64,000 nt of DNA from an uncultured Planctomycetia bacterium (GTDB taxonomy: Bacteria; Omnitrophota; Gorgyraeia; Gorgyraeales; Gorgyraeaceae). The number at the start of each line of letters is the position of its first letter. The stretch's first letter is position 1. The notes under the pieces are model-generated. The model saw only the letters and a program-made list of their open reading frames with translations. It ran no database searches and was not told the DNA's origin. Below, piece by piece: positions 1-64,000 of the stretch. The DNA lies in the NCBI GenBank assembly GCA_964415355.1, contig CAYPYS010000001.1:1361-65360 (forward strand). Reading direction: 5' to 3'. Both the position numbers and the translations under genes were made by a program.

Positions 1-1
1 G

Positions 2-358
2 GCAAAGATACGAGAGATAGACGAGCAACTATCGCGTCTATTGGATTTGTTTGTGGAGGGTGCGATTTCGGCTGATGAGTATAAAGAAAAAAAGGCCTCG
101 CTTATCAATAAAAAAACACGCCATATAGAAAATCCCGTCAATGCTACCACTGACGGAAAATGGTTAGAACAGATGCGGGATTTTCTAACTCTTGCTCACC
201 AAGCCAGTTACGCCGCGTCGGCGGGGACGGCTGAAGAATTGGCCGATTTTTTTAAAAAAATATGTTCGAACTGCAAGGTCGCCAACGCAACTCTTTATGT
301 TTCTTACAGTTCTGCTTTCAAAATCCTCGCCGAAACCGAAAAAGAACAATTGGGGTAG
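2..358 (+). CDS. recombinase family protein, C-terminal fragment (large serine recombinase-like coiled-coil region); 5' end lies outside the window
   Basis: The reading frame is open from position 2 (AKIREIDEQLSRLLDLFVEGAISADEYKEKK...). The L-x-x-L-Y/F-x-x-G-x-I-S-x-x-E-Y motif is typical of the resolvase/large serine recombinase C-terminus. It is the only plus-strand gene and it abuts tRNA-His. Confidence 0.4.
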   Translation, partial: AKIREIDEQLSRLLDLFVEGAISADEYKEKKASLINKKTRHIENPVNATTDGKWLEQMRDFLTLAHQASYAASAGTAEELADFFKKICSNCKVANATLYVSYSSAFKILAETEKEQLG

Positions 359-428
359 ATGACGGGATTCGAACCCGCGACCCCTAGAACCACAATCTAG
401 TGCTCTATCCAACTGAGCTACATCTACC
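350..428 (-). tRNA. tRNA-His (anticodon GTG) with encoded G-1 and CCA
   Basis: The reverse complement folds as a cloverleaf with acceptor GTAGATG/CATCTAC, anticodon stem CTAGA/TCTAG and loop TTGTGGT. A TTCGAAT T-loop and a 3' CCA are present. Confidence 0.8.
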
Positions 429-436
429 ACAAAATC

Positions 437-1366
437 TCATGACTCGCTAAAAATAAGTTTAAAAAAATTACTCTGGAGATCTTTGATCTTTACCAATTTG
501 TTGCTAAAATTTGCCAATAAAACAAAACTTAGTTTAAGCGGCGCTTCTGAACCCTGACTCCCCTCTTTTCCTGAAAAAATATCCTCTCCTTCCAAAGAAC
601 ACTTTGCTACTAGATTTTTTCCAGATACCTGCATATCGCTCTTGATATCGACTCTGCCACCTTCTATTAGCTTGCTAAGATATTTAGTGTAAACAGGGCC
701 GAGGTTTTCCGGCTTTACATCACTTGCCAGAAGCCTGGCCTTTACCACGTTATCAGTCCCGACAAGACCTTCTATCTTCACGGGAGACAGAAAATCCGAT
801 TCTTTGTTTTTAAGAAAACCTGCTACGGCAAATTGACAGATATTATTATCTGCGAAAAAAATTCCAGGGTTTTTTACGCTTCCTTTAATATTAACTATCT
901 CTAGCCCATCTTTCTCTCCGTCATATATCAAGGTGCCATTCTTTATATCTATGCTCGAAACGCGGAAATTTATGCCGGGTTCATTATAGGAACTCTCGTT
1001 CTTATCTAAAAAATCAGCAACAAGAAAATCTTTCTTTTTTTCTTTGCCAAGTTTAACAACGGGCTCCACGATCTTAACCGATGAAACAAGGGTTTTATTT
1101 TTAAAAAAAAGCGTGGCTAGATTAGGGTAGACCTGGGCCTTTTTGATGTCCACGTAATCATTTATCCTTACATCTTTTAATTCTACGCAGAGCGGAAATC
1201 CGATCCTGACATGCCCCACAGATATTTTCCCGCCAATGCGTTCTCCTAAAAATCTTGTGACGAACATGGGCATATTTTTTGTCGCGTAAGTGTATCCAAA
1301 AAAGAATAATACAACTATTGAAAACGCGACAAGCGCCAAAATAATTTTTCTAAAAATATCCCACAT
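437..1366 (-). CDS. membrane-anchored hypothetical protein (single N-terminal TM; possibly AsmA-like)
   Basis: 309-aa ORF with a hydrophobic N-terminus (ILALVAFSIVVLFFFGY). I recognise no confident family. Confidence 0.45.
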   Translation of the reverse strand: MWDIFRKIILALVAFSIVVLFFFGYTYATKNMPMFVTRFLGERIGGKISVGHVRIGFPLCVELKDVRINDYVDIKKAQVYPNLATLFFKNKTLVSSVKIVEPVVKLGKEKKKDFLVADFLDKNESSYNEPGINFRVSSIDIKNGTLIYDGEKDGLEIVNIKGSVKNPGIFFADNNICQFAVAGFLKNKESDFLSPVKIEGLVGTDNVVKARLLASDVKPENLGPVYTKYLSKLIEGGRVDIKSDMQVSGKNLVAKCSLEGEDIFSGKEGSQGSEAPLKLSFVLLANFSNKLVKIKDLQSNFFKLIFSES

Positions 1367-1377
1367 AAATATAAAAA

Positions 1378-1454
1378 TGGCGTCCCTGGCCTGATTCGAA
1401 CAGGCGACCCCCTGCTTAGAAGGCAGATGCTCTATCCAGCTGAGCTACAGGGAC
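1378..1454 (-). tRNA. tRNA-Arg (anticodon TCT)
   Basis: The reverse complement GTCCCTGTAGCTCAGCTGGATAGAGCATCTGCCTTCTAAGCAGGGGGTCGCCTGTTCGAATCAGGCCAGGGACGCCA folds as a cloverleaf. The anticodon loop is CTTCTAA. Confidence 0.8.
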
Positions 1455-1469
1455 ACCTCTTTCTCGAAT

Positions 1470-1547
1470 TGGTCGGGGCGGCTGGACTCGAACCAGCGAC
1501 CCCCTGCTCCCAAAGCAGGTGCTCTAGCCAAACTGAGCCACGCCCCG
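1470..1547 (-). tRNA. tRNA-Pro (anticodon TGG)
   Basis: The reverse complement CGGGGCGTGGCTCAGTTTGGCTAGAGCACCTGCTTTGGGAGCAGGGGGTCGCTGGTTCGAGTCCAGCCGCCCCGACCA folds as a cloverleaf. The anticodon loop is TTTGGGA. Confidence 0.8.
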
Positions 1548-1596
1548 TACCATTTAATCTTATAATTTTACCTTAAGTTAATGCTTTTGACAATCC

Positions 1597-1635
1597 CTAA
1601 CTTTACACTTTAACGTTGTTGAAATGTAAAGTTAG
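1597..1635. repeat. 39-bp intergenic palindromic repeat, copy 1 (orientation B: ...CTTTAACGTTGTTGAAATG...)
   Basis: CTAACTTTACACTTTAACGTTGTTGAAATGTAAAGTTAG. It supplies the rdgB stop codon. Confidence 0.9.
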
Positions 1636-2223
1636 GTAGCTCTTTATGATATCTTTTGACTTTATTAAGGCCTTGCTTCTGTGGCTAATTTTATTTTTCT
1701 TTCTTAGGCCCATCTGGGCAAATGTTTTTTTATTTCCGTTGGGGATAAAAACTGGGTCATAGCCAAATCCTGTCTTTCCAGCTGGCTTAAAACCTATCCT
1801 GCCATCGCATTTCCCTTCTGCAAGACCTATTATTTTGCCTCTGTCCGCAACAGCTATCACGCATCTGAATCTGGCCTTTCTCTTTGCAGAAGGAACGCCT
1901 TCGAGCAACCTTAATAATTTACTATTATTACTTTTATAAGTGGCACCTTTACCTGAAAAGCGCGCTGAATAAACGCCAGGCTTGTTTCCTATAGCAGCGA
2001 CCTCTAGCCCGGAATCATCCGCAATTACAAGTCTTTTCAAAAATCGCGAGACCTGAAGCGCTTTTTTCTTTGCGTTGCCCTCAAGAGTATTCCTGTCTTC
2101 CTTTACTTCCGGCACATCTTTAAAGCCGTCTAAAGACAGGACTTTTACAGGAAGACCTTTCAAAAGAGTTTTTATTTCTTTGAGTTTGTCTTTGTTCCTT
2201 GTGGCTATAATGAGTTCTGTCAT
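1603..2223 (-). CDS. rdgB: dITP/XTP pyrophosphatase (RdgB/HAM1 family)
   Basis: The N-terminus [17 protein letters not shown] and the motifs IADDSGLEV and FGYDPVF match RdgB. The last residues and the stop codon are supplied by repeat copy 1. Confidence 0.85.
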   Translation of the reverse strand: MTELIIATRNKDKLKEIKTLLKGLPVKVLSLDGFKDVPEVKEDRNTLEGNAKKKALQVSRFLKRLVIADDSGLEVAAIGNKPGVYSARFSGKGATYKSNNSKLLRLLEGVPSAKRKARFRCVIAVADRGKIIGLAEGKCDGRIGFKPAGKTGFGYDPVFIPNGNKKTFAQMGLRKKNKISHRSKALIKSKDIIKSYLTLHFNNVKV

Positions 2224-2945
2224 TATAAAGCTAATTTTATGATCTTTTTCTGAGCAGCAACCAGACTATCAATGCCTTTTTTTGCAAGCGATACCAGCTT
2301 ATCTAGATTTTTTCTGGGAAAAGGTGTCTTTTCTGCAGTACCCTGCACCTCAACCAATCTCCCATCGTCAGTCATAATGACGTTCATGTCAACATCTGCC
2401 TTTGAGTCCTCTTCATAATCCAGATCCAGGCATAATTTGCCGTCGATGATCCCAAGGCTCACTGCAGCAACATAATTCTTTATCGGGATTTCGGCTATCG
2501 CGCCGCTTTTCTTCAACGCAAGAAGCGCGCCTGAAAGCGCGATAAAGCTGCCTGTTATGCTCGCGGTGCGCGTCCCGCCGTCAGCCTGTATTACGTCACA
2601 ATCTATCCAGACAGTCCTCTCGCCTAATCTCTCAAGATCCACTACCGAGCGAAGGCTTCTCCCTATTAGACGCTGTATTTCCTGCGTGCGGCCGCTCTGT
2701 TTTCCGCGCGAGGCCTCTCTGGGCGTCCTTGTCTTGCACGAGCGCGGCAGCATTCCGTATTCCGCGGTTATCCAGCCCGATCCCGTATTTCTCAAAAAAG
2801 GCGGAACCTTTTCCTCTACTGAAGCGCTGCAGATGACCCTCGTATTGCCGACCTCTATCATGCAGGAACCTTCTGCAAATTCCATTACGTCTCTTTTGAT
2901 CTTAACCTTTCTCATCTCATCGAGTCTTCGTCCATCGCTCCTCAT
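2223..2945 (-). CDS. rph: ribonuclease PH
   Basis: MRSDGRR...[15 protein letters not shown]...[18 protein letters not shown] aligns with Rph. The track start ([11 protein letters not shown]...) is a repeat-derived artefact, so the start is moved to MRSDGRR. Confidence 0.9.
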
Positions 2946-2958
2946 ATTCCCCCTCACC

Positions 2959-2996
2959 TTAAGTTTACTTTTAACATTGTTGAAAGTTAACTTAAG
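2959..2996. repeat. 39-bp repeat, copy 2 (degenerate right arm, B)
   Basis: TTAAGTTTACTTTTAACATTGTTGAAAGTTAACTTAAG lies between rph and the fumarase beta gene. Confidence 0.7.
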
Positions 2997-3489
2997 CAAT
3001 AGATACTATGGCCGGGAAATCTTCTATCTCTAGCCTATGCATTGCCTCAGTGCCAAGATCCCCGTAAGCCACCACTTTATTCGCTTTAACCTTTTCCTGT
3101 AAATACGCACCCGCGCCGCCGATGGTCACAAAATATACTGCGCCGAATCTTTTTATTGCAGAAACTATTTCCTTGGACCTCCTGCCCTTGCCTATCATGC
3201 CGATAAGGCCCTGCTTCAATAAAGACAATGTAAATGGGTCCATCCTGGAGCTGGTTGTCGGCCCGCATGAACCAATAACTTCCCCTGCCCTCTTCGGCGT
3301 AGGTCCTGTATAATATATAGTCTCGCCTTTTATAGAAACCGGTAATTTTTTGTGGGCAAGAATAGCCTCGACCAATCTTTTATGAGCGGCATCGCGCGCT
3401 GTCAATAGAGAACCGCTTAGCAAAACCTCCTCGCGCGGCTTTAAACTCTTTACAATATTTTTCGTTAAAGGTAAATATATCTTTCGCAC
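2992..3489 (-). CDS. class I fumarate hydratase, beta subunit (Fe-S hydro-lyase, tartrate/fumarate family C-terminal domain)
   Basis: [14 protein letters not shown]...YYTGPTP...[11 protein letters not shown] resembles FumB-C/TtdB. Confidence 0.8.
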
Positions 3490-4328
3490 TATATCACCTT
3501 ACGTGCCCCTCTTGTAGCATGACAGCTAATATTTACCGCAACAGGCAAACCCGCTATATGAGTAGGATACGTCAATATGCTTACTGAAAAAGCAGTCGTT
3601 TTTCCGCCCATGCCCATTGGCCCTATCTTTGTTTTGTTGATTTTTTCTAATACGCGCTTTTCCATTTTTGCGAAATGAGCCTTTTTACTGCGCTCGCCTG
3701 CATTCCTGAAAATAGCTTCCTTGGAAAGCGATGTCGCTTTATCAAGCGTCCCGCCTATGCCGATCCCTACATAAAGCGGCGGACATGCATTTGCGCCATG
3801 TTCCTTGACTGAATCTACGATAAATTTTTCAATAAGAGCTGCTGAATCAGTAGGCCTGAACATCTTTGTCCTCGAGATATTCTCGCAGCCGAATCCTTTT
3901 ATGGCAACCTCTATATGTATCTTATTGCCTGGCACGATTCGATAGTATATCAGCGACGGTAGATTTGTGCCGGTATTCTTTCTAATTAAAGGATCTTTTA
4001 CGACAGACTTTCTAAAACACCCGGCTTTGTAAGCATCGCGTACGCCTTTTTCTATTGCCTTTTCAATGTCGCCTCTTACGCTTACAGACTGGCCTACTTT
4101 AATATAAACCGCGACCATGCCTGTATCCTGGCATATAGGAAGTCTTTTCTTCTTTGCCAATAGCGCATTTTTAAGGATGATATCGAGTATACGCCTTGAC
4201 ATCCCGGACTCTTTGTTTCTAGCCCGCTTCAATGCGTCCAGGACATCTCTCCTCAGCTCGACATTTGCTTTTACGCATAACCCTCTGACCGCATCTGTAA
4301 TAACCTTGCTATTTACGATTCTCATCAT
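3489..4328 (-). CDS. class I fumarate hydratase, alpha subunit (Fe-S hydro-lyase, tartrate/fumarate family N-terminal domain)
   Basis: The LPICQDTGMVAVY motif matches the alpha subunit. The gene is adjacent to and overlaps the beta subunit gene. Confidence 0.8.
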   Translation of the reverse strand: MMRIVNSKVITDAVRGLCVKANVELRRDVLDALKRARNKESGMSRRILDIILKNALLAKKKRLPICQDTGMVAVYIKVGQSVSVRGDIEKAIEKGVRDAYKAGCFRKSVVKDPLIRKNTGTNLPSLIYYRIVPGNKIHIEVAIKGFGCENISRTKMFRPTDSAALIEKFIVDSVKEHGANACPPLYVGIGIGGTLDKATSLSKEAIFRNAGERSKKAHFAKMEKRVLEKINKTKIGPMGMGGKTTAFSVSILTYPTHIAGLPVAVNISCHATRGARKVI

Positions 4329-4996
4329 CTCACCCCCAGGATCTTGTGGACCTGCGGTATAATAGTGACTCTGCCCAGCTCTTTCTTTGCGTTTCTAAAA
4401 AAATCCGGTAGCGAAGCAATATTCTCGACCTTTCCATTATAACTTACCGGCTGCAGAATAAAAAGAATATCTTTATCTATGCCCCTGACAATAGAAACAG
4501 CCTTTTCAATATCTTCTAAAGACGTTTCAGGAGTGACGACTATTTTTATAAATACTTCTTTTTTTATTGCTTCTTTTAAAAAATCTAAATGTTCCTGCCA
4601 GTAAACCCCGAGCCCGGTAGAGCTGGGGAGCTTCATATCCATGCTTATTATATCAATGTAATCCAATACATCCAAAAGTCTGTCTTTCATCGTGCCGTTC
4701 GTCTCAAGATAGACCTGCGCGCCTTTCTCTTTTAAAACCGGCAGGATCTCTTTTAAAAAATCAGCCTGCAATAAAGGCTCTCCTCCGGTCAGGGAAACAG
4801 TGTTTTTTTCTTCTCTTGCAATGTTTTCGATAACTGCATCAGCGTCATATTCAAAAAAACCTGTCTTTTCTTTTTCGTCGCAGAATCCACATCCAAGGTT
4901 ACACCCCGAAAACCTTACAAAGACATGCTCATGACCCACGTAAGGCCCTTCACCCTGAATAGAGCTATATATCTCTGTGATCCTCGCCCGTCTCAT
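4325..4996 (-). CDS. queE: 7-carboxy-7-deazaguanine synthase (radical SAM)
   Basis: MRRARITEIYSSIQGEGPYVGHEHVFVRFSGCNLGCGFCD matches QueE. The start is moved downstream of the repeat-derived MLKCKVKDGWI extension. AGGA lies 8 nt upstream of that ATG. Confidence 0.85.
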   Translation of the reverse strand: MRRARITEIYSSIQGEGPYVGHEHVFVRFSGCNLGCGFCDEKEKTGFFEYDADAVIENIAREEKNTVSLTGGEPLLQADFLKEILPVLKEKGAQVYLETNGTMKDRLLDVLDYIDIISMDMKLPSSTGLGVYWQEHLDFLKEAIKKEVFIKIVVTPETSLEDIEKAVSIVRGIDKDILFILQPVSYNGKVENIASLPDFFRNAKKELGRVTIIPQVHKILGVR

Positions 4997-5010
4997 AATC
5001 CATCCATCCT

Positions 5011-5048
5011 TAACTTTACATTTCAACAACGTTAAAATGTAAAGTTAG
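5011..5048. repeat. 39-bp repeat, copy 3 (orientation A: ...CATTTCAACAACGTTAAAG...)
   Basis: It lies between queC (stop inside the repeat) and queE. Confidence 0.9.
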
Positions 5049-5665
5049 CAAAACGCGGCCATGCGCAGCCTGCAGGCGTCACATTTACCGCAAGGCTTGC
5101 TCCCGCCTTTATAGCAAGACCATGTAAGCTTAAAAGGCACCTTTAGTTTCCTGCCGATATTCACAATGTCTTTTTTTGTCTTATACAAAAGCGGGGTTTC
5201 TATCTTTATGCCTTTTAATTTTGTCGCCTTCTTTAATAATTCGTTAAATCTCTTATAGTATGCAGGTCTACAATCAGGATATCCTGAAAAATCCCTGGCA
5301 TTCGCTCCGATAAAGATCGTTTTTGCGCCTATTGCCTCAGCAAAAGAAAGCGCAAAGCTTAAGAATATAGTATTCCTCGCCGCTACATATGTCGAAGGTA
5401 TCTTCTTGGATGAAAGTTTTCTGCGCTCAGGAACAGAGATATTCCTGTCTAAAAGAGCGCTTCTCTTCCACGGAAGGTCTATTTTAAGAAGACAGTATTC
5501 AAATCCCTGCCTTCGCGCCAATCTTTTCGCAGAAATTATCTCTTTTTTATGGCGTTGGCCATAATCAAAGACAAGACAATACGCCTTATAGCCTCTCTGT
5601 TTGGCCATATAAAGCGTGACAGCCGAATCCATGCCGCCTGAAAGTAACACCACTGCCTTTTTCAT
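5045..5665 (-). CDS. queC: 7-cyano-7-deazaguanine synthase
   Basis: MKKAVVLLSGGMDS...CGKCDACRLR matches QueC. The stop codon is supplied by a repeat copy. Confidence 0.9.
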   Translation of the reverse strand: MKKAVVLLSGGMDSAVTLYMAKQRGYKAYCLVFDYGQRHKKEIISAKRLARRQGFEYCLLKIDLPWKRSALLDRNISVPERRKLSSKKIPSTYVAARNTIFLSFALSFAEAIGAKTIFIGANARDFSGYPDCRPAYYKRFNELLKKATKLKGIKIETPLLYKTKKDIVNIGRKLKVPFKLTWSCYKGGSKPCGKCDACRLRMAAFC

Positions 5666-5673
5666 AATATCCC

Positions 5674-5712
5674 CTAACTTTACATTTCAACAACGTTAAA
5701 GTGTAAACTTAG
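5674..5712. repeat. 39-bp repeat, copy 4 (A)
   Basis: It lies between xerC/D and queC. Confidence 0.9.
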
Positions 5713-6584
5713 GCCCTGGGATGCGCTTTGTCGTAAATAGCCTTTAAACGTTCTGTCGTAACGTGAGTATATATCTGGGTCGTGGATAGATTAGCATGCC
5801 CCAGAAGTTCCTGGACTGACCTCAGATCCGCGCCTCTGTCTAAAAGGTGAGTCGCAAAAGAATGCCTTAGAGAATGCGGCGACACCTTTTCGTCCAAGCT
5901 AGTCTTCCGTATATATTTATCTACGATCCTGCGCACTGCCCTGTCACTAATACGCCTGCCGCTTTTATTCAGAAAAATAGCCTTTTTCTCTTTTAGTTTA
6001 GATGGATTGAGCTTTTCAAGATACTTGCGCATAGCCCTCACTGCCTTATCCCCTATAGGCGCAAGTCTTTCCTTTTTTCCTTTGCCGTAAACCTTAAGAA
6101 TCCCTCCGATAAAATCCACGTTTTCCTTATTAAGCCCAACAAGTTCGCTCACCCTCAAACCACTTGAATAAAGCGTCTCGAGTATCGCCCTGTCTCTGAG
6201 ACCGTAGACATCAGTCGCATCAGGCGATTCGATCAGCTTTACGACCTGGTCTGCGTCTAAAAAAATAGGCAGGCGCTTGTCAATCTTTGGAGTCTGTAGC
6301 CCGCTGGCGGGATTGGCCTTTACATAGCCTTCTCTGCAAAGAAACCTAAAAAAACTCCTCAAGCACGCCATCTTTCTCGCTACCGTCCTCTTTGAAAATT
6401 TTTTCTCCTTCATGCGCGCCAGGAACAATCTGATATCAGTGTGAGAAATATTTTCAAGCGGCTTCTCTTTGAGAGAATTATCAAATTCCTTCAAGTCTAT
6501 CTGGTAATTTGTAACAGTGTACTGCGAGGCGTTTTTTTCAACCTTAAGATAATTTATAAATTTCTGAATATAGCGCTCTAACAT
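5709..6584 (-). CDS. tyrosine site-specific recombinase, XerC/XerD family
   Basis: The C-terminal catalytic region HSLRHSFATHLLDRGADLRSVQELLGHANLSTTQIYTHV matches the family. Confidence 0.85.
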   Translation of the reverse strand: MLERYIQKFINYLKVEKNASQYTVTNYQIDLKEFDNSLKEKPLENISHTDIRLFLARMKEKKFSKRTVARKMACLRSFFRFLCREGYVKANPASGLQTPKIDKRLPIFLDADQVVKLIESPDATDVYGLRDRAILETLYSSGLRVSELVGLNKENVDFIGGILKVYGKGKKERLAPIGDKAVRAMRKYLEKLNPSKLKEKKAIFLNKSGRRISDRAVRRIVDKYIRKTSLDEKVSPHSLRHSFATHLLDRGADLRSVQELLGHANLSTTQIYTHVTTERLKAIYDKAHPRA

Positions 6585-6607
6585 ATTTTGTTCTTTACGA
6601 ACAATGC

Positions 6608-6682
6608 CTAACTTTACACTTTAACATTGTTGAAAACTTGTGCCGCCATACATTAAGAATGACATGCGGTATGTAAAGTTAT
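6608..6682. repeat. 39-bp repeat, copy 5, split by a ~34-bp insertion (left part 6608-6635, right arm ATGTAAAGTTAT 6671-6682)
   Basis: CTAACTTTACACTTTAACATTGTTGAAAA, then a 34-nt insert, then ATGTAAAGTTAT. The topA stop codon lies at the right edge. Confidence 0.6.
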
Positions 6683-8649
6683 CATTCTTTAGGGGGCAAT
6701 TTTCGCGAGATATGTGTGCATTTGGGATAATTAGAGCAGCCGTAGAAATGGCGTCCTCTTTTGGAGCGTTTTTCAATAAGCATGCCGCCGCAACCTGGTT
6801 CAGGACACCTGACGCCGCTCGGCAATGACTTTGCGAATCTGCAGTTTGGAAAATCAGAGCAACTCAAAAACCTGCCGAGTCTGCCCCATTTTATAACCAT
6901 GTGTTTCCCGCATTTCTCGCAGACCTCAGAGGTCTTAACCGCCTCCCCCTTGACCTTCCTCATGTTTTCCTTGGCATGCGTAAGGTCTTTCTCGAAAGGA
7001 TGATAAAACCTCTTTAATACACTAACCCTCTTCTCTTCGCCTTCTTCTATCTTGTCCAGCTCTTCTTCCATCTCGGCCGTGAATTTTAAATCCAGTATAT
7101 CCGCAAAGCTCTTCATCAAAAGGTCTGTCACCACCATACCTAATTCTGACGGATGAAAATAGCCTTCCCTTCTCTTTACATAGTTGCGCGCGGCAATAGT
7201 ATATATAATAGGTGCGTATGTGCTGGGCCTGCCAATGCCGTATTCCTCTAGCGCCTTTACCAGCGATGCGTCTGAAAACCTACCGGGAGGCTTTGTAAAG
7301 TGTTGACTCGGGTCCAGCTTTATGACTTCTGGTTTATCCCCGACCTCTAATGAAGGGAGGATCTTTTTATCCTCTTTCGCCTTTTTCTCTTCATATTCTT
7401 CATAAACAACGCTAAAGCCGGCAAAAACCTTCTGTGACCCCTGCGCCTTAAAGAGAAACCTTCCTGCCTTTATCGCTACCACGACCACCGAAAACACTGC
7501 CGGTGACATCTGGCTCGATATAAACCGATTCCATATAAGAGTGTAAAGTTTTAACTGGTCCTCGGTCAAATACTTCTTTATAGCTTTCGGTTCTCTCAAC
7601 GGCAGAGAAGGCCTTATTGCTTCATGCGCTTCCTGCGCGCTCTTTTTCGACTTAAACTTATTCGGCACATGAGGCAGATGTTCTTTGCTATATTTATTAT
7701 GGATATATTTTCTCGCGGCCTCCATCGAATCCTTAGACAACCTGACCGCATCAGTTCGCATGTAAGTAATAAGACCTACATTGCCTTCTTCTCCTATCTC
7801 CAGGCCCTCATATAACTGCTGGGCAGTACGCATGGTCTTTGATGCCGAGAATCTAAGCTTATTAAAGGCATCTTGCTGAAGTTTGCTCGTAGTAAAAGGC
7901 GGCTGGGCATATTTTTTCTTTTCTTTTTTCTGCACATCGCTGACTATAAATTCTTCTTTTTTCAATTCAGAAACAATGTCCGAAGCGCGCTCCTTGCCAG
8001 AGATTTCTATTTTTTTGCCTTCGATCTTGTCAAGCTTAGCAATAAAAACTGTATGTTTTTTTAGATGCGCTTCTATGTCCCAATATTCTTTAGGCACAAA
8101 CGCCTTTATCTCGTTCTCTCTTTCTACGATGATCCTGACCGCGACCGACTGCACCCTCCCGGCTGAAAGTCCTCTTCCTACTTTTCTCCACAATAAAGGA
8201 CTTATGCTGTAGCCGACGAGCCTGTCTAGGATCCTGCGCGCCTGCTGTGCGTCGACCTTGTTGACATCTATGTCTCCTGGGCGTTTAAACGCCTCTTCTA
8301 TCGCGCTCTTTGTGATCTCATGAAACACGACCCTCTTTATATTTTTCTTCTTTCCTAAAAGATTATAAAGATGCCAGCTTATTGCCTCTCCTTCTCTATC
8401 AGGATCAGTCGCGAGAAAGATCTTGTCCTTGCCCTTGGCCTCTTTCTTGAGATCTGTTATTGTCTTTTTCTTCTTCGGTATAGCTATATAGTTTGGCTCA
8501 AAATCTTTTTCAATATCTATGCCCATCTTGGAACCAGGCAAGTCCATGACATGGCCCATCGAAGAAGTCACGACAAAATCCTTGCCAAGGATCTTATTTA
8601 TCGTATTTGCCTTTGCTGGAGATTCGACTATCACAAGCGACTTTGGCAT
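6682..8649 (-). CDS. topA: DNA topoisomerase I
   Basis: MPKSLVIVESPAKANTI is the TOPRIM N-terminus. The protein is 655 aa with C-terminal zinc ribbons (CEKCGKHMV..., CPEPGCGG...). The stop is TGA. Confidence 0.9.
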   Translation of the reverse strand: MPKSLVIVESPAKANTINKILGKDFVVTSSMGHVMDLPGSKMGIDIEKDFEPNYIAIPKKKKTITDLKKEAKGKDKIFLATDPDREGEAISWHLYNLLGKKKNIKRVVFHEITKSAIEEAFKRPGDIDVNKVDAQQARRILDRLVGYSISPLLWRKVGRGLSAGRVQSVAVRIIVERENEIKAFVPKEYWDIEAHLKKHTVFIAKLDKIEGKKIEISGKERASDIVSELKKEEFIVSDVQKKEKKKYAQPPFTTSKLQQDAFNKLRFSASKTMRTAQQLYEGLEIGEEGNVGLITYMRTDAVRLSKDSMEAARKYIHNKYSKEHLPHVPNKFKSKKSAQEAHEAIRPSLPLREPKAIKKYLTEDQLKLYTLIWNRFISSQMSPAVFSVVVVAIKAGRFLFKAQGSQKVFAGFSVVYEEYEEKKAKEDKKILPSLEVGDKPEVIKLDPSQHFTKPPGRFSDASLVKALEEYGIGRPSTYAPIIYTIAARNYVKRREGYFHPSELGMVVTDLLMKSFADILDLKFTAEMEEELDKIEEGEEKRVSVLKRFYHPFEKDLTHAKENMRKVKGEAVKTSEVCEKCGKHMVIKWGRLGRFLSCSDFPNCRFAKSLPSGVRCPEPGCGGMLIEKRSKRGRHFYGCSNYPKCTHISRKLPPKE

Positions 8650-8688
8650 AAAACATCCTCCGTTGAGCCTTCTTGCTTTTAGCAGGCT

Positions 8689-8727
8689 CTAACTTTACAT
8701 TTCAACAACGTTAAAGTGTAAAGTTAG
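8689..8727. repeat. 39-bp repeat, copy 6 (A)
   Basis: It lies between dprA and topA. Confidence 0.9.
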
Positions 8728-8736
8728 CCGCCTCTA

Positions 8737-9825
8737 TTACAATTTTACAAAATTTTTGCCTGGCAGTTGCCGCGTCAATCTGCGCATTTCCAGATTCAGC
8801 AAAATACCGGAAATACGAGTGACACCCAGGCGCGCAGCCTCTGAAAGCTCATCTATATGCTGAGGCTCGCTGGATAATAAATTATATACTAAACTTTCCT
8901 CTTTGTCCAATGCGCAAGACAAAGAATCCTTTTTCGCCTTCAGGCCAGCGGTTATCTGTAAATGCAGTTCTTCTAATATATCGTCGCAGCATTCAGCAAG
9001 TTTTGCGCCCTGTTTTATCAGCCTGTTGGTGCCTTTTGAGGTCATCGAATCTATTTTTCCTGGCACCGCGAAAACTTCTCTGCCCTGCTCCATGGCAATG
9101 TCGCTCGTGATAAGGGCTCCGCTTTTCTCTGCCGCTTCCACGACAACCACGCCCAGAGACAAGCCGCTTATTATCCTGTTCCTCTTCGGAAAATTCCCCC
9201 TATCAGGAATCGTGGCCATTGGAAATTCCGAGACCACAGCGCCCTGCTTAGAAATCTCGTCTGCTAATATAAAATGTTCTTCGGGATACATATTCAATAT
9301 GCCCGAGCCGAGGATCGCCAATGTTCTTCCTTTTGCCTTAAGCGCTCCCTTGTGCGCGCTCGAATCTATACCTCTCGCAAGCCCTGAGACAACAGTAATC
9401 CCTCGGGACGCCAATTCAAAACCAAGTCTCTCTGCGCTCTGCATACCGTAGAAAGACGCGTTACGAGAACCCACTATAGCAATAGCCAGGGCATCCTGCT
9501 CTAATATCTCGCCTTTTACATACAAAACCATAGGCGGATCATAAACATTCTTTAGTCGTTCAGGGTAATCCTCGTCTAAAAAAGTTATAACCCTCACGCC
9601 GCGTTTCTCTGCCAGCTCTAATTCTTTTTTTGCGTCGATACTTTTTATGGAATGTACTATATTCTCCGCTATCTTCGAACCTATGCCATTTACCCTTTTG
9701 AACTCTTTTTCTGTGGCTTCAAAAATATACTTTAGTGAGCCAAAATGTTCCAAAAGGCTCCGGGTCCTTACGCTACCAAGGTCTTCTATCATATTAAGCG
9801 CGACCATTCTTTCTAAATCATTCAT
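8737..9825 (-). CDS. dprA: DNA processing protein DprA (Smf)
   Basis: The Rossmann-like core IVGSRNASFYG...VSGLARGIDSSAHKGAL matches DprA. Confidence 0.85.
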   Translation of the reverse strand: MNDLERMVALNMIEDLGSVRTRSLLEHFGSLKYIFEATEKEFKRVNGIGSKIAENIVHSIKSIDAKKELELAEKRGVRVITFLDEDYPERLKNVYDPPMVLYVKGEILEQDALAIAIVGSRNASFYGMQSAERLGFELASRGITVVSGLARGIDSSAHKGALKAKGRTLAILGSGILNMYPEEHFILADEISKQGAVVSEFPMATIPDRGNFPKRNRIISGLSLGVVVVEAAEKSGALITSDIAMEQGREVFAVPGKIDSMTSKGTNRLIKQGAKLAECCDDILEELHLQITAGLKAKKDSLSCALDKEESLVYNLLSSEPQHIDELSEAARLGVTRISGILLNLEMRRLTRQLPGKNFVKL

Positions 9826-9836
9826 CGCTCACCCTG

Positions 9837-9876
9837 CTAACTTTACACTTTAACGTTGTTGAAATGTAAAGTTAAG
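9837..9876. repeat. 39-bp repeat, copy 7 (B)
   Basis: It lies between aroK and dprA. Confidence 0.9.
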
Positions 9877-10375
9877 CTTTTGTCAGGTTTATTATCTTCT
9901 CTACTACCTGCTCTATTGTCAGCTCATCTGTGTTTATACAGTGATCTGACTTCTTATAGTAAGGAAGGCGGACCTTCAGTAGCTCCTCTATCTTCTTCTT
10001 TGGATCCGCGACATTCAAGAGAGGCCGAGTCGTAAGGCTCCTGGTCCTCTGGAGTATAACACCAGGTGAAGCCTCAAGGCAAATAATAACACCGCCACTC
10101 TTCAGATTTTTAAAATTTTCTTCATCAACGACTGCTCCGCCACCAGCTGATATAATAACGCCTTTTTTTTGAGAAGCCTCTTTCACTATCTCTTTCTCGA
10201 GTTTCCTGAAATACGGTTCCCCTTTTTTCTCGAATATATCCTTAATCGAAGTCCCTGCTTTTTTCTCTATGACCTCATCGAGTTCTAAAAAATCCAGACC
10301 AAGCCTCTTCGAAAGCCTCTTCCCTGCGCAAGACTTGCCTGTACCCATAAACCCGACCAAGACTATATTACGCAT
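9872..10375 (-). CDS. aroK: shikimate kinase
   Basis: MRNIVLVGFMGTGKSCAGKRLSKRLGLDFLELD has the P-loop and SK motifs. Confidence 0.85.
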   Translation of the reverse strand: MRNIVLVGFMGTGKSCAGKRLSKRLGLDFLELDEVIEKKAGTSIKDIFEKKGEPYFRKLEKEIVKEASQKKGVIISAGGGAVVDEENFKNLKSGGVIICLEASPGVILQRTRSLTTRPLLNVADPKKKIEELLKVRLPYYKKSDHCINTDELTIEQVVEKIINLTKA

Positions 10376-10480
10376 AACCTCCTCCGCTTCTTATTCTTAA
10401 GAATATAGCAGATACCTACCTAATAGTCAAATCTTTCACTATTCTCTGTCATCCCCACAAAAGCGAACATGACACGCTTG

Positions 10481-10521
10481 CTTAACTTTACACTTTAACA
10501 TTGTTGAAATGTATACTTAAG
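10481..10521. repeat. 39-bp repeat, copy 8 (B, variant right arm GTATACTTAAG)
   Basis: It contains the hycI stop. Confidence 0.85.
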
Positions 10522-10944
10522 CTTGTCCAGGGCAGCTCTGACCTCTGGGCTCAGGTCCTGGCCAAACTTATTCGACCCAGGCCTTATGCCTAGCACGTAG
10601 ATCTTTGCGTCAGTGGAGGATTTTAAATATTGTATCAAAAGCTTGGGAGACATATCATGAGTAGATATCTTGCCTACCCTTAGGTCATCTCCTGAAAAAA
10701 GCCTTATATCTCCTGGCTTGCCGTCAAAATATACAGCATCGACTATGACAATGGTGTCCGGATCAAGCCTCTTTATGACCCCTGTGTAATTTTCAGGCGC
10801 AACTCCGGCGTCTATTACCTTGAAATTGACCTTGTCCTTTATCTCGCTGGCTAAACGCGGGCCTACCCCATCGTCTCCGCGGTCCCTATTACCAAGACAA
10901 AGCAAGACGCTTTTTTCTTTCAAGATATCTTTTAAATTTACCAT
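10495..10944 (-). CDS. hycI: hydrogenase maturation endopeptidase (HycI/HyaD family)
   Basis: LLCLGNRDRGDDGVGPRLA...IVIVDAV is the conserved protease pattern. The gene lies at the 3' end of the hydrogenase operon. Confidence 0.8.
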   Translation of the reverse strand: MVNLKDILKEKSVLLCLGNRDRGDDGVGPRLASEIKDKVNFKVIDAGVAPENYTGVIKRLDPDTIVIVDAVYFDGKPGDIRLFSGDDLRVGKISTHDMSPKLLIQYLKSSTDAKIYVLGIRPGSNKFGQDLSPEVRAALDKLKYTFQQC

Positions 10945-10951
10945 AAATCTT

Positions 10952-11554
10952 CTATGTATTTAGGGTGATTTCTCTTCGACACTTTGGACAGAGGATGTTT
11001 ATGCGGTCCTGGCGAGTCAAGCCTTCCGGCTTTACGATCTTAAGGTATGCTAATTTGAGCTCTTTTAACGCAGATAGGTATGAAGTGGGGCTAGAATACG
11101 CGAGAGGGCCTAGTTTTTTCGTAACCCATATCAAATGCTCTTTTGCTCCTACCATGCATCCGCAAGCCTCGCATAATACTAGTTCTTTCTCGACTGAATT
11201 TATCGCCTCGTGCCTGTCAAAGACAGACAGGTCATCTAATTTATTGGTCTGCTTTACGCCTTCTTTGGTAATGCATGCGGCCTGACATTGCCCGCAGAAT
11301 ATGCAGCTATCATAATGTATCTCAAGTCTCCGCTTAGGTGCATCTGAATCAATGTCATCTGTCTGCTTTATGCAGCCTGTGGTACAGACCTCGTAACATG
11401 CGCCGCAACCCACGCATTCTTTATCATTGTAAACAGGCTGGCCCCTGTACCTCTTTTCAGGCACGTGCGGCTTAAAAGGAAACTTCGACGTATAAGGTCC
11501 TGCTATCAACGCCTTTATCGCCTCGACCAATTCTCGTAATTTTGGATAACGCAT
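10952..11554 (-). CDS. group 4 hydrogenase 2x[4Fe-4S] subunit (NuoI/HycF/MbhN-like)
   Basis: Two CxxCxxCxxxC motifs are present (CVGCGACYEVC and CIFCGQCQAAC). Position in the operon supports the assignment. Confidence 0.7.
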   Translation of the reverse strand: MRYPKLRELVEAIKALIAGPYTSKFPFKPHVPEKRYRGQPVYNDKECVGCGACYEVCTTGCIKQTDDIDSDAPKRRLEIHYDSCIFCGQCQAACITKEGVKQTNKLDDLSVFDRHEAINSVEKELVLCEACGCMVGAKEHLIWVTKKLGPLAYSSPTSYLSALKELKLAYLKIVKPEGLTRQDRINILCPKCRREITLNT

Positions 11555-11565
11555 ATTTTCCCCAC

Positions 11566-11604
11566 CTAACTTTACATTTCAACAACGTTAAAGTGTAAAC
11601 TTAG
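11566..11604. repeat. 39-bp repeat, copy 9 (A)
   Basis: It lies inside the hydrogenase operon, between the MrpG-like and NuoI-like genes. Confidence 0.9.
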
Positions 11605-11921
11605 GAATTCTTGTACTCGTCTATTACGCTCTTCTCCCAGAGCTTCACGCCTGACTTGTACGCGGCTCGAGCCAGCGCGTGCGCAGATACAGGAGAAGTC
11701 AATATCAAAAATCCCGCGCACAGAAGCGCCTTCATGCCTGTTGCCGTAAATCCGCTTATAAGAAACGCCCCGAACAAGATGCTGCACGTCCCAAGCGTTA
11801 TACACTTGGTAGCTGCCTGTAAACGATTATAAACATCCGGCAGCCTCACCAGGCCCAGGCACCCCACAAAATCAAAGAAAAGACCAACTGATATAAATAT
11901 TAAGCCTATTATATCAATCAT
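11601..11921 (-). CDS. Mrp antiporter subunit G-like (MnhG/MbhC-like)
   Basis: RLPDVYNRLQAATKCITLG matches the MrpG signature. Confidence 0.7.
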   Translation of the reverse strand: MIDIIGLIFISVGLFFDFVGCLGLVRLPDVYNRLQAATKCITLGTCSILFGAFLISGFTATGMKALLCAGFLILTSPVSAHALARAAYKSGVKLWEKSVIDEYKNS

Positions 11922-12291
11922 CCAATGACTTCCCTTCTAAAAATTTAGCCAGAGCGAGCGTTGCTATAAAGCTCTGCAGCGCCCACGCAATCGCAATATC
12001 TATATACCAGCTCCTGCCAGTAGAAATACCCATTATGACGCAAAAACCTACTATCAAAACTCCCAGCATATCCAGCGTCACTGCCCTGTCAGCTGAAGTC
12101 GGCCCTCTCAATATCCGATACAGACAAAGAAGACATGCGAATAAAAGAATATAAAACCCTCTGCTCAAAAATCCCGCAAAAGGCAGGCCTTTGTAAAAAA
12201 GAATGGGCAAGGGCCTTGAGAGGATCGCTGCCATTACAACCACGATTAAAATAACGCCAAAAATATAACCAGTATTGCCCTTTTTCATCAT
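11914..12291 (-). CDS. Mrp antiporter subunit F-like (MnhF/MbhB-like)
   Basis: Small polytopic membrane protein with the RILRGPTSADRAVTLD motif. Confidence 0.65.
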   Translation of the reverse strand: MMKKGNTGYIFGVILIVVVMAAILSRPLPILFYKGLPFAGFLSRGFYILLFACLLCLYRILRGPTSADRAVTLDMLGVLIVGFCVIMGISTGRSWYIDIAIAWALQSFIATLALAKFLEGKSLDD

Positions 12292-12782
12292 TCGAATATC
12301 TTTTTCAAGATCCTTTCAAATCTCTCCACGATAACTTTTGTCGCCTTTTCAACATCCCTCTCTTTTACCTCGATCCAATGCACGTACAGGAACCCATTTT
12401 CCTTGTCAACGTCTACGGTAAGCGTGCCAGGAGTCAGAGTGATAGAATTGGCTAGAAAAGTAAGCGCAGTGTCTGACTTAAGACCCGTCTTGACCTTAAC
12501 TATGCCGGGATGAATAGGCAGCTTTGGATGAAGCACTCTGCATGCCACGTCTATGTTGGCTTTAATGCATTCCCACGCGAAAATAGGCACATAATAGAAA
12601 AACCACATATACCTTCCTGCGTGCGTAAGAAGATGCGCGCGCCTTATAAAGAAATCACCTGTCAGGAAAACAACAAATGCTGACACAAAAACGCCTATGA
12701 CCATATGCTGCCAGTCAGGCACCCAGTTTAGCAATGCCCACGCCAGAAAACCAAGTATGAATAAGATGATCCTGTTTTTCAT
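12288..12782 (-). CDS. Mrp antiporter subunit E-like (MnhE/MbhA-like)
   Basis: MnhE-like; the core region matches the family. Confidence 0.65.
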   Translation of the reverse strand: MKNRIILFILGFLAWALLNWVPDWQHMVIGVFVSAFVVFLTGDFFIRRAHLLTHAGRYMWFFYYVPIFAWECIKANIDVACRVLHPKLPIHPGIVKVKTGLKSDTALTFLANSITLTPGTLTVDVDKENGFLYVHWIEVKERDVEKATKVIVERFERILKKIFE

Positions 12783-14281
12783 TGCCTCAATGCCCCAAAA
12801 ACCACAGTTACATAATCTTTGCCTGTCAGCACTGCGTCTTCAGCGACTTTTAGAAAATCACTATAAACCATTGGCAATAGCATAACTCCGCCTACTATGC
12901 AGATAATCGCCAGCACCACCATTGAAAACTTCATGAAAAACGGCACTTCCTTTACCTTGCTCAGCTTTTCTTTTAATTCTCCGAGAAAACCATATCTCTG
13001 GACTTTCATGAAGGAAGCTAGCGTCAATATGCTCGCCAGTACGGCCCATGCCGCATAACCAAAATGATTGGCCTGAACGCACGCGACAATGATAATAAGC
13101 TTGCTCCAGAATCCATTAAAAGGCGGAATGCCCGCGATAGACATAGACGCGATCATGCTCGTACCTGCCGTGACAGGCATGCGCTCTTTAAGCCCGCCCA
13201 TCTTTTGCAGGTCCCTTGTCCCCGTGGAATATTCGACTGCTCCTGAATTTAAAAACAAAAGAGACTTAAACACTGAATGATTAAATAAATGAAACAAACC
13301 TCCTAAAATCCCGAGCGGCGTGCCCAGGCTAATGCCAAGCACGACATATCCTATCTGGCTCACAGAATGATACGCAAGAAGCCTCTTAAAGTCCCACTGC
13401 CCCAGCGCAAGACACACGCCAATGATCATAGACAGCGCGCCAAGCATCATAAACACACTCAACACCTCGCCGGTCACCCCTATGACGCTGAAAAATATCC
13501 TAATGAGCGCGTATACGCCTAGGGATTTAATAAGAATGCCTGACAGCATCGCGGATATAGGGGCTGGCGCAGAAGGGTGCGCATCAGGAAGCCATGCATG
13601 AAAAGGAACCAGGGCTGCCTTCAGTCCAAAACCCATTAAAAAGAAAACACTGGCCAGGAGCACAATAGAGGAGCTCCCTTTATCGATAAGTTCCATTGAC
13701 ATATCAGCCATATTCAACGTAGAGGTATAACTATACATAAATACAATGCCCAATAATATAAAGGAAGAAGCAACCGTGCCCATAACCGCATACTTAAATG
13801 ACGCCTCGAGCTCTTCCTGCTCAGTTCCAAATGCGACAAGCGCGTAACTCGCGATAGCAGCGATCTCAAGAAAAACATACATGTTAAACATGTCGCCGCT
13901 TATCACCACGCCGTTCATGCCAGCGACCACCAATAAGAAAAGACAATAAAAAACCCACTTTTCAGTGAATTTCTCCATATAGTTAATGGAGTATACGCTG
14001 ATTAAAAACGCGATCAGGTTCACAGTGACCAGCATAAGCACTGTGAGCCCATCCATGACCATTGATATCCCGATAGGCGGCAGCCAGCCACCGACTTTAT
14101 ATACAATCACGCCGCTCTCTTTAAATAAAAATATAGAATATATCGATATAACAGCGAGCGCAAAAGTCGCCACGCCAGACAATATATCCGAAAGCCCTTT
14201 TATCTTCTTCCCAATAAGGGAATTCAGAAACGCGGCGCCGAGCGGTATTATAATGAATAATGGCAATAAATGCTGGGTCAT
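12779..14281 (-). CDS. proton-translocating antiporter-like subunit (MrpD/NuoN/MbhH-like)
   Basis: 500-aa protein with ~14 TM segments. FHAWLPDAHPSAPAPISAML is the conserved complex-I antiporter motif. Confidence 0.8.
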   Translation of the reverse strand: MTQHLLPLFIIIPLGAAFLNSLIGKKIKGLSDILSGVATFALAVISIYSIFLFKESGVIVYKVGGWLPPIGISMVMDGLTVLMLVTVNLIAFLISVYSINYMEKFTEKWVFYCLFLLVVAGMNGVVISGDMFNMYVFLEIAAIASYALVAFGTEQEELEASFKYAVMGTVASSFILLGIVFMYSYTSTLNMADMSMELIDKGSSSIVLLASVFFLMGFGLKAALVPFHAWLPDAHPSAPAPISAMLSGILIKSLGVYALIRIFFSVIGVTGEVLSVFMMLGALSMIIGVCLALGQWDFKRLLAYHSVSQIGYVVLGISLGTPLGILGGLFHLFNHSVFKSLLFLNSGAVEYSTGTRDLQKMGGLKERMPVTAGTSMIASMSIAGIPPFNGFWSKLIIIVACVQANHFGYAAWAVLASILTLASFMKVQRYGFLGELKEKLSKVKEVPFFMKFSMVVLAIICIVGGVMLLPMVYSDFLKVAEDAVLTGKDYVTVVFGALRQ

Positions 14282-14285
14282 ACGA

Positions 14286-14624
14286 TTAACCTTTTAGCTT
14301 TCGTATCTTCGTAATGTCGAACGTGCCGTATTTCTCATACACCCTCATCGCAATCGCCGCTATAAGAGCAGTAACTGCAAGCCCTATGACTATAGCGGTC
14401 AGGACCAATGCCTGCGGAAGAGGGTCTACCATGTCAATTACTGTCTGGTCAGGAGAATGGATCGGCGCGCGGCCATTCATCTTGTAGCCCACAAGAATAA
14501 AAAACAGGTTCACAGCGTATTCCACTATGGCTATGCCTATAATGATCTTTATAAGATTCCTCTTTCTGAGGATACAATAAAGACCTACGCAAAAAAGTAT
14601 TAGACAAAGAAAATAAACGCTCAT
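14286..14624 (-). CDS. Mrp subunit C / NuoK-like membrane subunit
   Basis: 112-aa protein with 3 TM segments, NuoK/MnhC-like. Confidence 0.65.
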   Translation of the reverse strand: MSVYFLCLILFCVGLYCILRKRNLIKIIIGIAIVEYAVNLFFILVGYKMNGRAPIHSPDQTVIDMVDPLPQALVLTAIVIGLAVTALIAAIAMRVYEKYGTFDITKIRKLKG

Positions 14625-15106
14625 TTCTCTTCAGACCCTCTATCGATTCTCAAAAGCACAAGAGTAACCACTATAATAAACAGTCCCGAGCCTACTTTAA
14701 AGGCGATCGCAATATTGGATAAAGGTATCAGGCCAGAGCTAAAAAGCCTGAAAAGTTCTCCCTTGGCTGCAAAATTCAAAAAGAAATATCCGCCGGTTGC
14801 CAGCCCAAGGATACCAATGGTAATAAACATTATCGCGCCCAAGCTCTCGAAAAATGAAGCTACCTTCTGGTCCACTTTTTTAAAAGCTGCTTCTTTTCCG
14901 AACGCCAGCATGATGTGTATAAAAGAGAGCGCTATGATCACGCCACCTGCGAATCCGCCGCCAGGGCTTATGTGGCCGTGCGCGACGATGTACACGCCGA
15001 AAAGCAGTATCAGTCCCACTGTCAACCGCGTGATCGTCTTTACTATTAGTGTCATTCCCTTTTCTTGCTCTCTCATAAAACTGCCCCTAACTTTACTTTT
15101 CAACAA
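14621..15106 (-). CDS. Mrp subunit B-like (MnhB domain)
   Basis: MnhB-like (HGHISPGGGFAGGVIIA). Confidence 0.65.
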   Translation of the reverse strand: MLKSKVRGSFMREQEKGMTLIVKTITRLTVGLILLFGVYIVAHGHISPGGGFAGGVIIALSFIHIMLAFGKEAAFKKVDQKVASFFESLGAIMFITIGILGLATGGYFFLNFAAKGELFRLFSSGLIPLSNIAIAFKVGSGLFIIVVTLVLLRIDRGSEEK

Positions 15107-15125
15107 TGTTAAAATGTAAAGTTAC
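15087..15125. repeat. 39-bp repeat, copy 10 (A-like variant)
   Basis: CTAACTTTACTTTTCAACAATGTTAAAATGTAAAGTTAC lies between Mrp genes inside the operon. Confidence 0.85.
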
Positions 15126-15640
15126 TTCTTTCTGCCTACCCGCCGCATTACGGCGAGAACTCCGATCACGGCCGTAAAGAGGATCGTGGCCTCTCCCAAA
15201 GTATCATATGCCCGGTAATCCAGGACAACCGAGCTCACCAGGTTGGTCGCGCCTGTCTCTCTCATGCCGTGCGTTAAATAATTATGCGCTACTTTCATTA
15301 TTGGCTTGCCAAACTCCGGCAGGCCCTTTAAGCAATAATATCCAAAGGCCAAAAACGCGCCTATAAATATAAAAGCTATGATCGTATTAAAGAACCAGCG
15401 TCCGCTCGTAGAAAAAGGTAAATCTCTTTTGATGGTCGCCCTTATCAATATAATCACGCACAATATCTCGACCACGAGCTGAGCCATAGCCAGGTCCGGC
15501 GCCTTCAATATCAGAAACGCGAGTGACAGCCCAAGCCCTACCACGCCAACCGCAATAACAGAGGACAAAAGATCCTTGGCGTGCACAGCGATCAACGCGC
15601 CGACTATCATGAATATTAAAAGTATGTTTAACTCAAGCAT
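15122..15640 (-). CDS. MrpA C-terminal / MnhB-related membrane subunit (MbhD/E-like)
   Basis: The polytopic protein ends in ...GATNLVSSVVLDYRAYDTLGE, which is MnhB-domain-like. Confidence 0.55.
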   Translation of the reverse strand: MLELNILLIFMIVGALIAVHAKDLLSSVIAVGVVGLGLSLAFLILKAPDLAMAQLVVEILCVIILIRATIKRDLPFSTSGRWFFNTIIAFIFIGAFLAFGYYCLKGLPEFGKPIMKVAHNYLTHGMRETGATNLVSSVVLDYRAYDTLGEATILFTAVIGVLAVMRRVGRKK

Positions 15641-15651
15641 GTCTCATAACC

Positions 15652-17439
15652 TCACATCACGATAACGAAAAAGAACACCAGCATCCCCAGGATACACCAG
15701 GCCAGATACGTGGGCAATACGCCATTATGCAAATACCTGAATATACCTATAAAGAAAAACACGAGTCTTTTGCCCTGGTCGTAAATATCAAAAACCTTTC
15801 TCTCTGCCTTGGCATAAATGCTTCTAAGGAACGGCAGCTCCTTTATTGTACCATAAAATTCTGTGCCGGAAAGTCTCATATCTTTTCCGGTCTCTTCCCC
15901 GCCTATATAGCAATCCGTCTCTCTAACGCCTTTAAAATTACCCAATAAATAAATCAAAATACCAGCGCCAAGGCCTACAACTAAATAAAATGTGGCGCGC
16001 AGGGACGGCCAGCTTCCGACAAAACCAAACCTCTCGGTCAGCGCAGGCAATACAAGATATTTCAAAGGAATTACATAGGCGAACACGCCAAAGACGATAC
16101 AAAGAACCGCCAGGATCACCGGAGGAAGCCACATGGTCCAATGGACTTCATCGCGCTGGCCTGTCTGTCCATCTTTAGATTTACCTAAAAATATCGCGTG
16201 TATGAATTTTATGAATGACGCGAGGGTCAGGCCGCTCCCGAACATCGCTGCTATTATGCAGAATATCCACAGCGCCCCTCCGGACTTCCCGCTCTCTACC
16301 AAACCTTGATAAACCATCCATTTTGAAAAAAATCCGTTAAAAGGCGGCACGCCGGATATCGCGAACGAGGAAACCAGCGTCGTAAAAAATGTCACTGGCA
16401 TAATTTTTGCGAGACCACCTAGAGAATCGAGATCCGATGTCTTTGCCTTATGTTCTACATTGCCGCCTGATAAAAATAAGCAACTTTTGTATATCGCGTG
16501 ATTGATCATATGAAAAAGCCCGCCTGCTATGCCTATAGGATTCCCGGTGCCAATGCCGAGCACCATGTAACCTACCTGGCTCACCGCGTGATAACCCAGG
16601 AGTTTTTTGAAATCGTGCTGCACGAGCGCCATCATAACAGCCGCTATTATAGTGACAGCACCCACCACCATCAGAATAGCGTGGCAAAGCGCGTTCAATA
16701 TAAATATGTGGAGAACCAATCTTGCCAATAAGTAAATGCCTAGAAGTTTATCAAGGCTGGCTGGTAAAAATGCTGTCACCGGCATAGGCGCGTCTTTTGC
16801 TGTATCTGGTATCCAGGAATGAAAAGGCATGGCCCCTGCCTTTGCAAGCGCTCCTATTGTTATCAATAAAAATGCCCAGAAGGCCTGAGGATTATCTACG
16901 GCGATCTTTATATTACTCAGGCTCATATTGCTTGTAATAAGCCACATGAGCGCAAAGCCCAGGACCATGAGGCTGTCTGAGCCGCCTATTATAATAAAGG
17001 TCTTTTTGCTCGTGGCTGCTGCCTTTGGCCCAGATATGTTGATCAACATATAAAGCGTAAAACCCAAAAGGCCCCACGCCACAATAAGCAGCGCCATGTT
17101 ATTGGAAATCGCGGCTAGTATCGAAAGGCCTATGGTCCATATTGTATACGCGTAATACGAGCGCAGCTCTCTGTACGCTGACATAAAACGTAGCGAATAC
17201 ACTGTCACAAGCGCGCCAAAGAATCCCACGCCAATCACGATAAACCTGGAAAGGCCGTCTAAGTATAAAAATTCCCCCTGATACTGCGCCAGAAGAAATA
17301 TCCTAACGCAAGCCGCTGACAGATATATAGAGGTAACAACGCTAAAGCCCTCTATCACCCTCTTCAGCTTTTTAGGGATCAAGAAAATCACGCATCCCGC
17401 GAGTATCGATATTATTATCGGCTGCAATAAAACCTTCAT
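15652..17439 (-). CDS. NuoL/MrpA/HyfB-like antiporter subunit
   Basis: 595 aa. FHSWIPDTAKDAPMPVTAFL is the NuoL-type motif. Confidence 0.8.
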   Translation of the reverse strand: MKVLLQPIIISILAGCVIFLIPKKLKRVIEGFSVVTSIYLSAACVRIFLLAQYQGEFLYLDGLSRFIVIGVGFFGALVTVYSLRFMSAYRELRSYYAYTIWTIGLSILAAISNNMALLIVAWGLLGFTLYMLINISGPKAAATSKKTFIIIGGSDSLMVLGFALMWLITSNMSLSNIKIAVDNPQAFWAFLLITIGALAKAGAMPFHSWIPDTAKDAPMPVTAFLPASLDKLLGIYLLARLVLHIFILNALCHAILMVVGAVTIIAAVMMALVQHDFKKLLGYHAVSQVGYMVLGIGTGNPIGIAGGLFHMINHAIYKSCLFLSGGNVEHKAKTSDLDSLGGLAKIMPVTFFTTLVSSFAISGVPPFNGFFSKWMVYQGLVESGKSGGALWIFCIIAAMFGSGLTLASFIKFIHAIFLGKSKDGQTGQRDEVHWTMWLPPVILAVLCIVFGVFAYVIPLKYLVLPALTERFGFVGSWPSLRATFYLVVGLGAGILIYLLGNFKGVRETDCYIGGEETGKDMRLSGTEFYGTIKELPFLRSIYAKAERKVFDIYDQGKRLVFFFIGIFRYLHNGVLPTYLAWCILGMLVFFFVIVM

Positions 17440-18632
17440 CTATTCTTCCTTAACTTACGTGAGCGTCTCAAACGCTCTGTCTTTTCCTGGGAAAGCCGGA
17501 GAAGATCCTGGCCATCCATGATCTTCTTGCCTGTCTTGTGATCTACAACAGCGGTTCGCTCTGTGCAGCAATAACACGGGTCCACTGCCGCGAGTATTAT
17601 AGTTGCGTCGGAAATCGTATGTCCCACCACTGCCTTTTTGTTCGAGGCTACATTCATATAGCTCGGTGCCCTGACTTTATGACGAGCAGGGCTGTTACCG
17701 CCGTCTGACATAATGTAGTGAAATACCTCGCCGCGCGGCGCCTCGTGCCTGCCAATGCCCTCTCCTACAGGCATGTCCTTTATATTAAGGTCTATTTCGC
17801 CTTTCGGCATCTTATCTAGACATTGCAAAATAATATTGATCGACTCATAAAGCTCCAATATTCTCACGACTGCCTTTGCGAATACGCCGCCGCCTTCCTG
17901 CGTGATCACCTTCCAGTCTACCTTATCATACGCCGCATACGGATCATCTCTTCTCACATCAATGCTCACGCCTGACGCCCTCGCAGTAGGCCCGACTACA
18001 GAATAATCATGTACATCCTGCCTTGTCAATGCGCCAATGCCCTCTGTCCTCGCTCTTATCACAGGGTCATCGATAACCGCTCCTTTAAACATGTCGACTT
18101 TCGGGATCAGACCCTTAAGCATCTTTCTGATCCACGGAAAATCTGCTTCATCCATATCCCTTCTTACGCCGCCTGGCTTGAACATTGCGTAGTGCTGCCT
18201 GTTGCCTGTGACCCTTTCAAAGATATCCAGCACCGGCTCTCTATATTTCCACGCCCACATCCACACAGTATTGTAACCCAAAAAGTGCCCTGCGAGTCCA
18301 ACCCACAAAAGATGACTATGCACCCTCTCAAGTTCACCTATAATAGTGCGGATATAAAGCGCTCTCTCAGGGACCTGGACCCCCAAAAGATCATCGATCG
18401 CGTTAGTATACGCAAAAGGATGCGAGGTAGAACAGATCCCGCAGATCCTCTCCACTAAAAACGTGACCTGGTCATAACTCTTGGACTCCGCTATCTTCTC
18501 GATAGTCCTATGGTTATATCCGATCTCTATATCCATATCCACTACTGTCTCACCGTCCACGTGCAATTTAAAAAATTCCGGCTCTTCCTGCAGCGGGTGA
18601 TATGGGCCTATTGGTATGATCTTATGCGACAT
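17436..18632 (-). CDS. [NiFe] hydrogenase large (catalytic) subunit, group 4 (NuoD-like; MbhL/EchE/HycE-like)
   Basis: The N-terminal Ni-Fe ligand motif RICGICSTSH and the C-terminal DPCYCCTERTAVVDH are both present. A ~34-aa C-terminal extension follows, consistent with HycI processing. Confidence 0.9.
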   Translation of the reverse strand: MSHKIIPIGPYHPLQEEPEFFKLHVDGETVVDMDIEIGYNHRTIEKIAESKSYDQVTFLVERICGICSTSHPFAYTNAIDDLLGVQVPERALYIRTIIGELERVHSHLLWVGLAGHFLGYNTVWMWAWKYREPVLDIFERVTGNRQHYAMFKPGGVRRDMDEADFPWIRKMLKGLIPKVDMFKGAVIDDPVIRARTEGIGALTRQDVHDYSVVGPTARASGVSIDVRRDDPYAAYDKVDWKVITQEGGGVFAKAVVRILELYESINIILQCLDKMPKGEIDLNIKDMPVGEGIGRHEAPRGEVFHYIMSDGGNSPARHKVRAPSYMNVASNKKAVVGHTISDATIILAAVDPCYCCTERTAVVDHKTGKKIMDGQDLLRLSQEKTERLRRSRKLRKNR

Positions 18633-19067
18633 CTACTGGTCTCTCCTTAGGGGATAATTTTCCTTTGGCCAATCGTCTTTCAACAAAAGGTGTGTCAGGT
18701 TCGGATGCCCCTTGAAATTCACGCCTAACAATTCGTGTATCTCTCTTTCTATCCACTCAGCGCACTTTATTATAGAGGTAAGGCTTTCCGCTTCAAGATT
18801 GGGCTTATCCAATATTATTCTCAACGAAACAATAAGCCCTATTTCATCGATTGAAAAATGATAAAGTATCTCTATCGCCTTTCTTGTGTCAACGCCAGAG
18901 GCTGTCGAAAACCTGGCCTTGACGTCGCTAAAAAGATACTTTGCTATCTTGGGTAATATCTCTTTTTTGATAGTTACATAGACGCGTTTTTCTGACCTGT
19001 CATTCAAATCCAAGAGGTCTTTCCCAGCGCGCACCTTTATATTCTCTATTATCTCGAGTCTTTTCAT
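18633..19067 (-). CDS. NuoC-like (30-kDa) hydrogenase subunit (MbhK-like)
   Basis: Complex I 30-kDa domain (EREIHELLGVNFKGHP). Confidence 0.75.
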   Translation of the reverse strand: MKRLEIIENIKVRAGKDLLDLNDRSEKRVYVTIKKEILPKIAKYLFSDVKARFSTASGVDTRKAIEILYHFSIDEIGLIVSLRIILDKPNLEAESLTSIIKCAEWIEREIHELLGVNFKGHPNLTHLLLKDDWPKENYPLRRDQ

Positions 19068-19489
19068 TTCTTTCCTGTAAGCTTTCCTATTAATTTAACA
19101 ATACCTGCTATCATCGCCTCTGGCTTAGGCGGACATCCTGGAATATAGATATCTACCGGAAGCACTGAATCAACGGGATATGGCGTATTTGGCCCGTTCG
19201 CAAAAATCCCCTGACCGCAAGAGCATGCGCCGATTGCGATCACCACGCATGGCTTTGGGGCCTGCTCATAAACAGCCTTTACTCTCGGTATTGTCTTCAG
19301 ATTCAGGGCACCTGTCACAAGTATGGCGTCAGCATGCTTCACGCTCCCCACAAGCATTATGCCGAATCTTTCGACGTCGAAGCGCGGAGTCAAAAGATCC
19401 AGTATCTCTATGTCGCAATTATTGCAGCTGCCTGTCGAAAGGTGATACACCCAGATCGATTTTGTTAATGCCTTTAGCTTTAAACTCAT
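19064..19489 (-). CDS. [NiFe] hydrogenase small subunit, NuoB-like (MbhJ/EchC-like)
   Basis: CNNCDIE...GACSCGQGIF...GCPP gives the proximal 4Fe-4S ligands. Confidence 0.85.
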   Translation of the reverse strand: MSLKLKALTKSIWVYHLSTGSCNNCDIEILDLLTPRFDVERFGIMLVGSVKHADAILVTGALNLKTIPRVKAVYEQAPKPCVVIAIGACSCGQGIFANGPNTPYPVDSVLPVDIYIPGCPPKPEAMIAGIVKLIGKLTGKK

Positions 19490-19512
19490 GCTCTTCTTTA
19501 GTTCAACTGCTC

Positions 19513-19550
19513 CTAAGTTTACACTTTAACGTTGTTGAAATGTAAAGTTA
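19513..19550. repeat. 39-bp repeat, copy 11 (B)
   Basis: It lies between the NuoH-like and NuoB-like genes. Confidence 0.9.
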
Positions 19551-20453
19551 CATCCCCATCGTAGCCAGTATAACTGCGATTATAGCTATAGCTGTCATCT
19601 TTCTCCAGAAAAATCTCACTGCCTGATCTATCCTCACGCGAGGATTCGTGTTCCTGATTAAAGTTATCAGCACCAGTAACACAACGTACTTCCATATGCT
19701 AAAACCACCCCACAGTATCGTGATCAAAAATACTGGCAACGCGACCAGCATCATTGTCTTTGTAAGTTTTAATATTGCAAGCAATATCCCCGAGTATTCT
19801 ATCTGTATTCCTCCCATTATCTCTGTCTCTGCTTCTGCCATATCAAAAGGCACAAGGCCTAGTTTTGCCTGCATGCAGAATATCGCTACCAATAGCGCCA
19901 GGATCCCGGAAAAACTTGCGACAAAAGACCCGTTTGCTGCCTGATAGGCGATAAGTTGCTCAAACCTCAGAAATCCGCCACTCTTAATGATCGGGATAGT
20001 AAATATTATAATAAACGGCAATTCATAAGCCAGGAGAAGCTTGATCTCTCTCGATATGCCCACGGATGCAAGCGGATTGCCGCTGGAAGACGCGCCTATT
20101 ATCAGGGCGATCGCCGGCAAGGTCAATAGATATAAGACGACTATCATGTCACCCGTAAAACCATTGCTCCCTATATTTAGATTGGGCAGCCATATAAAGG
20201 TAGAGGCCAATATGACCGCGCTGAGTCCGACTAAAGGCGAAAGCATAAATGTAAGCTTTGAGGCACCGCGCGGCACAGTGATCTCTTTTATACTCAGTTT
20301 CACCAGGTCAATAAACGGCTGATACCATGGCGGGCCCACTCTCCACTGGACGCGCGCTGTGACCTTGCGGTCGATCCAGCTCGCCACCAGGCCAATGGCC
20401 GCCGTAAAAATAAAACCTGGGAATATCAGGAAATTAAATAAATTTTTTACCAT
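19548..20453 (-). CDS. NuoH-like membrane subunit (MbhM/HycD/EchB-like)
   Basis: WIDRKVTARVQWRVGPP is the NuoH signature. Confidence 0.8.
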   Translation of the reverse strand: MVKNLFNFLIFPGFIFTAAIGLVASWIDRKVTARVQWRVGPPWYQPFIDLVKLSIKEITVPRGASKLTFMLSPLVGLSAVILASTFIWLPNLNIGSNGFTGDMIVVLYLLTLPAIALIIGASSSGNPLASVGISREIKLLLAYELPFIIIFTIPIIKSGGFLRFEQLIAYQAANGSFVASFSGILALLVAIFCMQAKLGLVPFDMAEAETEIMGGIQIEYSGILLAILKLTKTMMLVALPVFLITILWGGFSIWKYVVLLVLITLIRNTNPRVRIDQAVRFFWRKMTAIAIIAVILATMGM

Positions 20454-20459
20454 AATCCT

Positions 20460-20942
20460 CTACGGGTGGTACTTTTTCCACTGTTTCGCGTGAACCGCGA
20501 TCCTGTCACTTACCAGATGTATGTCGTCTTTTTCCGATTCCTTTACCTCTATATACTTTGCCGCGCCTTCAATGGAGCAGGTCCTTGTGCAGAGCGGTGC
20601 TTCTTTGTCAGCCCTGTCTATGCATGCGTCGCATTGCGAAATAATATAAGGCACTGTCTCGATAGGGATCACTCCAAACGGACACGCGTGACTGCAAGAC
20701 TTACAGGATATACAGCGCATAGTGTAGCGCTTTACCACGCCGTCCTCTTGTTTCTCGAGTGCATCTTTCGGGCAAGCGTTAACGCACGGCGCATCCTCGC
20801 ACCTCCTGCATATATGCAAAAATTGCGCGATCTCTCTCAGGCGAGTCACGCCGTCATTTTCAGGGTGGTAGTAGTAGCTGCACTCGGCCGTAGGCCGCTC
20901 GCAACTATACAATTTCTCAACATCTATCAGCAATTTCTTCAT
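20460..20942 (-). CDS. 4Fe-4S dicluster ferredoxin-type electron-transfer subunit (HycB/CooF-like)
   Basis: Several Cys clusters are present (CRRCEDAPCVNACP, CISCKSCSHACP). The start is moved past the repeat-derived MLKCKVRRGE extension. Confidence 0.65.
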   Translation of the reverse strand: MKKLLIDVEKLYSCERPTAECSYYYHPENDGVTRLREIAQFLHICRRCEDAPCVNACPKDALEKQEDGVVKRYTMRCISCKSCSHACPFGVIPIETVPYIISQCDACIDRADKEAPLCTRTCSIEGAAKYIEVKESEKDDIHLVSDRIAVHAKQWKKYHP

Positions 20943-20952
20943 CTCACCCCTC

Positions 20953-20991
20953 CTAACTTTACATTTCAACAACGTTAAAATGTAAAGTTAA
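20953..20991. repeat. 39-bp repeat, copy 12 (A)
   Basis: It lies between the AsrB-like gene and the ferredoxin gene. Confidence 0.9.
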
Positions 20992-21000
20992 GCTCCTGCA

Positions 21001-21825
21001 CTAATCCCAAATCTCATGGATATTGCTTATCTTGTCATAACTAAACACGGGCCCGTCTTTGCACACATAATAATCCCCAAGCCTGCAATGCCCACATTTA
21101 CCAAACCCGCAGCTCATGTTTTTTTCCATTGACAGATATATCTGTTTCTCTTTATAGCCTATATCGATCAACTTGAATGTCGCAAACTTCATCATTATAG
21201 GCGGACCGCACACCACTGCGACGCTATTCTTCAGATTGATTTTCAATTTATCCAAAGTAGTCGTTACAAGTCCTACCTTACCCTTCCACGCATCATCCTT
21301 CTTATCGACTGTGACCCTGAAATCAACCCTCTTGTCTATTTTCTGCCATTTATCTAATACATTATCTTTGTAGATCATATCAGACGGCGTCCTGGCTCCG
21401 CAGCAAAAGGTTATACCTTTATATTTATTCAGGTCGTGGACCAACGCCAGGAATAAGGCTCGAAGCGGTGCCAACCCCACGCCTCCTCCTACAAGCAGGA
21501 TCTCCTTGCCCTCAAATTCATTAAGAGGATACTCAACTCCATACGGACCTCTCAGCCCCACTGTATCGCCTTTTTTCAAATCATGTATCTTAGAAGTCAC
21601 TCTCCCGACATTCATGACAGTAACTTCCAGTTTGCTCTTTTGATGAGGCGATGATGAAGGAGTAAACGGCGCTTCGCCCAAGCCGGGGATAGTCATCTCG
21701 ATAAACTGGCCTGCCTTAAAGTGTAAAGGTTTCTCGGTCTTGAACGATAAAGTCTTGATAGTAGGGCTTTCCTTTACAACGTCCACTACTTCGCTCTTTA
21801 TAGGTATATAAGGGTTTTCTATCAT
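21001..21825 (-). CDS. FAD/NAD(P)-binding oxidoreductase subunit with C-terminal [2Fe-2S] (AsrB / sulfhydrogenase gamma / PyrK-like)
   Basis: A ferredoxin-reductase fold is followed by CGFGKCGHCRLG. Confidence 0.7.
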   Translation of the reverse strand: MIENPYIPIKSEVVDVVKESPTIKTLSFKTEKPLHFKAGQFIEMTIPGLGEAPFTPSSSPHQKSKLEVTVMNVGRVTSKIHDLKKGDTVGLRGPYGVEYPLNEFEGKEILLVGGGVGLAPLRALFLALVHDLNKYKGITFCCGARTPSDMIYKDNVLDKWQKIDKRVDFRVTVDKKDDAWKGKVGLVTTTLDKLKINLKNSVAVVCGPPIMMKFATFKLIDIGYKEKQIYLSMEKNMSCGFGKCGHCRLGDYYVCKDGPVFSYDKISNIHEIWD

Positions 21826-22841
21826 AGCTTACTCAGAACTTCTTGAATTTTTATTTTACCAGGACACGCATCCGAACACCTGCCGCAACCAGTGCAGCCA
21901 AATCTTCCGATAAAGTTAGGAAAAAAATTAAATTTCTTATCAAATCGGTTCCTAAGGCGCTGCGCTAACAATTTTCTTGGATTTGCGTTCCCCGCGACCC
22001 TTGCAAAGGACATCAGGAGACAGGAGTCCCATAATCTCAGCCTCTCAAAGGCCTCTTCCGTCGGCTGGTCTTTTAAAATAAAACAATGGCATGCCGGACA
22101 GATCACGTTGCAGGCACCACACTCAACGCAGGTCTTGGAAGTCTCTTCCCAGAGGTTCGAATCAAAGCTTTTCTTAAAACGATTCTGGATAGACTCTTTG
22201 GCCGGTATCTTTTTTTTGTGCACATGTTCTATCAATGCCTCTTTCAGCTTCCTTCTCGCCTCTTCTTTTCTTTCTATATAAAGATCCGCTGTCTGGAACA
22301 GCTTGGCGTAATCTCTTATTATTTTTTCCCCTTTTTCAGAACCCACCTCTGCCACATAGCCGCTTCCCATCTCTGACAGGTTCATGTCAAAATCTTCGGT
22401 GGGATACGGCATTATGCCCAGGCCAACACAAAAACAACTGTCGCCGAAAGACCCGCAGTCACTGGAAATCACAAGGCCTTCTTCTCTCTGAGCGATATAA
22501 AACGGGTCCTTAAAAGATTCCTGCTTAAACACATAGTCCATCACTTTCAACGAAGCCAGGTCACATGACTTCGCGCCGATTATAGCTACAGGCCTGGATC
22601 TTTTCCCAGATATTTTTTCAGTAAAGTAATCGCCTACTTTTGCTCGGGCAGGAAAATAAAAACTTTTTATGCTCTGGACAGAACGAAATTCGCCGATGAT
22701 AGCATCCCCAAGCCCTTCGTCGCCCATCTTTTTATAATGTCTATGCTCGCCTGATTTTACAGGTAAGTAGACTCTATATGCCTTGGAAAGGGATCTGACT
22801 AATCTATCGAGGTTGGGTCTGTTTATGAAATACTTGTCCAA
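21822..22841 (-). CDS. 4Fe-4S subunit (AsrA / sulfhydrogenase beta-like)
   Basis: CVECGACNVICPACHC and CTGCGRCSDACP motifs are present. The gene overlaps the AsrB-like gene. The start is TTG with AAGG 9 nt upstream. Confidence 0.65.
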   Translation of the reverse strand: MDKYFINRPNLDRLVRSLSKAYRVYLPVKSGEHRHYKKMGDEGLGDAIIGEFRSVQSIKSFYFPARAKVGDYFTEKISGKRSRPVAIIGAKSCDLASLKVMDYVFKQESFKDPFYIAQREEGLVISSDCGSFGDSCFCVGLGIMPYPTEDFDMNLSEMGSGYVAEVGSEKGEKIIRDYAKLFQTADLYIERKEEARRKLKEALIEHVHKKKIPAKESIQNRFKKSFDSNLWEETSKTCVECGACNVICPACHCFILKDQPTEEAFERLRLWDSCLLMSFARVAGNANPRKLLAQRLRNRFDKKFNFFPNFIGRFGCTGCGRCSDACPGKIKIQEVLSKL

Positions 22842-22865
22842 GAAAAACCTTTTAGCAGTGTGAAT

Positions 22866-22883
22866 TTGTGAAAATTATCACAA
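22866..22883. promoter_or_regulatory. perfect CRP/FNR-family type palindrome TTGTGA-N6-TCACAA, 25-42 nt upstream of the first gene of the hydrogenase operon
   Basis: TTGTGAaaattaTCACAA is read directly from the sequence. It matches the CRP consensus half-sites TGTGA/TCACA with a 6-bp spacer. Confidence 0.5.
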
Positions 22884-22961
22884 GATTTTGAAAATAAAAA
22901 AAACGAATTAGCCTAAATTATAAAGTCAAAGCTTCTGACTGTCAAGAAAAAAATAACTTTA

Positions 22962-23026
22962 TGTCATTCCCGCGAAAGCGGGAATCCATAATTTCTCTAG
23001 ATTCCCGTTTGCACGGGAATGACAAT
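22962..23026 (-). terminator. two GC hairpins (GTCATTCCCGCGAAAGCGGGAAT and its inverted variant) followed on the minus strand by a U-rich tract; putative terminator after the ferredoxin gene
   Basis: The stems ATTCCCGC/GCGGGAAT and ATTCCCG/CGGGAAT are read directly. GTTATTTTTTTC follows on the transcribed strand about 9 nt after the second stem. Confidence 0.4.
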
Positions 23027-23033
23027 AAATGCT

Positions 23034-23441
23034 TTAAAAATGCAGCTCCATTGCGCGAGGCGGACATGCCTTTATACATAATTCACAGGCTATGCATTCG
23101 GCATTATAAAAATTGACCTTGCGCGTCACTGGATCGATTACAAGCGCGTTCGTCGGACATATCGGAACGCATGCGCCGCAATGCGTGCATTTTTCCTCAT
23201 TCCTCTTTATATCCTTGGAAAGCGGCTGCACTGTCACGCCCAGAGATTTTACAAAATTTATGGCCTTGTCAAAATTTTTCTCTGCGCCAGTCACCTCGAG
23301 GACAAGAAGCCCCTCTTCTTTTGGCGTAACATGTGCCTTTAATATATTAAACTGCAGATCATGATCCTTTACCATCCGGTAAATAATAGGCTGATCCACA
23401 AGTCTATGCGGAAACTTAAATACGATCCTCTTTGAAACCAT
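23034..23441 (-). CDS. 2x[4Fe-4S] ferredoxin with N-terminal NIL-like domain
   Basis: CTHCGACVPICP and CIACELCIKACP motifs are present. Confidence 0.6.
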   Translation of the reverse strand: MVSKRIVFKFPHRLVDQPIIYRMVKDHDLQFNILKAHVTPKEEGLLVLEVTGAEKNFDKAINFVKSLGVTVQPLSKDIKRNEEKCTHCGACVPICPTNALVIDPVTRKVNFYNAECIACELCIKACPPRAMELHF

Positions 23442-23455
23442 GCTCCCCTCCCTCT

Positions 23456-23494
23456 CTAACTTTACATTTCAACAACGTTAAAGTGTAAAGTTAG
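23456..23494. repeat. 39-bp repeat, copy 13 (A)
   Basis: It lies between the UPF0280-like gene and the ferredoxin-NIL gene. Confidence 0.9.
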
Positions 23495-24222
23495 GCGAGC
23501 TCGATATCTCCCAATACGCCAAGATCCTTACCGTAGATTATCAATGCGCCCCGTACACCTTTAATAGAAATAGCGAACGCGAGCGCATCTCGAATATCTT
23601 GTTTTTTCTTTACTTTATTGCAAGCAGCGGTCGCTACCGCGTCTGCTAAAGATGTTGATTTAGCTATTATAACACAGGCATCTGCTTTTCCAAAGCTCAA
23701 AGAATGCCCGACCGTGCCGGACGAAGTGCATATACCTAGAGGCGTTTGTTTCGCTTTTATCTTTATAAAAACCTTGTTTGAGAGCGGCGAATCGCCCGCA
23801 AATACTGAAACAGTACGCATTGCGTCTGACTTTATAAATATATCGCCGCCATTCTCTACTATAATCTGTTTTGAGCTAGATAAAAGTTGTTTCCCTGCGT
23901 ATTCCGCAATAGCCCCGGCCACGCTTGCCATCGGACCTACTCCTGCCAAATCAGAAGACCGCATCATCTCCTTTATAATATCTGGCGCAGATGGATCCAG
24001 CTCTAACGGCTTAAGGCTCGTTTCGAATTCAGGATGTCTTTTTATGTAAGACTCTATCTCGTTTCTGTATTTTTTTACTATTTCCTGGGCGATTTCCCGT
24101 ATTTCATTTTCCGCGTATACAAGAATATCGGTCTCGCCTACCGTGATCTCCTGCGCAATGAGATCCTTGCCCTTGCTCCATCTCCTATAAAATCTCTCCT
24201 GATATCCCCTTTTTTTTGCCAT
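23491..24222 (-). CDS. UPF0280-like hypothetical protein
   Basis: I recognise no confident family. It lies between the ferredoxin and the hyp genes. Confidence 0.4.
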   Translation of the reverse strand: MAKKRGYQERFYRRWSKGKDLIAQEITVGETDILVYAENEIREIAQEIVKKYRNEIESYIKRHPEFETSLKPLELDPSAPDIIKEMMRSSDLAGVGPMASVAGAIAEYAGKQLLSSSKQIIVENGGDIFIKSDAMRTVSVFAGDSPLSNKVFIKIKAKQTPLGICTSSGTVGHSLSFGKADACVIIAKSTSLADAVATAACNKVKKKQDIRDALAFAISIKGVRGALIIYGKDLGVLGDIELA

Positions 24223-24233
24223 CTCAAATAACC

Positions 24234-24272
24234 CTAACTTTACATTTCAACAACGTTAAAGTGTAAAGTTAG
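24234..24272. repeat. 39-bp repeat, copy 14 (A)
   Basis: It lies between hypA and the UPF0280-like gene. Confidence 0.9.
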
Positions 24273-24610
24273 GCGATCTCGATTGAGTCAACGTAAATAC
24301 CTGAGCCAGAAATAATATCTGCGATCTTGCTATTGCAAACAGGGCACTCTAAGTCGCCCACGCAAAAGAACTCAGCCTGGCAGTTTTTACATTTAAACTT
24401 TGCCTTTATTTTTTTGAAATCCAATTCTACGGCGGCAAGAGGCGTGTCTTTTGTCCTCTCCCTGAAATGAAACTCAAAGTGACCCGGGCTAACATGCTCC
24501 AGCTCGCCTATTGCTATATTGATTTTTTTAAGCCTCGAGCCTGCTTTTGCTTCTTTTAATTTGGCATTGATCGTACAAATTATATCATCTACTAATCCTA
24601 TCTCGTGCAT
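24269..24610 (-). CDS. hypA: hydrogenase nickel-insertion protein HypA
   Basis: The MHE N-terminus and the CKNC...CPVC zinc site match HypA. Confidence 0.85.
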   Translation of the reverse strand: MHEIGLVDDIICTINAKLKEAKAGSRLKKINIAIGELEHVSPGHFEFHFRERTKDTPLAAVELDFKKIKAKFKCKNCQAEFFCVGDLECPVCNSKIADIISGSGIYVDSIEIA

Positions 24611-24623
24611 AACCGCTACCTCG

Positions 24624-25622
24624 CTAGCATATACGGGGGAACTGTTCGCCTCTTAACATGTCCAATATCCGTGTCCCGCCTATCTTGGTCTTTAAATAAA
24701 CTTTTTTGTCTTTTTGCTTCGTAACCTCTCCTATGACCTTGCTATTGCTCCCAAGCGCATGCCTCTTCAGCTTTGACAATATCTTCGAAGCAGATCTATC
24801 GGAAACAACAAGTACTACCTTGCCTTCGTTCGCCATATATAAAGGATCGAGCCCTAAAATCTCGCACAGCTCCCTTACTGACTCTTTTACAGGAAGCTGC
24901 GACTCCTCTATATATATATTGCGGCTGGACTCTATAGCCACCTCGTTTAGGGTAGTGGCGAGCCCTCCTCTTGTCGGGTCTCTCATAAATCTAACATCTG
25001 GACACAGAACAGAAGACACCAGGTCATTGACTGGCGCACAATCGCTAAAGATCCTTGATTCGAATTTCAGCTCTTCTCTCGCAAGAAGCACTGCTGCGCC
25101 ATGGTCGCCTATTGTACCGCTTACAATAATTTTATCGCCAGGCCTGATGCGATCGAGCGACAATCTAGATTCTTTAAGTATCTCGCCAAACCCGGATGTA
25201 TTTATGAAAATTTTATCCACTGCACCTTTTTCAACGACCTTAAAATCACCCGTAACTATATTCACGCCCACCTTCTTGCACGTGTTTTTCATAGACAATG
25301 TTATTTTCTCCAGGTCTTTATAATCAAACCCTTCTTCGACGATCATGCCACAGGATAGATACCTTGGCCTGGCACCGCATACAGACAAGTCATTCACAGT
25401 GCCGCACACAGCTAATTTTCCTATGTCGCCGCCTGGAAAAAATATCGGGTCAATGACAAAGGAATCAGTAGTATATGCGACTTTTCGGTTTCCGGTGTCT
25501 ATAAGCGCAGAATCTCCTAATTTATTTAAGTAAGAATTGTTCAGATTCTTCACGAATAAATCCTTTATCAGATCTTGCATCAGGCTTCCGCCGCTTCCAT
25601 GGGATAAAGTTATTTTTTTCAT
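24624..25622 (-). CDS. hypE: hydrogenase maturation protein HypE
   Basis: AIR-synthase-like fold with the C-terminal PRIC motif. Confidence 0.9.
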   Translation of the reverse strand: MKKITLSHGSGGSLMQDLIKDLFVKNLNNSYLNKLGDSALIDTGNRKVAYTTDSFVIDPIFFPGGDIGKLAVCGTVNDLSVCGARPRYLSCGMIVEEGFDYKDLEKITLSMKNTCKKVGVNIVTGDFKVVEKGAVDKIFINTSGFGEILKESRLSLDRIRPGDKIIVSGTIGDHGAAVLLAREELKFESRIFSDCAPVNDLVSSVLCPDVRFMRDPTRGGLATTLNEVAIESSRNIYIEESQLPVKESVRELCEILGLDPLYMANEGKVVLVVSDRSASKILSKLKRHALGSNSKVIGEVTKQKDKKVYLKTKIGGTRILDMLRGEQFPRIC

Positions 25623-26707
25623 CGTCTGTATTTAAAATACGCGGCGCACGTTCCTTCGCTAGAGACCATGCACGCGCCTACTGGTTGCTCAGGAGTGCAT
25701 TTTTTGCCAAATAACTTGCAATCAAATGGGACCTTTGCACCTTTAAGCACGCTGCCGCATATACAACCTACATCGGGCTTTGTTTTTATTCTTGCTAATG
25801 AAAATTCTTTTTCAGGGTCGAACATGGAATAATCTTTATTCAACTTCAGCCCGCTTTTTCCAATCTCGCCTATGCCGCGCCATTCTGTATCCTGAACAGA
25901 AAAAACCCTATCCATCAAGCGAAGCGCTTTTTCATTGCCTTTTCTCCTGACCACTCTTTTATACTGGTTCTCTACCTTTGCTCTCTTCGATTCGATCTGC
26001 TTTACAAGCATTAAAATACCCTGTAAAACATCAAGAGGTTCAAAACCAGCTATGACGCAAGGTATATTATATTTTTTGGCGATTGCTTCGTAAGGCGACA
26101 TACCTATAATAGTGCTTACATGCGCAGGACACAAGAATCCCTGTATGTTCACCTCGCGATCCTCCACCAAGGCCTTCATTGCGGGAGGTATTATTTTATG
26201 TCCGGCAAAGACAAAAAAGTTTTTGAGCTTTTTCTTTTTTGCATAGACCAATGTCACTGCCACAGTTGGAGTCGTGGTTTCAAAGCCTACCCCTAAAAAT
26301 ATTATTTTTTTATCAGTGTTTTTTTCGGCAATGTCGACAGCATCCAGCGGAGAATATACGACTTTGACAGATGCGCCTCTTGCCTTTTCCTCTATAAGAC
26401 TGGAATACGAACCGGGCACTCTCATCATATCCCCAAAAGTCGAGATTATTGTCTGCGGGAGCCCGGAAAATGCTATTGCCTTGTCTATGTAACTCTTCGG
26501 AGATACGCAGACAGGACAACCAGGTCCTGAAATAAGATTTATATTCTCGGGAAGCAGTTTACGAATACCAAACTTACAGATAGACATGGTATGCGTACCA
26601 CATACCTCCATCAGGTTTACAGCCTTTAGACCTTTGGCAGTGGCAAAAATAGCCTTTGATATCTTTTTGGCAATCCTATTATCACGAAACTCATCTATAT
26701 ATTTCAT
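25619..26707 (-). CDS. hypD: hydrogenase maturation protein HypD
   Basis: The CGTH and GPGCPVC motifs are present. Confidence 0.9.
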   Translation of the reverse strand: MKYIDEFRDNRIAKKISKAIFATAKGLKAVNLMEVCGTHTMSICKFGIRKLLPENINLISGPGCPVCVSPKSYIDKAIAFSGLPQTIISTFGDMMRVPGSYSSLIEEKARGASVKVVYSPLDAVDIAEKNTDKKIIFLGVGFETTTPTVAVTLVYAKKKKLKNFFVFAGHKIIPPAMKALVEDREVNIQGFLCPAHVSTIIGMSPYEAIAKKYNIPCVIAGFEPLDVLQGILMLVKQIESKRAKVENQYKRVVRRKGNEKALRLMDRVFSVQDTEWRGIGEIGKSGLKLNKDYSMFDPEKEFSLARIKTKPDVGCICGSVLKGAKVPFDCKLFGKKCTPEQPVGACMVSSEGTCAAYFKYRR

Positions 26708-26710
26708 ACG

Positions 26711-26917
26711 CTATAATTCCGAAAGCATGCGAAGAGTTTCTTCTGCTTTCTCTGGGTTAAGCTTTTCTATTGCAAAGCCAGCGTGCACCATTACATAATC
26801 CCCTATCTTTGGACTGGCCAAAAAATTTATCGCGACTCTGCGCTGCACGCTCCCAGCAGAAACAAGTGCCCTGTCCCCTTCTATTTTTAATATTTTCATC
26901 GGTATTGCCAGGCACAT
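26711..26917 (-). CDS. hypC: hydrogenase maturation protein HypC
   Basis: The protein starts MCLAIP. The track's upstream extension MTKEIY is discarded. Confidence 0.85.
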   Translation of the reverse strand: MCLAIPMKILKIEGDRALVSAGSVQRRVAINFLASPKIGDYVMVHAGFAIEKLNPEKAEETLRMLSEL

Positions 26918-26930
26918 ATATATTTCCTTT

Positions 26931-26953
26931 GTCATTCCCGCGGAAGCGGGAAT
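26931..26953. repeat. GC-hairpin repeat GTCATTCCCGCGGAAGCGGGAAT (copy 3 of 4)
   Basis: The stem TTCCCGC/GCGGGAA has a GRAA loop. It lies 13 nt upstream of the hypC start. Confidence 0.8.
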
Positions 26954-26964
26954 CTATATCTCGT

Positions 26965-27002
26965 TTAACTTTACATTTTAACGTTGTTGAAATGTAAAGT
27001 TA
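26965..27002. repeat. 39-bp repeat, copy 15 (B)
   Basis: It lies between hypF-C and hypC, next to GC hairpin copy 3. Confidence 0.9.
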
Positions 27003-28107
27003 AAACTGCCTGGCCAAGCGCGATGCCGCCGTCGTGCGTTGGAACCCTGTCGTGCAAATACAGCTCGAACCCTGCTGTTTCCAAAATAGGTTTAATGTGG
27101 CTTACCAGGAACTTATTCTGAAACACCCCTCCGCTCAAACAAACTTTATTTATTTTATATTTTTTTCTAAGCAATTCACAAACATCCTTTATCATATGAC
27201 AAACTGCATTATGAAATTTCAATGAGATTTCTGTCTTGCTTTTTTTGTTCTGCAGATCTTTAACAATACCTTTGATAAGAAGTTCCCAGTCTATAATAAT
27301 CTTATCTTTGTCTATATACTTAAATTTATAGAACTCATTGCCGAGGCCTCCTTTTATCGACCTCTCTAATTCTATCGCTGCCTGGCCTTCATACCCTGCA
27401 ACGCTGCAAACTCCTATAATCGAGGAAACTGCATCAAAAAGCCTGCCAATACTTGAAGTCAAAGGCGAATTTATTCTTTTTTCTATGGCTTGGATCAAAA
27501 GATTGACTCTTCTTTTGTCCTGCTTCTTCAAAAAATCTATCTTCAAAGTCTTGAAGCCTGGACCAAATACACTATAAAGATAACTCAAGCCCATTCGCCA
27601 AGGCTCTCTGATCGATGCCTCCCCTCCTGGCATAGGCAGATATTTTAAATGAGCTGTCCTCTTGAATCCTTTTATATTACCTATAAAAAACTCTCCTCCC
27701 CACGCCTCTCCGTCAAGACCAAAACCTGTCCCGTCAAAAGATACGCCTATAACGTCTCCCTTGACGTTGTTATCGACTATGCAGCTGGCTATATGGGCCT
27801 CGTGATGCTGGATCTGTTTTATCCCGCATCCTCCGCGTCTCATAATGTCTTTTGCTAACTTAGAGGAAATATATTCAGGATGCAGATCGCATGCGACGAT
27901 ACCTGGTTTAATCTTCAATTTTCTCTGCAAAGATTTTATGTTCTTCTCAAAAACATTCAAATCTTCCAGACTACTTAGATCTCCTCCGGAACGCGACAGA
28001 TACATAGCCCTGCCCCTGGCAAAGCAAAAGCTACTTTTTGATTGAGCGCCTAATGCGAGAATATTAGAGCTTATTTTACGCAATAAATTAATTTTGATAT
28101 AATTCAT
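26971..28107 (-). CDS. hypF: HypF-like carbamoyltransferase, Kae1-like C-terminal domain only (no acylphosphatase, Zn-finger or YrdC domains)
   Basis: ILALGAQSKSSFCFARG...DLHPEY...QIQHHEAHIAS...GVSFDGTGFGLDGEAWGGEF matches the HypF C-terminal domain. The start is moved to MNYIKI past the repeat-derived MLKCKLRCSLQ. Confidence 0.7.
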   Translation of the reverse strand: MNYIKINLLRKISSNILALGAQSKSSFCFARGRAMYLSRSGGDLSSLEDLNVFEKNIKSLQRKLKIKPGIVACDLHPEYISSKLAKDIMRRGGCGIKQIQHHEAHIASCIVDNNVKGDVIGVSFDGTGFGLDGEAWGGEFFIGNIKGFKRTAHLKYLPMPGGEASIREPWRMGLSYLYSVFGPGFKTLKIDFLKKQDKRRVNLLIQAIEKRINSPLTSSIGRLFDAVSSIIGVCSVAGYEGQAAIELERSIKGGLGNEFYKFKYIDKDKIIIDWELLIKGIVKDLQNKKSKTEISLKFHNAVCHMIKDVCELLRKKYKINKVCLSGGVFQNKFLVSHIKPILETAGFELYLHDRVPTHDGGIALGQAVLTLHFNNVKM

Positions 28108-28120
28108 TTGCAGCGAGCAC

Positions 28121-28159
28121 CTAAGTTTACACTTTAACATTGTTGAAATGTAAAGTTAG
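28121..28159. repeat. 39-bp repeat, copy 16 (B)
   Basis: It lies between the MetE-like gene and hypF-C. Confidence 0.9.
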
Positions 28160-29190
28160 GATAAATTATCTTTTGCCAGCCTGGAGACAATAGAGAGTTT
28201 TTTGATTATAACCTCTGTAAGATCCTGAGAAAGAGTTCCCATCCCACAACTAGGCGTGATTAAAGAGCGGGATATCAATAAATCCCGCGGAATGCCTTTT
28301 CCTTCCAATTTTCCTATTTCTGACGACAGTTTCTGAAAAAGAGAATCCTCTGAGTCCTTTAAAGCTGCTTCGGAAGTGGGAATCTGGCCCCACGCAAGAT
28401 AACCGCCTCTTTTTAAAAATTTCGTTATCTCTCCCGGATACAGCGAAAGCCCTTCGGCATAAGAATAGGCGTCAAAATTTATAATATCCACGTTCGTCTC
28501 TGCGAGAAGCGACCAGTCTGTATTGCCGCAGCAGTGAATACCGCTCAAGGCCCCTTTCGAATGAACCTTATCTATGAGGGCATTCAGCATCAATACGATA
28601 TCCTTCCTCTCAATGTTTACAAAGCTAGAGCCAAAACTAGTAAGGTACGGCTCGTCTATAAATATAATAATATTTTTAAAAACACTGCTCAACTTGTCTA
28701 TTTGCCAGGAAGTCTTTATCTCCAGAAGCTTGACCAGGGCATCTCTAAGCGTCTCGTTATATATGATAGACCTCCCTTTTTCGTCAACAACGCTAAGGCC
28801 AAAACTAACAGGGCCTGTAACATGGCCTTTTACATAACCGGGATTAAATTCTCTGGCAATATCCATAAACGCATAGAGCCCTTCTGCGATATCCTTTGAA
28901 AGACCAAGTGGGTCGTAATTATTGGACATATAGACTTCATACAGCTTGCCCAGGTCCTCGCTTAGATCTTTAGTGCTGTCAACATATATCCTTCTATTCT
29001 CTGCATCTATAACCAGCGACGGCAAACCATTGGCAAACTGGACATACATGTTCTCTTTAAAACCTCTCTTTGGAAGTTGAGGCCAAAATGGTATGTCGAA
29101 TTTAGCGCACGTAATCCTAGCGCTTTCCGAGGCATCGGTATACGGTAAGCTTCCTATTCCAGTTGTGAGAAATTTTCCTTTTATCTTCAT
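28156..29190 (-). CDS. cobalamin-independent methionine synthase (MetE) catalytic-domain-like / UroD-superfamily protein
   Basis: TTGIGSLP is the MetE C-domain start motif. IFIDEPYL and HCCGN motifs follow. The protein is 344 aa. Confidence 0.5.
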   Translation of the reverse strand: MKIKGKFLTTGIGSLPYTDASESARITCAKFDIPFWPQLPKRGFKENMYVQFANGLPSLVIDAENRRIYVDSTKDLSEDLGKLYEVYMSNNYDPLGLSKDIAEGLYAFMDIAREFNPGYVKGHVTGPVSFGLSVVDEKGRSIIYNETLRDALVKLLEIKTSWQIDKLSSVFKNIIIFIDEPYLTSFGSSFVNIERKDIVLMLNALIDKVHSKGALSGIHCCGNTDWSLLAETNVDIINFDAYSYAEGLSLYPGEITKFLKRGGYLAWGQIPTSEAALKDSEDSLFQKLSSEIGKLEGKGIPRDLLISRSLITPSCGMGTLSQDLTEVIIKKLSIVSRLAKDNLS

Positions 29191-29228
29191 GACTATCTAT
29201 TTTAGCACCGCCTCCTCAAGCGGGTCAA

Positions 29229-29268
29229 CTTAACTTTACACTTTAACGTTGTTGAAATGTAAAGTTAG
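29229..29268. repeat. 39-bp repeat, copy 17 (B), first of an inverted tandem pair
   Basis: CTTAACTTTACACTTTAACGTTGTTGAAATGTAAAGTTAG. Confidence 0.9.
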
Positions 29269-29302
29269 CTAAGTTTACTTTTAACAATGTTAAAGTGTAA
29301 AG

Positions 29303-29306
<4 letters not shown>
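29269..29306. repeat. 39-bp repeat, copy 18 (A-like), second of the inverted tandem pair
   Basis: CTAAGTTTACTTTTAACAATGTTAAAGTGTAAAGTTAT. Confidence 0.85.
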
Positions 29307-31357
<2,051 letters not shown>

Positions 31358-31367
31358 ATTGGCAGGC

Positions 31368-31406
31368 CTAACTTTACACTTCAACAATGTTAAAGTGTAA
31401 AGTTAG
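31368..31406. repeat. 39-bp repeat, copy 19 (A), first of an inverted tandem pair
   Basis: It lies between the BioU-candidate gene and bioF. Confidence 0.9.
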
Positions 31407-31444
31407 CTAAGTTTACTTTTAACAATGTTGAAATGTAAAGTTAG
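31407..31444. repeat. 39-bp repeat, copy 20 (B), second of the inverted tandem pair
   Basis: CTAAGTTTACTTTTAACAATGTTGAAATGTAAAGTTAG. Confidence 0.9.
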
Positions 31445-32397
31445 CGCAGGATCATTGGCATGAAGTCAGTGGAACCGAACATGCCGTATATTTTATGTTG
31501 CTTAAGCCATAGCGCGCGCTTCATATACCCGAGGGCAGGACCCACGACATTGGCTGCCATGGATGTCTCGTCGCCAAGTATAAACCTATGGCTAGATTTT
31601 TTACCTTCGAATGTCCTGCCTGTCAGGGTCATCGTCGTAGAAACAGGTTTTTTTGCACACCTCGTATCCATCACGCCGCCCACCGAAACCTTCTTCAGTG
31701 AATCCACGACCCCTGTATTCTTTAGCAATATATCGTCGGCGTGCTCCATTTCGCGAAGCACAAGCTTCCCCTTAGTTCTATCGAGCAGCTTATCGACTTC
31801 TGTGTCTGACATGCGCTTTGCCTTTTCAACCGTGTAACCCGGAAGATGCGCTATATCCTCCCTGATAGTGGCCCTGTACGCGTCCCAATTCGAAATACCA
31901 ACGCCCCACCATATATTCACATCATCGACCTCTGCAAATGACTGGGCTGCGAGAACCGCAGCGGCAGACAAAAGACCAGGCGTCGCGCCACAGCCGGCGA
32001 TATATACGCTATTGTTCTTTTTTAGATCATTGTCCAGCTTCATCATTAATTTAATTGCCGCGGTGCGTTTCAAAGCACACGTATATACGCCGCCATACCC
32101 AGCCTTAATAAACCGCTTCACCACGCCGGGAATGAACTCATTCGGGAGATTCGGAAGCGCCACAAAGACTCCATCGAACTTGTTCTTTAATTTTATAATC
32201 TCTCCTATGGAATCATTTGAGGGTTTGAGATTTTTTAAATCTTTTACGGTAATACCTTTTTGTGAATACAGGAACCCGCCGGAATCACAGATCGCAACCA
32301 CCTTTGCCTCTTTCTTTTTCTCTACGACATCCAGACAGGCCTTGCCTAACCCACCAGCCCCCAAAACCGCAATTTTCATCTCCTTAATCTTCTCCAT
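31441..32397 (-). CDS. NAD(P)-binding Rossmann-fold protein embedded in the bio operon; candidate BioU-type replacement for the missing bioA (inference)
   Basis: A GxGxxG fold is present (KIAVLGAGGLGKA). The gene lies between bioB and bioF on the same strand. The start is moved to MEKIKEM. Confidence 0.5.
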   Translation of the reverse strand: MEKIKEMKIAVLGAGGLGKACLDVVEKKKEAKVVAICDSGGFLYSQKGITVKDLKNLKPSNDSIGEIIKLKNKFDGVFVALPNLPNEFIPGVVKRFIKAGYGGVYTCALKRTAAIKLMMKLDNDLKKNNSVYIAGCGATPGLLSAAAVLAAQSFAEVDDVNIWWGVGISNWDAYRATIREDIAHLPGYTVEKAKRMSDTEVDKLLDRTKGKLVLREMEHADDILLKNTGVVDSLKKVSVGGVMDTRCAKKPVSTTMTLTGRTFEGKKSSHRFILGDETSMAANVVGPALGYMKRALWLKQHKIYGMFGSTDFMPMILR

Positions 32398-32413
32398 GTC
32401 TCCTCCTTTTATC

Positions 32414-32452
32414 CTAACTTTACATTTCAACAATGTTAAAGTGTAAAGTTAG
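32414..32452. repeat. 39-bp repeat, copy 21 (A)
   Basis: It lies between bioB and the BioU-candidate gene. Confidence 0.9.
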
Positions 32453-33426
32453 ATATCAAATCCCAGATCTCTCGCCATCTGTAAATCTTCTTCCACAGAC
32501 CTTCCTCTCGTAGTGAGATACCCTCCTATGATCATACCATTTGCTCCTGCCATGAATGCCATCGCCTGCAAGTCTCGCAGCGCGTGTTCTCTGCCGCCCG
32601 CCACCTTTATAGTCGCCCTGGGCAGCACCAGTCTAAAAACAGCTATTGTCTTCAATATATCAAAAGGCGAAAGCGGCTCAATGCCTTCGAGCGGTGTGCC
32701 CTTGCGCGGATTGAGGATATTCAAGGGAACGCATGTAATACCGAGATTTTTTAAAGCAAAAACAAGAGATATCCTATCATCTTCGCTTTCTCCTAAACCG
32801 ATTACCCCGCCGCAACAAGGATTCAGCCCAACGCCCTTCAGTGTCTCCACCATGCTCAACCTATTCTTATAAAGGTGCGTTGTGCAAATATTTTTATAAA
32901 AATTTTCTGACGTCTCCAGGTTATGATTATATCTATCAATGCCTAATTCTTTTAGCTCTTTCACCATGTCACGCCCAAGACTTCCGAGCGAGCAATCTAC
33001 CTTTATACCAACCTCTCCGCTGATTCTCTTTATGGCCTTTTTAATACTGTCAAATTCTTTTCTCGTCGGCCCCTCTCCGCTGATCACAATGCAAAAATTA
33101 GTCGCGCCAGCCTTCTTGGCCGCCTTAGCCTCTCTGACCATCTCATCTGTGCTAACAAGAGGATAAACCTCGCAACCCGTCTTATATACTGAAGACTGCG
33201 CGCAGAATTTACAATCTTCTGAACAAAGTCCGCTTTTTGCATTTATCAAAGAACAGAAATCCATCTTATTGCCGCAAAATCTGCGCCTCACAGCGTCAGC
33301 CGCATGCATTAAAAAATGCAATTCCTCCCGTCCTGTATCTAGAAGATCCCTTGCCTCTTCAATGCTCAGCTCTTCCCCGGACAATACACTATTTAAAAGA
33401 GAGTTTATTCTACTCATGCACCTCAT
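32449..33426 (-). CDS. bioB: biotin synthase (radical SAM)
   Basis: The CSEDCKFCAQ radical SAM motif and the surrounding BioB core are present. Confidence 0.9.
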   Translation of the reverse strand: MRCMSRINSLLNSVLSGEELSIEEARDLLDTGREELHFLMHAADAVRRRFCGNKMDFCSLINAKSGLCSEDCKFCAQSSVYKTGCEVYPLVSTDEMVREAKAAKKAGATNFCIVISGEGPTRKEFDSIKKAIKRISGEVGIKVDCSLGSLGRDMVKELKELGIDRYNHNLETSENFYKNICTTHLYKNRLSMVETLKGVGLNPCCGGVIGLGESEDDRISLVFALKNLGITCVPLNILNPRKGTPLEGIEPLSPFDILKTIAVFRLVLPRATIKVAGGREHALRDLQAMAFMAGANGMIIGGYLTTRGRSVEEDLQMARDLGFDI

Positions 33427-33435
33427 CGCCTCTGC

Positions 33436-33474
33436 CTAACTTTACATTTTAACGTTGTTGAAATGTAAAGTTAG
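33436..33474. repeat. 39-bp repeat, copy 22 (B)
   Basis: It lies immediately upstream of bioB. Confidence 0.9.
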
Positions 33475-33504
33475 GATCATATAATATTTTATCTCTTATT
33501 GGGT

Positions 33505-33540
33505 AATTGTCAACTTAAGTATAAGATCAAGTTAACAATT
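33505..33540. promoter_or_regulatory. inverted repeat AATTGTCAACTTAAG-N8-CAAGTTAACAATT overlapping the LacI-family gene stop, upstream of the bio operon; operator-like
   Basis: The arms are near-perfect reverse complements. The AATTGT...ACAATT ends resemble LacI/GalR-family operator ends. Confidence 0.35.
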
Positions 33541-34530
33541 CGATTGGCAGGAACTACGCTCTATGAGCTCTGCTGGTAATGCTATTTTTTTGTGACCCTT
33601 GATCCTTTTGGTCATAATCTGCTGCAATGTCTCTGTCGCGATCATAGCCATTTTATGCAAGGGCTGCCTCATGGTAGTGACAGGGACAGGGGAAAAGCTT
33701 AAAGCAAAAGGATTGTCATCGAATCCTATCACTGATATATCGCCAGGTACGCTAATGCCGTTTTCAAGGCAAACCTGTATCGCGCCGACTGCCATCTCGT
33801 CGCTCGCCGCAAATATAGCGGTCGGGGGCTGTTTTAATTTTATAAGCTCTTTGGTAGCTTTTATCGCGGAGTCCCTTCCGAAATCTCCATGCTTTATATA
33901 GTTATCCTTCTTTGTTATCTTATTTTTCTCGAGAGCCCTGATATAGCCATTGAGCCTGTCAATAGCTACCTGAGATTTCAACTCTCCTGTAATAGTCGCT
34001 ATCCTGGAATGTTTTAGTTTAGTCAAGTAATTAACCGCCTCGATGGAAGCATTATAATTATCTATAGCTACACAAGAAACAGGCAGGTCCTTTGTGTAGT
34101 AATTCATAATTACGCACGGCAGGTCCTTCCCAAGCACATCGTCCACCTGATCTTCGTTACCGATAATATCGGAAAAAATCACACCCTCCACAGCCGACGC
34201 GTTCAAAAAACTGTCTCCGTTTGTAATATGCAATAAAAGATCCAGCTTCAGCCTCTCGACTGCAACGCCGACGCCCTGAAGGATCTGCAGGGCATAGAAT
34301 GAATGGAATATATCAGAATATCTCGGAATTATAAGGCCTATAGCGTTATTCTTTTTTGCTGCAAGTCTCTGCGCGCTTACATTTGGCCTGAATTTCAATT
34401 TTTTAATCGCTGCCTCGACTGCCAGTTTATTGGCCTTTTTAACAGACGATAATTTATTTACAACCCGGGAGACCGTTGCTATCGAAACATGCGCTTCCTT
34501 TGCGACGTCTTTTATATTGATATGTCTCAT
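33532..34530 (-). CDS. LacI-family transcriptional regulator
   Basis: N-terminal HTH IKDVAKEAHVSIATVSRVVN with a periplasmic-binding-fold C-domain. Confidence 0.85.
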   Translation of the reverse strand: MRHINIKDVAKEAHVSIATVSRVVNKLSSVKKANKLAVEAAIKKLKFRPNVSAQRLAAKKNNAIGLIIPRYSDIFHSFYALQILQGVGVAVERLKLDLLLHITNGDSFLNASAVEGVIFSDIIGNEDQVDDVLGKDLPCVIMNYYTKDLPVSCVAIDNYNASIEAVNYLTKLKHSRIATITGELKSQVAIDRLNGYIRALEKNKITKKDNYIKHGDFGRDSAIKATKELIKLKQPPTAIFAASDEMAVGAIQVCLENGISVPGDISVIGFDDNPFALSFSPVPVTTMRQPLHKMAMIATETLQQIMTKRIKGHKKIALPAELIERSSCQSNC

Positions 34531-36026
34531 TCTAATCTCTCCCCTTTCTGACCCAATATGCTGGCAGTGACAAATATCAGCAGATTCTTTCTCTCCACGC
34601 TATCCGAGTCTTTTCTGAATAAAGCTCCCAATAATGGCATGTCGCCTAAAACAGGCGTCTTGGTGATCGTATTGGTTCTCGTCTCTTTTATCAGCCCGCC
34701 AAGGACTATTGTGTCCCCGTTCTTCACCACTATATTAGTGGTTAAATTTCTTGTGGTAAATTTAGGAAGTTTGACTTCTCCGCTGAACTCAAACGCATTT
34801 GCAGTCGCCTCGCTTACTTCGGGTCTCAGCGTCATCGTTATTATTTCTTTATCCGAACCCACGCTTGGCGTCACCTTAAGCAAGATCCCCACATCCCTTG
34901 TCTCAAATCCTTGAGGCACATTGATAAACCTCGTTTCCCTCACGCCATCCACGACATCTAAAAAATCACCGTCGTTATTCAGGTCGTTCTTTGTTAATGT
35001 CGGTTCGTATCTGGTCGGATAGACAAACTCATCCACTATCTCTATCGTAGCGGTCTGATTGTTTAAAGTCGTGATCTTTGGCGCGGACAAGGTTTTCAGG
35101 TTTGTCTTCTTTTCAAGCGCGTGCAGGACCGCTGAAAACTGCGGCTTTGTAAGCATGCCTTGATAAGTAAGGTTTAATCCTTCATTAGGCGCTCCTGTAA
35201 ACGCTGAAAAACTCGAACCAGTCCCACCGGCTATCTCAGTCACAGACGTGCCTGCATCTTTATAGATAGGAAAAGAAGTATCCATGGTTAAATTTAATCC
35301 AAACTCGCTTAGATCAGTGACATTTATCTCGACAAACCTTGTTTCTATCAAGACCTGGGTAGCGTCTATATCTAAATTATACAGGATCTCCTCTACGATT
35401 TTTAAATTTGAGGGCGTGTTTGTAATAATCAAAGCGCCTGTCCGATCGTCCAGATTGATCTTTGAATCGCTGGGCCACGAAACAGCATTATCCAGGACAT
35501 CCTTGATGGTATTGACCTTTGAAATACCGGCAGCACCTCCAAATCCACCGCTCAAACCAGCCGTAGGCCCTGAAAACTCAGTAAACATGGCAAGGCCCTG
35601 GTCTAAATAATAAATCCTCGTCTCAGACGCCTCTTCTTGCATCGCATCATAGGTATCGACCCACACTGCATTGTTTTCTATCCTGTATGCCAGGCCTTGA
35701 TGTCTGAATATGTATTTCAAGAGGCTTTCCAAAGACATGTCCTTGACCCTTATGGTGACCTTCTTCTCTTCCGGATCGACGTCTGATCCGAGAATTATAT
35801 TTACCCCTGTTGCCTCAGATAAAAAATCAAGCACATAATCAAGGCTTACGTCTCTAAAATCTACTGTTATGGGGATATCAAGCTTCCCTCTGATCTCAGG
35901 CACCTCTACGATAGAATTCTTCGACTGCGCATCGGTATCCTTTATAAACTTTACCTCATAGGCAGACGCTTCCCGCGCACAACAAATAAAAATAAAGATT
36001 AAAACTACACAACCAATCCTTCTCAT
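34527..36026 (-). CDS. secretin (PilQ/GspD family), short form
   Basis: The C-terminal secretin motif PVLGDMPLLGALFRKDSDSVERKNLLIFVTASIL is present. N-terminal secretin-N/STN-like domains precede it. Confidence 0.8.
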   Translation of the reverse strand: MRRIGCVVLIFIFICCAREASAYEVKFIKDTDAQSKNSIVEVPEIRGKLDIPITVDFRDVSLDYVLDFLSEATGVNIILGSDVDPEEKKVTIRVKDMSLESLLKYIFRHQGLAYRIENNAVWVDTYDAMQEEASETRIYYLDQGLAMFTEFSGPTAGLSGGFGGAAGISKVNTIKDVLDNAVSWPSDSKINLDDRTGALIITNTPSNLKIVEEILYNLDIDATQVLIETRFVEINVTDLSEFGLNLTMDTSFPIYKDAGTSVTEIAGGTGSSFSAFTGAPNEGLNLTYQGMLTKPQFSAVLHALEKKTNLKTLSAPKITTLNNQTATIEIVDEFVYPTRYEPTLTKNDLNNDGDFLDVVDGVRETRFINVPQGFETRDVGILLKVTPSVGSDKEIITMTLRPEVSEATANAFEFSGEVKLPKFTTRNLTTNIVVKNGDTIVLGGLIKETRTNTITKTPVLGDMPLLGALFRKDSDSVERKNLLIFVTASILGQKGERLE

Positions 36027-36034
36027 ATCCCACC

Positions 36035-36072
36035 CTAACTTTACATTTCAACAATGTTAAAGTGTAAAGTTA
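36035..36072. repeat. 39-bp repeat, copy 23 (A)
   Basis: It lies between the two secretin genes. Confidence 0.9.
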
Positions 36073-38796
36073 CTGTTCGCGTATTATCTTTTCGTCTATG
36101 GGCACGCTGGCAACCATGTTCTCTTCTTCGCCCAGGACACTAGCAGTCACGAATATCAATAAATTTCTGCGCTCTACATTATCCGTCTTTTTTCTGAATA
36201 ACCCGCCTACAAATGGAAGGTCGCCCAACACAGGAACCTTTGTCTTTATATTGGTATTTGTCTCCTTTATGAGTCCTCCCATTACAATCGTCTCTCCGCT
36301 ATCGATTATAACACTGGTACTTAAATTCCTTGTCTTAAACTGAGGTATAGAAACCTCTCCCGAATAAGAGAATGTACCAGAATCCTCGCTGACCTCCGGA
36401 GTCAACGCCAATGTTACAGTCTTCTTGTCTGCCCCCACGCTAGGCTTCACATGTAAAAGTATTCCAACGTCCCTGGTAACAAAATCCTGAGGGATATTCG
36501 CCCACTCTGTCTCGCCTGCGTCATCAAAATCTCCATCACCGTTTATGTCAAACTGCACCAGGCTGACCTCATACCTGGTAGGATAGATAAACTCATCTAT
36601 TACTTCTATCGTGGCTGTTTGATTATTTAATGTAGTTATCCTCGGAGCGGATAAAGTCTTTACATTTTGTTTTTCTTTTAAGGCATGCATTACAAACTGA
36701 AACTGCGGATGACTCAGTATCCCTTGATACGTCAGATTAAAACCTTCGGTTGCACGGGTGAAGCTCGAAAAATCCACGCCACTCCCCGAAGCAAACCCAT
36801 GTAAGTTCTGCTTTGAGTTATTTTGCTTAGCGCCCCAGTCGCTGTTTAATTTCCAATCGATGCCCAGCTCATCCACGTCCGTGACCTGCACCTCTAAAAA
36901 TCTCGCTTCAATCAATACCTGTACAGGCGTTACGTCAAGATTATAAAGCAGGTTTTCTACGATCTCTAAATTCGAGGGTATATTGCTTATGATAAGCGCG
37001 CCTGTCCTGTCATCGAGCGTCAACTTTGAATCCTTCGGCCAATCTACCGCGTTTTCAAGTATGTCCTTTACGGTACTGACCTCTGAAGACGAGTCGCCCT
37101 CTTCGCCGGAACTCCCTGAAAGTTCAGCAAATCTACCAATGCCTTGATTCATAAAATAAACCCTGGTCTCTACTTCTTCATTGTCCAGTTCTTCCTTAGT
37201 AGCTACCCATACAGCATCCTCTTCTATTCTGTAAACAAGGTCCTGGGATTTCAGTACATACCTCAGCGCCTCCTCAAGAGGCATGTCTTTTATCTTTATT
37301 GTAACCTTTTTCTCGGCCATATCGATATCGCTCGAAGGTATTATATTGACCCCTGTCGCCTCGGATAGAAAATTCAACACATAATCAAGTTCCACATCTT
37401 TAAAATCTACGCTTAACGGTATTTTTAATCTCTTCCTGATCTCCGGGACCTTTACCAGAGACACTATTTTTTTCTCTTTCTCTAAAATGCCGATCTTTTC
37501 ATCAGGTATAATATGCTTCTTGGCTATTTCCAAAAGCATCTTTGCTTCTACTATCTCGCGAGCCTTTTTAAAGGCCTCTTCCTCTTTTTTTATCTTCTGC
37601 TTATCTACATAATCCTTAACATCCTTAAACCTTCTGTTTTCCGGAAATTCGGCCATCGCTGTCCCGAGCATCTCTTCGGCATCCTCAAACTGCTCCTCCG
37701 CAACATGCACCCTTATGGCCTTCAGCAGCTCTTCTATTCTTGTAATCCTCTCTCTTAATTGCTGCTCCCTGAGCCTCTTTTCAAAAACTACCTTAAGCCT
37801 CTCCTTTTCCCTCTCTTTTTTAGCGCGCTCGGCCTCTTTTATCCTGTCTTCCCGCTCTTTCTCTATCTTTGCGCGCCGCGCCGCCTCCATCTTTGCCATG
37901 ACCGCCCGCTCTTCTTCCCTCTTTATCTCTTTTTGGGCGGATTCAATATAATATTCCGACCTGGAAACCAGGTCATTATCAGGGTCTAATTCCTTTACCT
38001 TTCTGAATTCTGCTATGGCCGTTGGATAATCTCTCATCTTATAATAACTCAGGGCCCTCTCGTATGCACTTTTTGTCTCCCGGGCCAATCTATGTTCTTG
38101 TTTCTTTCTTTCCTGCTCTATCGCCTTAAGGATCATCTCTTCTTCCTGCAATGCCCTCTTGCGAGCTTCTTCCCTCTTTATCTCTATATTCGCTTTTTGT
38201 ATATAAGATTCGGCCTCGGTTACAAAACGACTTTCTGGATCCAGATTTTTTATTTTTTTAAAATTCATTACCGCAAGAGCATATTTTTCATCAATATAAT
38301 ACTCGAGGGCCTTTTCATATGTATTTTCTATTTCCCGCGCGAGCTTTCTTTGTCCCTGCTCTATCGCCTTTAGCCTGTTTTCTTCCTCGACCAAAGCCCT
38401 CTCTTGCGCCTGTTGCTTTGCCAGCTCTTCTTCTTTAGCTATGCGCTCCGCCTCGCTTATTACGTCCTCCTCCATCCTCTGCCATCTCCTGTCCTCTAAT
38501 ACGCTCATCTCTTTTATTCTGGACCTGGACTTATCGATATATATCTCTGCGAAAGGCGTAAAATAAGACTCTCCCTGCGTCTTTTCCATCTCTATGATAT
38601 TCTCAAAAACAGAAATCGCCTCTTTATATCTTCCTGTCTCAAACAAGGACATCGCCTTTTCAAAATACTTCTTCAAATCCACTTTTGAAACCGAGATATT
38701 TTTGTTACTATATAGAGCGGTTTTGGCCAAGGCAAACGCCTGCCCGTTCGATAACAAAAGTGACAATATTAATATTATGCTTAAAATCTTTTTCAT
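36070..38796 (-). CDS. secretin (PilQ/GspD family) with ~600-aa N-terminal coiled-coil/TPR-like repeat extension
   Basis: The C-terminal 450 aa are paralogous to the adjacent secretin (PVLGDLPFVGGLFRKKTDNVERRNLLIFVTASVL). The N-terminal region has an internally repeated module (YEKALEYY...IKREEARKRALQEEE). Confidence 0.8.
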   Translation of the reverse strand: MKKILSIILILSLLLSNGQAFALAKTALYSNKNISVSKVDLKKYFEKAMSLFETGRYKEAISVFENIIEMEKTQGESYFTPFAEIYIDKSRSRIKEMSVLEDRRWQRMEEDVISEAERIAKEEELAKQQAQERALVEEENRLKAIEQGQRKLAREIENTYEKALEYYIDEKYALAVMNFKKIKNLDPESRFVTEAESYIQKANIEIKREEARKRALQEEEMILKAIEQERKKQEHRLARETKSAYERALSYYKMRDYPTAIAEFRKVKELDPDNDLVSRSEYYIESAQKEIKREEERAVMAKMEAARRAKIEKEREDRIKEAERAKKEREKERLKVVFEKRLREQQLRERITRIEELLKAIRVHVAEEQFEDAEEMLGTAMAEFPENRRFKDVKDYVDKQKIKKEEEAFKKAREIVEAKMLLEIAKKHIIPDEKIGILEKEKKIVSLVKVPEIRKRLKIPLSVDFKDVELDYVLNFLSEATGVNIIPSSDIDMAEKKVTIKIKDMPLEEALRYVLKSQDLVYRIEEDAVWVATKEELDNEEVETRVYFMNQGIGRFAELSGSSGEEGDSSSEVSTVKDILENAVDWPKDSKLTLDDRTGALIISNIPSNLEIVENLLYNLDVTPVQVLIEARFLEVQVTDVDELGIDWKLNSDWGAKQNNSKQNLHGFASGSGVDFSSFTRATEGFNLTYQGILSHPQFQFVMHALKEKQNVKTLSAPRITTLNNQTATIEVIDEFIYPTRYEVSLVQFDINGDGDFDDAGETEWANIPQDFVTRDVGILLHVKPSVGADKKTVTLALTPEVSEDSGTFSYSGEVSIPQFKTRNLSTSVIIDSGETIVMGGLIKETNTNIKTKVPVLGDLPFVGGLFRKKTDNVERRNLLIFVTASVLGEEENMVASVPIDEKIIREQ

Positions 38797-39323
38797 TCTC
38801 GTGCTCCGGGTTTTTCCTTCTTGGCTTTGAGGATTATTTCCTCTCCGCCTTTTTTCTGAAGCGCGACCTCTTTCTCGCTGATGCGTAAAACCTCGAAATC
38901 TCCAACCTTGCCGCCAGCCTCCGCAAAATAGCTTTTCCCCGTGCCCTGGTCTTCTATCACAACCATTATCTTCTCGCCCATCACTACCCTGCCTTTATAC
39001 TTCAGCACTGGTTCTTTCTTTTCTTCTTTCACAGCAATAGGCTCGACCACTACAATAGACTCACCCCTGACTCTAAAAAACGGGCTCCTCTTCAAAAGGG
39101 CTTTATAGCCGTCTGCTGCATCCTGCTCCTTAATAATACCGAAATCCCACTTATCTTTAAGCTGGGCCTTTTTCTTGGCCCTGCTCTTTTTCGTCGCAAG
39201 CTCTATCTCCTGCAGCAACTCCTGGGTTGCCTCCTTCTTTTTACCCTGCGAGAAAAACCCAAAAAGCAGCACCCCTATAAATACAGCGACAAGCGGCCAG
39301 AAAATAATCTTTTCTTTTATCAT
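38793..39323 (-). CDS. PilP-like pilus assembly lipoprotein (tentative)
   Basis: An N-terminal TM is followed by a C-terminal beta domain (YKGRVVMGEKIMVVIEDQGTGKSYFAEAGGKVGDFEVLRISEKEVAL). Confidence 0.4.
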   Translation of the reverse strand: MIKEKIIFWPLVAVFIGVLLFGFFSQGKKKEATQELLQEIELATKKSRAKKKAQLKDKWDFGIIKEQDAADGYKALLKRSPFFRVRGESIVVVEPIAVKEEKKEPVLKYKGRVVMGEKIMVVIEDQGTGKSYFAEAGGKVGDFEVLRISEKEVALQKKGGEEIILKAKKEKPGARE

Positions 39324-40084
39324 CCCTTTTCCGTCCTAGTCACCATGAATGTGCTCAAAACCAGGCTTACCTCTATATCGCTCTCTATTCCTTCAGAGCT
39401 TTTTAAATGTAGCTCTTTGACCGAGATCACAGGTGTTCTATTCTTAAGCTCCAGCAAAAGATTTACAAGCGATTCCGTATCCGTCTTCACTGAAAACTGC
39501 ACCGGCAATTCAGTGTAAAGCACCTCTTTGCTCAATGGCTCTATATAATCTATTGACCTCAACGGCTTTATCGCAGAAAATTCTATGTTCTCGCTCTCCA
39601 GTAATATGCCGACCGCGAGCTCCACTGTCTCCAGTTGCCTAAGAAGCGCCTCGACCATGCTATTTTTAGGGAGTCCGTCCCCAAAGCCTAGATTCTCAGG
39701 AAGCCCGACCTCTTTTGACGAAGCCTTTTCTGAAAATTTCTTCATCGACGCGTGCAGCCTCTCTATAAAATAAAGGCCTGCCTCGCTGCTCGAATCAGAA
39801 ATCCTGACCTTCGCAGGATCTACAAAATCTACGAGTTCCTGAAATTTATTATCCAGCTCCAATTTTTTTTCTTCGATCTTTTCAAAGCTATCCTTTGACG
39901 GCAGAGAACCTGTTCGCGCTATATATTTCTTTATCTCTACGGTTTTACGCTCAAGTTCGTCATCCAATATAGAGCTGCCTTCATTCATAAGCGGTCCTAA
40001 TACGAAAAGATACAGGGCCAATAATATGCCTATCACTATCGAGCCTTGTTTTAAAATAGCTTTTTCTTTCGCTGTTTTAAACAT
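39320..40084 (-). CDS. PilO-like pilus assembly protein (tentative)
   Basis: An N-terminal TM is followed by a coiled coil and a ferredoxin-like region. Position next to the PilM-N fusion supports the call. Confidence 0.4.
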   Translation of the reverse strand: MFKTAKEKAILKQGSIVIGILLALYLFVLGPLMNEGSSILDDELERKTVEIKKYIARTGSLPSKDSFEKIEEKKLELDNKFQELVDFVDPAKVRISDSSSEAGLYFIERLHASMKKFSEKASSKEVGLPENLGFGDGLPKNSMVEALLRQLETVELAVGILLESENIEFSAIKPLRSIDYIEPLSKEVLYTELPVQFSVKTDTESLVNLLLELKNRTPVISVKELHLKSSEGIESDIEVSLVLSTFMVTRTEKG

Positions 40085-40086
40085 CC

Positions 40087-41610
40087 CTAGCTCTCCGTCA
40101 CCACGTCCATGGTAATATTAAACTTTACTGTTTCCTCACCTGTCTTCTCGTCCACTTCCAGAGACGAGGATATCGGCTTTACATCTTCAAAGCTGGGAGA
40201 GGATTTCAGAGAAGATACAAATGAATTAACCGCCTGGTACGAAAGCGCCTTGCCTCCCAGGTCCAATCTGGCAAGTCCCCCTTTTTCCATGGAAACTATG
40301 CCCGATGCATCCGTAATCCAGACCTCTTCGGACAGTATCTCTGAAATAATACCAAGCACATCCAGCCAGATCGCCCTGGAGGAAGCCTGGTGATACAAGA
40401 TATCTATCTTTTCCATTAACACGTCTTCCTTGTCCTGCATCTTTTTTATCTTTGGTTCATAGGTCCTGTATACCTCAAGCATCTCGTCTACTTTATTCAT
40501 CTTGAGTCTCTTTACAGAATAATCCTGCCTCATAAATATAGAAAAACATATAAGCGTCAATGCCGCTACGGCAATAGAAAAACGGGAATATAATACCTTC
40601 TGACTATATGCATGTCTTTCGGAGATCATCTCTTTTAAAAAATTCACCTCTATCTTTAGATCTGTCATGCCCCTAAGCGCAAGCCCGATCGCAACGCCCA
40701 ACTGATTCTTAACCGTCTTCTTTGTCTCTAGATCCGAGAAGATTTCCTTTGAGATCCTTATCTTTCTAAACGGGTCCAGTATTTTAGCCTGGGTCTTGAA
40801 CTTGGACATAAGCTTTTGTTCCAATTCCTCGATCGCGCTGCCTCCGCCTGTCAAAAGCAACTCATCCAGTTTTTTTCCGCCTTGAGCATCCTCTCCGCTC
40901 TGCATAAAATAATATTCTATGGAACGTTCCACCTCTCCGATTATCTCTTCTATGCCCTGATCCTTTGACTCAGCAATCCTGTTCCCGGCTACAGGAAAAC
41001 TCCTGACCCATATATTATTCTTTTGAAAAATAACCAGGTTGGTAGTATTAGCGCCTATGTCCAATATAGCGCCCAGTTTTTCCCTGCTATAATCTTCATT
41101 GAATACCATGCAGTTATATAAACTTATAGGTTCGACATCTATTAAATCAGTAGAAAGCCTTATCGAATCCAACCTCGAGATTATATCCTCTATGATGTTT
41201 TTCTTGATGGCTACCACTACTGCCTTTTTTGTGCCTTTTTCTTCCCTGTCAAGCAATGACCAGTCCCAGGCCACTTCTGTCAGCGGAAAAGGTATCTGAT
41301 TCTGAGCTTCAAACTTCATAGTCTGCTTCAATTTATCTTCCTTGACCTGCAGGAGTTTTACGAATCTTATAAAGACAGATTGGCCCCCGACAGAGACATT
41401 TACGTGCTTCTCTTTGACATTGTTTTCGGATAACAGCTGAGATATTAGCTGAGTAATCGCCTTCTCCTTGTCAGCCTTTAAATTACTTGGTATCTCTTTG
41501 ACCCCGAATCTATTCAAGGTGATAGCATCTCCTGACCGGGCGAGTTCTGCAAATTTTATATAATGAGACCCTATATCCAATCCTATAGAGGTCTTCTTAA
41601 GCTTAGGCAT
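40087..41610 (-). CDS. PilM-PilN fusion protein (actin-like ATPase plus TM/coiled-coil PilN part)
   Basis: IGLDIGSHYIKFA is the PilM N-terminus. A C-terminal TM segment VAALTLICFSIF follows. Confidence 0.6.
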   Translation of the reverse strand: MPKLKKTSIGLDIGSHYIKFAELARSGDAITLNRFGVKEIPSNLKADKEKAITQLISQLLSENNVKEKHVNVSVGGQSVFIRFVKLLQVKEDKLKQTMKFEAQNQIPFPLTEVAWDWSLLDREEKGTKKAVVVAIKKNIIEDIISRLDSIRLSTDLIDVEPISLYNCMVFNEDYSREKLGAILDIGANTTNLVIFQKNNIWVRSFPVAGNRIAESKDQGIEEIIGEVERSIEYYFMQSGEDAQGGKKLDELLLTGGGSAIEELEQKLMSKFKTQAKILDPFRKIRISKEIFSDLETKKTVKNQLGVAIGLALRGMTDLKIEVNFLKEMISERHAYSQKVLYSRFSIAVAALTLICFSIFMRQDYSVKRLKMNKVDEMLEVYRTYEPKIKKMQDKEDVLMEKIDILYHQASSRAIWLDVLGIISEILSEEVWITDASGIVSMEKGGLARLDLGGKALSYQAVNSFVSSLKSSPSFEDVKPISSSLEVDEKTGEETVKFNITMDVVTES

Positions 41611-41828
41611 TATCTGTTCCTTCCGATTATATCTTTTAGCTTCCGTATTTCACTGGTAGTGTATTCCCGCCAGCCATTTACAGCATTGCGCTTGGGCTTC
41701 GGGAATACCTTTTTGTTCTCGTAGCGTATCAATGTCTGCTTGGATATCCCCAGAAACTCTGCGGCCTCTGTAGCGGAATAGAATTTTTCTCTCTTCATAA
41801 GCATCACCTCGCTCATTTGCATCTCCAT
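41610..41828 (-). CDS. small MerR/excisionase-type HTH DNA-binding protein
   Basis: YSATEAAEFLGISKQTLIRYENK is HTH-like. The gene overlaps the pilMN start by 1 nt. Confidence 0.55.
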   Translation of the reverse strand: MEMQMSEVMLMKREKFYSATEAAEFLGISKQTLIRYENKKVFPKPKRNAVNGWREYTTSEIRKLKDIIGRNR

Positions 41829-41912
41829 ACAATATTAGATATAATAACTTGATATACCCTGATAGCGCGTGATACAACTATATACTATCAAGTAGAATTT
41901 GTCAAGAGAGGG

Positions 41913-41951
41913 ACTAACTTTACATTTCAACAATGTTAAAGTGTAAACTTA
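41913..41951. repeat. 39-bp repeat, copy 24 (A)
   Basis: It lies between the 607-aa secreted protein gene and the HTH gene. Confidence 0.9.
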
Positions 41952-41961
41952 CGCGGGTGGG

Positions 41962-43785
41962 TTATTCTTCTTTCCAGAATCTGAAGGGCTTTTTCTTTAA
42001 TTTCTCTGGAATAATAAAGCTCTTTTTGCCTATGGTCCAGGTCCTCTCTGCCGGCACAGGGTCTATTTCGTCTTCGTCGATCTCTTCGTTGTTATTAACG
42101 TCCTTGGCAGCCTGTACCTTGAAATAATGATTGCCCTGGGCCAGATCTTCTTTGCGAATAGAGTCTTCTGCCGACCATTCTGACCATTCTTCATTGTCAA
42201 ACTTATACCTGAATATGCAATCAGACGCTGTAGCCTTAAAAGTAAATAACGCGCTTGTGGCCTTTGTGACCGCGCTCGGCCCGCTGGTAATTATAGTATC
42301 AGGGGCAGTTATAATAAGCTCTATAGTATCACTGAATATCTCTGATTCGTTGCCAGCAGTATCCTTGAATTTCACATAGACCTTGCGCGTGCCGCTTATG
42401 GCAGGCAATGCCCAATTATCCTTGTTCGCGGCAAAGGTTTCCCATGCCTCTGTATCAAAAACGCCATCATTGGAAATAGACATGCTCTGGACTTCTGTTA
42501 TGGAATCGCTGGCACTCAAAATAAGATCCACGTAGATTGAATTTGTCAATGCGTCCTGATTATTAATAATAATAGTGCCTGTGGGCGGCCTTGTATCAAC
42601 CGTAAAACTCCAGACCAGAGGCGAAGTGGCGTTTCCAACAAAGTCGCTGACTTCCAGGGATACTACATTGTCTCCTTCGCTCAAAGGAATGGACGGTATA
42701 TATACAACGCTCTGAGCCCCTTCGTCATAAGTTGCTGCTGCAGAAGATTTGTTTACTGTCATATCTATGGCATCCGGGTTAATGCCGCTATACTCATCTG
42801 AAGCATCGATCGAAATAGTAGGAGTATCCGTAGATATAATAATGCCATTTGTAGGCGTATACGAACCTACTGAAGGCGCAGTCCTATCTACCCAAATCTC
42901 AAAGGAAGCTACCTCTGTCCAATTTTTGGCCGTATTCTGACCCTTTAGGTTAAACACCCTTATGCCATCTGATAAAAGATCGCCCGGCGTCTGGTACGAG
43001 AAGCCCGTAGTATCGATCTCATCATCTGGTATGCTGCCCCAAGAAAAACTATAGCCAACCAAGTCTGCCCCGGTCACTGGATATTCCCAATACATATAAG
43101 GATTCCCGCAATCCTGCCATAACTTCGCGGGCACATCGTCGCCCACGGCAGAGACCCTTGCCCAGATTATAGGTGTTTCTATATCTGCAGCGGTAAGCCT
43201 GAATCCAGACGTAGCTACCTGCCAACCAGAATAATCAAAACCATCGCTGGTCCTGACGCGCCACCTGTAGCTCACCCCGGCCTCATCAGTAGGAAGTATA
43301 GGCGTTGTGTAACTGGTGTCGCTCGAAGAGATCAACCCGGAGTCAATCACAGTCGTAACAAAATTATCCTTTGAGACCTGGACCTGATAATAGCGCTGGG
43401 TGTCATCGTCTTTATCGCTGTAATTCCATTCGAGGCTGGGCGTGTCATCTACGGTCAACTCGCCATCATTAAAAGAAGCGATCGCGACTTCGGGAATAGT
43501 ATTATAGGTAGGCAGGCCTCCGCCGTATATCTTGTAATTTGTCCCTGTAGCAACAGCTGTCGCCACAGGAGAACCCATGCTGTTCTCGGAATTATAACTG
43601 GTGGAAGCAGTGCTAGTGCCTCCGCCGTCTGCTATTGTCGTCTGGAGTTTATAATTATCACTGCTCGAAACCGCTGCCAAGGATACGCTGCAGCAAATAA
43701 AAAAGACCGCTATAAAAAATACAGCGGCCTTAAATACAGAGATATCACTCCTGCATCTCATCATAATATATATTATAATACTCAA
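41962..43785 (-). CDS. secreted hypothetical protein (signal peptide; Ser/Thr-rich N-region)
   Basis: 607 aa with an N-terminal hydrophobic leader. I recognise no family. Confidence 0.4.
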   Translation of the reverse strand: MSIIIYIMMRCRSDISVFKAAVFFIAVFFICCSVSLAAVSSSDNYKLQTTIADGGGTSTASTSYNSENSMGSPVATAVATGTNYKIYGGGLPTYNTIPEVAIASFNDGELTVDDTPSLEWNYSDKDDDTQRYYQVQVSKDNFVTTVIDSGLISSSDTSYTTPILPTDEAGVSYRWRVRTSDGFDYSGWQVATSGFRLTAADIETPIIWARVSAVGDDVPAKLWQDCGNPYMYWEYPVTGADLVGYSFSWGSIPDDEIDTTGFSYQTPGDLLSDGIRVFNLKGQNTAKNWTEVASFEIWVDRTAPSVGSYTPTNGIIISTDTPTISIDASDEYSGINPDAIDMTVNKSSAAATYDEGAQSVVYIPSIPLSEGDNVVSLEVSDFVGNATSPLVWSFTVDTRPPTGTIIINNQDALTNSIYVDLILSASDSITEVQSMSISNDGVFDTEAWETFAANKDNWALPAISGTRKVYVKFKDTAGNESEIFSDTIELIITAPDTIITSGPSAVTKATSALFTFKATASDCIFRYKFDNEEWSEWSAEDSIRKEDLAQGNHYFKVQAAKDVNNNEEIDEDEIDPVPAERTWTIGKKSFIIPEKLKKKPFRFWKEE

Positions 43786-43802
43786 ACCCAGGAAATCAAG
43801 CG

Positions 43803-43841
43803 CTAACTTTACATTTTAACGTTGTTGAAATGTAAAGTTAG
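43803..43841. repeat. 39-bp repeat, copy 25 (B)
   Basis: It lies between the giant GspK-like gene and the 607-aa protein gene. Confidence 0.9.
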
Positions 43842-46800
43842 CGCTCGAAAACAACCCAGATCTTCTTTTCAGAAAGCACCCTGTCTTCGTCCAGTGTCTG
43901 GGCAGTTACAATTATCCTATATACATCTGAATGAACAGTGACCAGGTTTGAGATCTGTCTGAATCTATCTCTCTTATCCTCGTCTTCTCTACCCAAGGCG
44001 TCTGTAGAAATCAGGTCGCCTATACCAAGACGAAGACCATTATTGTCGCCAAATATTCTATTTGCAACTATGTCATCTGCGATGCCCTCGTCTATCCCCG
44101 GGAGCGCACTGAGCACTTTTTTAGAAGCTGTGTTGATGTTTATCTTGCCGTCGATAGTATTTACCGGGTCAAGCCTTATAAAATCAAAATGCGCTCCTCC
44201 TGTCTTTGAAACATTTTTTATCTTCAGCTCAAGCTCATTGCTCGGCGTGGAGACTTCGCTATCTGTTCCTATCTCTATATTCCCAAAAAGCACGCTTCCG
44301 CCTGGCCCAGGACTAAGCGGAGGCGTAAACGCAGTCCACGTATCGTCAGCAAGATGTAACGACACTGCGATCTCTTCTTCCTCTTCTCCAAATATCCTTA
44401 ATGTATAATACCCGTTTCTAATTCCGTCTTTTTCTTCCCATCGCCATACGCCAACCGAATCTCCTTCTCCTTCCTCCTCCTCATCGTCTTCTTCGCTTTC
44501 GGCAGCCTCACCATTCTCAAAATGATCAGTCAAAGGTGATGCCCTCTGAACCATTTTCCATGCACCTTCAGAACCAGGCACGATATGGTCCTCTGCCTCA
44601 AGTCTTATGCCAAAAACCGTCAATCTATCGGCTATCTTGGATACATCCTCTAAAGGCACGGCATCCCACTCTTTAAGGCCGGATGAAACAAAACCTATCT
44701 CGCCAACTGATGAAAAATTCTTATTCTTTACAACTACCTCTGTGATGTCGTGCTCTATTATCTCTTTTTCAATCTGGCCTTCCACCTCTATCTCTTCTAT
44801 CATCCCTTCATTATCATTTGGCAAACCAGGAGTTGCGCCATCTTCTGCGTCTGATGTATACCAACCTTCGGGGATACCATTTAGATTTGAATCAACTACA
44901 TAGCTGGGATCTGACCGCTCCAGACTTTTATTCGCAGGGATCCCACCGCTAAAATATTCCGCTGCGTCAACAATGTGGCCCATTGGATCTTTTAGAGTTA
45001 TGATATTTCCGTCAGGGTGCGGCTCGTTAGAGAGTAAATCAGAGCCCGGCACAACTGCTTTTACAAAATGAAGCTCGGCTGATTTTTCCTGTCCCCATAT
45101 AGACACAAACGATATATCGTTTCCCTGGATGCCGTCCTGCGAATCATCTCTATCAACGCAGAGCACAAGGTGCTCGTCCGGGCCAATGACCGTGCCGAGC
45201 GGAATAGACGCTGGCCAGCCCTGCTTGCTCGGGCCCTCGACGCTCCAGCCGCCAAGATTCACCTCGTTGGATGTGAGATTTACGAGCTCGATGTATTCAG
45301 CGTCTGGCTCCTGTGTCAATTCTATTGACTGAAAATAAGCGGACCCTGAATTCAGATTATTTTGCACTCTCACCGTGATCTTTTCATTAGAGACAGTAAT
45401 AGTCTTGCCGCCTCCGAACAATTCTCCGTCCAACATGTCTCTTGAGCGAGCGCCTCCTATCTCTACATCCCCCACCTCTTGACCCTGCATGCCAAACACC
45501 TTTACATAATATTGGCCGTTCGGCACACCCTGCCAGGTCCAATCCCCTTCGCCGGTCTTGCCGCCATTAGGTTCATCATTCTGAAAATAACTGCCCTGCC
45601 AGGTCCAATCCCCTCCGGGATCCTGTCCGTTAAAACTAGCCAATGAAGTGCTGGGCCTTGCCATTATTTCATTGATCCTTATACCCTCCACGCCCCGGAC
45701 CTCGACAGCACTAAAGCCTTCCTGTCCTAACCTGGGATATAATTCCAGATAGGAAAAATAACAGACTTCGTCTTCCTCTTTATTTTCCACTGTCAATTCG
45801 AGCATGTCCCTCTCTTCAAAAGAAACAGTGCCTATCCTTAATATCTCGCCGTGCCTCACTGAACCCTGACTCACACCATTAATGGCAACATCCCCTACGT
45901 ATTCACCCGCGACGCCGAACACGCCGATATAAAATTCCCCCTCGGGTAAATTCAACCACGTGATTACCAAAGGCTCGCTATCTTCGACATCGCTTTCATA
46001 GTGTCCGCCCCTCCAAACCCAATCACCTATGGGGCCTCTGTTCACAGCGCTCAGCCTATTGTATAGCTTCGACACCACGCTCTGACTGAAATCTTCGTCG
46101 CATGCATCTATTATGTTCACTGCTTTTTGAAACGGGTCACTTGCGCCTGCGTCTTCGAGGAGAACTAAAAGCGTAGCAGCGTCCATAAAATTTATGTTTT
46201 CCCTGAGCCTTCCTTCTACGTCTAAATTTTTATCCGGAGAGTACGAGGTAATATAAGGGTATATCTTTGTAAAATCACTTTCTTTTATGGATTGGATTTT
46301 GGCTAGTTCAAAAGGTGTTTCGAACGCATTGTCATCCGCGTACGGAGAAGATGGGACAAATTCCATTGGCTCGTCAATGCCTTCGCCCGCCTCGTCTATT
46401 ATGCCGTCCGCATTGTTGTCTATGCCGTCCGCGGCCAGGATCCTTTGGTTATCATTGTCATCCACCCCCATCTCTCCAGGCTCGCCGTCCAGGCCCAACC
46501 TGTGATCCAATATATCTTCGTATGTTTTCTGGGAATCACTCAACTCAAAAGAGGCGAGGAACGATTGGAGATCGAGTTCGTGCGGTGTCCAGCCTTCTGT
46601 AACCTTCAGTGGAGAGATATTTTGTTTGTCAGCGATGTTTATGTTTAGAAAACCTGACTCGTCCCTGACTAAAACAGCGTAACGACCGATAGGCTCATTC
46701 AGATCATCGTAAACATATATCCATTTTGAATCAAGCTCGCCGTCGCCGTCATTGTCGACATCAAAGCCCTCGAAAAGCGTAGCCCATGCGTCTTGGAAGC

Positions 46801-47023
46801 TATCGATATCCGGTTCGTCTTCCTTTATCACAGCCTGGGCATAGGTAACGCCGGACTCTGCAAGATACGAGGCTCGTGTCGCTTCTAAAAAGTTGGAGGC
46901 GGATTTCAACTCAAGCCTCATGGTAAAAGCAAAAGACACGGCCATTATGCCAGCGACCGCAAGTATGCTCACGACCAGTATAAGAGCGATACCTTTATTA
47001 TTACTATTACCCATGTCCCTCAT
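43838..47023 (-). CDS. giant GspK/PilX-like minor pseudopilin (1061 aa) with C-terminal helix-hairpin-helix
   Basis: The N-terminus GIALILVVSILAVAGIMAVSF is a pseudopilin-like TM. The C-terminus ININTASKKVLSALPGIDEGIADDIVANR is an HhH as in GspK/ComEA. Confidence 0.5.
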   Translation of the reverse strand: MRDMGNSNNKGIALILVVSILAVAGIMAVSFAFTMRLELKSASNFLEATRASYLAESGVTYAQAVIKEDEPDIDSFQDAWATLFEGFDVDNDGDGELDSKWIYVYDDLNEPIGRYAVLVRDESGFLNINIADKQNISPLKVTEGWTPHELDLQSFLASFELSDSQKTYEDILDHRLGLDGEPGEMGVDDNDNQRILAADGIDNNADGIIDEAGEGIDEPMEFVPSSPYADDNAFETPFELAKIQSIKESDFTKIYPYITSYSPDKNLDVEGRLRENINFMDAATLLVLLEDAGASDPFQKAVNIIDACDEDFSQSVVSKLYNRLSAVNRGPIGDWVWRGGHYESDVEDSEPLVITWLNLPEGEFYIGVFGVAGEYVGDVAINGVSQGSVRHGEILRIGTVSFEERDMLELTVENKEEDEVCYFSYLELYPRLGQEGFSAVEVRGVEGIRINEIMARPSTSLASFNGQDPGGDWTWQGSYFQNDEPNGGKTGEGDWTWQGVPNGQYYVKVFGMQGQEVGDVEIGGARSRDMLDGELFGGGKTITVSNEKITVRVQNNLNSGSAYFQSIELTQEPDAEYIELVNLTSNEVNLGGWSVEGPSKQGWPASIPLGTVIGPDEHLVLCVDRDDSQDGIQGNDISFVSIWGQEKSAELHFVKAVVPGSDLLSNEPHPDGNIITLKDPMGHIVDAAEYFSGGIPANKSLERSDPSYVVDSNLNGIPEGWYTSDAEDGATPGLPNDNEGMIEEIEVEGQIEKEIIEHDITEVVVKNKNFSSVGEIGFVSSGLKEWDAVPLEDVSKIADRLTVFGIRLEAEDHIVPGSEGAWKMVQRASPLTDHFENGEAAESEEDDEEEEGEGDSVGVWRWEEKDGIRNGYYTLRIFGEEEEEIAVSLHLADDTWTAFTPPLSPGPGGSVLFGNIEIGTDSEVSTPSNELELKIKNVSKTGGAHFDFIRLDPVNTIDGKININTASKKVLSALPGIDEGIADDIVANRIFGDNNGLRLGIGDLISTDALGREDEDKRDRFRQISNLVTVHSDVYRIIVTAQTLDEDRVLSEKKIWVVFER

Positions 47024-47053
47024 TTTACCCTAACTCGTCCAAACTGACAATCC

Positions 47054-47092
47054 CTAACTTTACATTTCAACAACGTTAAAGTGTAAAGTTAG
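47054..47092. repeat. 39-bp repeat, copy 26 (A)
   Basis: It lies upstream of the GspK-like gene, next to the terminator. Confidence 0.9.
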
Positions 47093-47093
47093 C

Positions 47094-47133
47094 GCAAAAA
47101 AATCCCTGCGCCTCCTAAAAGGAAGCGCAGGGT
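47094..47133 (-). terminator. rho-independent terminator after the MscS-like gene
   Basis: On the minus strand CCCTGCGC-N13-GCGCAGGG is followed by TTTTTTT. Confidence 0.6.
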
Positions 47134-47176
47134 CAAAACTTAAAACAAAATCACGTTGTAAAAATATCAATGCCCG

Positions 47177-47851
47177 CTATTTGCCCTTAACCTTATTCAC
47201 TAAATCCTGTATCATTTTCCCAGCAATATCCTTTGAGCCAAGACCGACAGCTATTGCCAGCGCCAGACCAAAAGAGGCAAGGATAATATTGATGGCAAAA
47301 TTCAGGACAGACGACGCGATATTCAGCTGTTCTAATGTTATTATAGATGCGAATATCATGATAAGCGTCTGCGTTAACTGGCCTAAAAACTTTGCCTGCG
47401 TGATCCCTGCGTTACTGGAGGCAGTGCGAACTATGGTGCCGATCATGCTGGAGAAGAATATACCCAGGGCCAGTATAAACACAGCCGCAATTACATTAGG
47501 TATATACAGAATGACCTTGTCGAGCAATGAAGCCGCCACTGTCATCCCAAGGGCATTTAAGGCAGTCATAAACACCATTAACATTATCAGCCAATAAATA
47601 AGTACGCCTATCAACTCAGAAAGAGTCTGCCTTATGCCGCCGCGCCTCAACACATCGCCAAGACCTGCCTTCTCACTCGCAGTGTCCAGCTGGATCAGCT
47701 TCAACACCTTTACCACTAGACTTTTAAGCATCCCCGCTATGATCCATCCTACTATAAGTATTATAAGGACGCCTAGAAGCGTAGGTAAAAATCCAGCTAT
47801 CCTCCCCAGCATCTCTGCTACTGGAGTCATAACCACAGCATTCCAATCCAT
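47177..47851 (-). CDS. MscS-related 'conserved TM helix' repeat membrane protein
   Basis: A four-TM protein with repeated TM-helix modules, resembling the N-terminal module of small mechanosensitive channels. Confidence 0.45.
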   Translation of the reverse strand: MDWNAVVMTPVAEMLGRIAGFLPTLLGVLIILIVGWIIAGMLKSLVVKVLKLIQLDTASEKAGLGDVLRRGGIRQTLSELIGVLIYWLIMLMVFMTALNALGMTVAASLLDKVILYIPNVIAAVFILALGIFFSSMIGTIVRTASSNAGITQAKFLGQLTQTLIMIFASIITLEQLNIASSVLNFAINIILASFGLALAIAVGLGSKDIAGKMIQDLVNKVKGK

Positions 47852-47921
47852 ACGTCACCTCCCTTTCTCTAAAGAGTGAAGTATACCTTATCAACTCCCA
47901 ATCGTCAAGGGTAGCGAGCCT

Positions 47922-47945
47922 ATGTCATTCCCGCGAAAGCGGGAA
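47922..47945. repeat. GC-hairpin repeat ATGTCATTCCCGCGAAAGCGGGAATCCATAA (copy 4 of 4; 31 nt identical to the copy at 22961-22991)
   Basis: Read directly from the sequence. It lies between the MscS-like gene start and the GT9 gene end. Confidence 0.8.
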
Positions 47946-47948
47946 TCC

Positions 47949-47985
47949 ATAAAATGCCTAAGCTTACTTTCAACAATGTTAAATG
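47949..47985. repeat. 39-bp repeat, copy 27 (degenerate, A-like)
   Basis: CTAAGCTTACTTTCAACAATGTTAAATGTAAACTTAG lies next to GC hairpin copy 4. Confidence 0.75.
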
Positions 47986-47990
47986 TAAAC

Positions 47991-49196
47991 TTAGGTGGAG
48001 AGGAAGGATTTGACTTTTTTAAAGATGTCTTCGGGCTTGATATTTTTTAAGCAAATGCCTTCTTTGCACGGCGATTTTCTGTGATTATAGACATTCAGGC
48101 AGGGACTGCAGACCAAATCTGAATCTATAGATATTTTGTCGCTATCTCCTTCTCCGTATAAACGAGACGTCTCTGGTCCGAAAAGTATTATGACTTTTAT
48201 GGGAACCAGGGTCGAAAAATGAGCCGGTCCGCTGTCGCTCGTCACCAATAAATCTGCGACACAGTACAAAGTCAAAAGTTCTCTCAGCGAAGTCTCTCCG
48301 GCGAGAGAAATCGCGTCCCCCATCCTATATGCCAGCATCTTGCCCTTTTCTTTTTCTCCGGCAACGCCTGTAATGATAATGGTCGCGCGGGGAAATTCTT
48401 GCAAAATCATCCTCGCCAGTTTCACATAGTTTTCTTCAGGCCAACGCCTCACCTGCAACAGATCATCCATGTCAGGATTCAAAAGTACTATTGGGCTGGT
48501 CAGGTTTGACTTTTTCACGCCCTCGATTTTTTTTACCAGCGCACTTTTCTCGCTTTCACTGGGGGAAAAAACAGGAAGTCCTTCGGTCACATCCGGGGTC
48601 TTAAAGCACATGGGTTTATTATCAGGCGACGGGCAATGATTAAGGGCCTCTACCAATGTTGCGAACAAGACCCTTGTGTGCAGGTATGGATTATATACAA
48701 GCCTGTGAGTAAAAAGATCTCCTCTATAAGGGCCTTCGCAGGTGAACAAGTGAAACCCGACTCTCTTATCAGCCCCGGAAAGATACGAAAGGATAGCAGA
48801 GCCCCTGGAGAAAAATTCCATATCTATGGCAGCGTCTATTTTTTCTTTCCTGATTCTCGCAAGTGCCTTTATCAAGGACAAAATCATGCCGCCAGGAGAG
48901 CTCGGATCTATCTCTATTATATTTTGCGACGGCAGTATATCGAATATATCCAATATATGGCGGTTTTCTTTAAAGACTAAAAAATAAAGATTATCTTTCC
49001 CCACCATACCAGCTGCCTTTTTTAACGCCTGATAGGCGAGCATCGTGGAACCCTGCTCTATTAATTTTATGAAGAGGATTTTGGAGGGATGGCCTGTGTC
49101 TTCGTTATCTTTTTTAAGATTTCTACACACCGTGAGCAAAAAACAAAACACGCTGCCGACGTTCCTGTCTAACCACCGAATAACTCCCTGATTCAT
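47991..49196 (-). CDS. glycosyltransferase family 9 (heptosyltransferase-like)
   Basis: The GT9 fold is present (ILFIKLIEQGS...GPETSRLYGEGD). The start is moved to MNQGVIRW past the repeat artefact. Confidence 0.65.
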   Translation of the reverse strand: MNQGVIRWLDRNVGSVFCFLLTVCRNLKKDNEDTGHPSKILFIKLIEQGSTMLAYQALKKAAGMVGKDNLYFLVFKENRHILDIFDILPSQNIIEIDPSSPGGMILSLIKALARIRKEKIDAAIDMEFFSRGSAILSYLSGADKRVGFHLFTCEGPYRGDLFTHRLVYNPYLHTRVLFATLVEALNHCPSPDNKPMCFKTPDVTEGLPVFSPSESEKSALVKKIEGVKKSNLTSPIVLLNPDMDDLLQVRRWPEENYVKLARMILQEFPRATIIITGVAGEKEKGKMLAYRMGDAISLAGETSLRELLTLYCVADLLVTSDSGPAHFSTLVPIKVIILFGPETSRLYGEGDSDKISIDSDLVCSPCLNVYNHRKSPCKEGICLKNIKPEDIFKKVKSFLST

Positions 49197-49233
49197 GTCA
49201 CTATTGTAACCTGCGCTAATAGGGATTTCAACC

Positions 49234-49272
49234 TTAACTTTACACTTTAACATTGTTGAAGTGTATACTTAG
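49234..49272. repeat. 39-bp repeat, copy 28 (B variant), first of an inverted tandem pair
   Basis: TTAACTTTACACTTTAACATTGTTGAAGTGTATACTTAG. Confidence 0.85.
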
Positions 49273-49311
49273 GTAACTTTACATTTCAACAATGTTAAAG
49301 TGTAAAGTTAG
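49273..49311. repeat. 39-bp repeat, copy 29 (A), second of the inverted tandem pair
   Basis: GTAACTTTACATTTCAACAATGTTAAAGTGTAAAGTTAG. Confidence 0.9.
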
Positions 49312-49751
49312 TATTGGGGGAGGGTGAGGGTGTGGTTTTGTTCGCCGTCGGTGAGAACCACTTTGTCTTTTTTTATCTCCGCTACAGCATACCCGCCGAT
49401 CTTATCTCCTACCCCCACTAGATTATCGTTTATCATGGCAAGAGGCGCACTGTCATCCCAGAGTATGCCTGTCAAGACCATGTCAGAAAGAGTTGCCGGC
49501 TCAGAGGTCGATGGACCAGAGGAAAATGGGTCACGGCCCCAGTCAGAAAAATCAGTCCTTCTCGGCCGTTTTGTATTAGAGGTAATATTTATTTCTGCAG
49601 TAACTGCTCTTTGCTTTTTAATGTCCGCAGGCTTATTGGAAAGCTCACGTCTTACTTTTGAAGGAGTAAGTATGCCATAAATCAAACTGCAAACAGCTGC
49701 GATCCCTAAAACAATCAATAAGATCAATTTTTTATTCTGCATTTTAGTCAC
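49308..49751 (-). CDS. PilP-like protein (tentative)
   Basis: An N-terminal TM is followed by the C-domain LTGILWDDSAPLAMINDNLVGVGDKIGGYAVAEIKKDKVVL, which is PilP/GspC-like. Confidence 0.45.
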   Translation of the reverse strand: MTKMQNKKLILLIVLGIAAVCSLIYGILTPSKVRRELSNKPADIKKQRAVTAEINITSNTKRPRRTDFSDWGRDPFSSGPSTSEPATLSDMVLTGILWDDSAPLAMINDNLVGVGDKIGGYAVAEIKKDKVVLTDGEQNHTLTLPQY

Positions 49752-50265
49752 CCGAAAGGCACATATTTACCGTCAAGACAGCATTTATCCTTCCTGCCTT
49801 GTCTGTGTCAGAACTTAGATTAAGTTCTTTTACTGTAACCAGGCTTTTTTCCAGCTTTTCCAGTGAGCCTAAAAATATAAAAAATTCTTTATATGTCGAG
49901 TTTAGCTTTATATCTATAGGCAGGATCTTATACTTGGAATCCTTTGAGTCCTTTATTTTCCCAGGAGCAATAGAGATAAAATTAATACCCTTTGATCTGC
50001 CTTGTTTGGTAAATTCATCTATTGCTATAGATATATCTTTTTCGGATATCAGCACCCTCTTCGTTCCGGACTGCCTTAAAGCATCTATTGCCTCGCGCGC
50101 CCGCAATGCCTCTGCCTCGATATTTCTACATTCACCTCTTGCCAGGCTGCATTTATTGATAAGCGGCCTGTACAGAAAAAGGTATAACCCGAGAACAAAA
50201 ATCACCCCCGCGCTTACTATTATCATCGGCCTTTCTCGAATCTTAACCCATAAGACGTGACCCAT
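49744..50265 (-). CDS. PilO-like protein (tentative)
   Basis: An N-terminal TM is followed by a coiled coil. The gene lies downstream of the PilM-N fusion. Confidence 0.45.
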   Translation of the reverse strand: MGHVLWVKIRERPMIIVSAGVIFVLGLYLFLYRPLINKCSLARGECRNIEAEALRAREAIDALRQSGTKRVLISEKDISIAIDEFTKQGRSKGINFISIAPGKIKDSKDSKYKILPIDIKLNSTYKEFFIFLGSLEKLEKSLVTVKELNLSSDTDKAGRINAVLTVNMCLSGD

Positions 50266-50280
50266 AACTTATAATTCCTT

Positions 50281-51873
50281 CTAATCTACCCAACACTCCA
50301 GCTCAAACTCATTACCAACCTTACCCCTGATCTCTTTCGTGCTGATCAATCTTACATCTTTAAATATACCTTTTTCCAGGTCAAGTATAAAGCCTGATAG
50401 TAATCCTTCAGGCTCACTGGAAGCTACTACGCCTCGAATCCTAATGGCCTTATCTTTCACTATAACTCCCGTAAGGTAAATATTATCGGAAATTATGTTG
50501 CTTAATTCTTTAAATACATCTTCCCAGTATGGCTCATTCAGCAGGATCTCTTCCGCCAGATACTTGGCCTCCACTTCGGCCATCTGCGGCCCTAGGCTTA
50601 ACATCTCTGTTTTACTTGCAGCGATTCTTTTTTGAAAAACTGACAGCTGGATTCTCAGCCCTGTATAGACAAGGGCTAGCATAATGACAATGCCTGCGGC
50701 TATGCCCTGCACAGTAGCGCGCTTAAAAGTCCTCTTTGTCTTCTCTTTAATTTCCGGCGGGAGTAGATTTATGCCCTTTGCCTCGCTCAAGGCTGCTCCT
50801 ATAGCTATACCCAGGCGGTGCGTGTCAGCAGATAGCGACGCATCTATCGCACCTGACCTGACCTTGAGGCCCTTTAGGAAATTCTCGGCTTTTACCTCTA
50901 TCCCTAATTCGTCCGAAAGAAAATCCTTTAGGCCTTTAAGAGATGACCCGCCGCCCAGTAAAGCCAATGACTCGATCTTACCGCCATCTGTCTCCTCTCT
51001 GTAATAATCAAGGCACCTGTCTATCTCGCTTACCAGCTGCTCCAGTGGCGGCCTGATCATAGAAAGAATTTGAATAGTAGAGATCTTATCCTCTACCATT
51101 TCAGATTTTCCTTCACCAGGTATGCCGATCTCTCGTTTTATCCTCTCTGCATCCTCCAATGAAAGCTCTGTCTTGCCTCTATCAGAAACCAGGACCCCTG
51201 TCATCTCTTTAGTGATATTATCTCCTGCCACAGGTATCTTGCGGGAAAATATAAGATCCTTTCCTTTAAATATAACCAATTCTGTATGCCGCATTCCTAT
51301 GTCGAGAAAACACCTGGCTTCATTTTCATTAGAATGCAAGGCCTGGACAAATCTCTGCATTGCATACGGAATAGTGATAAACGAGTCTGGTTTTATACCA
51401 ACTCCTGCCAATAAAGATAAATATTTATCAATGGTCTTCTTAGGCGAAGCAGCTACCAGGATCTGATATTTCTTGATCCCTTTATCAACAACATCACCCA
51501 GGATCTGAAAATCTATTAACGAGTCATCCACTGGAAACGGAAAATAATTTTTTGCAGCCAGCCTTATGGCATCGCGAAGCTCTGATTTCGGCATATAAGG
51601 CGCTGTTACCTTTTTTATCGCGGTCCTGGGGCAATCGACAGTAACAATAAAGTGAGAATTTTTAATATCGATCTTTCTGATGATCTTCTTAAGAAGCTCT
51701 TTTATCTCTTTTTCGCGCCTTGCCTCATCATCCGTATAGTCGATCTCTTTCAAATCCGCCTTTACCAGTTTCAGTCCTTCTGGTGTTTTTAGAAACTGGG
51801 CAAATTTTATAGATGATGACCCGATGTCCAGACCCACTATGTAATCTTTTTTCAATATATTCATCATTTTCAT
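50281..51873 (-). CDS. PilM-PilN fusion protein (second copy)
   Basis: VGLDIGSSSIKFA is an actin-like fold. A C-terminal TM IAAGIVIMLALVYTG follows. Confidence 0.65.
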   Translation of the reverse strand: MKMMNILKKDYIVGLDIGSSSIKFAQFLKTPEGLKLVKADLKEIDYTDDEARREKEIKELLKKIIRKIDIKNSHFIVTVDCPRTAIKKVTAPYMPKSELRDAIRLAAKNYFPFPVDDSLIDFQILGDVVDKGIKKYQILVAASPKKTIDKYLSLLAGVGIKPDSFITIPYAMQRFVQALHSNENEARCFLDIGMRHTELVIFKGKDLIFSRKIPVAGDNITKEMTGVLVSDRGKTELSLEDAERIKREIGIPGEGKSEMVEDKISTIQILSMIRPPLEQLVSEIDRCLDYYREETDGGKIESLALLGGGSSLKGLKDFLSDELGIEVKAENFLKGLKVRSGAIDASLSADTHRLGIAIGAALSEAKGINLLPPEIKEKTKRTFKRATVQGIAAGIVIMLALVYTGLRIQLSVFQKRIAASKTEMLSLGPQMAEVEAKYLAEEILLNEPYWEDVFKELSNIISDNIYLTGVIVKDKAIRIRGVVASSEPEGLLSGFILDLEKGIFKDVRLISTKEIRGKVGNEFELECWVD

Positions 51874-51908
51874 ATATTATTCACGAGTCACGAACTATTA
51901 GGTAACTA

Positions 51909-53105
51909 TCAAACCACAGGAACGACTTCGTCCCAATCGCTCTGCGGCGTAACCGTAATAGCTCCTTCGGGTATCCCTTGAGGCAAGGAGCCGGGCAAAG
52001 ATGACTGATCATACGTTACGCTTACATCGTCTTTTATTTTATCTCCGTCATACTCATTAGCTACGACACTACCGCTGATAACCGCGTCACCTCGCAACTT
52101 CGCTGTGTCAGCATAGATGATCCCTGTGAAGGTCGTACTATCTTTCACTATCACGCTCTTGTTATTTTCAGGAGCAAGTACGCTACCTGTCACATTCGCG
52201 CTATCTCTAAGAGTAATGTCTTTTCTGGCATAGAGAACAGCGCCGCTTTGAATAACTGCATTATTTTTAATCTTCATGTTTTTTTTTGTGACAATTGTCA
52301 CGTTAGAAGAAATATTGGCACTGTCCTGTATCGTTACATCATTTTTAGCTACAATAATGCCAGATCCTGTAATTGTAGCATTATCCTTGATCTTTACTTT
52401 CTTATAGTACACGGTGCCGCCATTGAGATCGTAAGTATCGTTATTCTTTAATGTCCAATCACTGGACGCCTGACTTTCTGCGGTGGAGATTTGATTATCA
52501 TACCAGGTCGTGTCAAATGCCGGATAGGTCGGGACAGGATCCGGTGGTCCGGGCGCCTCGGTATACGTGCCGCTACCTGTCACGCTATCTGCATACACAA
52601 GCCCATTAGTAACGCTGGTGTTCTGTTCAACTTCGACATCTCCGTCATAATAGACGTCGCCCGAAATAGCGACATCGTCTTTGATCTTTAATTCGTCAGA
52701 GTTGATATTGCCGAATAATACATAATCAAAGGCAGCAGGAAAAGCTATTGAGACATCTGCGCTCTGCATGACTTTCCGGTTCAATACATCCACTGTCCCT
52801 GTTGAACTAAGATCATAAGTAGAGCCGTTCTTACTCACGCTCACAGAATAACTACCGTCTCCCAAATTCGCATTTATCGCTGTAGGGCTATTTCTATAAC
52901 CAGAGTCGTTTTTAAGCTGATAGATGGCCTGCTGGATCCCTGCCTCGGCTATCCATAATGCCTTTGAGCTGGCTACATCATTTCCCGAACCCTTGAGCTG
53001 AGCAGATGTCATAAATAAAAATCCTGCGGTAATGGCAGAGAGAGTCGCCATGATTATAAAGGTCATTATCAGCGCGGCGCCGCCTTTAGCTGATAAATCA
53101 ATCAT
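51909..53105 (-). CDS. PilX-like minor pseudopilin with C-terminal beta-helix-like repeat domain
   Basis: A TM N-terminus and ALWIAEAGIQQAIYQL match the PilX N-domain. Repeated V/I-x-x-x-x-x-I/V units follow (ITGSGIIVAKNDVTIQDSANISSNVTIV...). Confidence 0.45.
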   Translation of the reverse strand: MIDLSAKGGAALIMTFIIMATLSAITAGFLFMTSAQLKGSGNDVASSKALWIAEAGIQQAIYQLKNDSGYRNSPTAINANLGDGSYSVSVSKNGSTYDLSSTGTVDVLNRKVMQSADVSIAFPAAFDYVLFGNINSDELKIKDDVAISGDVYYDGDVEVEQNTSVTNGLVYADSVTGSGTYTEAPGPPDPVPTYPAFDTTWYDNQISTAESQASSDWTLKNNDTYDLNGGTVYYKKVKIKDNATITGSGIIVAKNDVTIQDSANISSNVTIVTKKNMKIKNNAVIQSGAVLYARKDITLRDSANVTGSVLAPENNKSVIVKDSTTFTGIIYADTAKLRGDAVISGSVVANEYDGDKIKDDVSVTYDQSSLPGSLPQGIPEGAITVTPQSDWDEVVPVV

Positions 53106-53620
53106 ATATTTCTCGGCCTCACTTCTGTCTTTGACCTTATTGTTTCATCGCCCCTTACAACACTTAAATCAATGGTAGCTATATTCCCGCTCAAAGACAA
53201 ATCAGATGTGGTCGGCGCAGCAACATCTGTCACAATAATCTGCCCTGAGCCATAGGTAAAGGTGCTATTGATGTCGCCTGTTAAAGCGGCCTTTCTAAGC
53301 TCATACTTAGTCTGCTCGAATGCCGGCGGAGGCACATAAGAGTCGCTCGCATTATAGAGATAATAGATATAATAATTGCTCCCGTCCTGTGAAAATCTTA
53401 TTTCGTCATAGCCGGCTGTGGACTGGATCTCTTTTGCCTCCCTTAAATCCCGCACCATTTCTTCTATACCTCTATCAAGGACGATATCAATGCCTGAACG
53501 CCCTTCTGTGCTTGACCAACTTAATAATACCGCGCGAAAAACAAAGACGCTCGTAACGGCCAGGACAGAAAACATTATAATGCTTATCAGGAGCTCTATG
53601 AGAGTCAGTCCTTTATGCAT
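53102..53620 (-). CDS. prepilin-type N-terminal cleavage/methylation domain protein (minor pilin)
   Basis: The N-terminus is MHKGLTLIELLISIIMFSVLA. Confidence 0.7.
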   Translation of the reverse strand: MHKGLTLIELLISIIMFSVLAVTSVFVFRAVLLSWSSTEGRSGIDIVLDRGIEEMVRDLREAKEIQSTAGYDEIRFSQDGSNYYIYYLYNASDSYVPPPAFEQTKYELRKAALTGDINSTFTYGSGQIIVTDVAAPTTSDLSLSGNIATIDLSVVRGDETIRSKTEVRPRNI

Positions 53621-53629
53621 ATCAGCTTA

Positions 53630-53977
53630 TCAATAATTCGCCACCAGCGTCGTCAAAGTAACGCTGGGCTGCCTGCCCTTGGCATTCCATGATACGGTCA
53701 CATCCACCTGCATAGGATTATCGCCTTCGGCAATATCTACAGTTGTGTTAAAATTTGAAAAATCTGCATCAGCAGCGGGTCCGCTGTCAGTCAGGCTGGC
53801 AAAATCTGTGTCTTTGATCTCTTCCATCTTTGCCTGGGCTATATTTAAAGCCAGGTCCACATTTTCGACATCAGTAAAGGCAAAAATCCCTGAGCTAAAA
53901 GCGCTGACCAGCGCGATCACGCCTACTGTGAGAATAATAATGGTAATAAGAATCTCGAGCAGGGTAAAGCCATTCAT
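53630..53977 (-). CDS. prepilin-type minor pilin
   Basis: The N-terminus is MNGFTLLEILITIIILTVGVIAL. Confidence 0.7.
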   Translation of the reverse strand: MNGFTLLEILITIIILTVGVIALVSAFSSGIFAFTDVENVDLALNIAQAKMEEIKDTDFASLTDSGPAADADFSNFNTTVDIAEGDNPMQVDVTVSWNAKGRQPSVTLTTLVANY

Positions 53978-53979
53978 AT

Positions 53980-54429
53980 CTACGGCTGCGTATCTGTCCC
54001 CATATTAGAAACATAAATACAGCTCGAGCCATTTGTCTCTACAACTGCATCGCTCGTTATCACGGCGCTGCCGTTGCCTCCGGGCCCTACAGAATAAATA
54101 ATATAGAATTTGCTGTTTGTGCCGCCCATCACGTACGAGTAATCAGCGCCGCTTCCGCTAAACGGATCTGTGGGTACAAAGGTTATAATACTGGGCACAG
54201 CACTGGCTAAAGCAGTCTGAAGCGCTGCAGCACCTGTGGCTGGGTAGGTATTATTATTATGTATATAATAGCTCTCTACGGCTGTCTGTAGTGTTCTTAA
54301 TTCAGCCTTTGCCGCAGCAATATTTCCTTCATCCTGCATGCCTTTAAAACGCGGAAGCGCAATCCCTATCAAAATAGAGATAACAGCTATTACTATTAAA
54401 AGCTCGATCAATGTAAAACCTTTTCTCAT
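53980..54429 (-). CDS. type IV major pilin / GspG-like pseudopilin
   Basis: MRKGFTLIELLIVIAVISILIGIALP is a class III signal. The protein is 149 aa. Confidence 0.8.
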   Translation of the reverse strand: MRKGFTLIELLIVIAVISILIGIALPRFKGMQDEGNIAAAKAELRTLQTAVESYYIHNNNTYPATGAAALQTALASAVPSIITFVPTDPFSGSGADYSYVMGGTNSKFYIIYSVGPGGNGSAVITSDAVVETNGSSCIYVSNMGTDTQP

Positions 54430-54454
54430 CCCCCTCCCCTTTCTTTTTTTATTA

Positions 54455-55669
54455 CTAATGCCTTAGTATCTTTATCATGTCAAACATGGGCAAAAGCATT
54501 GATGCCATAATAAAGCCAACCATGCTCCCCATGATAACTAAGAATAATGGTTCTATTATAGTCGTCAATTTTTTTATTGTATAGCCTAAAGACATATTAT
54601 AAAAATCCGATATCTTATTCAGCATACCGTCTAAATTTCCTGTCTCCTCGCCTACAGAAATCATCTGCACTGTATCTGGAGGGAATTCCTCGCTTACCTT
54701 CAGGCTCTCGGCAATACCTTCTCCTTTTTCGACAGAGGTGCGCGCATTTCCGACAACACGAGCCAGAACTTCATTCCCCATAACCTCCCTTGTTATATCC
54801 AGTGATACGAGTATGGGGACACCGCTTGATACAAGCGTTGCCAGGGTCCTGGCAAATCTTGATACTGCCACTTTGCGAAATAATAAACCCAGCACAGGCA
54901 ACCTCAATCTAAACCTGTCAAAGTTAAACCTGCCGCTGGCTGTCCTTATATAATATCTTACGCCTGTTGCGCCTATTATAGTAAAAAGCGCGAACAAATA
55001 CCAGTATCTTTTTATGCCTGTCCCCACCCTGTAAAGGATAAGTGTAGGCGCTGGCAATGCTATGCCTACCTTCATAAAGATCTCTGCGAACTGCGGTATA
55101 ATAGTCGTAACTATAAAGAGCGTGACTGCTATGCCGGCAAGCAAAAGTATCATCGGATAAAAAAGCGCGCTCTTGATCTTCTGCCTCAGGTCTTCCTGCT
55201 TTTCAGTAAATTCAGCGAACCTGGTTAAAACAGTATCTAGCTTGCCGCTGGCCTCGCCGATTTTTACCATACTTATAAACAATTTGGGAAACACTCGCGG
55301 ATGCTTTGCGAGCGCCTGGGAAAAACTATCGCCTGCTTCGAGATTTCTTTTGACACTACCGACCGTATCTCTCAGATTCTTATTCTCGATCTGCTTGTCC
55401 AATGTGTCCAGACAGAGCAAAATGGGTATGCCGGAATTTATCATATTGGCCAGCTGCACATTGAACATGATCATATCCTCGGCACTTATCCTTTTAAGCT
55501 TTTCGAATGATGACTCCAGTCTGATCCCGGGCACTGCCTCTGTAAACCGGATCACCATATACCCCATTCTGTGGAGTTTTTCTGTTATCTCGTCCTTCGT
55601 GGCCGCATCCATAGTGCCCTTCACTAACTTACCTGCAGCATCCCGGGCCTTATAAATATAAGTAGGCAC
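54455..55669 (-). CDS. pilC: type IV pilus/T2SS platform protein (PilC/GspF)
   Basis: Two GspF domains and 3 TM segments. Position next to the PilB gene supports the call. Confidence 0.85.
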   Translation of the reverse strand: MPTYIYKARDAAGKLVKGTMDAATKDEITEKLHRMGYMVIRFTEAVPGIRLESSFEKLKRISAEDMIMFNVQLANMINSGIPILLCLDTLDKQIENKNLRDTVGSVKRNLEAGDSFSQALAKHPRVFPKLFISMVKIGEASGKLDTVLTRFAEFTEKQEDLRQKIKSALFYPMILLLAGIAVTLFIVTTIIPQFAEIFMKVGIALPAPTLILYRVGTGIKRYWYLFALFTIIGATGVRYYIRTASGRFNFDRFRLRLPVLGLLFRKVAVSRFARTLATLVSSGVPILVSLDITREVMGNEVLARVVGNARTSVEKGEGIAESLKVSEEFPPDTVQMISVGEETGNLDGMLNKISDFYNMSLGYTIKKLTTIIEPLFLVIMGSMVGFIMASMLLPMFDMIKILRH

Positions 55670-57363
55670 TATTCCTCCTGGGTCGCGCGGAGCATCTCTT
55701 CCACTGTGGTCACGCCGCTCTTTACCTTTTGAATACCATCCTGTTTTAAAGTGACCATGCCGGAGGAGACAGCTTGTTTTTTGATCTCGTCGTGAGGCGC
55801 CTTGGCTATGGTCAGCTTACGTATTGCCTCATCCATGATCATTAATTCAAATATACCGATCCTTCCTTTATAACCGGTGTTCATGCATTTCGGACAACCT
55901 TTGCCTCGATAAAATTTTGTCCCTGATTCGTCTAGAAGTCCAATGTCTCGCAGTTCCTCTTTTGTCGGCGCGTATTCTTCTTTGCAACTTTTGCAGATGG
56001 TCCTTACAAGGCGCTGCGCCAGGACGCCTATGACAGAGGATGAGACTAAAAACGGCTCTACGCCCATATCGATCATTCTTGTCAACGCACCTGCTGCATC
56101 ATTTGTATGAAGAGTGGAAAAGACCAGGTGTCCGGTCAGGGCAGAATGGACAGCTATCTCTGATGTTTCAAAATCCCTGATCTCGCCCACCATTATCACG
56201 TCAGGGTCTTGTCTTAACATCGATCTCAGGCCATTGGCAAATGTCAAGTCTACCTTTGGGTTTACCTGCATCTGTCTTATGCCCGATAGCTTGTATTCGA
56301 CGGGATCTTCGATTGTTATTATATTCTTCTCAACGTTATTTATCTTGTCCAGGGAAACATAAAGCGTGGTGGTCTTTCCGCATCCTGTCGGGCCAGTGAC
56401 TAAAATCATGCCATGCGGGTGAAAGATGAGTTTTTGATATTTTTCTAAGACCTCTTTGGAAAACCCTGTATCTTTAAGGCTTAATAGGGCGCTTGAGACA
56501 TCCAAAAGCCGCATCACAATATTCTCCCCGTATATAGTAGGCATACAGGAGACGCGTATGTCAATCTCCTTGCCCTCCATCTTAAGCGTGAATCTGCCGT
56601 CCTGGGGCGCGCGCCTTTCAGCTATGTCCAGGCTTGCCATTATTTTGATCCTAGAGATTATAGCTGATTGAAGATGCTTGGGCGGAGAAGACACCTCATG
56701 CAGCACGCCGTCTACCCGGAACCTGGTCTTAAGCACGTCTTCTTCCGGCTCGATATGTATATCGCTCGCGCCTTCGCGGACAGCTTTCATGACGATCAGG
56801 TTCACCAGTTTTACGACTACAGGTTCTTCGGCTACGCCCTCCAGCTTCTTGAGATCGATCTCTCCTTCTTTTATATCAAGATTTTTCTCATCAATAGCTT
56901 TTATTACATCCTCCATCGTGCCTTTTGCGCCATAATGCTCATCTAGTGCCTTTTTTACCTCAGTCTCTGTCGCCACGGCAGGCTCGACGATCATACCTGT
57001 CTTCATCCTCACTTCATCCAGGGCGAACACATTCCATGGGTCGACCATTGCGCATGTAATGCGATTTCCTATCTTAAACAAGGGCACGAGCTCATGCTTC
57101 CTCGCTAAATTTTCAGGGATAAGTTCGATCGTCTTGGAATCTACCAGATAGCCGCTCAGCTCTATCCTTGGCAGACCTAGTTTATTACTCAAGAAGAATA
57201 CTAGATCTTCCTCGCTCATAAATCCTAATTTAACCAAGACCTTTCTCAATCTAAGCCCAGAGCGTTTTTCTTCTGCCTTTGCCTTTTTAAGCTGCTCTGG
57301 AGTCAAAATGCCCTCTTCGACTAAACTGTCTCCCAGCGACCTCTTTTGCTTCTTCGCCATCAT
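55669..57363 (-). CDS. pilB: type IV pilus assembly ATPase (PilB/GspE family)
   Basis: An N-terminal GSPII_E_N domain, the Walker A motif GPTGCGKTTT and a tetracysteine motif are present. Confidence 0.9.
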   Translation of the reverse strand: MMAKKQKRSLGDSLVEEGILTPEQLKKAKAEEKRSGLRLRKVLVKLGFMSEEDLVFFLSNKLGLPRIELSGYLVDSKTIELIPENLARKHELVPLFKIGNRITCAMVDPWNVFALDEVRMKTGMIVEPAVATETEVKKALDEHYGAKGTMEDVIKAIDEKNLDIKEGEIDLKKLEGVAEEPVVVKLVNLIVMKAVREGASDIHIEPEEDVLKTRFRVDGVLHEVSSPPKHLQSAIISRIKIMASLDIAERRAPQDGRFTLKMEGKEIDIRVSCMPTIYGENIVMRLLDVSSALLSLKDTGFSKEVLEKYQKLIFHPHGMILVTGPTGCGKTTTLYVSLDKINNVEKNIITIEDPVEYKLSGIRQMQVNPKVDLTFANGLRSMLRQDPDVIMVGEIRDFETSEIAVHSALTGHLVFSTLHTNDAAGALTRMIDMGVEPFLVSSSVIGVLAQRLVRTICKSCKEEYAPTKEELRDIGLLDESGTKFYRGKGCPKCMNTGYKGRIGIFELMIMDEAIRKLTIAKAPHDEIKKQAVSSGMVTLKQDGIQKVKSGVTTVEEMLRATQEE

Positions 57364-57372
57364 CTTCTCCCG

Positions 57373-57411
57373 CTAACTTTACATTTCAACAACGTTAAAG
57401 TGTAAAGTTAG
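57373..57411. repeat. 39-bp repeat, copy 30 (A)
   Basis: It lies between the GAF histidine kinase gene and pilB. Confidence 0.9.
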
Positions 57412-58604
57412 AGCGCGCGTATGTCTTTTGGCAGGGTAAATAAAAACCGCGATCCCTTGCCTGTTTCGCTATCCACCCATATCCTTCCTCTATGCAACTC
57501 TATTATCTCTTTTGCAATAGGAAGGCCCAGGCCTGTACTTTTTACCCCATCCGATTTTTCTTTAGCCACTGTATAAAATTTATCGAAGATCTTGTCCTGA
57601 TCTTCGCTGGCAATCCCCGCTCCATTATCTATCACGCTCACCTGTATAAATTTTCCCAGATTTTCCAGCCTTACATCTACCTTGCCATTTTCCTGCGTGT
57701 AGTTAATGGCATTGCTGATAAGATTGACAAGCACCCGCGTAATCAAATCGTGGTCAAACCACATATTGATTTTCTTGCGCGGTGTTGCCAATTTAAACTT
57801 TATGTCTTTCTTATCAGCGCTGAACTTCAAAGTATCATAAGAGTCCTTTAAAACAGGGCATATGTCCTGGTAGTTTCTTTTCATACGAAGCTTGCCGGAT
57901 TCAAGCTTTGATACATCCAAAAGGTCATTTACAAGATCAAGCACTCTATTGACATTATTTCTGACAATGTTTAAAAATTCTTCTTGCCCTTTATTGACTT
58001 TGCCAGCTGTGCCATCGAGCATCAGATTTGTTGCCTCTTTTACAGCGGCGAGTGGTGAACGCAATTCATGTGAAATAGTCGATACGAAATCAAGCTTTAT
58101 CTGGCTCAACCTCTTGAACTCTTCATATTTTAAAGATCTATTTACGGAGCGGGAGATATGATCAGAAAGTTCCTTTAATTTATTAAGGTCCTCTTCATCA
58201 AAAGCCTCTTTTGTGGCCTTATTGTTTACATTGACAACTCCTAAAAGCTCGTCTCTCGCCATAAGTGGCACACTTAGAAGAGAATCATTGTGATATTCTC
58301 CGCCTCTCCTTCGAAATCTTCTATCCTTTCCGATATCCTTTATAAGAAGCGGTTCTTTATTTTTTGCAACCCACCCCGAAACGCCCTCTCCCACCTTTGT
58401 CTTTGTGCTCTTTGCTATATCCTCAGCAATACCCTTTGCCACCTTAATGGAAAGCTCCTGGTTCTCTTTATCCAGGAGCATTAAAGACCCTCTTTCTACA
58501 CCAAGCATCTCGGTAATGCTGTCCATAGAGATCTTAAGGCAATCCTCCAGCTCAGCCTGCTCATGTATATCCCTTACTATGTTGTCCCAAGTCCTCGTAT
58601 CCAT
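57408..58604 (-). CDS. GAF-domain sensor histidine kinase (cytoplasmic)
   Basis: GAF region, H-box ISHELRSPL and HATPase G-boxes. Confidence 0.8.
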   Translation of the reverse strand: MDTRTWDNIVRDIHEQAELEDCLKISMDSITEMLGVERGSLMLLDKENQELSIKVAKGIAEDIAKSTKTKVGEGVSGWVAKNKEPLLIKDIGKDRRFRRRGGEYHNDSLLSVPLMARDELLGVVNVNNKATKEAFDEEDLNKLKELSDHISRSVNRSLKYEEFKRLSQIKLDFVSTISHELRSPLAAVKEATNLMLDGTAGKVNKGQEEFLNIVRNNVNRVLDLVNDLLDVSKLESGKLRMKRNYQDICPVLKDSYDTLKFSADKKDIKFKLATPRKKINMWFDHDLITRVLVNLISNAINYTQENGKVDVRLENLGKFIQVSVIDNGAGIASEDQDKIFDKFYTVAKEKSDGVKSTGLGLPIAKEIIELHRGRIWVDSETGKGSRFLFTLPKDIRAL

Positions 58605-58616
58605 ATATTCGTCATC

Positions 58617-58655
58617 CCTAACTTTACACTTTAACGTTGTTGAAATGTAAAGTTA
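58617..58655. repeat. 39-bp repeat, copy 31 (B)
   Basis: It lies between the first RR gene and the GAF kinase gene. Confidence 0.9.
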
Positions 58656-59027
58656 GGTCTTCTTTGTGTAAAATTTTATCTTGTCTATCAGTTCTTCCGC
58701 GTCAAAGGGCTTAGCTATAAAATCTGATGCTCCAACGTCTTTAGCTTCTTTTGGACAAGAATCTTGGCAAAGTCCTGCAGAAAATAATATTATAGGTATA
58801 TCCTTTGTTTCAGGAGTTACTTTTAATTTCTTGCACACCTCATAGCCGTGCATAACTGGCATAAATAAATCCAAAAGTACAATATCGGGTTTTGTCTCTT
58901 TTGCCTTATAAAGTGCACTTAGACCATCATACGCACAAGTAACTTCAAAACCATTGGACTCGAGCCTTGCCTTTGTAACCTCTATTATGTCCTTCTCGTC
59001 ATCCACTAATAACACTTTTGTCTTCAT
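58653..59027 (-). CDS. single-domain response regulator (REC only)
   Basis: KVLLVDDE...LLDLFMPVMHGYEV is a CheY-like receiver. Confidence 0.85.
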   Translation of the reverse strand: MKTKVLLVDDEKDIIEVTKARLESNGFEVTCAYDGLSALYKAKETKPDIVLLDLFMPVMHGYEVCKKLKVTPETKDIPIILFSAGLCQDSCPKEAKDVGASDFIAKPFDAEELIDKIKFYTKKT

Positions 59028-59398
59028 ATCTTCAATATCTCTCTCACCTTTTTGACTACATCATCCATCTCAAAAGGTTTTTCCATATAGCCTGAAATTT
59101 TCTGGAATGCAAACAAGTCGCGCACCTTTTCTTCCTCCTTGCCGCTAAGCATCAAAACAGGGATATTTTTTGTCTTAGGGAGACTTCTTAATTCTTTCAG
59201 GCAGGAGTAGCCGTCCATCTTGGGCATCATAATATCCAGTAAAATCATATCTGGCATCTCTTGTTCTGCTATCTTGACGCCTGCTTCACCATCGCCAACA
59301 GTTATAACCTGTAGATTCTCCTGCTCCAACCTGATCTTCAAAAGCTTCTGCATATCAGGCTCATCGTCTATTACTAGAACCTTCTTTTGTCCATCCAT
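59024..59398 (-). CDS. single-domain response regulator (REC only)
   Basis: KVLVIDDE...LLDIMMPKMDGY. Paralog of the neighbouring receivers. Confidence 0.85.
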   Translation of the reverse strand: MDGQKKVLVIDDEPDMQKLLKIRLEQENLQVITVGDGEAGVKIAEQEMPDMILLDIMMPKMDGYSCLKELRSLPKTKNIPVLMLSGKEEEKVRDLFAFQKISGYMEKPFEMDDVVKKVREILKI

Positions 59399-59418
59399 AA
59401 CACCCTCTCTTTATGCCG

Positions 59419-59457
59419 CTAACTTTACATTTCAACAACGTTAAAATGTAAAGTTAG
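59419..59457. repeat. 39-bp repeat, copy 32 (A)
   Basis: It lies between the RR2 and RR3 genes. Confidence 0.9.
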
Positions 59458-59461
59458 GCTA

Positions 59462-59833
59462 TTATTTTAGTAGTTCTTTTATCTTTCCTACCAACGCCTC
59501 TGGCTCGAAGGGTTTTGTAATATATGCGTCTGCACCCATTTCTTTGCCAATCATCTTATCCTTCTCCTGTGCCCTGGCAGTAAACATGATAATCGGCTTA
59601 TGCTTATGTTTTTCGTCAAACTTTAGCATTCTGCAAACCTTATAGCCGTCGATTTTAGGAAGCATTAAATCTAATATTACCAAATCCGGCCACGTAGACC
59701 TAGCCTTATCCAACCCCTCCTGGCCATCAGCTGCCTCTTTCACATCATATCCTACTGCCTCGAGGCGAAACTTCAGCATCTTCCGCAAATCTTCTTCATC
59801 ATCAACCAAAAGAATCTTTTTTTTCTCATTCAT
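59462..59833 (-). CDS. single-domain response regulator (REC only)
   Basis: KILLVDDE...ILDLMLPKIDGY. Confidence 0.85.
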   Translation of the reverse strand: MNEKKKILLVDDEEDLRKMLKFRLEAVGYDVKEAADGQEGLDKARSTWPDLVILDLMLPKIDGYKVCRMLKFDEKHKHKPIIMFTARAQEKDKMIGKEMGADAYITKPFEPEALVGKIKELLK

Positions 59834-60195
59834 AATACGCTCCTTATTTTTTCTATTAAATCCTTGGGATCATACGGCTTTTCAACAAAATACTTTATGT
59901 CCTCAAGCGCAAAAAGATCGCCCACCTTCTTTTTCTCCTTCGCTGATAGTATTATAACAGGAATATCCTTAAATTCATCTTCTTTCCTCATCTCTCTTAG
60001 GGCACTATAACCATCCATCTTAGGGAGCATTATATCTAACAATATCGCATCCGGCTTTTTGATCTTTAATAAATTAAGCATCTCTTCTCCGTCTCCGGCA
60101 CCCATAAACTCAAAACCTTCTGCCTCAAGTCTTGTCTTCATCATCTTTAACATATCCTGATCGTCATCAACAACTAGTATCCTTTTCTTTGCCAT
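59830..60195 (-). CDS. single-domain response regulator (REC only)
   Basis: RILVVDDD...LLDIMLPKMDGY. Confidence 0.85.
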   Translation of the reverse strand: MAKKRILVVDDDQDMLKMMKTRLEAEGFEFMGAGDGEEMLNLLKIKKPDAILLDIMLPKMDGYSALREMRKEDEFKDIPVIILSAKEKKKVGDLFALEDIKYFVEKPYDPKDLIEKIRSVL

Positions 60196-61363
60196 CTTCC
60201 ACCTCCTGCCTAAATGTTATTTTTTTGCCTTTCAAATCTTTCTCACTCTGTTTTATTAAACTCTCCTTATTCTCTGCCTCTCCAGGATAAACTGCAATAC
60301 CATAATTTAAAGGAACGTTAATTCTTTTCTTTAATCTTTCCAAAATGCTCTTTACGCCACATCTATTAGTACCTACCATCATAGCTAATAGCTTTCCGTC
60401 CTTGAATCTCGCGACCTTATCCTCAGGACCTCTGACCGTAGTCTTCATTGCCTCTTCTAAACTGGCTAGGTTTTCTTCGCTGTTATCCTTTTTCTTATTG
60501 ATACTAAAAACAATCAATGCTAATTCCAGCTCAGCATACCTCGCCCTCTCTATAGCTCCATCAAGCAAAAAATTAAACTCATTATCTCTCTTGTAAATAG
60601 GCAATGTAAAGATAAACTTACTCCCTTTACCCTCTTCAGACTCGACCCATATATCACCCGCGTGATAATCTACAATTCTCTTGCAAATAGAAAGTCCAAG
60701 GCCAAGGCCTGTATGTTTACGCGTCATACTGGTATCCAATGGATTATATTCTTTAAAAAGCTCTGGTATAAGTTCTCTTGAAATCCCAATGCCTGTATCT
60801 TCTACGCTGACTCTTATGACTTCTTTCCCGTCGATATTTCCATTGGAACTAACTATTGTTATCTTGCCTTTTTCTCTATTAAACTTTATTGCATTCGATA
60901 TAAGATGCTTTAATGCCTGGGCTATTCTCTTAGGGTCAAACCATGCCTGCTCAATGCCGTCGGAGAGTTCAATATTAAAATCTATTTTTTTCTTTTCTAT
61001 ATCCTCTTTAATCTCGACATACACATCATTTATGACTTTATTTATATCTGCCTTTTTTTTGTGCATTGTAATGCGTCCAGAATCCAGCTTGGAAAAATCC
61101 AGAACATCTACTACGAGTTTCGCCAGTCTATCTATATTTTTCTTTGCCATGCTTAAAAATTTCTTCTGATCATCGCCTATGGGCCCGGCAACTCCTTCCA
61201 GCACCAAAGAAATACTTTCTTTAATAGAAGTCAAAGGCGTACGCAATTCATGCGAGATTATTGAGACAAAATCCGACCTTATCTTTGAAAGCTTCTCAAT
61301 GTCCTCATTCGCCCTCAAAAGCGCCTGTTTTAATTCCATAATCTGAACTTCTTGCTTCTTCAT
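60167..61363 (-). CDS. cytoplasmic histidine kinase with ~140-aa uncharacterised C-terminal extension
   Basis: HisKA (ISHELRTPL) and HATPase motifs. No TM. A C-terminal extra domain is present. The gene overlaps the upstream RR gene by 29 nt. Confidence 0.8.
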   Translation of the reverse strand: MKKQEVQIMELKQALLRANEDIEKLSKIRSDFVSIISHELRTPLTSIKESISLVLEGVAGPIGDDQKKFLSMAKKNIDRLAKLVVDVLDFSKLDSGRITMHKKKADINKVINDVYVEIKEDIEKKKIDFNIELSDGIEQAWFDPKRIAQALKHLISNAIKFNREKGKITIVSSNGNIDGKEVIRVSVEDTGIGISRELIPELFKEYNPLDTSMTRKHTGLGLGLSICKRIVDYHAGDIWVESEEGKGSKFIFTLPIYKRDNEFNFLLDGAIERARYAELELALIVFSINKKKDNSEENLASLEEAMKTTVRGPEDKVARFKDGKLLAMMVGTNRCGVKSILERLKKRINVPLNYGIAVYPGEAENKESLIKQSEKDLKGKKITFRQEVEDGKEKDTSC

Positions 61364-61378
61364 GACTATCCCATCTAC

Positions 61379-61417
61379 CTAAGTTTACACTTTAACATTG
61401 TTGAAGTGTAAACTTAG
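61379..61417. repeat. 39-bp repeat, copy 33 (B variant)
   Basis: CTAAGTTTACACTTTAACATTGTTGAAGTGTAAACTTAG lies between the RR remnant and the histidine kinase gene. Confidence 0.85.
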
Positions 61418-61649
61418 GGATTATTTCAAGAGTCTCCTCTATCTTCCCCAAAAGCGCCTTTGGATCAAACGGTTTTGTAACATATGCGTCTGCGCCGACT
61501 TCTTCGCTTACCTTATGATCTTCGCCTATAGAATCTCGCAGCATAGTATATACAAACCAATACATCAGGATAATGACTATAAAGATAGTGGTAAAAATTG
61601 GCAAAAAAATAGAACGAAAAATCTTGCGTTTAATGCTGCTCTTGCCCAC
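61392..61649 (-). pseudogene. remnant of a response-regulator gene (C-terminal piece fused to an unrelated hydrophobic N-terminus)
   Basis: ...GADAYVTKPFDPKALLGKIEETLEI matches the C-terminus of the RR at 59462..59833 (GADAYITKPFEPEALVGKIKELLK). The end of the ORF runs into a repeat copy. Confidence 0.4.
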
Positions 61650-61698
61650 GATCCCCTCCAGCCTCGATACAATAAGCTATTTAGTGAGCTATATAACT

Positions 61699-61726
61699 AC
61701 TAGTATATATATAAATACATACTAGT
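61699..61726. promoter_or_regulatory. 28-bp palindrome ACTAGTAT-N12-ATACTAGT in an AT-rich untranslated region
   Basis: Read directly from the sequence. It lies between the double-REC regulator gene and the RR remnant. Confidence 0.35.
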
Positions 61727-61782
61727 CAAATTTAAATTTACATAGTGTTAATCCATGCAGTGAAACGTAATCAGGAAGGGAC

Positions 61783-61821
61783 TTAACTTTACATTTCAAC
61801 AACGTTAAAGTGTAAAGTTAA
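61783..61821. repeat. 39-bp repeat, copy 34 (A)
   Basis: It lies downstream of the double-REC regulator gene. Confidence 0.9.
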
Positions 61822-61835
61822 GCAGAGGTGGATTT

Positions 61836-62576
61836 TTATATATTGTCTTTTGTGATCTTTATTATTTCTTCTCTCGATATCGGTTTCATGCAGAACATGG
61901 TATTGCCGCCAATGCCATGCTCGCCCCGCTCCAGTAAATTACCCAGCTTGGAGAGGAACCCGGATATGACGCAGATCTTCGCATCTTTATCAAGCTCTCT
62001 TAACTCCGCCAACAATTCCTTTCCGTCCTTATCGGGTAATGCCAGGTCTAAGAAAGTCAGATGAAATTTTCTTGATTTGAATAATTCCATCCCTTCCTTT
62101 GCATTTTTTGCAAAGTCAAGCTCATAGTCAAGATTGCCTAAAACAGCCTTAAAAGCCTCTCTGATTAATTTGTCGTCATCTATTATCAAAATTCTCTTTC
62201 TGCCACCCTCGCCGCCCAGAAGTTCTTCTGTCATCTTTAAAAGCGAGTCTTTGAATATAGGCTTGTGGACGATCTTGCTCACCGCCCCTTCTTTTATAAG
62301 CAGCATATACTCTGCCATCTTATCCTCTGTCATTGCAGTAACAATACAGACCTTTGCGTTTCTCTTTGCCTTCTTTATCGCCCTGAAGGTATCGAGTCCG
62401 CTCATGCCAGGCATGTGTATACCAAGATAAATCAGGTCATAATTAGCGCTTTTAATTTTTTCCAGACCACTCTCCCCGCTCAAGGACGTATCCACCTCAT
62501 AACCTTCTTTTTCAAGGATACTTTTTACGCCGTTACATACTGTTTTGTCATCATCGATTATTAATATACGAGCCAT
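61836..62576 (-). CDS. tandem double-receiver response regulator (REC-REC, no output domain)
   Basis: Two receiver signatures are present (RILIIDDD at residues ~3 and ~128). Confidence 0.8.
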   Translation of the reverse strand: MARILIIDDDKTVCNGVKSILEKEGYEVDTSLSGESGLEKIKSANYDLIYLGIHMPGMSGLDTFRAIKKAKRNAKVCIVTAMTEDKMAEYMLLIKEGAVSKIVHKPIFKDSLLKMTEELLGGEGGRKRILIIDDDKLIREAFKAVLGNLDYELDFAKNAKEGMELFKSRKFHLTFLDLALPDKDGKELLAELRELDKDAKICVISGFLSKLGNLLERGEHGIGGNTMFCMKPISREEIIKITKDNI

Positions 62577-62586
62577 ATATGCCTCC

Positions 62587-64000
62587 TTATTTTGCGACAG
62601 GCAACGATATTATCACCTCTGTACCCTTATTCTCCTCTGAAACAATATCTATCTTTCCATTGTGCTGTTCTATGATATTTCTAACTATAGACATACCCAT
62701 ACCAAGGCCTTTACCAGCTGGTTTTGTTGTAAAGAATGGATCAAAGACTCTTTTCAGATTTTCCCTTTTAATGCCACAGCCTTCATCCTTTACCCTTATG
62801 TTTACCATGTCATTTTCTAGACAAGTAGAAATCTTAATTTTTTTTAATTTTGTTTTTAAAACTGCATCTTTTGCGTTCAATAAGATATTTACCAATACCT
62901 GCTGGATAGAATTTTTCGCAACCTCGACACACGGTAAATTTTCTCCAAGTTCTTTTACAAGCTCCACTTTTTTTAATTTATATTCATGCATGATTAGAGG
63001 GATAGTCGCATTTACTATCGGATTTATATTCTCTATTTTTAAAACAATCTTTTCTTTGCGCGAAAATACCAACAGCTTTGATATTACATTGGAAATCCTT
63101 TTGAGTCCGTCCACTATTTGCAATAAGGTTTTATACTCTTTTGTGCTTTTCTTTTTTTCCGAAAGAATTGTTTCTGTAAGTAGCATTGTACCCATTAGAG
63201 GATTATTCATCTCATGCGCCATACCTGCAGAAAGCGTGCCTAATGCTGCCATTTTTTCAGCCTGAATGAGTTGCTCCTCTGTCCTCTTTCGCTCTACGAT
63301 TTCTTTATTAAGTCTCTCTATAGAGGTCGTTGTGTTTTTCAGGTCTTCTGTCATCTTGTTAAAAGACGACGCTAAAGCGCCTATTTCATCTCTTGATTTG
63401 ATATCAACTTTTGTATCGATGTTACCCTTTCCTATCTTTACTGTTGCCTGTATCAATTTTCTTATTGGCTTTGAGATCGAATGCGAAATAAGAATGCCAA
63501 CTAAAATAGCGAACAGGGTAACGGCAAACGAAATAACCTTCAGGATATTCTTGAGCCTTTCGACAGGCGCGAATATCTCTTTTATCTCGTGCTCAACGAT
63601 CAAAATCCAGCCAAGCCCTTTAAAATCCTTAAAGCCCCCTGAACGAGCAAATGCAAATAATTCTTCTTCTTCGCCAGATTCAATATTAATAAAATAGCCT
63701 TCATCCTCTTTGATCTTCTCAGCATAGTCTTCATTAGAGACATCTCGCAAGAATTCGAAATCCCTCTTTTCTTTTGTAACATGGATCAACTTGCCGTCTT
63801 TATTTAGTAATTTAAAATACCTACTGTGATATTTTTCTGTTAACGCAACTGATGTTAATATATTGATAACTTCTTCTATATTTAAAACGATCTTCATGGC
63901 TCCGATAAAATTTCCATCCTTATCATCAATTCTAATCCCTATATCAGTCGAATAAACACCGGCGCTTTTGTCGTATTGAACATCACTAACATGCAAACCC
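62587..64000 (-). CDS. sensor histidine kinase with periplasmic sensor and HAMP; probably extends beyond the right window edge
   Basis: A TM segment and HAMP region (KPIRKLIQATVKIGKGN), the H-box HEMNNPL and the HATPase domain are present. Confidence 0.8.
   Translation of the reverse strand, partial: GLHVSDVQYDKSAGVYSTDIGIRIDDKDGNFIGAMKIVLNIEEVINILTSVALTEKYHSRYFKLLNKDGKLIHVTKEKRDFEFLRDVSNEDYAEKIKEDEGYFINIESGEEEELFAFARSGGFKDFKGLGWILIVEHEIKEIFAPVERLKNILKVISFAVTLFAILVGILISHSISKPIRKLIQATVKIGKGNIDTKVDIKSRDEIGALASSFNKMTEDLKNTTTSIERLNKEIVERKRTEEQLIQAEKMAALGTLSAGMAHEMNNPLMGTMLLTETILSEKKKSTKEYKTLLQIVDGLKRISNVISKLLVFSRKEKIVLKIENINPIVNATIPLIMHEYKLKKVELVKELGENLPCVEVAKNSIQQVLVNILLNAKDAVLKTKLKKIKISTCLENDMVNIRVKDEGCGIKRENLKRVFDPFFTTKPAGKGLGMGMSIVRNIIEQHNGKIDIVSEENKGTEVIISLPVAK

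What the first reader, a model, noticed from the sequence alone, without database searches (positions are those of the whole stretch)
31441..32397. Biotin operon without bioA; embedded Rossmann-fold gene as candidate BioU-type DAPA-forming enzyme
The operon order is bioB - X - bioF - bioD on one strand. No aminotransferase (bioA) is present. X is a ~320-aa protein with an N-terminal NAD(P)-binding GxGxxG fold. In cyanobacteria the suicide enzyme BioU replaces BioA and is a Rossmann-fold NAD(P)-binding protein encoded in bio clusters. Position and fold make X a candidate analogue.
Basis: inference. Interest (0 to 1): 0.6.

Follow-up and report, generated by a model that had tools for sequence, protein, structure and literature searches.

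The report
BioU biotin enzyme in an Omnitrophota genome
The unnamed gene inside this biotin operon is a clear relative of BioU, the self-sacrificing cyanobacterial enzyme that replaces the usual aminotransferase BioA, so this uncultivated Omnitrophota-type bacterium can probably make the biotin rings although standard annotation would call its pathway incomplete.

Summary
On the minus strand lie bioB (32449-33426), X (31441-32397, 318 aa), bioF (30170-31354) and bioD (29527-30198). No BioA-like gene occurs anywhere in the 64-kb window.

X is a true homologue of Synechocystis BioU (Slr0355), not merely an analogue.
- It matches Slr0355 over its full length (E 7e-97, 52% identity).
- Its AlphaFold model superposes on the BioU crystal structures at TM 0.89-0.91. 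The next fold, meso-DAP dehydrogenase, reaches only 0.57.
- The sacrificial lysine (K124 in Slr0355, K110 in X) and H233 (H219 in X) are conserved. I mapped both exactly by comparing the K124A and H233A mutant chains in the PDB with the wild-type chains.

The closest relatives (80-93% identity) are Candidatus Omnitrophota MAG proteins named 'saccharopine dehydrogenase-like oxidoreductase'. X scores 392 bits on NCBIfam's BioU model, below its 600-bit cut-off.

In 80 genome loci from several phyla, bioU sits within 10 kb of bioF in 54 and of bioD in 50, and never near a bioA.

BioU has been known since 2020, so this is a new member of a known kind. Its practical value is in correcting 'partial biotin pathway' calls for Omnitrophota. 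Whether bioA exists elsewhere in the source genome could not be tested.

The parts
32449..33426 (-). bioB, biotin synthase (radical SAM + BATS domains), first gene of the cluster
   Evidence: TIGR00433 at 404 bits against a cut-off of 225; Pfam Radical_SAM + BATS. 35% identical to E. coli BioB, E 9e-61.
31441..32397 (-). X = bioU homologue, 318 aa: NAD(P)-dependent, single-turnover enzyme forming DAN-carbamate from AON (function inferred)
   Evidence: phmmer against PDB Slr0355 gives E 7e-97 over residues 6-318. NCBIfam NF047886 BioU at 391.8 bits, E 2e-117, below the 600-bit cut-off. AF2 model pLDDT 90; Foldseek TM 0.89-0.91 to 6ir4/6k36/6itd/6k37/6k38.
32344..32361 (-). codons for G13-A-G-G-L-G18, the Rossmann dinucleotide-binding motif of X
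   Evidence: G13, G15, G16 and G18 are invariant in alignments A1 and A2. The model has strand 7-12 followed by helix 16-26.
32068..32070 (-). AAA codon of Lys110, equivalent to the sacrificial Lys124 of Synechocystis BioU
   Evidence: The PDB K124A chains (6itd, 6k37) read ALARTS where the wild type reads ALKRTS and X reads ALKRTA. K110 is invariant in 14- and 25-sequence alignments. The codon was read directly from the sequence.
31741..31743 (-). CAC codon of His219, equivalent to His233 of Synechocystis BioU
   Evidence: The PDB H233A chain (6k38) reads MEAADD where the wild type and X read MEHADD. H219 is invariant in A1 and A2.
30170..31354 (-). bioF, 8-amino-7-oxononanoate synthase (makes the substrate of BioU)
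   Evidence: TIGR00858 at 468.8 bits against a cut-off of 426.45. 38% identical to E. coli BioF, E 7e-78.
29527..30198 (-). bioD, dethiobiotin synthetase (uses the product of BioU); overlaps bioF by 29 nt
   Evidence: TIGR00347 at 169.8 bits against a cut-off of 83.3. E. coli BioD E 2e-24.
33486..33513 (-). sigma-70-like promoter TTGACA-16-TAAAAT upstream of bioB
   Evidence: Best promoter match in the region, 11 of 12 positions. The motif GGTTGACAAT...GTAAAATAT is conserved at the same place in nine related Omnitrophota loci. Function is inferred.
33436..33474 (-). 39-nt palindromic repeat in the bioB leader, between the promoter and the start codon
32414..32452 (-). 39-nt palindromic repeat between bioB and bioU; its TAA is the bioB stop codon
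31368..31445 (-). one full and one partial palindromic repeat between bioU and bioF; the bioU stop TAA (31441-31443) lies in the partial copy

Best explanation
X is an orthologue of BioU. It completes a BioA-independent late biotin pathway encoded by bioB-bioU-bioF-bioD in a Candidatus Omnitrophota-type bacterium.

Inferred mechanism, taken from the published Synechocystis enzyme:
1. BioF condenses a pimeloyl thioester with L-alanine to give 8-amino-7-oxononanoate (AON).
2. The epsilon-amino group of Lys110 of X attacks the C7 keto group of AON. NAD(P)H bound in the N-terminal Rossmann domain reduces the imine to a covalent enzyme-diaminononanoate (DAN) conjugate.
3. The conjugate is carboxylated to a carbamic acid.
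4. NAD(P)+ re-oxidises the lysine C-N bond and DAN-carbamic acid is released. The enzyme is left without its lysine amino group, so each protein molecule works once.
5. BioD closes the ureido ring with ATP, and BioB inserts sulfur.

Shown here: homology, fold, conservation of the two mutationally defined residues, gene context and its conservation. Inferred: the chemistry, the single-turnover behaviour, and the absence of BioA from the rest of the genome.
For: (1) X matches Slr0355 over its full length at E 7e-97. The next PDB families (glutamate dehydrogenase, meso-DAP dehydrogenase) score E 0.03-0.09.

(2) X is 52% identical to Slr0355 in a multiple alignment.

(3) The AF2 model has pLDDT 90.1 and pTM 0.87. 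Its five best Foldseek PDB hits are all BioU structures (E 1e-42, TM 0.89-0.91). Sixth is DAP dehydrogenase at TM 0.57 and 16% identity.

(4) Catalytic residues were mapped without relying on numbering. The K124A and H233A mutant chains differ from the wild-type chain exactly opposite K110 and H219 of X. Both residues are invariant across Omnitrophota, Desantisbacteria, Poribacteria, Nitrospirota, Firestonebacteria and Synechocystis sequences. The role of K124 is described in PMC12704756 and PMC12915131.

(5) The test discriminates. The two most distant full-length family representatives (37% and 32% identical) lack the Lys (P0128) or the His (P0130), whereas X keeps both.

(6) The family has no close paralogues. 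An exhaustive phmmer search of 1.84 billion representatives at 50% identity returns only 67 hits, about eight of them full length.

(7) In the window X lies between bioB and bioF, and bioD follows bioF. The same bioB-bioU-bioF-bioD order, with overlapping or abutting genes, occurs in a relative with 81% identity.

(8) In 80 genome loci (up to 10 kb fetched each side), bioF is found with bioU in 54, bioD in 50 and bioB in 30, and a BioA-like gene in none.

(9) There is no BioA-like gene in the 64-kb window.
Against: X scores 391.8 bits on NCBIfam's BioU equivalog model, below the curated cut-off of 600. NCBI's pipeline therefore does not call such proteins BioU; relatives are named 'saccharopine dehydrogenase-like oxidoreductase'.

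X and its closest relatives lack a segment of about 10 residues after residue 57 that Slr0355 and most other family members have.

No BioU from outside cyanobacteria has been characterised in any paper I could find in the held library.

Only 64 kb of the genome was seen. A preprint on 176 complete Omnitrophota genomes reports bioA hits in 66 of them, so a bioA elsewhere cannot be excluded.

Long palindromic hairpins sit between the cistrons, so co-transcription of the four genes is assumed, not shown.
Confidence: 0.85

Rival explanations
1. X is a functional BioU, but the genome also carries a canonical bioA elsewhere. BioU would then be redundant or condition-specific rather than a replacement.
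For: Only 64 kb of the genome is visible. A preprint reports KofamScan bioA (K00833) hits in 66 of 176 complete Omnitrophota genomes.
Against: None of the 80 bioU loci has a BioA-like gene within 10 kb, although bioF and bioD are there in more than 50. In the published cyanobacterial cases, bioU genomes lack bioA. In the preprint's counts bioA is found in fewer genomes than bioF, bioD or bioB, which fits a subset that uses another route.
Confidence: 0.12
2. X is a BioU-like protein that works catalytically. It would carry out reductive amination of AON with free ammonia or another donor, in the manner of the meso-DAP, amino-acid and amine dehydrogenases that are its nearest structural neighbours, rather than sacrificing its own lysine.
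For: The nearest other folds are NAD(P)H-dependent reductive aminases that use ammonia: DAPDH, D-amino-acid dehydrogenase and native amine dehydrogenases. No non-cyanobacterial BioU has been tested.
Against: The sacrificial Lys and His233 are strictly conserved in X and in all close relatives. At 52% identity, with the same residues, a change of mechanism is unlikely. There is no positive evidence for it.
Confidence: 0.05
3. X is an unrelated amino-acid, saccharopine or DAP dehydrogenase that merely happens to lie in the bio cluster, as its public name 'saccharopine dehydrogenase-like oxidoreductase' would suggest.
For: Pfam gives only a weak N-terminal ELFV_dehydrog match (E 1.6e-8, residues 2-70), which reflects the Rossmann fold alone. 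Public names of close relatives point the same way.
Against: Matches to those families are limited to the dinucleotide-binding region or are marginal (E 0.03-0.09 in PDB, TM at most 0.62), against E 7e-97 and TM 0.9 for BioU. The bio context is conserved across phyla.
Confidence: 0.02

Closest known systems
BioU (Slr0355) of Synechocystis sp. PCC 6803; PDB 6ir4, 6k36, 6itd, 6k37, 6k38; NCBIfam NF047886
   Same: The two align end to end at 52% identity and share the same fold (TM about 0.9). X has the same GxGGxG motif, the same sacrificial Lys (K124/K110) within the motif ALKRT, and the same His (H233/H219) within MEHADD. Both genomic settings have bioF, bioD and bioB but no bioA nearby.
   Different: The host is a non-photosynthetic Omnitrophota-type bacterium, not a cyanobacterium. 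Here the gene is embedded in a compact bioB-bioU-bioF-bioD cluster. X lacks about 10 residues after position 57. Its score falls below NCBIfam's 600-bit equivalog cut-off. Its activity has not been tested.
BioA (adenosylmethionine-8-amino-7-oxononanoate aminotransferase, PLP-dependent, class III)
   Same: It carries out the same pathway step, converting AON to the 7,8-diamino compound between BioF and BioD.
   Different: There is no sequence or fold relationship. BioA is a catalytic PLP enzyme that uses SAM (or lysine in Bacillus) as amino donor. BioU is an NAD(P)-dependent single-turnover protein that donates its own lysine nitrogen and also delivers the carbamate. No BioA-like sequence is in the window.
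meso-diaminopimelate dehydrogenase, D-amino-acid dehydrogenase and native amine dehydrogenases
   Same: These are the nearest non-BioU structures. They share a two-domain NAD(P) Rossmann fold plus a dimerisation/substrate domain, and reductive-amination chemistry.
   Different: They are only 11-16% identical, with TM 0.55-0.60 and PDB sequence E-values of 0.07-0.09. They use free ammonia and turn over catalytically.

Membership tests
BioU (Slr0355-type DAN-carbamate-forming suicide enzyme) | Full-length sequence homology to the characterised Synechocystis enzyme | tested here: met
   phmmer E 6.8e-97, query residues 6-318 against chain residues 20-343. 52% identity in the MAFFT alignment.
BioU (Slr0355-type DAN-carbamate-forming suicide enzyme) | Sacrificial lysine equivalent to Lys124 | tested here: met
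   K110 of X aligns with the residue that is Ala in the K124A chains 6itd and 6k37. It is invariant in A1 and A2. A distant family member (P0128) has Asp at this position, so the test discriminates.
BioU (Slr0355-type DAN-carbamate-forming suicide enzyme) | Histidine equivalent to His233, which the crystallographers mutated | tested here: met
   H219 of X aligns with the residue that is Ala in the H233A chain 6k38. It is invariant in A1 and A2. A distant member (P0130) has Tyr here.
BioU (Slr0355-type DAN-carbamate-forming suicide enzyme) | N-terminal NAD(P)-binding Rossmann domain with a glycine-rich motif | tested here: met
   GAGGLG at residues 13-18 is invariant. The model shows a beta-alpha-beta start.
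BioU (Slr0355-type DAN-carbamate-forming suicide enzyme) | Three-dimensional fold of BioU | tested here: met
   AF2 model pLDDT 90. The top five Foldseek PDB hits are BioU structures, TM 0.89-0.91 and E about 1e-42. The next fold reaches TM 0.57.
BioU (Slr0355-type DAN-carbamate-forming suicide enzyme) | Score above the curated NCBIfam equivalog cut-off (NF047886, 600 bits) | tested here: not met
   391.8 bits, E 2.1e-117, covering 322 of 323 profile positions. This is an annotation threshold, not a biochemical property. I infer, but cannot check, that the model was calibrated on cyanobacterial sequences. I treat the result as a caution rather than an exclusion.
BioU (Slr0355-type DAN-carbamate-forming suicide enzyme) | Occurs with bioF, bioD and bioB in a genome lacking bioA | tested here: inconclusive
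   Met for the 64-kb window and for 80 related loci with up to 10 kb fetched each side. The rest of the source genome was not available.
BioU (Slr0355-type DAN-carbamate-forming suicide enzyme) | Single-turnover conversion of AON to DAN-carbamic acid with NAD(P)H/NAD(P)+ and CO2; complementation of a bioA mutant | not testable with these tools
   This needs biochemistry or genetics.
BioA (class III PLP aminotransferase) | Aminotran_3 fold with a PLP-binding lysine | tested here: not met
   X has no Aminotran match. E. coli BioA finds nothing in the window.
meso-DAP / Glu-Leu-Phe-Val dehydrogenases | Full-length match to the family's catalytic domain | tested here: not met
   Only residues 2-70 match ELFV_dehydrog. 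PDB DAPDH scores E 0.07-0.09, with TM about 0.57 and 16% identity.

The most novel reading that the evidence does not exclude
BioU, not BioA, may be the standard route to the diamino intermediate in a large clade of Omnitrophota and in several other mostly uncultivated lineages. Contig labels among the loci include Desantisbacteria, Schekmanbacteria, Abditibacteriota, Nitrospinae and DPANN-type archaea.

Because curated thresholds keep these proteins under the name 'saccharopine dehydrogenase-like oxidoreductase', the reported 'uniformly partial' biotin pathway of Omnitrophota, read as host dependence, would be at least partly an annotation artefact. A protein-consuming suicide step would then be widespread among small-genome anaerobes rather than a cyanobacterial peculiarity.
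Probability: 0.5. Interest if true: 0.4.

Novelty: new member of a known kind. Interest (0 to 1): 0.3.

Why it matters
BioU is usually presented as a cyanobacterial curiosity. Here a well-conserved orthologue sits in the middle of a compact bio operon of an Omnitrophota-type bacterium. Related genes lie next to bioF and bioD in many other phyla.

Public annotation does not recognise these proteins as BioU. [quoted passage not shown] Recognising bioU would change that metabolic inference for genomes like this one.

It also supplies non-cyanobacterial sequences for testing how general the suicide mechanism is. It does not reveal a new kind of enzyme or pathway.

Tried and rejected
(1) The original BioU paper (doi 10.1038/s41589-019-0461-9) is not in the held library. 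I therefore could not check what it says about distribution outside cyanobacteria. Mechanism and residue numbers come from secondary sources (PMC12704756, PMC12915131, PMC7133116) and from PDB entry titles.

(2) A first literature search using word-start matching returned noise. Whole-word searches found no paper linking BioU with Omnitrophota.

(3) bioA elsewhere in the source genome could not be tested.

(4) I looked for a LacI-type operator between the conserved upstream LacI-family gene and bioB or bioU. Across nine loci only a conserved promoter (GGTTGACAAT...GTAAAATAT) is shared, with no conserved palindrome. I therefore dropped the idea that this LacI protein is a biotin regulator, for lack of evidence.

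(5) I considered whether the downstream 344-aa gene and the HypF-C gene belong to the biotin cluster. I rejected this. In relatives they are followed by hypC-hypD-hypE-hypA, and in the window they have their own promoter-like site at 29199-29228.

(6) An Rfam scan of the whole window found only three tRNAs. It found no riboswitch or known RNA family at the intergenic palindromes.

(7) The mechanical ORF extensions beginning 'MLKCKVR...' on X, bioF and the hypF-like gene are artefacts of the palindromic repeat.

Full report
**What is in the sequence**

Between 29.5 and 33.5 kb, four genes lie head to tail on the minus strand:
- bioB, 32449-33426
- X, 31441-32397
- bioF, 30170-31354
- bioD, 29527-30198, overlapping the end of bioF by 29 nt

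Three of them pass NCBIfam's curated equivalog thresholds: bioB at 404 bits (cut-off 225), bioF at 469 bits (cut-off 426) and bioD at 170 bits (cut-off 83).

X is 318 aa, counted from the ATG at 32397. An AGGAGG sequence lies 4 nt upstream of that ATG. The longer ORF that a mechanical scan reports (TTG at 32433, 'MLKCKVR...') starts inside an intergenic repeat and is an artefact. X begins with a GAGGLG dinucleotide-binding motif at residues 13-18.

A strong sigma-70-like promoter (TTGACA-16-TAAAAT, 33486-33513) lies upstream of bioB. It is conserved in related genomes. A second promoter-like site (29199-29228) precedes the next, unrelated gene.

E. coli BioA finds nothing in the 64-kb window (best E 0.5), while E. 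coli BioB, BioF and BioD find their counterparts at 1e-24 to 1e-78. None of the nine ORFs of BioA-like size has an aminotransferase domain.

**What X is**

A phmmer search of all PDB sequences puts four chains of Slr0355, the Synechocystis BioU, far above everything else. They score E 7e-97 and align with residues 6-318 of X. The next hits are glutamate and meso-DAP dehydrogenases at E 0.03-0.09. In a multiple alignment X is 52% identical to Slr0355.

NCBIfam's BioU model NF047886 matches X end to end at 391.8 bits (E 2e-117). Its curated cut-off is 600 bits, so X would not be named BioU automatically. Pfam sees only a weak Rossmann-region match to ELFV_dehydrog.

An AlphaFold2 model built from 25 family sequences is confident (pLDDT 90.1, pTM 0.87). 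Its five best Foldseek matches in the PDB are the five BioU entries (TM 0.89-0.91, E about 1e-42). The sixth is DAP dehydrogenase at TM 0.57 and 16% identity.

**Catalytic residues**

The PDB holds BioU mutants named K124A (6itd, 6k37) and H233A (6k38). This allowed me to map both residues without trusting any numbering.
- The K124A chain reads ALARTS where the wild type reads ALKRTS. X reads ALKRTA, so K124 corresponds to K110 of X (codon AAA, 32068-32070).
- The H233A chain reads MEAADD where the wild type and X read MEHADD. So H233 corresponds to H219 of X (codon CAC, 31741-31743).

Both residues are invariant in alignments that span Omnitrophota, Desantisbacteria, Poribacteria, Nitrospirota, Firestonebacteria and Synechocystis.

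According to PMC12704756 and PMC12915131, K124 is the residue whose epsilon-amino group is ligated to AON and then given up. That loss is why BioU works only once.

The test discriminates. Of the most distant full-length representatives of the family, one has Asp in place of the Lys (P0128, 37% identity). Another has Tyr in place of the His (P0130, 32%). X keeps both.

**Family size and orthology**

An exhaustive phmmer search of 1.84 billion representatives (50% identity clusters) gives only 67 hits. About eight are full length and the rest are fragments. The family is small, tight and without neighbouring paralogous families. A 52% match with both key residues is therefore best read as orthology.

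**Who carries it, and in what context**

The closest proteins (80-93% identity) come from metagenomes and from MAGs labelled Candidatus Omnitrophota or Omnitrophica. Where they have a name, it is 'saccharopine dehydrogenase-like oxidoreductase'. The identical protein occurs on short groundwater-type metagenome contigs with the same gene order.

In a relative with 81% identity (GCA_964566255.1), bioB, bioU, bioF and bioD abut or overlap one another.

A pattern scan of one genome per GTDB species found at least 475 stretches that encode a relative. The best 80 carry a range of labels:
- Omnitrophota, some labelled 'uncultured Planctomycetia'
- Desantisbacteria, Schekmanbacteria and Nitrospinae
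- Armatimonadetes and Abditibacteriota, including the cultured Abditibacterium utsteinense and complete genomes
- a few contigs labelled Woesearchaeota, Nanoarchaeia or Methanosarcinales

Within the DNA fetched for those 80 loci (up to 10 kb each side), a bioF is present in 54, a bioD in 50 and a bioB in 30. A BioA-like sequence (E below 1e-6) is present in none. Gene context therefore ties the whole family to the step between BioF and BioD, and it does so in the absence of BioA.

**How it most likely works**

By homology with the Synechocystis enzyme:
1. BioF makes AON.
2. Lys110 of X forms an imine with the C7 ketone, and NAD(P)H reduces it to a covalent enzyme-DAN conjugate.
3. The conjugate is carboxylated.
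4. NAD(P)+ oxidises the lysine C-N bond and DAN-carbamic acid leaves. This consumes the lysine amino group.
5. BioD closes the ureido ring with ATP, and BioB inserts sulfur.

Homology, fold, residues and context are shown here. The chemistry, the single-turnover behaviour and the cofactor preference are inferred.

No source of the pimeloyl thioester is visible in the window. E. coli BioC finds nothing there.

**Cautions**

- The NCBIfam cut-off is not reached.
- X and its nearest relatives lack about 10 residues after position 57 that Slr0355 and most others have.
- No BioU from outside cyanobacteria appears to have been tested in any paper I could search. I could not read the original 2020 paper, so I do not know how much of the non-cyanobacterial distribution it already reported.
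- A bioA elsewhere in the genome cannot be excluded. A preprint reports bioA hits in 66 of 176 complete Omnitrophota genomes.
- Stable 39-nt hairpins sit between bioB and bioU and between bioU and bioF, so co-transcription is assumed.

**Comparison with what is known, and novelty**

X works like BioU and, on every biochemical criterion testable here, is a member of the BioU family. It is functionally analogous to BioA but unrelated to it. Structurally it is a distant cousin of the meso-DAP and amine dehydrogenases.

BioU, its structures, a KEGG-style 'BioU-mediated' module (used in PMC13532358) and an NCBIfam model all exist already. This is a new member of a known kind, not a new kind.

What is mildly new is the host and its consequence. 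The Omnitrophota survey preprint scored bioF in 79 of 176 genomes, bioA in 66, bioD in 74 and bioB in 98. It called the pathway 'uniformly partial' and a 'notable deficit' consistent with host dependence, without considering bioU. Genomes like this one probably have a complete late pathway.

**Verdict**

My confidence that X is a functional BioU-type enzyme is about 0.85. Interest is modest (0.3). The result is solid and useful for annotation and metabolic inference, but unsurprising to a specialist who knows BioU.

Noticed in passing
window, 26 full copies, e.g. 32414-32452, 31368-31406, 33436-33474, 29230-29268, 28121-28159, 5010-5048, 59419-59457: A 39-nt near-perfect palindrome (gene-strand consensus CTAACTTTACAyTTyAACrwyGTTrAArTGTAAAGTTAG) occurs 26 times as a full element and 46 times as half-sites, against 0 expected. 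It fills a large share of the intergenic gaps, including those inside the bio cluster. The predicted RNA hairpin has a free energy of -5 to -21 kcal/mol, mostly -11 or lower. In 15 of 26 copies the TAA at element positions 2-4 is the stop codon of the upstream gene. The element has no Rfam match. It also creates spurious 'MLKCKVR' N-terminal ORF extensions. It could be a REP- or MITE-like element, or an intercistronic processing or stabilising hairpin; I did not resolve which.
   Followed up: partly
L007:6046-6086, 7081-7121, 9190-9230, 2404-2444 (related species, BioU 92% identical): The related genome has palindromes at the same intergenic positions, but with a changed arm: CTTAAGTTTACA...TGTAAACTTAAG instead of CTAACTTTACA...TGTAAAGTTAG. 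Both arms changed together, so the palindrome is preserved. The exact window motif is absent from all fetched loci other than L002-L004, which carry the identical BioU protein. This points to lineage-specific, concertedly evolving elements.
   Followed up: partly
window 33532-34530 (-) and 34527-36026 (-); loci L007-L024, L047-L086: A LacI-family regulator lies directly upstream of the bio genes, and its start overlaps the end of a secretin gene. The order secretin - LacI - (bioB) - bioU - bioF - bioD is kept in 32 of 80 loci, down to 46-53% LacI identity and 40-47% secretin identity. In the distant genomes LacI and bioU are often 0-40 nt apart. I found no conserved operator, so a regulatory link to biotin is unproven.
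   Followed up: partly
window 28156-29190 (-) and 26971-28107 (-); L005:12774-17575: A conserved 344-aa protein is followed by a gene that encodes only the C-terminal Kae1-like half of HypF. The 344-aa protein has no Pfam hit and no PDB hit, only a weak MetE-like NCBIfam match (E 2e-7). The HypF-like gene lacks the acylphosphatase, Zn-finger and YrdC-like parts. In relatives the pair is followed by hypC-hypD-hypE-hypA. The 344-aa protein may stand in for the missing N-terminal half of HypF.
   Followed up: partly
proteins P0009, P0021, P0030, P0044, P0080, P0081, P0087, P0090 and others; NCBIfam NF047886: Non-cyanobacterial BioU homologues that keep the catalytic Lys and His are publicly named 'saccharopine dehydrogenase-like oxidoreductase'. 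X scores 392 bits against the NCBIfam BioU equivalog cut-off of 600, which looks too strict for proteins like these. The library's description of the model, '(S)-8-amino-7-oxononanoate synthase BioU', also names the wrong reaction.
   Followed up: partly
P0128 and P0130: The two most divergent full-length members of the BioU family have lost the sacrificial Lys (LDQT instead of LKRT) or the His (EYADD instead of EHADD). They may be paralogues with a different, possibly catalytic, function.
   Followed up: no
L037, L042, L044, L045, L055, L078: BioU homologues about 60% identical to X lie next to one or more of bioB, bioF and bioD on contigs labelled as archaeal MAGs (Woesearchaeota, Nanoarchaeia, 'uncultured Methanosarcinales'). 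I did not verify the labels. If they are right, the BioU route also exists in DPANN-type archaea.
   Followed up: no
window 29303-29551 (-): An 82-aa ORF with a predicted N-terminal transmembrane helix overlaps the end of bioD and is followed by two palindromic repeats. It is called as a gene on the same-species contigs L003 and L004. It is absent in the 81%-identity relative L005 and has no Pfam match.
   Followed up: no
window 1-64000: Every ORF of 200 aa or more but one lies on the minus strand (the exception, 62579-63265, overlaps a longer minus-strand ORF), and GC skew is uniformly negative (-0.06 to -0.31). The content includes a complex-I-like or group 4 [NiFe] hydrogenase module (12779-18632), hyp maturation genes, type IV pilus / T2SS genes and several histidine kinases.
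   Followed up: no

Follow-up and report, generated by a model that had tools for sequence, protein, structure and literature searches.

Tandem paralogous PilQ-type secretins, one with a TPR-like N-terminal extension, in a Candidatus Omnitrophota genome

Introduction

Does a bacterium that encodes two secretins side by side use them in one envelope channel or in two? The question is raised by a pair of tandem genes in a 64,000-nucleotide stretch of bacterial DNA (hereafter, the window), which encode one secretin with a long N-terminal extension (SecL) and one without it (SecS). The original prediction held that the two secretin domains are paralogous, that the extension is some 600 residues long and contains a twice-repeated module and a charged coiled coil, that it might span the periplasm or anchor the protein to peptidoglycan, and that the whole is an unusual secretin architecture. 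Here, we consider these claims and what the pair might do. The features discussed are collected in Table 1.

Table 1. The secretin locus. Nucleotide positions are those of the window; residues are those of SecL unless stated otherwise.
Feature	Position	Strand	Residues	Description
SecL	36070-38796	minus	908 aa	TPR-extended PilQ-type secretin, uninterrupted ORF; signal peptide, helical extension, N0/STN, N3, secretin domain
SecL signal peptide	38731-38796	minus	1-22	SPase-I type, read from sequence; cleavage between MKKILSIILILSLLLSNGQAFA and LAKT
SecL extension	37462-38730	minus	23-445	all-helical, four TPR-like helix-hairpin modules
Module 1	38149-38343	minus	152-216	tandem duplicate of module 2 (residues 238-302, DNA 37891-38085)
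ER/K-type hyper-charged helix	37762-37911	minus	~296-345	~70% charged, continuous helix in model
SecL N0/STN domain	37192-37419	minus	~460-535	Pfam STN and FecR_C; aligns to PilQ N0
First beta-hairpin of SecL secretin domain	36754-36873	minus	642-681	putative lip region
SecL secretin domain	36133-36684	minus	705-888	Pfam PF00263
REP-like repeat	36039-36069	minus		31 nt, palindromic; fills the SecL-SecS intergenic gap
SecS	34527-36026	minus	499 aa	paralogue without extension, uninterrupted ORF
SecS layout			SecS numbering	signal peptide 1-22, N0 ~52-125, N3 ~171-224, secretin domain 303-491
LacI-family regulator	33532-34530	minus		Pfam LacI and Peripla_BP_3; follows SecS in at least 20 genomes
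P176	38793-39323	minus	176 aa	putative PilP/GspC-like; weak NCBIfam GspC_delta match (26.4 bits, under cutoff)
PilO2	39320-40084	minus		T2SSM_b/GspM-like; Pfam, NCBIfam, synteny
PilMN2	40087-41610	minus		PilM-PilN fusion (PilM_2 and PilN), Amuc_1101-like; Pfam, NCBIfam, synteny

Two intact secretin paralogues

The two predicted genes are indeed present as minus-strand open reading frames, and their products are related as had been proposed. BLASTP aligns residues 446-891 of SecL with residues 38-494 of SecS at 58% identity and 77% positives over 458 aa (E = 0.0). The Pfam Secretin model (PF00263, cutoff 27.5 bits) matches SecL at 137.3 bits (E = 5e-40) and SecS at 145.9 bits (E = 1e-42), in both cases over profile positions 1-168 of 169. 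The STN model matches SecL at 30.9 bits and SecS at 26.6 bits, just under its cutoff of 28.4, and FecR_C matches both proteins (SecS at 29.5 bits; cutoff 24.4). One Secretin_N domain is detected in each, below the threshold of 28.2 (22.3 in SecL, 24.0 in SecS), and TPR_2 matches SecL at 43.7 bits. The STN-like segments of the original prediction, DFKDVELDYVL and DFRDVSLDYVL, fall inside the N0/STN domain.

Divergence between the paralogues is uneven. Across 20-residue windows, N0/STN is 49-72% identical between SecL and SecS, and the most divergent region is the first beta-hairpin of the secretin domain (identity 0.24-0.32, against 0.5-0.76 elsewhere), which alignment to V. cholerae PilQ suggests to be the lip; its length differs by 1 residue between the two proteins. 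The GATE1 region of SecL holds the loop D-I-N-G-D-G-D-F-D-D (residues 750-759, DNA 36520-36549), in which D750, N752, G753, D754, G755, D756 and D759 are invariant columns of the orthologue alignment. Among solved structures, the best relatives of SecL are PilQ and GspD, and the best PDB match of SecS is V. cholerae PilQ (6w6m, E = 1e-27), from N0 through the C-terminus. The secretin part of the monomer AlphaFold2 model is of low confidence (pLDDT 26-67).

Both proteins begin with an apparent signal peptide. The hydrophobic N-terminus of SecL ends in AFA/L (a slash marks the cleavage site), with ..FA/S or ..FA/L in its orthologues, and the signal peptide read from the SecS sequence ends in ..EASA/YEV, an AxA/YE site conserved among SecS orthologues. 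SecL and SecS have no lipobox, and the cleavage site of SecL and its orthologues lacks a conserved Cys.

Could one of the two genes nonetheless be a decaying duplicate? Within the window nothing speaks for it, and elsewhere the one observation of that kind is a SecL gene that is split in a single MAG (L024). Against the nearest relative, L001, dN/dS is 0.061 for SecS, 0.045 for the secretin part of SecL and 0.081 for its extension. In 18 genomes the two proteins are equally conserved, with 160 positions fixed and identical in both and 37 fixed but different, and both genes are retained in every locus counted below. The pseudogene reading, in which the original prediction would have lost its basis, is refuted because of these dN/dS values of 0.05-0.08, and is ruled out for the window pair by the full-length domains and equal conservation as well; we assign it a negligible probability. 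SecL and SecS are genuine, intact paralogous secretins under purifying selection, and they are best read as functional subunits of PilQ-type outer-membrane channels.

The N-terminal extension of SecL

The extension is shorter than had been thought, about 445 aa counting the 22-aa signal peptide. An AlphaFold2 model of it is helical (pLDDT 82), with related hairpin modules at residues ~38-100, 152-216, 238-302 and 352-427 and with linking helices at residues 80-168 (89 aa) and 275-366 (92 aa), of which roughly 44% and 54% of residues, respectively, are charged. In the model, the modules appear as isolated hairpins rather than as a contiguous TPR superhelix of the kind in PilF, PilW and BamD. 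The repeated module is real, modules 1 and 2 being identical at 30 of 61 residues (49%, E = 7e-19), but it is one of four related modules rather than a simple pair. Only the window SecL, P0003 and L001 show the extra copy (~152-216), which is missing from 27 of 29 aligned orthologues; its confinement to these three points to a lineage-specific duplication.

The supposed coiled coil has fared similarly: the region is helical and highly charged, but it has little heptad character. Residues ~296-345 have a charged fraction of 0.70 and a heptad a/d occupancy of 0.12-0.25, and the helix at 275-366 contains 18 i/i+4 and 20 i/i+3 opposite-charge pairs. Because of this low occupancy and the many opposite-charge pairs, the segment appears closer to an ER/K single alpha-helix than to a canonical coiled coil, as judged by a simple in-house measure of charge, pair spacing and heptad occupancy.

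What might such an extension do? Pfam and NCBIfam find no peptidoglycan-binding domain (AMIN, LysM, OmpA or SPOR), and the suggested peptidoglycan anchoring is not supported. No pilotin family matches the extension at E<=0.001. The BamD model TIGR03302 reaches 26.3 bits (cutoff 81.4). BamD also supplies the closest folds to the extension model, but at a high rmsd and with similar scores for many unrelated TPR proteins; the resemblance is a generic TPR one and not family membership. A periplasm-spanning role is plausible.

Operon, lineage and origin of the pair

The operon in the window encodes a GspK-like giant minor pilin, an Ig-like protein, a PilM-N fusion, a PilO/GspM-like protein, P176, SecL, SecS and LacI, and the order MscS-GspK-Ig-PilMN2-PilO2-P176-SecL-SecS-LacI is kept in at least 20 genomes. 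Promoter-like sites occur upstream of PilMN2 (41905-41877 and 41653-41626). The stop codon of P176 overlaps the start codon of SecL (ATGA), as the stop codon of SecS overlaps the start codon of the LacI-family gene (ATGA). The repeat that fills the gap between the secretin genes is an exact copy of a 29-copy family within the window; L001 has a variant of it at the same site, and the junction in most other relatives measures -4 to +14 nt. Between SecL and SecS the median distance is 1 nt, with a 4-nt ATGA overlap in 13 of 29 Omnitrophota pairs. P176 and SecL are apparently translationally coupled, as apparently are SecL and SecS in most relatives, and the best reading is that SecL and SecS are expressed from one operon. 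Upstream, the window also encodes several histidine kinases, response regulators and a c-di-GMP-binding MshEN ATPase.

All close homologues belong to Candidatus Omnitrophota, and on sequence grounds the host bacterium is one as well. More than 70 Omnitrophota protein clusters, with lengths of 815-914 aa, share the SecL architecture, and TPR-extended secretins of the group span ~760-2330 aa, with TPR parts of 300 to ~1850 aa. By this survey such secretins are the norm in Omnitrophota, and the architecture itself is not unusual there, contrary to what had been supposed; a Verrucomicrobiae homologue shares the layout, and so does the PilQ of Akkermansia (PMC4960237).

The gene immediately downstream of SecL is SecS in 25 of 25 main-clade loci, the count covering those in which the 3' flank of SecL is present. 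In a neighbour-joining (NJ) tree, SecL and SecS form sister clades that each repeat the same species topology, as expected of an ancient duplication, and the single long forms L018 and L019 branch outside both. Pairs of TPR-bearing and TPR-less secretins recur in separate branches, which may reflect independent duplications, a reading that rests on one NJ tree and that gene conversion could mimic. Two distant matches (P0082, P0083) carry an AMIN domain. The SecL gene of L024 is broken into two ORFs (498 and 422 aa), possibly by a frameshift or an assembly error. These comparisons show the pair to be old and maintained in many species, and for that reason the two proteins may work together.

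Relation to known systems

A described counterpart of SecL is PilQ (Amuc_1098) of Akkermansia muciniphila, reported in 2016 to have a TPR/'BAM-like, pilotin-like' N-terminus and a C-terminal secretin (PMC4960237). This 907-aa protein, also from the PVC superphylum, is near SecL in size and has the same TPR-then-secretin layout, whereas the TPR hairpins of SecL are spaced by ~90-residue charged helices and the description of the Akkermansia system mentions no second, extension-less secretin. The model of the Amuc_1098 family, NF042912, is the top NCBIfam model for both SecL (209.5 bits) and SecS (211.8 bits), below its equivalog cutoff of 750, and its trait of a TPR N-terminal half followed by a C-terminal secretin is present in SecL and absent from SecS. 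The upstream PilM-like gene matches Amuc_1101 best, and PilO2 matches Amuc_1100 weakly; scores with the Amuc families fall far short of equivalog level (210 bits for a cutoff of 750, 238 bits for one of 650). The Verrucomicrobiae homologue is 31% identical over N0-N3-secretin and has its own ~350-aa N-terminal region, TPR by Pfam, with marginal homology to the SecL extension (E = 0.09).

The PilQ proteins of V. cholerae (6w6m), P. aeruginosa (6ve2) and M. xanthus (3jc8) are the best structure matches, from N0 to the C-terminus. PilQ shares with SecL and SecS the domain order (N0, one N3-type domain, secretin) and a gene position after PilM/N/O/P-like genes. Unlike PilQ, SecL and SecS have no match to AMIN (PF11741), and the window differs from PilQ systems in its GspL-like fusion of PilM and PilN and in its duplicated secretin; the PilQ model TIGR02515 gives SecL 183.1 and SecS 186.3 bits, under the cutoff of 284.35. 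There are also likenesses to the T2SS, namely a GspG-like major pseudopilin, a GspK-like minor one, PilM-PilN fusions of GspL topology, and GspM-like and GspC-like proteins, with the GspG, GspK, GspM and GspC matches all below cutoff. The ATPase of the window scores 656 bits with GspE, above the equivalog cutoff of 630, and does not reach that of PilB. The GspD model TIGR02517 scores 203.0 bits for SecL and 210.8 bits for SecS (cutoff 351.35), and, in contrast to GspD, neither has N1-N2 domains.

TPR modules work together with secretins in TPR pilotins and accessory rings (PilF/PilW/Tgl; TadD on RcpA, 8odn; a TsaP heptamer on 14-mer PilQ, 6ve2). The TPR part of SecL differs from pilotins in being fused to the secretin N-terminus, in not being a lipoprotein, and in having isolated hairpins rather than 5-6 contiguous repeats.

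One channel or two?

The explanation that we tentatively prefer, with a probability of roughly 0.4, is that SecL and SecS serve one type IV filament machine (pilus or pseudopilus) of a PVC/Omnitrophota type. On this reading SecL is the ancestral form, and SecS arose from it by an ancient tandem duplication and shed the extension while retaining its N0 docking domain, N3 ring, gates and barrel. Both paralogues would sit at the same envelope conduit, most simply in a mixed ring in which only a subset of protomers bears the extension. The extension would be a built-in BamD/pilotin-like TPR module for docking and spacing, not a peptidoglycan anchor, with its TPR modules held on stiff, highly charged helices of ~13 nm; it could aid secretin assembly at the outer membrane, and it could fix how far the channel stands from the inner-membrane platform. 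The analysis shows intact genes, their domain architecture and paralogy, the age and conservation of the pair, purifying selection and the coupling within the operon; co-assembly, this role of the extension, and the output (pilus or secretion) are what we infer.

Co-assembly is favoured by the conservation of the pair, the tight junctions, the synteny, the recurrence of pairs and the presence of two secretins after one alignment set, and the closely matched lip-hairpin lengths favour barrel compatibility. Adjacency, however, is the default result of tandem duplication, which weakens the argument. To our knowledge, no hetero-oligomeric secretin is known, solved secretins being homo-oligomers, and the failure of a literature search to find one counts against a mixed ring. 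So does the strong divergence of the lip hairpin, which could mean two distinct barrels.

A further difficulty for the mixed ring is that the window encodes two alignment sets. Set 2 (PilMN2, PilO2 and P176) is encoded just upstream of SecL, and set 1 belongs to an operon with the order PilB/GspE-PilC-GspG-minor pilins-PilX-PilMN1-PilO1-P147. The sets are deeply diverged (PilMN1 and PilMN2 are 25% identical, and the PilO and GspC-like proteins are barely alignable), and the set-1 operon has no secretin in 27 metagenome loci, L099 and L101; there is therefore an obvious alternative use for SecL or SecS. Perhaps the two form separate homo-oligomeric channels, SecL on set 2 and SecS serving the secretin-less set-1 system, in which case a cell would have a pair of filament machines, such as an adhesive pilus alongside a T2SS-like pseudopilus. 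N0 is the domain that binds PilP/GspC, and 9 of the 37 fixed paralogue differences sit there; the divergent lip and the homo-oligomeric nature of all secretins known to us fit separate channels as well. Yet SecS was never found in or beside the set-1 operon among the loci examined, except that the two loci adjoin in this window, a lineage-specific arrangement (they are on different contigs in GCA_018902915.1). Moreover, L051, L048, L026 and five loci of Auribacterota also have a secretin pair directly after just one alignment set, and the tight SecL-SecS coupling suggests a fixed stoichiometry. On balance, separate channels seem rather unlikely.

The paralogues might instead be interchangeable isoforms of one channel, used according to condition or stage with neither physical interaction nor a separate machine, SecS providing, for example, a 'light' channel when envelope spacing or assembly need differs. 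Both proteins keep every functional channel region, and a LacI-family regulator is coupled to the operon; given this regulator and the upstream kinases, response regulators and MshEN ATPase, regulation is plausible. SecL and SecS are co-transcribed, though, often overlapping by 4 nt, so differential expression would be hard, and no promoter or terminator stands out between them. We consider isoforms improbable.

Returning to a shared conduit, its strictest form would be an obligate hetero-oligomer, for example of alternating long and short protomers, which we regard as doubtful. If it were true, it would be, as far as we know, the first heteromeric secretin and a fused, encoded counterpart of accessory rings (TsaP) or pilotins, and the recurring pairs in several Omnitrophota lineages and Auribacterota would represent repeated selection for the arrangement. 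Alternating protomers would surround the periplasmic vestibule with a crown of TPR modules at half occupancy, carried on ER/K-helix stalks, and by analogy such a crown would resemble the 7:14 TsaP:PilQ ratio of the 6ve2 entry.

Two intact, paralogous secretin genes

The secretin parts of SecL, the TPR-extended protein, and SecS, its shorter neighbor, align over residues 446-891 and 38-494, respectively, with 58% identity and 77% positives (BLASTP, E=0.0), and both cover the whole Pfam Secretin profile (E values of 5e-40 and 1e-42). Each also has an N0 domain of the STN/FecR_C type, and in each the Pfam Secretin_N match lies below threshold. The closest solved structures by sequence are type IV pilus PilQ proteins, the best being that of V. 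cholerae (6w6m, E of 1e-27, matched from N0 to the C-terminus); GspD comes next, with RcpA, InvG and phage pIV further off, and Foldseek with the structure model ranked these relatives in the same way. With the full-length model, Foldseek probabilities were high, but the extended shape of the monomer kept TM-scores low. None of the curated NCBIfam secretin models reached its cutoff with SecL or SecS: the Amuc_1098 family model gave 210 and 212 bits (cutoff 750), the GspD model 203 and 211 bits (cutoff 351), and the PilQ model 183 and 186 bits (cutoff 284).

Both proteins start with SPase-I-type signal peptides, ending in ..AFA before L in SecL and in ..ASA before YE in SecS. A lipoprotein or self-piloting "liposecretin" was rejected for both, a conserved lipobox being absent. 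The two proteins also share an invariant D-[IL]-N-x-D-G-D-F-x-D loop, which is part of a stretch of 10-14 residues in the GATE1 region that V. cholerae PilQ lacks. This loop is like EF-hand or dockerin-type Ca-binding loops, a resemblance from which we suggest that the gate may be metal-dependent.

Coordinates of features in the window, in SecL and in other loci
Feature	Position	Remarks
SecL	36070-38796, minus	908 aa, uninterrupted ORF
SecS	34527-36026, minus	499 aa, uninterrupted ORF
GATE1-region loop, SecL	36520-36549	residues 750-759; followed by AGETEW
GATE1-region loop, SecS	34956-34985	residues 348-357
LacI-family regulator	33532-34530	ATGA overlap with SecS, translationally coupled
Set-2 alignment and pilin-like unit	38793-47023	
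Ig-like protein	41962-43785	607 aa; next after GspK-like gene
GspK-like minor pseudopilin	43838-47023	1061 aa; lamin-tail domain, helix-hairpin-helix motifs
Set-1 unit	49308-57363	
ATPase and upstream regulators	55669-63996	four single-domain response regulators, a two-receiver protein, three histidine kinases (one with GAF, one with degenerate GGDEF)
Palindromic repeat, 8 of 29 copies	36039-36069, 32418-32448, 31372-31402, 41918-41948, 43807-43837, 47058-47088, 49277-49307, 57377-57407	
DprA (DNA-processing protein A) gene	8737-9825	
Membrane-bound complex-I-like/[NiFe]-hydrogenase-type cluster	12779-26707	with HypD
SecL three-helix modules (four)	residues ~38-100, 152-216, 238-302, 352-427	TPR-like hairpin plus third helix
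SecL connecting helices (two)	residues 80-168, 275-366	each ~13 nm if straight
Single giant secretins, other Omnitrophota	L027 5300-12298; L028 3734-10723; L038 5582-11869; L035 7610-11548; L044 3-3971	1313-2333 aa
Split SecL orthologue	L024 9983-12489	two overlapping ORFs, 498 and 422 aa

The N-terminal extension of SecL

Residues 23-445 of SecL stand before N0. The extension thus measures about 445 aa with the signal peptide, and not the 600 aa of the original prediction. AlphaFold2, given an 11-sequence alignment of the extension, models it as all-helical with a mean pLDDT of 82.4, and the full-length SecL model is consistent with this (pLDDT 75-90 in the region). The helices are arranged as three-helix modules and long connecting helices (see table). 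A repeated module had been proposed, and direct pairwise comparison bears this out, with modules 1 and 2 sharing 30 of 61 residues (49%, E of 7e-19); self-BLAST of the extension gave no off-diagonal match. Module 1 is seen only in the window protein, the homologous protein cluster P0003 and the secretin locus L001 of another genome, while orthologues elsewhere have three modules.

The extension had further been described as a charged coiled coil, and it is indeed highly charged, reaching about 70% in residues ~296-345. However, heptad a/d occupancy in this most charged segment is only 0.12-0.25, and for want of a heptad core a canonical coiled coil was rejected here. With its dense opposite charges at i/i+3 and i/i+4, the segment would be better matched by an ER/K single alpha-helix. 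A peptidoglycan-anchoring role, also proposed, finds no support, since Pfam and NCBIfam searches gave no AMIN, LysM, OmpA or SPOR match.

Distribution of TPR-extended secretins

The close homologues all come from Candidatus Omnitrophota MAGs, in which proteins of 815-914 aa with the SecL layout make up more than 70 clusters at 90% identity; they carry no public labels other than hypothetical, TPR or GspD protein. An exhaustive search of 1.84 billion representatives with a profile of the extension (A2) returned as full-length matches essentially one 50%-identity representative, along with one 495-aa match and short fragments; the other ~500 matches were generic multi-TPR proteins or TPR-STN-secretin proteins of 899-1632 aa. 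The search turned up no stand-alone "free extension" protein that could serve as a Rosetta stone. The genome loci also yielded Omnitrophota secretins of 1081, 1313, 1323, 2096 and 2330 aa. By Pfam scans the extra length is TPR in the 1081-, 2096- and 2330-aa proteins, with up to ~1850 aa of TPR repeats preceding N0 in the latter two.

Beyond the phylum, a Verrucomicrobiae homologue with 31% identity over N0-N3-secretin has its own ~350-aa N-terminal region, also TPR by Pfam. In Akkermansia, PilQ (Amuc_1098, 907 aa), the most abundant outer-membrane protein of this organism, was described in 2016 as a secretin whose fused N-terminus is "BAM-like" and pilotin-like, with three TPRs (PMC4960237). 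Fusion of TPRs to a secretin is hence a theme of the PVC group, already known from Akkermansia, rather than a peculiarity of the window, and the architecture is not as unusual as had been thought. We found no description in the literature of a conserved long-plus-short secretin pair, of ER/K-helix stalks or of giant TPR-secretins; the Omnitrophota literature mentions type IVa pili and not secretins.

Gene order and the two alignment sets

In at least 20 genomes, genes for the GspK-like protein, the Ig-like protein, a PilM-PilN fusion, a PilO/GspM-like protein, the weakly GspC-like P176, SecL, SecS and the LacI regulator are syntenic, with biotin-synthesis-like genes next. The GspK-like protein weakly matches Verru_Chthon cassette protein A, and it and the Ig-like protein may be tip or adhesin components.

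Further upstream lies a second unit, comprising a GspE/PilB ATPase, PilC, a GspG-like pilin, minor pilins, PilX and the set-1 alignment proteins PilMN1, PilO1 and P147, the set being deeply diverged (25% identity) from set 2, whose proteins PilMN2, PilO2 and P176 are encoded with the secretins. The ATPase starts with an MshEN c-di-GMP-binding domain (NF053729, 52.9 bits; cutoff 38). Set-1 units are common in Omnitrophota, always without a secretin (loci L072-L098, L099 and L101). In the relative GCA_018902915.1 the set-1 unit (L101) and the SecL/SecS operon (L002) are on different contigs, so that their side-by-side position in the window is specific to this lineage. The window ORFs scanned include no PilT; the ATPase scores above the GspE and below the PilB cutoff, and the secretins are PilQ-like. 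The filament produced may be either a pilus or a T2SS-like pseudopilus.

Age and conservation of the pair

One genome per GTDB species was scanned, with ORFs and HMM matches called. A secretin of ~500 aa lies immediately 3' of SecL in 25 of the 25 main-clade loci in which 3' sequence is present. The median junction is 1 nt, with an ATGA overlap in 13 of 29 Omnitrophota pairs; in the window, such overlaps join P176 to SecL and SecS to LacI, and the SecL-SecS gap is 43 nt. In a neighbor-joining (NJ) tree of the N0-to-C-terminus part, the phylogeny proposed for the two domains, all SecL and all SecS sequences form two sister clades of mirrored topology. Since the single long forms L018 and L019 branch outside both clades, the ancestor was TPR-extended, and SecS is a duplicate that lost the extension. 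Further clades pairing a TPR-bearing with a TPR-less secretin (L026; L043/L048/L051; five Auribacterota loci with reversed order) may stem from repeated duplication; gene conversion or the NJ method itself could also have produced the pattern.

Between the window and L001, dN/dS is 0.061 for SecS, 0.045 for the secretin part of SecL and 0.081 for its extension. Across 18 genomes the two proteins are equally conserved, with 160 positions fixed and identical in both paralogues and 37 fixed but different; divergence peaks in the hairpin that opens the secretin domain (residues 642-681 of SecL), at 24-32% identity with a 1-residue length difference. A disabled copy had been named as the finding that would overturn the dual-secretin claim. 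Neither copy is disabled: the ORFs are uninterrupted, the Secretin matches complete, the conservation equal and the dN/dS values low, which refutes the pseudogene explanation and leaves its probability close to nil. Judged from sequence, both window genes are functional and co-transcribed and encode PilQ-type secretins, of which SecL has a conserved helical extension of TPR and ER/K type. In one MAG (L024) the SecL orthologue is split in two, by either a frameshift or an assembly error.

One conduit or two?

Type IV pili, type II and type III secretion, and the export of filamentous phages all rely on secretins as their gates in the outer membrane, and to our knowledge secretins are regarded as homo-oligomers requiring separate pilotins or accessory rings. 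How, then, might two secretins from one operon be used? We tentatively favor (probability roughly 0.4) SecL and SecS sharing one conduit, for which a mixed ring would be the simplest form, because the pair is strictly adjacent and translationally coupled, recurs behind single alignment sets (two secretins directly follow one such set in L051, L048, L026 and Auribacterota), and has compatible N0, N3, gates and hairpin lengths, and because SecS has never relocated to the secretin-less operon. The last point also speaks against the main competing possibility, that SecL and SecS form separate homo-oligomeric channels, the SecS channel working for the set-1 system, which lacks a secretin of its own. 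Such a division would fit with the diverged hairpin assigned to the lip and with precedent, as we know of no heteromeric secretin and found neither heteromeric nor tandem secretins in the literature; we consider it somewhat unlikely. It is likewise doubtful that the pair is an obligate heteromeric secretin, and improbable that SecL and SecS are condition-specific isoforms. On the favored reading, the SecL extension would be a fused BamD/pilotin-like docking module carried on stiff spacers.

Omnitrophota are an uncultured, ultra-small and possibly host-dependent phylum, in which two tightly coupled paralogues, one extended by TPRs and charged helices, are under strong purifying selection. If SecL and SecS co-assemble, the picture of secretin-ring construction changes, and the pair would exemplify in nature a pilotin or spacer built into the secretin; without co-assembly, it shows how a single cell equips two machines of the type IV filament kind. 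A predatory or parasitic lifestyle has been proposed for Omnitrophota, and type IVa pili are one of the traits tied to it (PMC10066038). Either way, the labels "hypothetical protein", "TPR protein" and "GspD" are uninformative for these proteins and could be improved.

A palindromic repeat

The SecL-SecS gap is occupied by a 31-nt imperfect palindrome, CTTTACACTTTAAC[A/G]TTGTTGAAATGTAAAG, which extends to ~39 nt as CCTAA...TTAGG. It occurs in 29 copies on both strands of the 64 kb, with 0 expected by chance, and the copies checked are all intergenic. The TAA at the left often doubles as the stop codon of the gene upstream, the right TTAGG.GG falls just ahead of the next start codon, and the repeat produces spurious "TTG MLKCKVR" ORF starts. 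An exact-pattern search of other loci found nothing, though L001 has a variant copy at its SecL/SecS junction, so that the negative outcome stems from searching for an exact pattern. Rfam finds only three tRNAs in the window and does not match the palindrome. Its hairpin is predicted at -8.5 kcal/mol, and it looks like a REP-like or intercistronic hairpin element.

Follow-up and report, generated by a model that had tools for sequence, protein, structure and literature searches.

Why would one bacterial locus carry the inner-membrane scaffold of a pilus or secretion machine twice, and do the two copies belong to two machines or to one? The Omnitrophota bacterium studied here has two old, diverged copies of this scaffold, one placed beside motor and pilin genes and the other beside outer-membrane pore genes. 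We inspected ~84 kb, comprising the 64-kb stretch of DNA under analysis (the window) and 10 kb beyond either end, on a contig of 371 kb or more; all genes described below lie on the minus strand. The individual parts of both gene sets are ordinary, and the complementary split of their gene content suggests that the two sets share components.

The two sets are ancient paralogs headed by PilM-PilN fusions

Each set consists of a PilM-PilN fusion followed by a PilO-like and a PilP-like gene, termed MN1, O1 and P1 in Set 1 (module 1) and MN2, O2 and P2 in Set 2 (module 2). This composition had been proposed by a sequence-only reading, whose coordinates and sizes for both sets proved exact, and HMM searches together with profile comparison identified all six proteins accordingly. 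MN1 (40087-41610, 507 aa) scored 129 bits against PilM_2 (cut-off 27), 35.4 against PilN (cut-off 22.8) and 151 against TIGR01175 pilM (cut-off 133), and MN2 (50281-51873, 530 aa) scored 135, 26.8 and 150, respectively; both contain a true actin-like PilM domain and a PilN-like domain, joined via a single TM helix. MN2 matched Thermus PilM (2YCH) over its full length (E 4e-29) and keeps the PilN N-terminal motif INLLP at aa 368-372, directly before the TM helix, with N369, L370, L371 and P372 invariant in 19 orthologs. An AF2 model of MN1 (pLDDT 84) predicted an actin-like domain (1-313), one helix (326-425) and an alpha-beta domain (430-503), with Foldseek matches to PilM (1e-28), FtsA (1e-16) and EpsL (1e-9).

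FtsA homology, the alternative that the sequence-only reading had set against its own assignment, was ruled out: MN1 and MN2 scored 19.7 and 38.2 against the ftsA equivalog (cut-off 176), and the MN1 model lies closer to PilM than to FtsA.

O1 (39320-40084, 254 aa) is a PilO/GspM-like homolog of the Amuc_1100 family (T2SSM_b 24.1, cut-off 21.7), and in hhalign its family aligned with the Amuc_1100-type protein of locus L005 (94.7%, E 6e-8), which itself matches Amuc_1100 crystal structures. O2 (49744-50265, 173 aa) is a PilO (33.1 bits, cut-off 22), the family profile of which matches the solved PilO structures 3JC8/2RJZ (E 2.6e-10). P1 (38793-39323) and P2 (49308-49751, 147 aa) are TM-anchored PilP/GspC-HR-like proteins; P2 scored 19.1 bits against T2SSC, below the cut-off, and its ortholog in L138, with a secretin next downstream, scored 24.7.

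The two sets are paralogous, as had been proposed. MN1 and MN2 share 25% identity over their full length, and the homology of the O and P pairs is visible solely by profile comparison (hhalign of the O1 and O2 families, 85%, E 6e-6; P2 with the P1 family, 96%, E 3.8e-9). The sets are therefore ancient paralogs, not the local duplication that the word 'duplicated' had implied. Nor is the fusion particular to this locus, since every PilM homolog recovered from Omnitrophota, Planctomycetota and Verrucomicrobiota has it. In a midpoint-rooted neighbour-joining tree of PilMN proteins, drawn without support values, MN2 fell in an Omnitrophota clade of its own, and MN1 clustered with PilMN proteins that are linked to secretins in other Omnitrophota, Verrucomicrobiota and Planctomycetota.

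Such divergence might mean that, after an old duplication, one set has lost its function and is decaying. MN1 lacks about 36-43 aa of its PilM domain, probably subdomain 2B, and carries a degenerate PilN-type motif, VNFLK in place of INLLP, and O1 and P1 reach their family thresholds only narrowly. However, none of the six ORFs is disrupted. In 13 loci with an MN1 of at least 60% identity, synteny is strict and the Set 1 proteins share 60-90% identity (41-85% for P1); the MN1 family shows no variation in its nucleotide-binding motifs (D12/G14, D184 and G255/G256), and the MN1 model is confident. Moreover, the Akkermansia homologs are expressed abundantly (PMC5332112). Decay is thus largely refuted by conservation and is a very improbable explanation.

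Module 2 encodes a motor, pilins and a cage

Module 2 follows a T2SS-like order, PilB-PilC-GspG/I/J/K-like pilins-MN2-O2-P2, and from pilB to P2 is uninterrupted by an intergenic palindrome, so it looks like one compact operon. The PilB/GspE-type assembly ATPase (55669-57363; T2SSE 471 bits) scored 655.8 against TIGR02533 GspE (cut-off 630) and 658.3 against TIGR02538 PilB (cut-off 675.65), and its MshE-type N-terminus carries a c-di-GMP-binding motif (NF053729 52.9, cut-off 38). The PilC/GspF platform protein (54455-55669; T2SSF 207 bits) fell under both the PilC and GspF equivalog cut-offs. As the sequence-only reading had noted, PilB and PilC are single: tblastn found no second copy of either in the 64-kb window, and neither occurs within 10 kb beyond its ends. 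Upstream of pilB lie a GAF-HisKA-HATPase sensor kinase and four single-domain response regulators (57408-60195; Pfam), and most module 2 loci have such genes ahead of PilB.

The GspG-like major (pseudo)pilin (53980-54429; N_methyl 33 bits, T2SSG 32.3 bits, cut-off 21) has a class III signal, GFTLIE, found by motif scan. It is followed by two minor pilins with N_methyl matches (53102-53977), a 115-aa GspI/PilV-like and a 172-aa GspJ-like protein, the top NCBIfam matches of which, GspI and GspJ, were both under cut-off, and by a 398-aa PilX_N/GspK-like pilin-like protein (51909-53105; PilX_N 29 bits, cut-off 25.5) with a weak GspK N-terminus and Bactofilin-like repeats in a beta-helix C-part, a candidate tip protein of module 2. 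We found no evidence for the two distinct filaments that had been suggested, and the window contains one major pilin only.

Module 1 encodes tandem secretins and a second cage

Module 1 is a pilMNOPQ-like operon without ATPase, platform protein or major pilin, ordered GspK-like giant protein-Ig protein-HTH-MN1-O1-P1-TPR-secretin-secretin. Its first conserved gene encodes a 224-aa membrane protein with MS-channel TM-helix repeats (47177-47851; PF05552 73.5 bits), 68-90% identical and syntenic in seven module 1 loci. Next come a 1061-aa GspK-like pilin-like protein with a lamin-tail domain and a C-terminal HHH (43838-47023; LTD, HHH_3, T2SSK, PilX_N), which has a Verru_Chthon_A N-terminus, scored 68 bits against GspK NF037980 (below the cut-off of 130) and is the candidate tip protein of this module, and a 607-aa signal-peptide protein with Ig-like domains (41962-43785; Ig_Rha78A_N, Big_13), syntenic across all module 1 loci and a candidate adhesin or cargo. 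The region's best sigma-70-like promoter (41905-41877, scan 11/12) lies just upstream of an ORF for a 72-aa MerR/HTH_17-type regulator (41610-41828), which abuts MN1 and is likewise called in L001, L003 and L172. The stretch from this gene to the TPR-secretin is uninterrupted by an intergenic palindrome and so also looks like one compact operon.

Set 1 runs on, as had been described, into two secretins, a 908-aa protein with an N-terminal TPR and charged coiled-coil extension (36070-38796; Secretin 137 bits, TPR, STN) and a 499-aa protein (34527-36026; Secretin 146 bits), each with an N0/STN domain; the second aligns with the C-terminal half of the 908-aa protein at 58% identity over 458 aa (BLASTP). 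The last conserved gene, encoding a LacI-family regulator (33532-34530; Pfam), overlaps the stop of the second secretin and is syntenic at 74-79% identity. The tandem secretin pair also occurs in L001, L003 and L028-L030, and L028 is a complete cluster with one cage and two secretins, indicating that two secretins do not imply two cages.

The modules are conserved separately and were recently juxtaposed

Each module is conserved, and their gene contents are complementary. PilB, PilC, pilin, MN2, O2 and P2 occur all together in 26 module 2 loci, and the order PilB-PilC-pilins-PilX-MN2-O2-P2 is conserved. Sequence extends 2.5 kb or more past P2 in 28 module 2 loci, of which 26 have no secretin there and 26 have no module 1 alongside; a secretin follows P2 in L138 only, and module 1 genes in L174 only. 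Conversely, module 2 genes are absent upstream in all seven module 1 loci with upstream sequence, and about 12 species share the module 1 block with full synteny, consistently without ATPase, PilC or major pilin. The adjacency of the two sets is accordingly not a conserved feature: the modules stand side by side, and are seen together in one genome, in only two cases, this organism and a relative with 84% identity (L174), the latter with a transposase at the junction. A GT9 heptosyltransferase-family gene (47991-49253; Pfam), which is outside both machines, separates P2 from the MS-channel-repeat gene in these two loci only. The adjacency looks like a recent rearrangement.

This history bears on the idea of two independent machines, in which module 1 is a separate T4aP-like pilus operon with ATPases, PilC and pilins elsewhere, module 2 is T2SS-like and borrows a secretin at most, and the neighbourhood is accidental. 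In Pseudomonas, pilMNOPQ, pilBCD and pilA are unlinked. The separation of the modules in almost all relatives and the recent junction agree with this idea, as do module-1-like clusters of other Omnitrophota (L025, L028 and L029) that carry their own PilT, PilB, PilC and pilins, so that a dedicated motor for an MN1-type cage exists in the phylum; in L022, GspG-like pilins lie directly upstream of a module-1-like block. Further PilB, PilT, PilC or pilin genes elsewhere in the genome may serve module 1 alone. Against this, the 84 kb hold no second ATPase, PilC or major pilin, module 1 of this clade consistently lacks all three, and module 2 still needs a secretin, those of module 1 being the only ones seen. 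We consider two independent machines unlikely, yet the strongest of the competitors.

A proposed shared apparatus with alternative cages

One set belongs to an operon of T2SS order and the other to one resembling pilMNOPQ, which makes it reasonable to suppose that some parts are shared; judging from the complementary gene content, sharing is most likely. Tentatively, at a probability of roughly 0.45, we favour two anciently diverged, separately conserved and recently juxtaposed modules of one T4aP/T2SS-like type IV filament apparatus, in which alternative cages share parts. Module 2 would supply the engine and fibre, namely the PilB/GspE ATPase, PilC/GspF, the GspG-like major pilin and the GspI-, GspJ- and GspK-like minor pilins, and its own inner-membrane cage of MN2 (a ring of PilM with PilN covalently attached), O2 (PilO) and P2, a putative membrane-anchored PilP/GspC-HR secretin adaptor. 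Module 1 would supply the two tandem secretins and a second cage, MN1-O1-P1, and would add a different, giant GspK-like tip protein and the Ig-domain protein. Each cage would be an alternative assembly platform with a tip protein of its own, and both would draw on the motor and pilins of module 2 and the secretins of module 1. Duplication of a complete ancestral operon, followed by loss of complementary genes from its copies, would be expected to give such an arrangement; L138, a module 2 with its own secretin, and the complete one-cage cluster of L028 fit such an ancestor.

Both cages could instead surround a single PilC/PilB in one composite machine, for example as mixed or concentric rings, with each P protein touching one secretin paralog. 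PilN and PilO offer a precedent, being paralogous and forming heterodimers, and the complementary gene content, the conservation of both sets and the presence of two P adaptors and two secretins, each secretin having an N0/STN domain, accord with this arrangement. But the two tandem secretins of L028 accompany one cage, module 2 is far more widespread (more than 120 MN2 clusters at ≥50% identity) than the strict MN1 clade (12 species representatives only at ≥48% identity), the modules lie apart, whereas obligate partners are usually encoded together, and each module has its own K-like tip protein. A composite machine is therefore quite improbable, and we infer that the cages are alternatives rather than joint workers.

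Comparison with known systems

The T4aP of P. aeruginosa, M. xanthus and T. thermophilus has the same five roles, likewise ordered M, N, O, P and secretin. The cytoplasmic domains of MN1 and MN2 are true PilM, both above the TIGR01175 cut-off, the predicted MN1 fold matches 5EOU, 2YCH and 3JC8 (E 1e-23 to 1e-28), MN2 keeps INLLP, the PilM-binding N-terminal motif of PilN, O2 matches solved PilO and P1 has the PilP fold. Unlike the T4aP, this locus combines PilM and PilN in one polypeptide, has two paralogous M-N/O/P sets, two tandem secretins, one of them fused to TPR repeats, and a GspG-like major pilin, and has no PilT nearby; P1 and P2 are anchored by a TM helix without a lipobox and so are not lipoproteins.

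Compared with the T2SS (GspL-GspM-GspC with GspE/F/G-K), no GspL HMM match was reported for MN1 or MN2, the modelled MN1 fold is far nearer PilM (1e-28) than EpsL/GspL (1e-9), P1 and P2 have no C-domain of the PDZ or coiled-coil kind found in GspC, module 2 has no GspD, and the GspG, GspI, GspJ, GspK and GspF equivalogs all remained under cut-off.

The MSHA pilus has a single PilM-plus-PilN-like protein, then PilO-like and PilP-like proteins and a secretin (MshI/MshJ/MshK/MshL). The ATPase described here shares the MshE-type c-di-GMP motif, whereas the secretins fell under the MshL cut-off (164 and 154 versus 250) and no other Msh-specific family was among the NCBIfam matches.

Module 1 is homologous to the Amuc_1098-1101 cluster of Akkermansia muciniphila, where Amuc_1098-Amuc_1102 form a 'pili-like' cluster (PMC5332112). 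All scores were far under equivalog cut-offs (238 versus 650, 21.9 versus 180 and 210 versus 750), an Amuc_1102 homolog was not detected here, the PilM domain of MN1 is shortened, and module 1 adds the giant GspK-like, Ig, HTH, second secretin and LacI genes. Nevertheless, Set 1 and its secretins are ordered as Amuc_1101 (PilM-like), Amuc_1100, the Amuc_1099 position and Amuc_1098 (secretin), the top NCBIfam match of MN1 is Amuc_1101_fam (238 bits) and that of the secretins, below cut-off for the 908-aa protein, is Amuc_1098_fam, and the Amuc cluster, like module 1, is without an ATPase.

Two PilM-PilN fusion proteins

Every long ORF between 33.5 and 60.2 kb of the window lies on the minus strand, and the two PilM-PilN fusions, MN1 (40087-41610, 507 aa) and MN2 (50281-51873, 530 aa), were found exactly where the sequence-only reading had placed them. 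Both exceeded the cut-offs of Pfam PilM_2 (PF11104; 129.1 bits for MN1 and 134.9 bits for MN2 against 27) and NCBIfam TIGR01175 pilM (151.4 and 149.9 against 133), and the C-terminal 80 residues of each matched PilN (PF05137; 35.4 and 26.8 bits against 22.8), giving a C-terminal periplasmic domain preceded by one TM helix. Neither protein is a soluble PilM separate from PilN, each being a single ORF that runs from the PilM domain through the TM helix into the PilN domain. The AlphaFold model of MN1 (pLDDT 84) has an actin-like domain (1-313) and, past a short linker, a single continuous helix (326-425, TM segment and coiled coil) that leads to a small alpha-beta domain (430-503).

A structural comparison of the MN1 model placed solved PilM nearest (5EOU, 2YCH and 3JC8, E 1e-28 to 1e-23), ahead of FtsA (1e-16) and EpsL/GspL (1e-9), and MN2 gave a full-length sequence alignment with Thermus PilM 2YCH (E 4e-29). 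The actin-like domains are therefore closest to solved PilM, rather than to FtsA, MreB or GspL, by the model for MN1 and by sequence for MN2. FtsA identity, which the sequence-only reading had held fatal to its proposal, is ruled out, as TIGR01174 gave only 19.7 (MN1) and 38.2 bits (MN2) against a cut-off of 175.85 and the MN1 fold is nearer to PilM; the weak scores for the Pfam FtsA actin-like domain (24.8 and 49.7 bits, respectively) are expected because PilM and FtsA are sister families. GspL identity is excluded as well, given that EpsL/GspL structures rank far below PilM for the MN1 model, and Pfam and NCBIfam scans reported no GspL family for either protein.

MN2 retains in cis the PilN N-terminal PilM-binding motif INLLP, with N369, L370, L371 and P372 invariant among 19 orthologs, and VNFLK stands at this place in MN1. 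The PilM domain of MN1 is shorter by about 36-43 residues near aa ~215-225, a loss common to the strict MN1 clade that probably corresponds to subdomain 2B; in the MN1-related proteins of two other loci, L022 and L028, the PilM_2 match is unbroken and in one stretch. Across the MN1 family, the actin-fold phosphate and adenosine motifs D12/G14, D184 and G255/G256, which are putative nucleotide-binding residues, are invariant. That one of the two sets is a decaying copy is the least likely explanation for their coexistence, and we consider it very improbable.

PilO-like and PilP-like proteins complete each set

O2 (49744-50265) matched PilO (PF04350; 33.1 bits, cut-off 22), and its family profile matched solved PilO (E 2.6e-10). 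O1 (39320-40084) matched T2SSM_b (24.1 bits, cut-off 21.7) and reached only 14.2 bits against the PilO model; its family profile gave only a marginal PilO match against the PDB (E 0.086), and hhalign related its C-terminal domain to the O2 family (85%, E 6e-6). An N-terminal hydrophobic segment could be read from each sequence, and the O proteins, with scores above cut-off, belong with PilO/GspM, a group of bitopic proteins with a ferredoxin-like C-domain.

P1 (38793-39323, 176 aa) and P2 (49308-49751, 147 aa) are homologous over nearly the whole length of P2 (hhalign 96%, E 3.8e-9). Because their family profiles returned nothing meaningful against PDB sequences, the assignment needed fold comparison, for which the structure of P1 was predicted with database homologs; the P proteins carry the secretin N0-binding HR beta-domain of PilP/GspC, and the P1 model contains a helix at 3-58. 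Neither has a canonical lipobox, an N-terminal hydrophobic helix being read from both sequences, and they are thus not lipoprotein-anchored as PilP is. Nor do they have a C-terminal PDZ or coiled coil of the GspC type, since no PDZ match was found and both end right after the beta-domain. Taken together, these Pfam/NCBIfam, profile and fold matches fully confirm the two PilM-PilN/PilO/PilP sets proposed from sequence.

The sets are old paralogs and the fusion is common

MN1 and MN2 share 25% identity (E 8e-27), and BLASTP detected no significant similarity for the O1/O2 or P1/P2 pair. In a crude NJ tree, MN2-type proteins formed their own Omnitrophota clade, and MN1 clustered with PilMN proteins that are linked to secretins in other Omnitrophota, Verrucomicrobiota and Planctomycetota. 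The 25% identity and the separate clades rule out a recent tandem duplication; the relationship of the two sets is an old paralogy and no local duplication.

PilM homologs were recovered from Omnitrophota, Planctomycetota and Verrucomicrobiota, and all complete ones were at least 500 aa long, except for a few whose starts had evidently been set wrongly; a hydrophobic segment shortly past the PilM domain was present in nearly all. The fusion is therefore the norm in the sampled lineages and no peculiarity of this locus. Homologs carry the names Candidatus Omnitrophota/Omnitrophica, and for MN1 that of Candidatus Gorgyraea atricola is 68% identical. A literature search for natural PilM-PilN fusions returned only the textbook statement that PulL/GspL is the counterpart of such a fusion (PMC10191384), and Omnitrophota surveys report T4aP as common and describe neither the fusion nor a second set (PMC10066038). 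For annotation, this means that PilM and PilN are normally one protein, PilM-like rather than GspL-like, in the sampled Omnitrophota and other PVC-type genomes. Seven loci from public MAG records (L010, L012, L023, L024, L031, L079 and L087) are clear Omnitrophota- or PVC-type clusters under the titles 'uncultured Planctomycetia', 'Chitinophaga sp.' or 'Chitinophaga pinensis', which are probably taxonomic mislabels or bin contamination.

Module 2 contains the motor and pilins

Set 2 closes a module that runs from a sensor kinase and response regulators through PilB, PilC, a GspG-like pilin, GspI-like and GspJ-like minor pilins and a PilX_N/GspK-like protein to MN2, O2 and P2, an order that dozens of loci preserve at 36-87% identity. 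In 26 of 28 distinct loci, each with at least 2.5 kb beyond P2, no secretin follows P2, nor does module 1, the secretin-bearing module of set 1; one locus (L138) has its own secretin directly 3' of P2, and in an 84%-identical relative (L174), P2 is followed by GT9, a heptosyltransferase-family gene, and the first module 1 gene. For annotation, the 'T4aP' operon widespread in Omnitrophota can be described as T2SS-ordered and usually without a secretin.

The copy in the window also lacks a secretin. Of the type II secretion equivalogs, GspE was passed by the ATPase (55669-57363) at 655.8 (cut-off 630), and GspF (368 against 424) and GspG (59.8 against 88.85) fell below their cut-offs. Of the type IVa pilus hallmarks, PilB came in just short at 658.3 (cut-off 675.65). 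The N-terminus of PilB passes the MshE-type c-di-GMP-binding motif model (52.9 against 38). No PilT was found in the window or within 10 kb past either end, and PilT, PilD and a second PilB are absent from the ~84 kb visible. Three sensor kinases, four single-domain response regulators and a double-receiver protein form an unusually dense signalling array ahead of the pilB operon, at 57408-63996; of the kinases, one has GAF, another dCache-HAMP and the third a GGDEF-like tail that scored below threshold.

Module 1 contains two secretins

Module 1 is fully syntenic across about 12 species and comprises an MS-channel-like gene, a 1061-aa GspK-like gene with a lamin-tail domain, an Ig-domain protein, a small MerR-type HTH, MN1, O1, P1, a TPR-secretin, a second secretin and a LacI regulator; on the contig of the closest relative (90% identical), which begins at the HTH gene preceding MN1, only the later part is covered. 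An ATPase, PilC or major pilin never occurs in module 1 of the ~12 syntenic species, and no module 2 genes were found upstream in seven loci with 1.8-3.9 kb of upstream sequence. That the motor and pilins of module 1 are encoded elsewhere in the genome is the main rival to a shared motor and, in our view, the less likely of the two. Two other arrangements bring such genes together: one Omnitrophota locus (L028) has a single complete cluster of PilT, PilB, PilC, pilins, one PilMN, two small proteins, a TPR protein and two secretins, and in L022, pilins lie immediately upstream of a module-1-like block.

Set 1 was predicted to continue into two secretins, and both are present (36070-38796 and 34527-36026), sharing 58% identity across 458 residues. 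Many Omnitrophota have such tandem secretin paralogs, which occur in the window and in L001, L003, L016, L028-L030 and L034. In the clade of the window, the first secretin has an N-terminal extension of ~440 aa with TPR and a highly charged coiled coil; the TPR protein is a separate gene in L028, and L022 has a secretin with AMIN and TPR domains. The arrangement may represent a pilotin-secretin fusion, a heteromeric secretin or both.

Besides its lamin-tail domain, the 1061-aa GspK-like pilin-like protein (43838-47023) contains a poly-acidic stretch (EEDDEEEEGEGD) and, at its C-terminus, a helix-hairpin-helix; a further match was to the N-terminus of Verru_Chthon cassette protein A. The protein is a candidate filament-tip adhesin or DNA-binding tip. 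Its gene is always preceded by the MS-channel-like gene (47177-47851), which encodes a small membrane protein with TM-helix repeats of the mechanosensitive-channel type and is among the best conserved of module 1 (68-90% identity). The Ig-domain protein (41962-43785) weakly matches the NCBIfam 'CPR-type pilus protein PamT' at aa 20-102 (29 bits against a cut-off of 240) and, also weakly, the Leptospira OmpL47 surface protein. The last module 1 gene (33532-34530, 74-79% identity) overlaps the second secretin gene at its stop codon and is followed by biotin synthesis genes; a LacI-family regulator, its product, is unusual company for secretins.

The adjacency of the modules is recent

The upstream context of the window (Kdo genes, kinase, response regulators, pilB) matches the module 2 context of L009, and its downstream context (LacI, bioB, bioF, bioD) matches the module 1 context of L003 and L172. 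In L174, an IS200/IS605-type Y1 transposase (6217-6711) sits exactly at the junction of P2 and GT9 (GT9 at 47991-49253 of the window), identifying the junction of the modules as a rearrangement site, and a 74% relative has LPS genes 3' of P2. The modules therefore came to be adjacent by a recent rearrangement that is limited to a narrow clade, and their adjacency is rejected as a sign of functional linkage, since they are not linked in nearly all relatives.

A near-perfect palindrome of 35-37 bp, (T)AACTTTACAYTTYAACA/WTGTTRAARTGTAAAGTT(A), occurs in 29 copies in the 64 kb against 0 expected, for example at 36037-36071, 41916-41950, 43805-43839, 47056-47090, 49236-49270, 49275-49309, 57375-57409 and 58620-58654. 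It is always intergenic, often starts exactly at the TAA that ends the gene upstream, and creates spurious 'MLKCKV' N-terminal extensions of the ORFs at 30170-31387, 31441-32433 and 47991-49253. The doublet after P2 is predicted to fold at -40 kcal/mol (z -10.9), no Rfam family covers the palindrome, and a REP-like element and a terminator hairpin are candidates for its identity. Further copies occur only in L171, the same organism's copy of the region, and none in 174 fetched loci of other sources; its absence from L174 leaves mobilisation as a REP element by the Y1 transposase of that locus unsupported. Three tRNA genes (354-427, 1381-1454 and 1473-1547) lie at the left end of the window, and a dprA-topA-xerC-like trio (5709-9825) recurs upstream of the Akkermansia-type cluster in L005/L006, probably just as common housekeeping synteny.

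A motor that may serve two platform-and-tip sets

In T4aP and T2SS machines, the PilM ring interacts with PilB and PilC, the periplasmic cage consists of PilN-PilO heterodimers, and the HR domain of PilP/GspC binds the N0 domain of the secretin. The gene contents of the modules are complementary, with motor, platform and fibre genes only in module 2 and secretins only in module 1; a separate K-like tip protein and L/M/C-like cage are encoded in each. Given this complementarity, we think it most likely, at a probability of roughly 0.45, that two alternative platform-and-tip sets share the motor, pilins and secretins after duplication and reciprocal loss. A composite machine that uses both cages at once seems unlikely. 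The sequence-only reading was right that the sets are paralogous, and the sharing it proposed is plausible; the weight it put on the fusion and on adjacency was too great.

A specific version of such sharing, 'one engine, two adaptors', is speculative and rather improbable as a whole. An ancient operon duplication would have been followed by reciprocal gene loss in both copies, leaving one PilB/PilC and one pilin pool to work through either of two cage-and-tip sets into one shared secretin pair. One route would use MN2-O2-P2 with a 398-aa beta-helix tip protein, and the other MN1-O1-P1 together with the Ig protein and the 1061-aa tip protein that has the lamin-tail domain, so that one motor might yield two functionally different filaments or outputs, such as a pseudopilus for secretion and a pilus for adhesion or host contact. 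If the two cages do share one motor and secretin pair, they would be a natural case of modular re-use in type IV filament machines, and would offer a handle on the parts that set output specificity, namely the tip pseudopilin and the L/M/C-like cage. Omnitrophota have been proposed as host-dependent nanobacteria whose pili are thought to mediate attachment (PMC10066038), making the composition of the machine relevant to this lifestyle.

Set 1 resembles the Akkermansia Amuc_1098-1102 cluster

The locus as a whole is a T4aP/T2SS-like system, a known type of machine, and set 1 has a counterpart in the 'pili-like' gene cluster Amuc_1098-1102 of Akkermansia muciniphila, the products of which are abundant envelope proteins (PMC5332112). 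The best NCBIfam matches were the Amuc_1101 family for MN1 and the Amuc_1098 family for both secretins, at scores below the equivalog cut-offs (238 against 650, and 209.5 and 211.8 against 750, respectively); the Amuc_1100 family score, 21.9 against 180, was likewise below. In L005, a more distant relative, the genes run Amuc_1102, PilM-like, Amuc_1100, one without a name and a secretin; its Amuc_1100-type protein matches the Amuc_1100 crystal structures 6LAD and 6KNY and is homologous to the O1 family (94.7%, E 5.8e-8).

Despite the sub-cut-off scores, homology and synteny with the Akkermansia cluster are clear, and the family matches, the L005 gene order and the O1 homology thus make set 1 its Omnitrophota counterpart. 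The Amuc_1101, Amuc_1100 and Amuc_1098 families can accordingly be annotated as the PilM-N, PilO/GspM and secretin parts of an alignment module, which matters for the interpretation of Amuc_1100, a 'pili-like protein' under therapeutic study. If the two-adaptor scheme holds, the intensively studied Akkermansia proteins Amuc_1101-1098 would be an adaptor module rather than a pilus in themselves.
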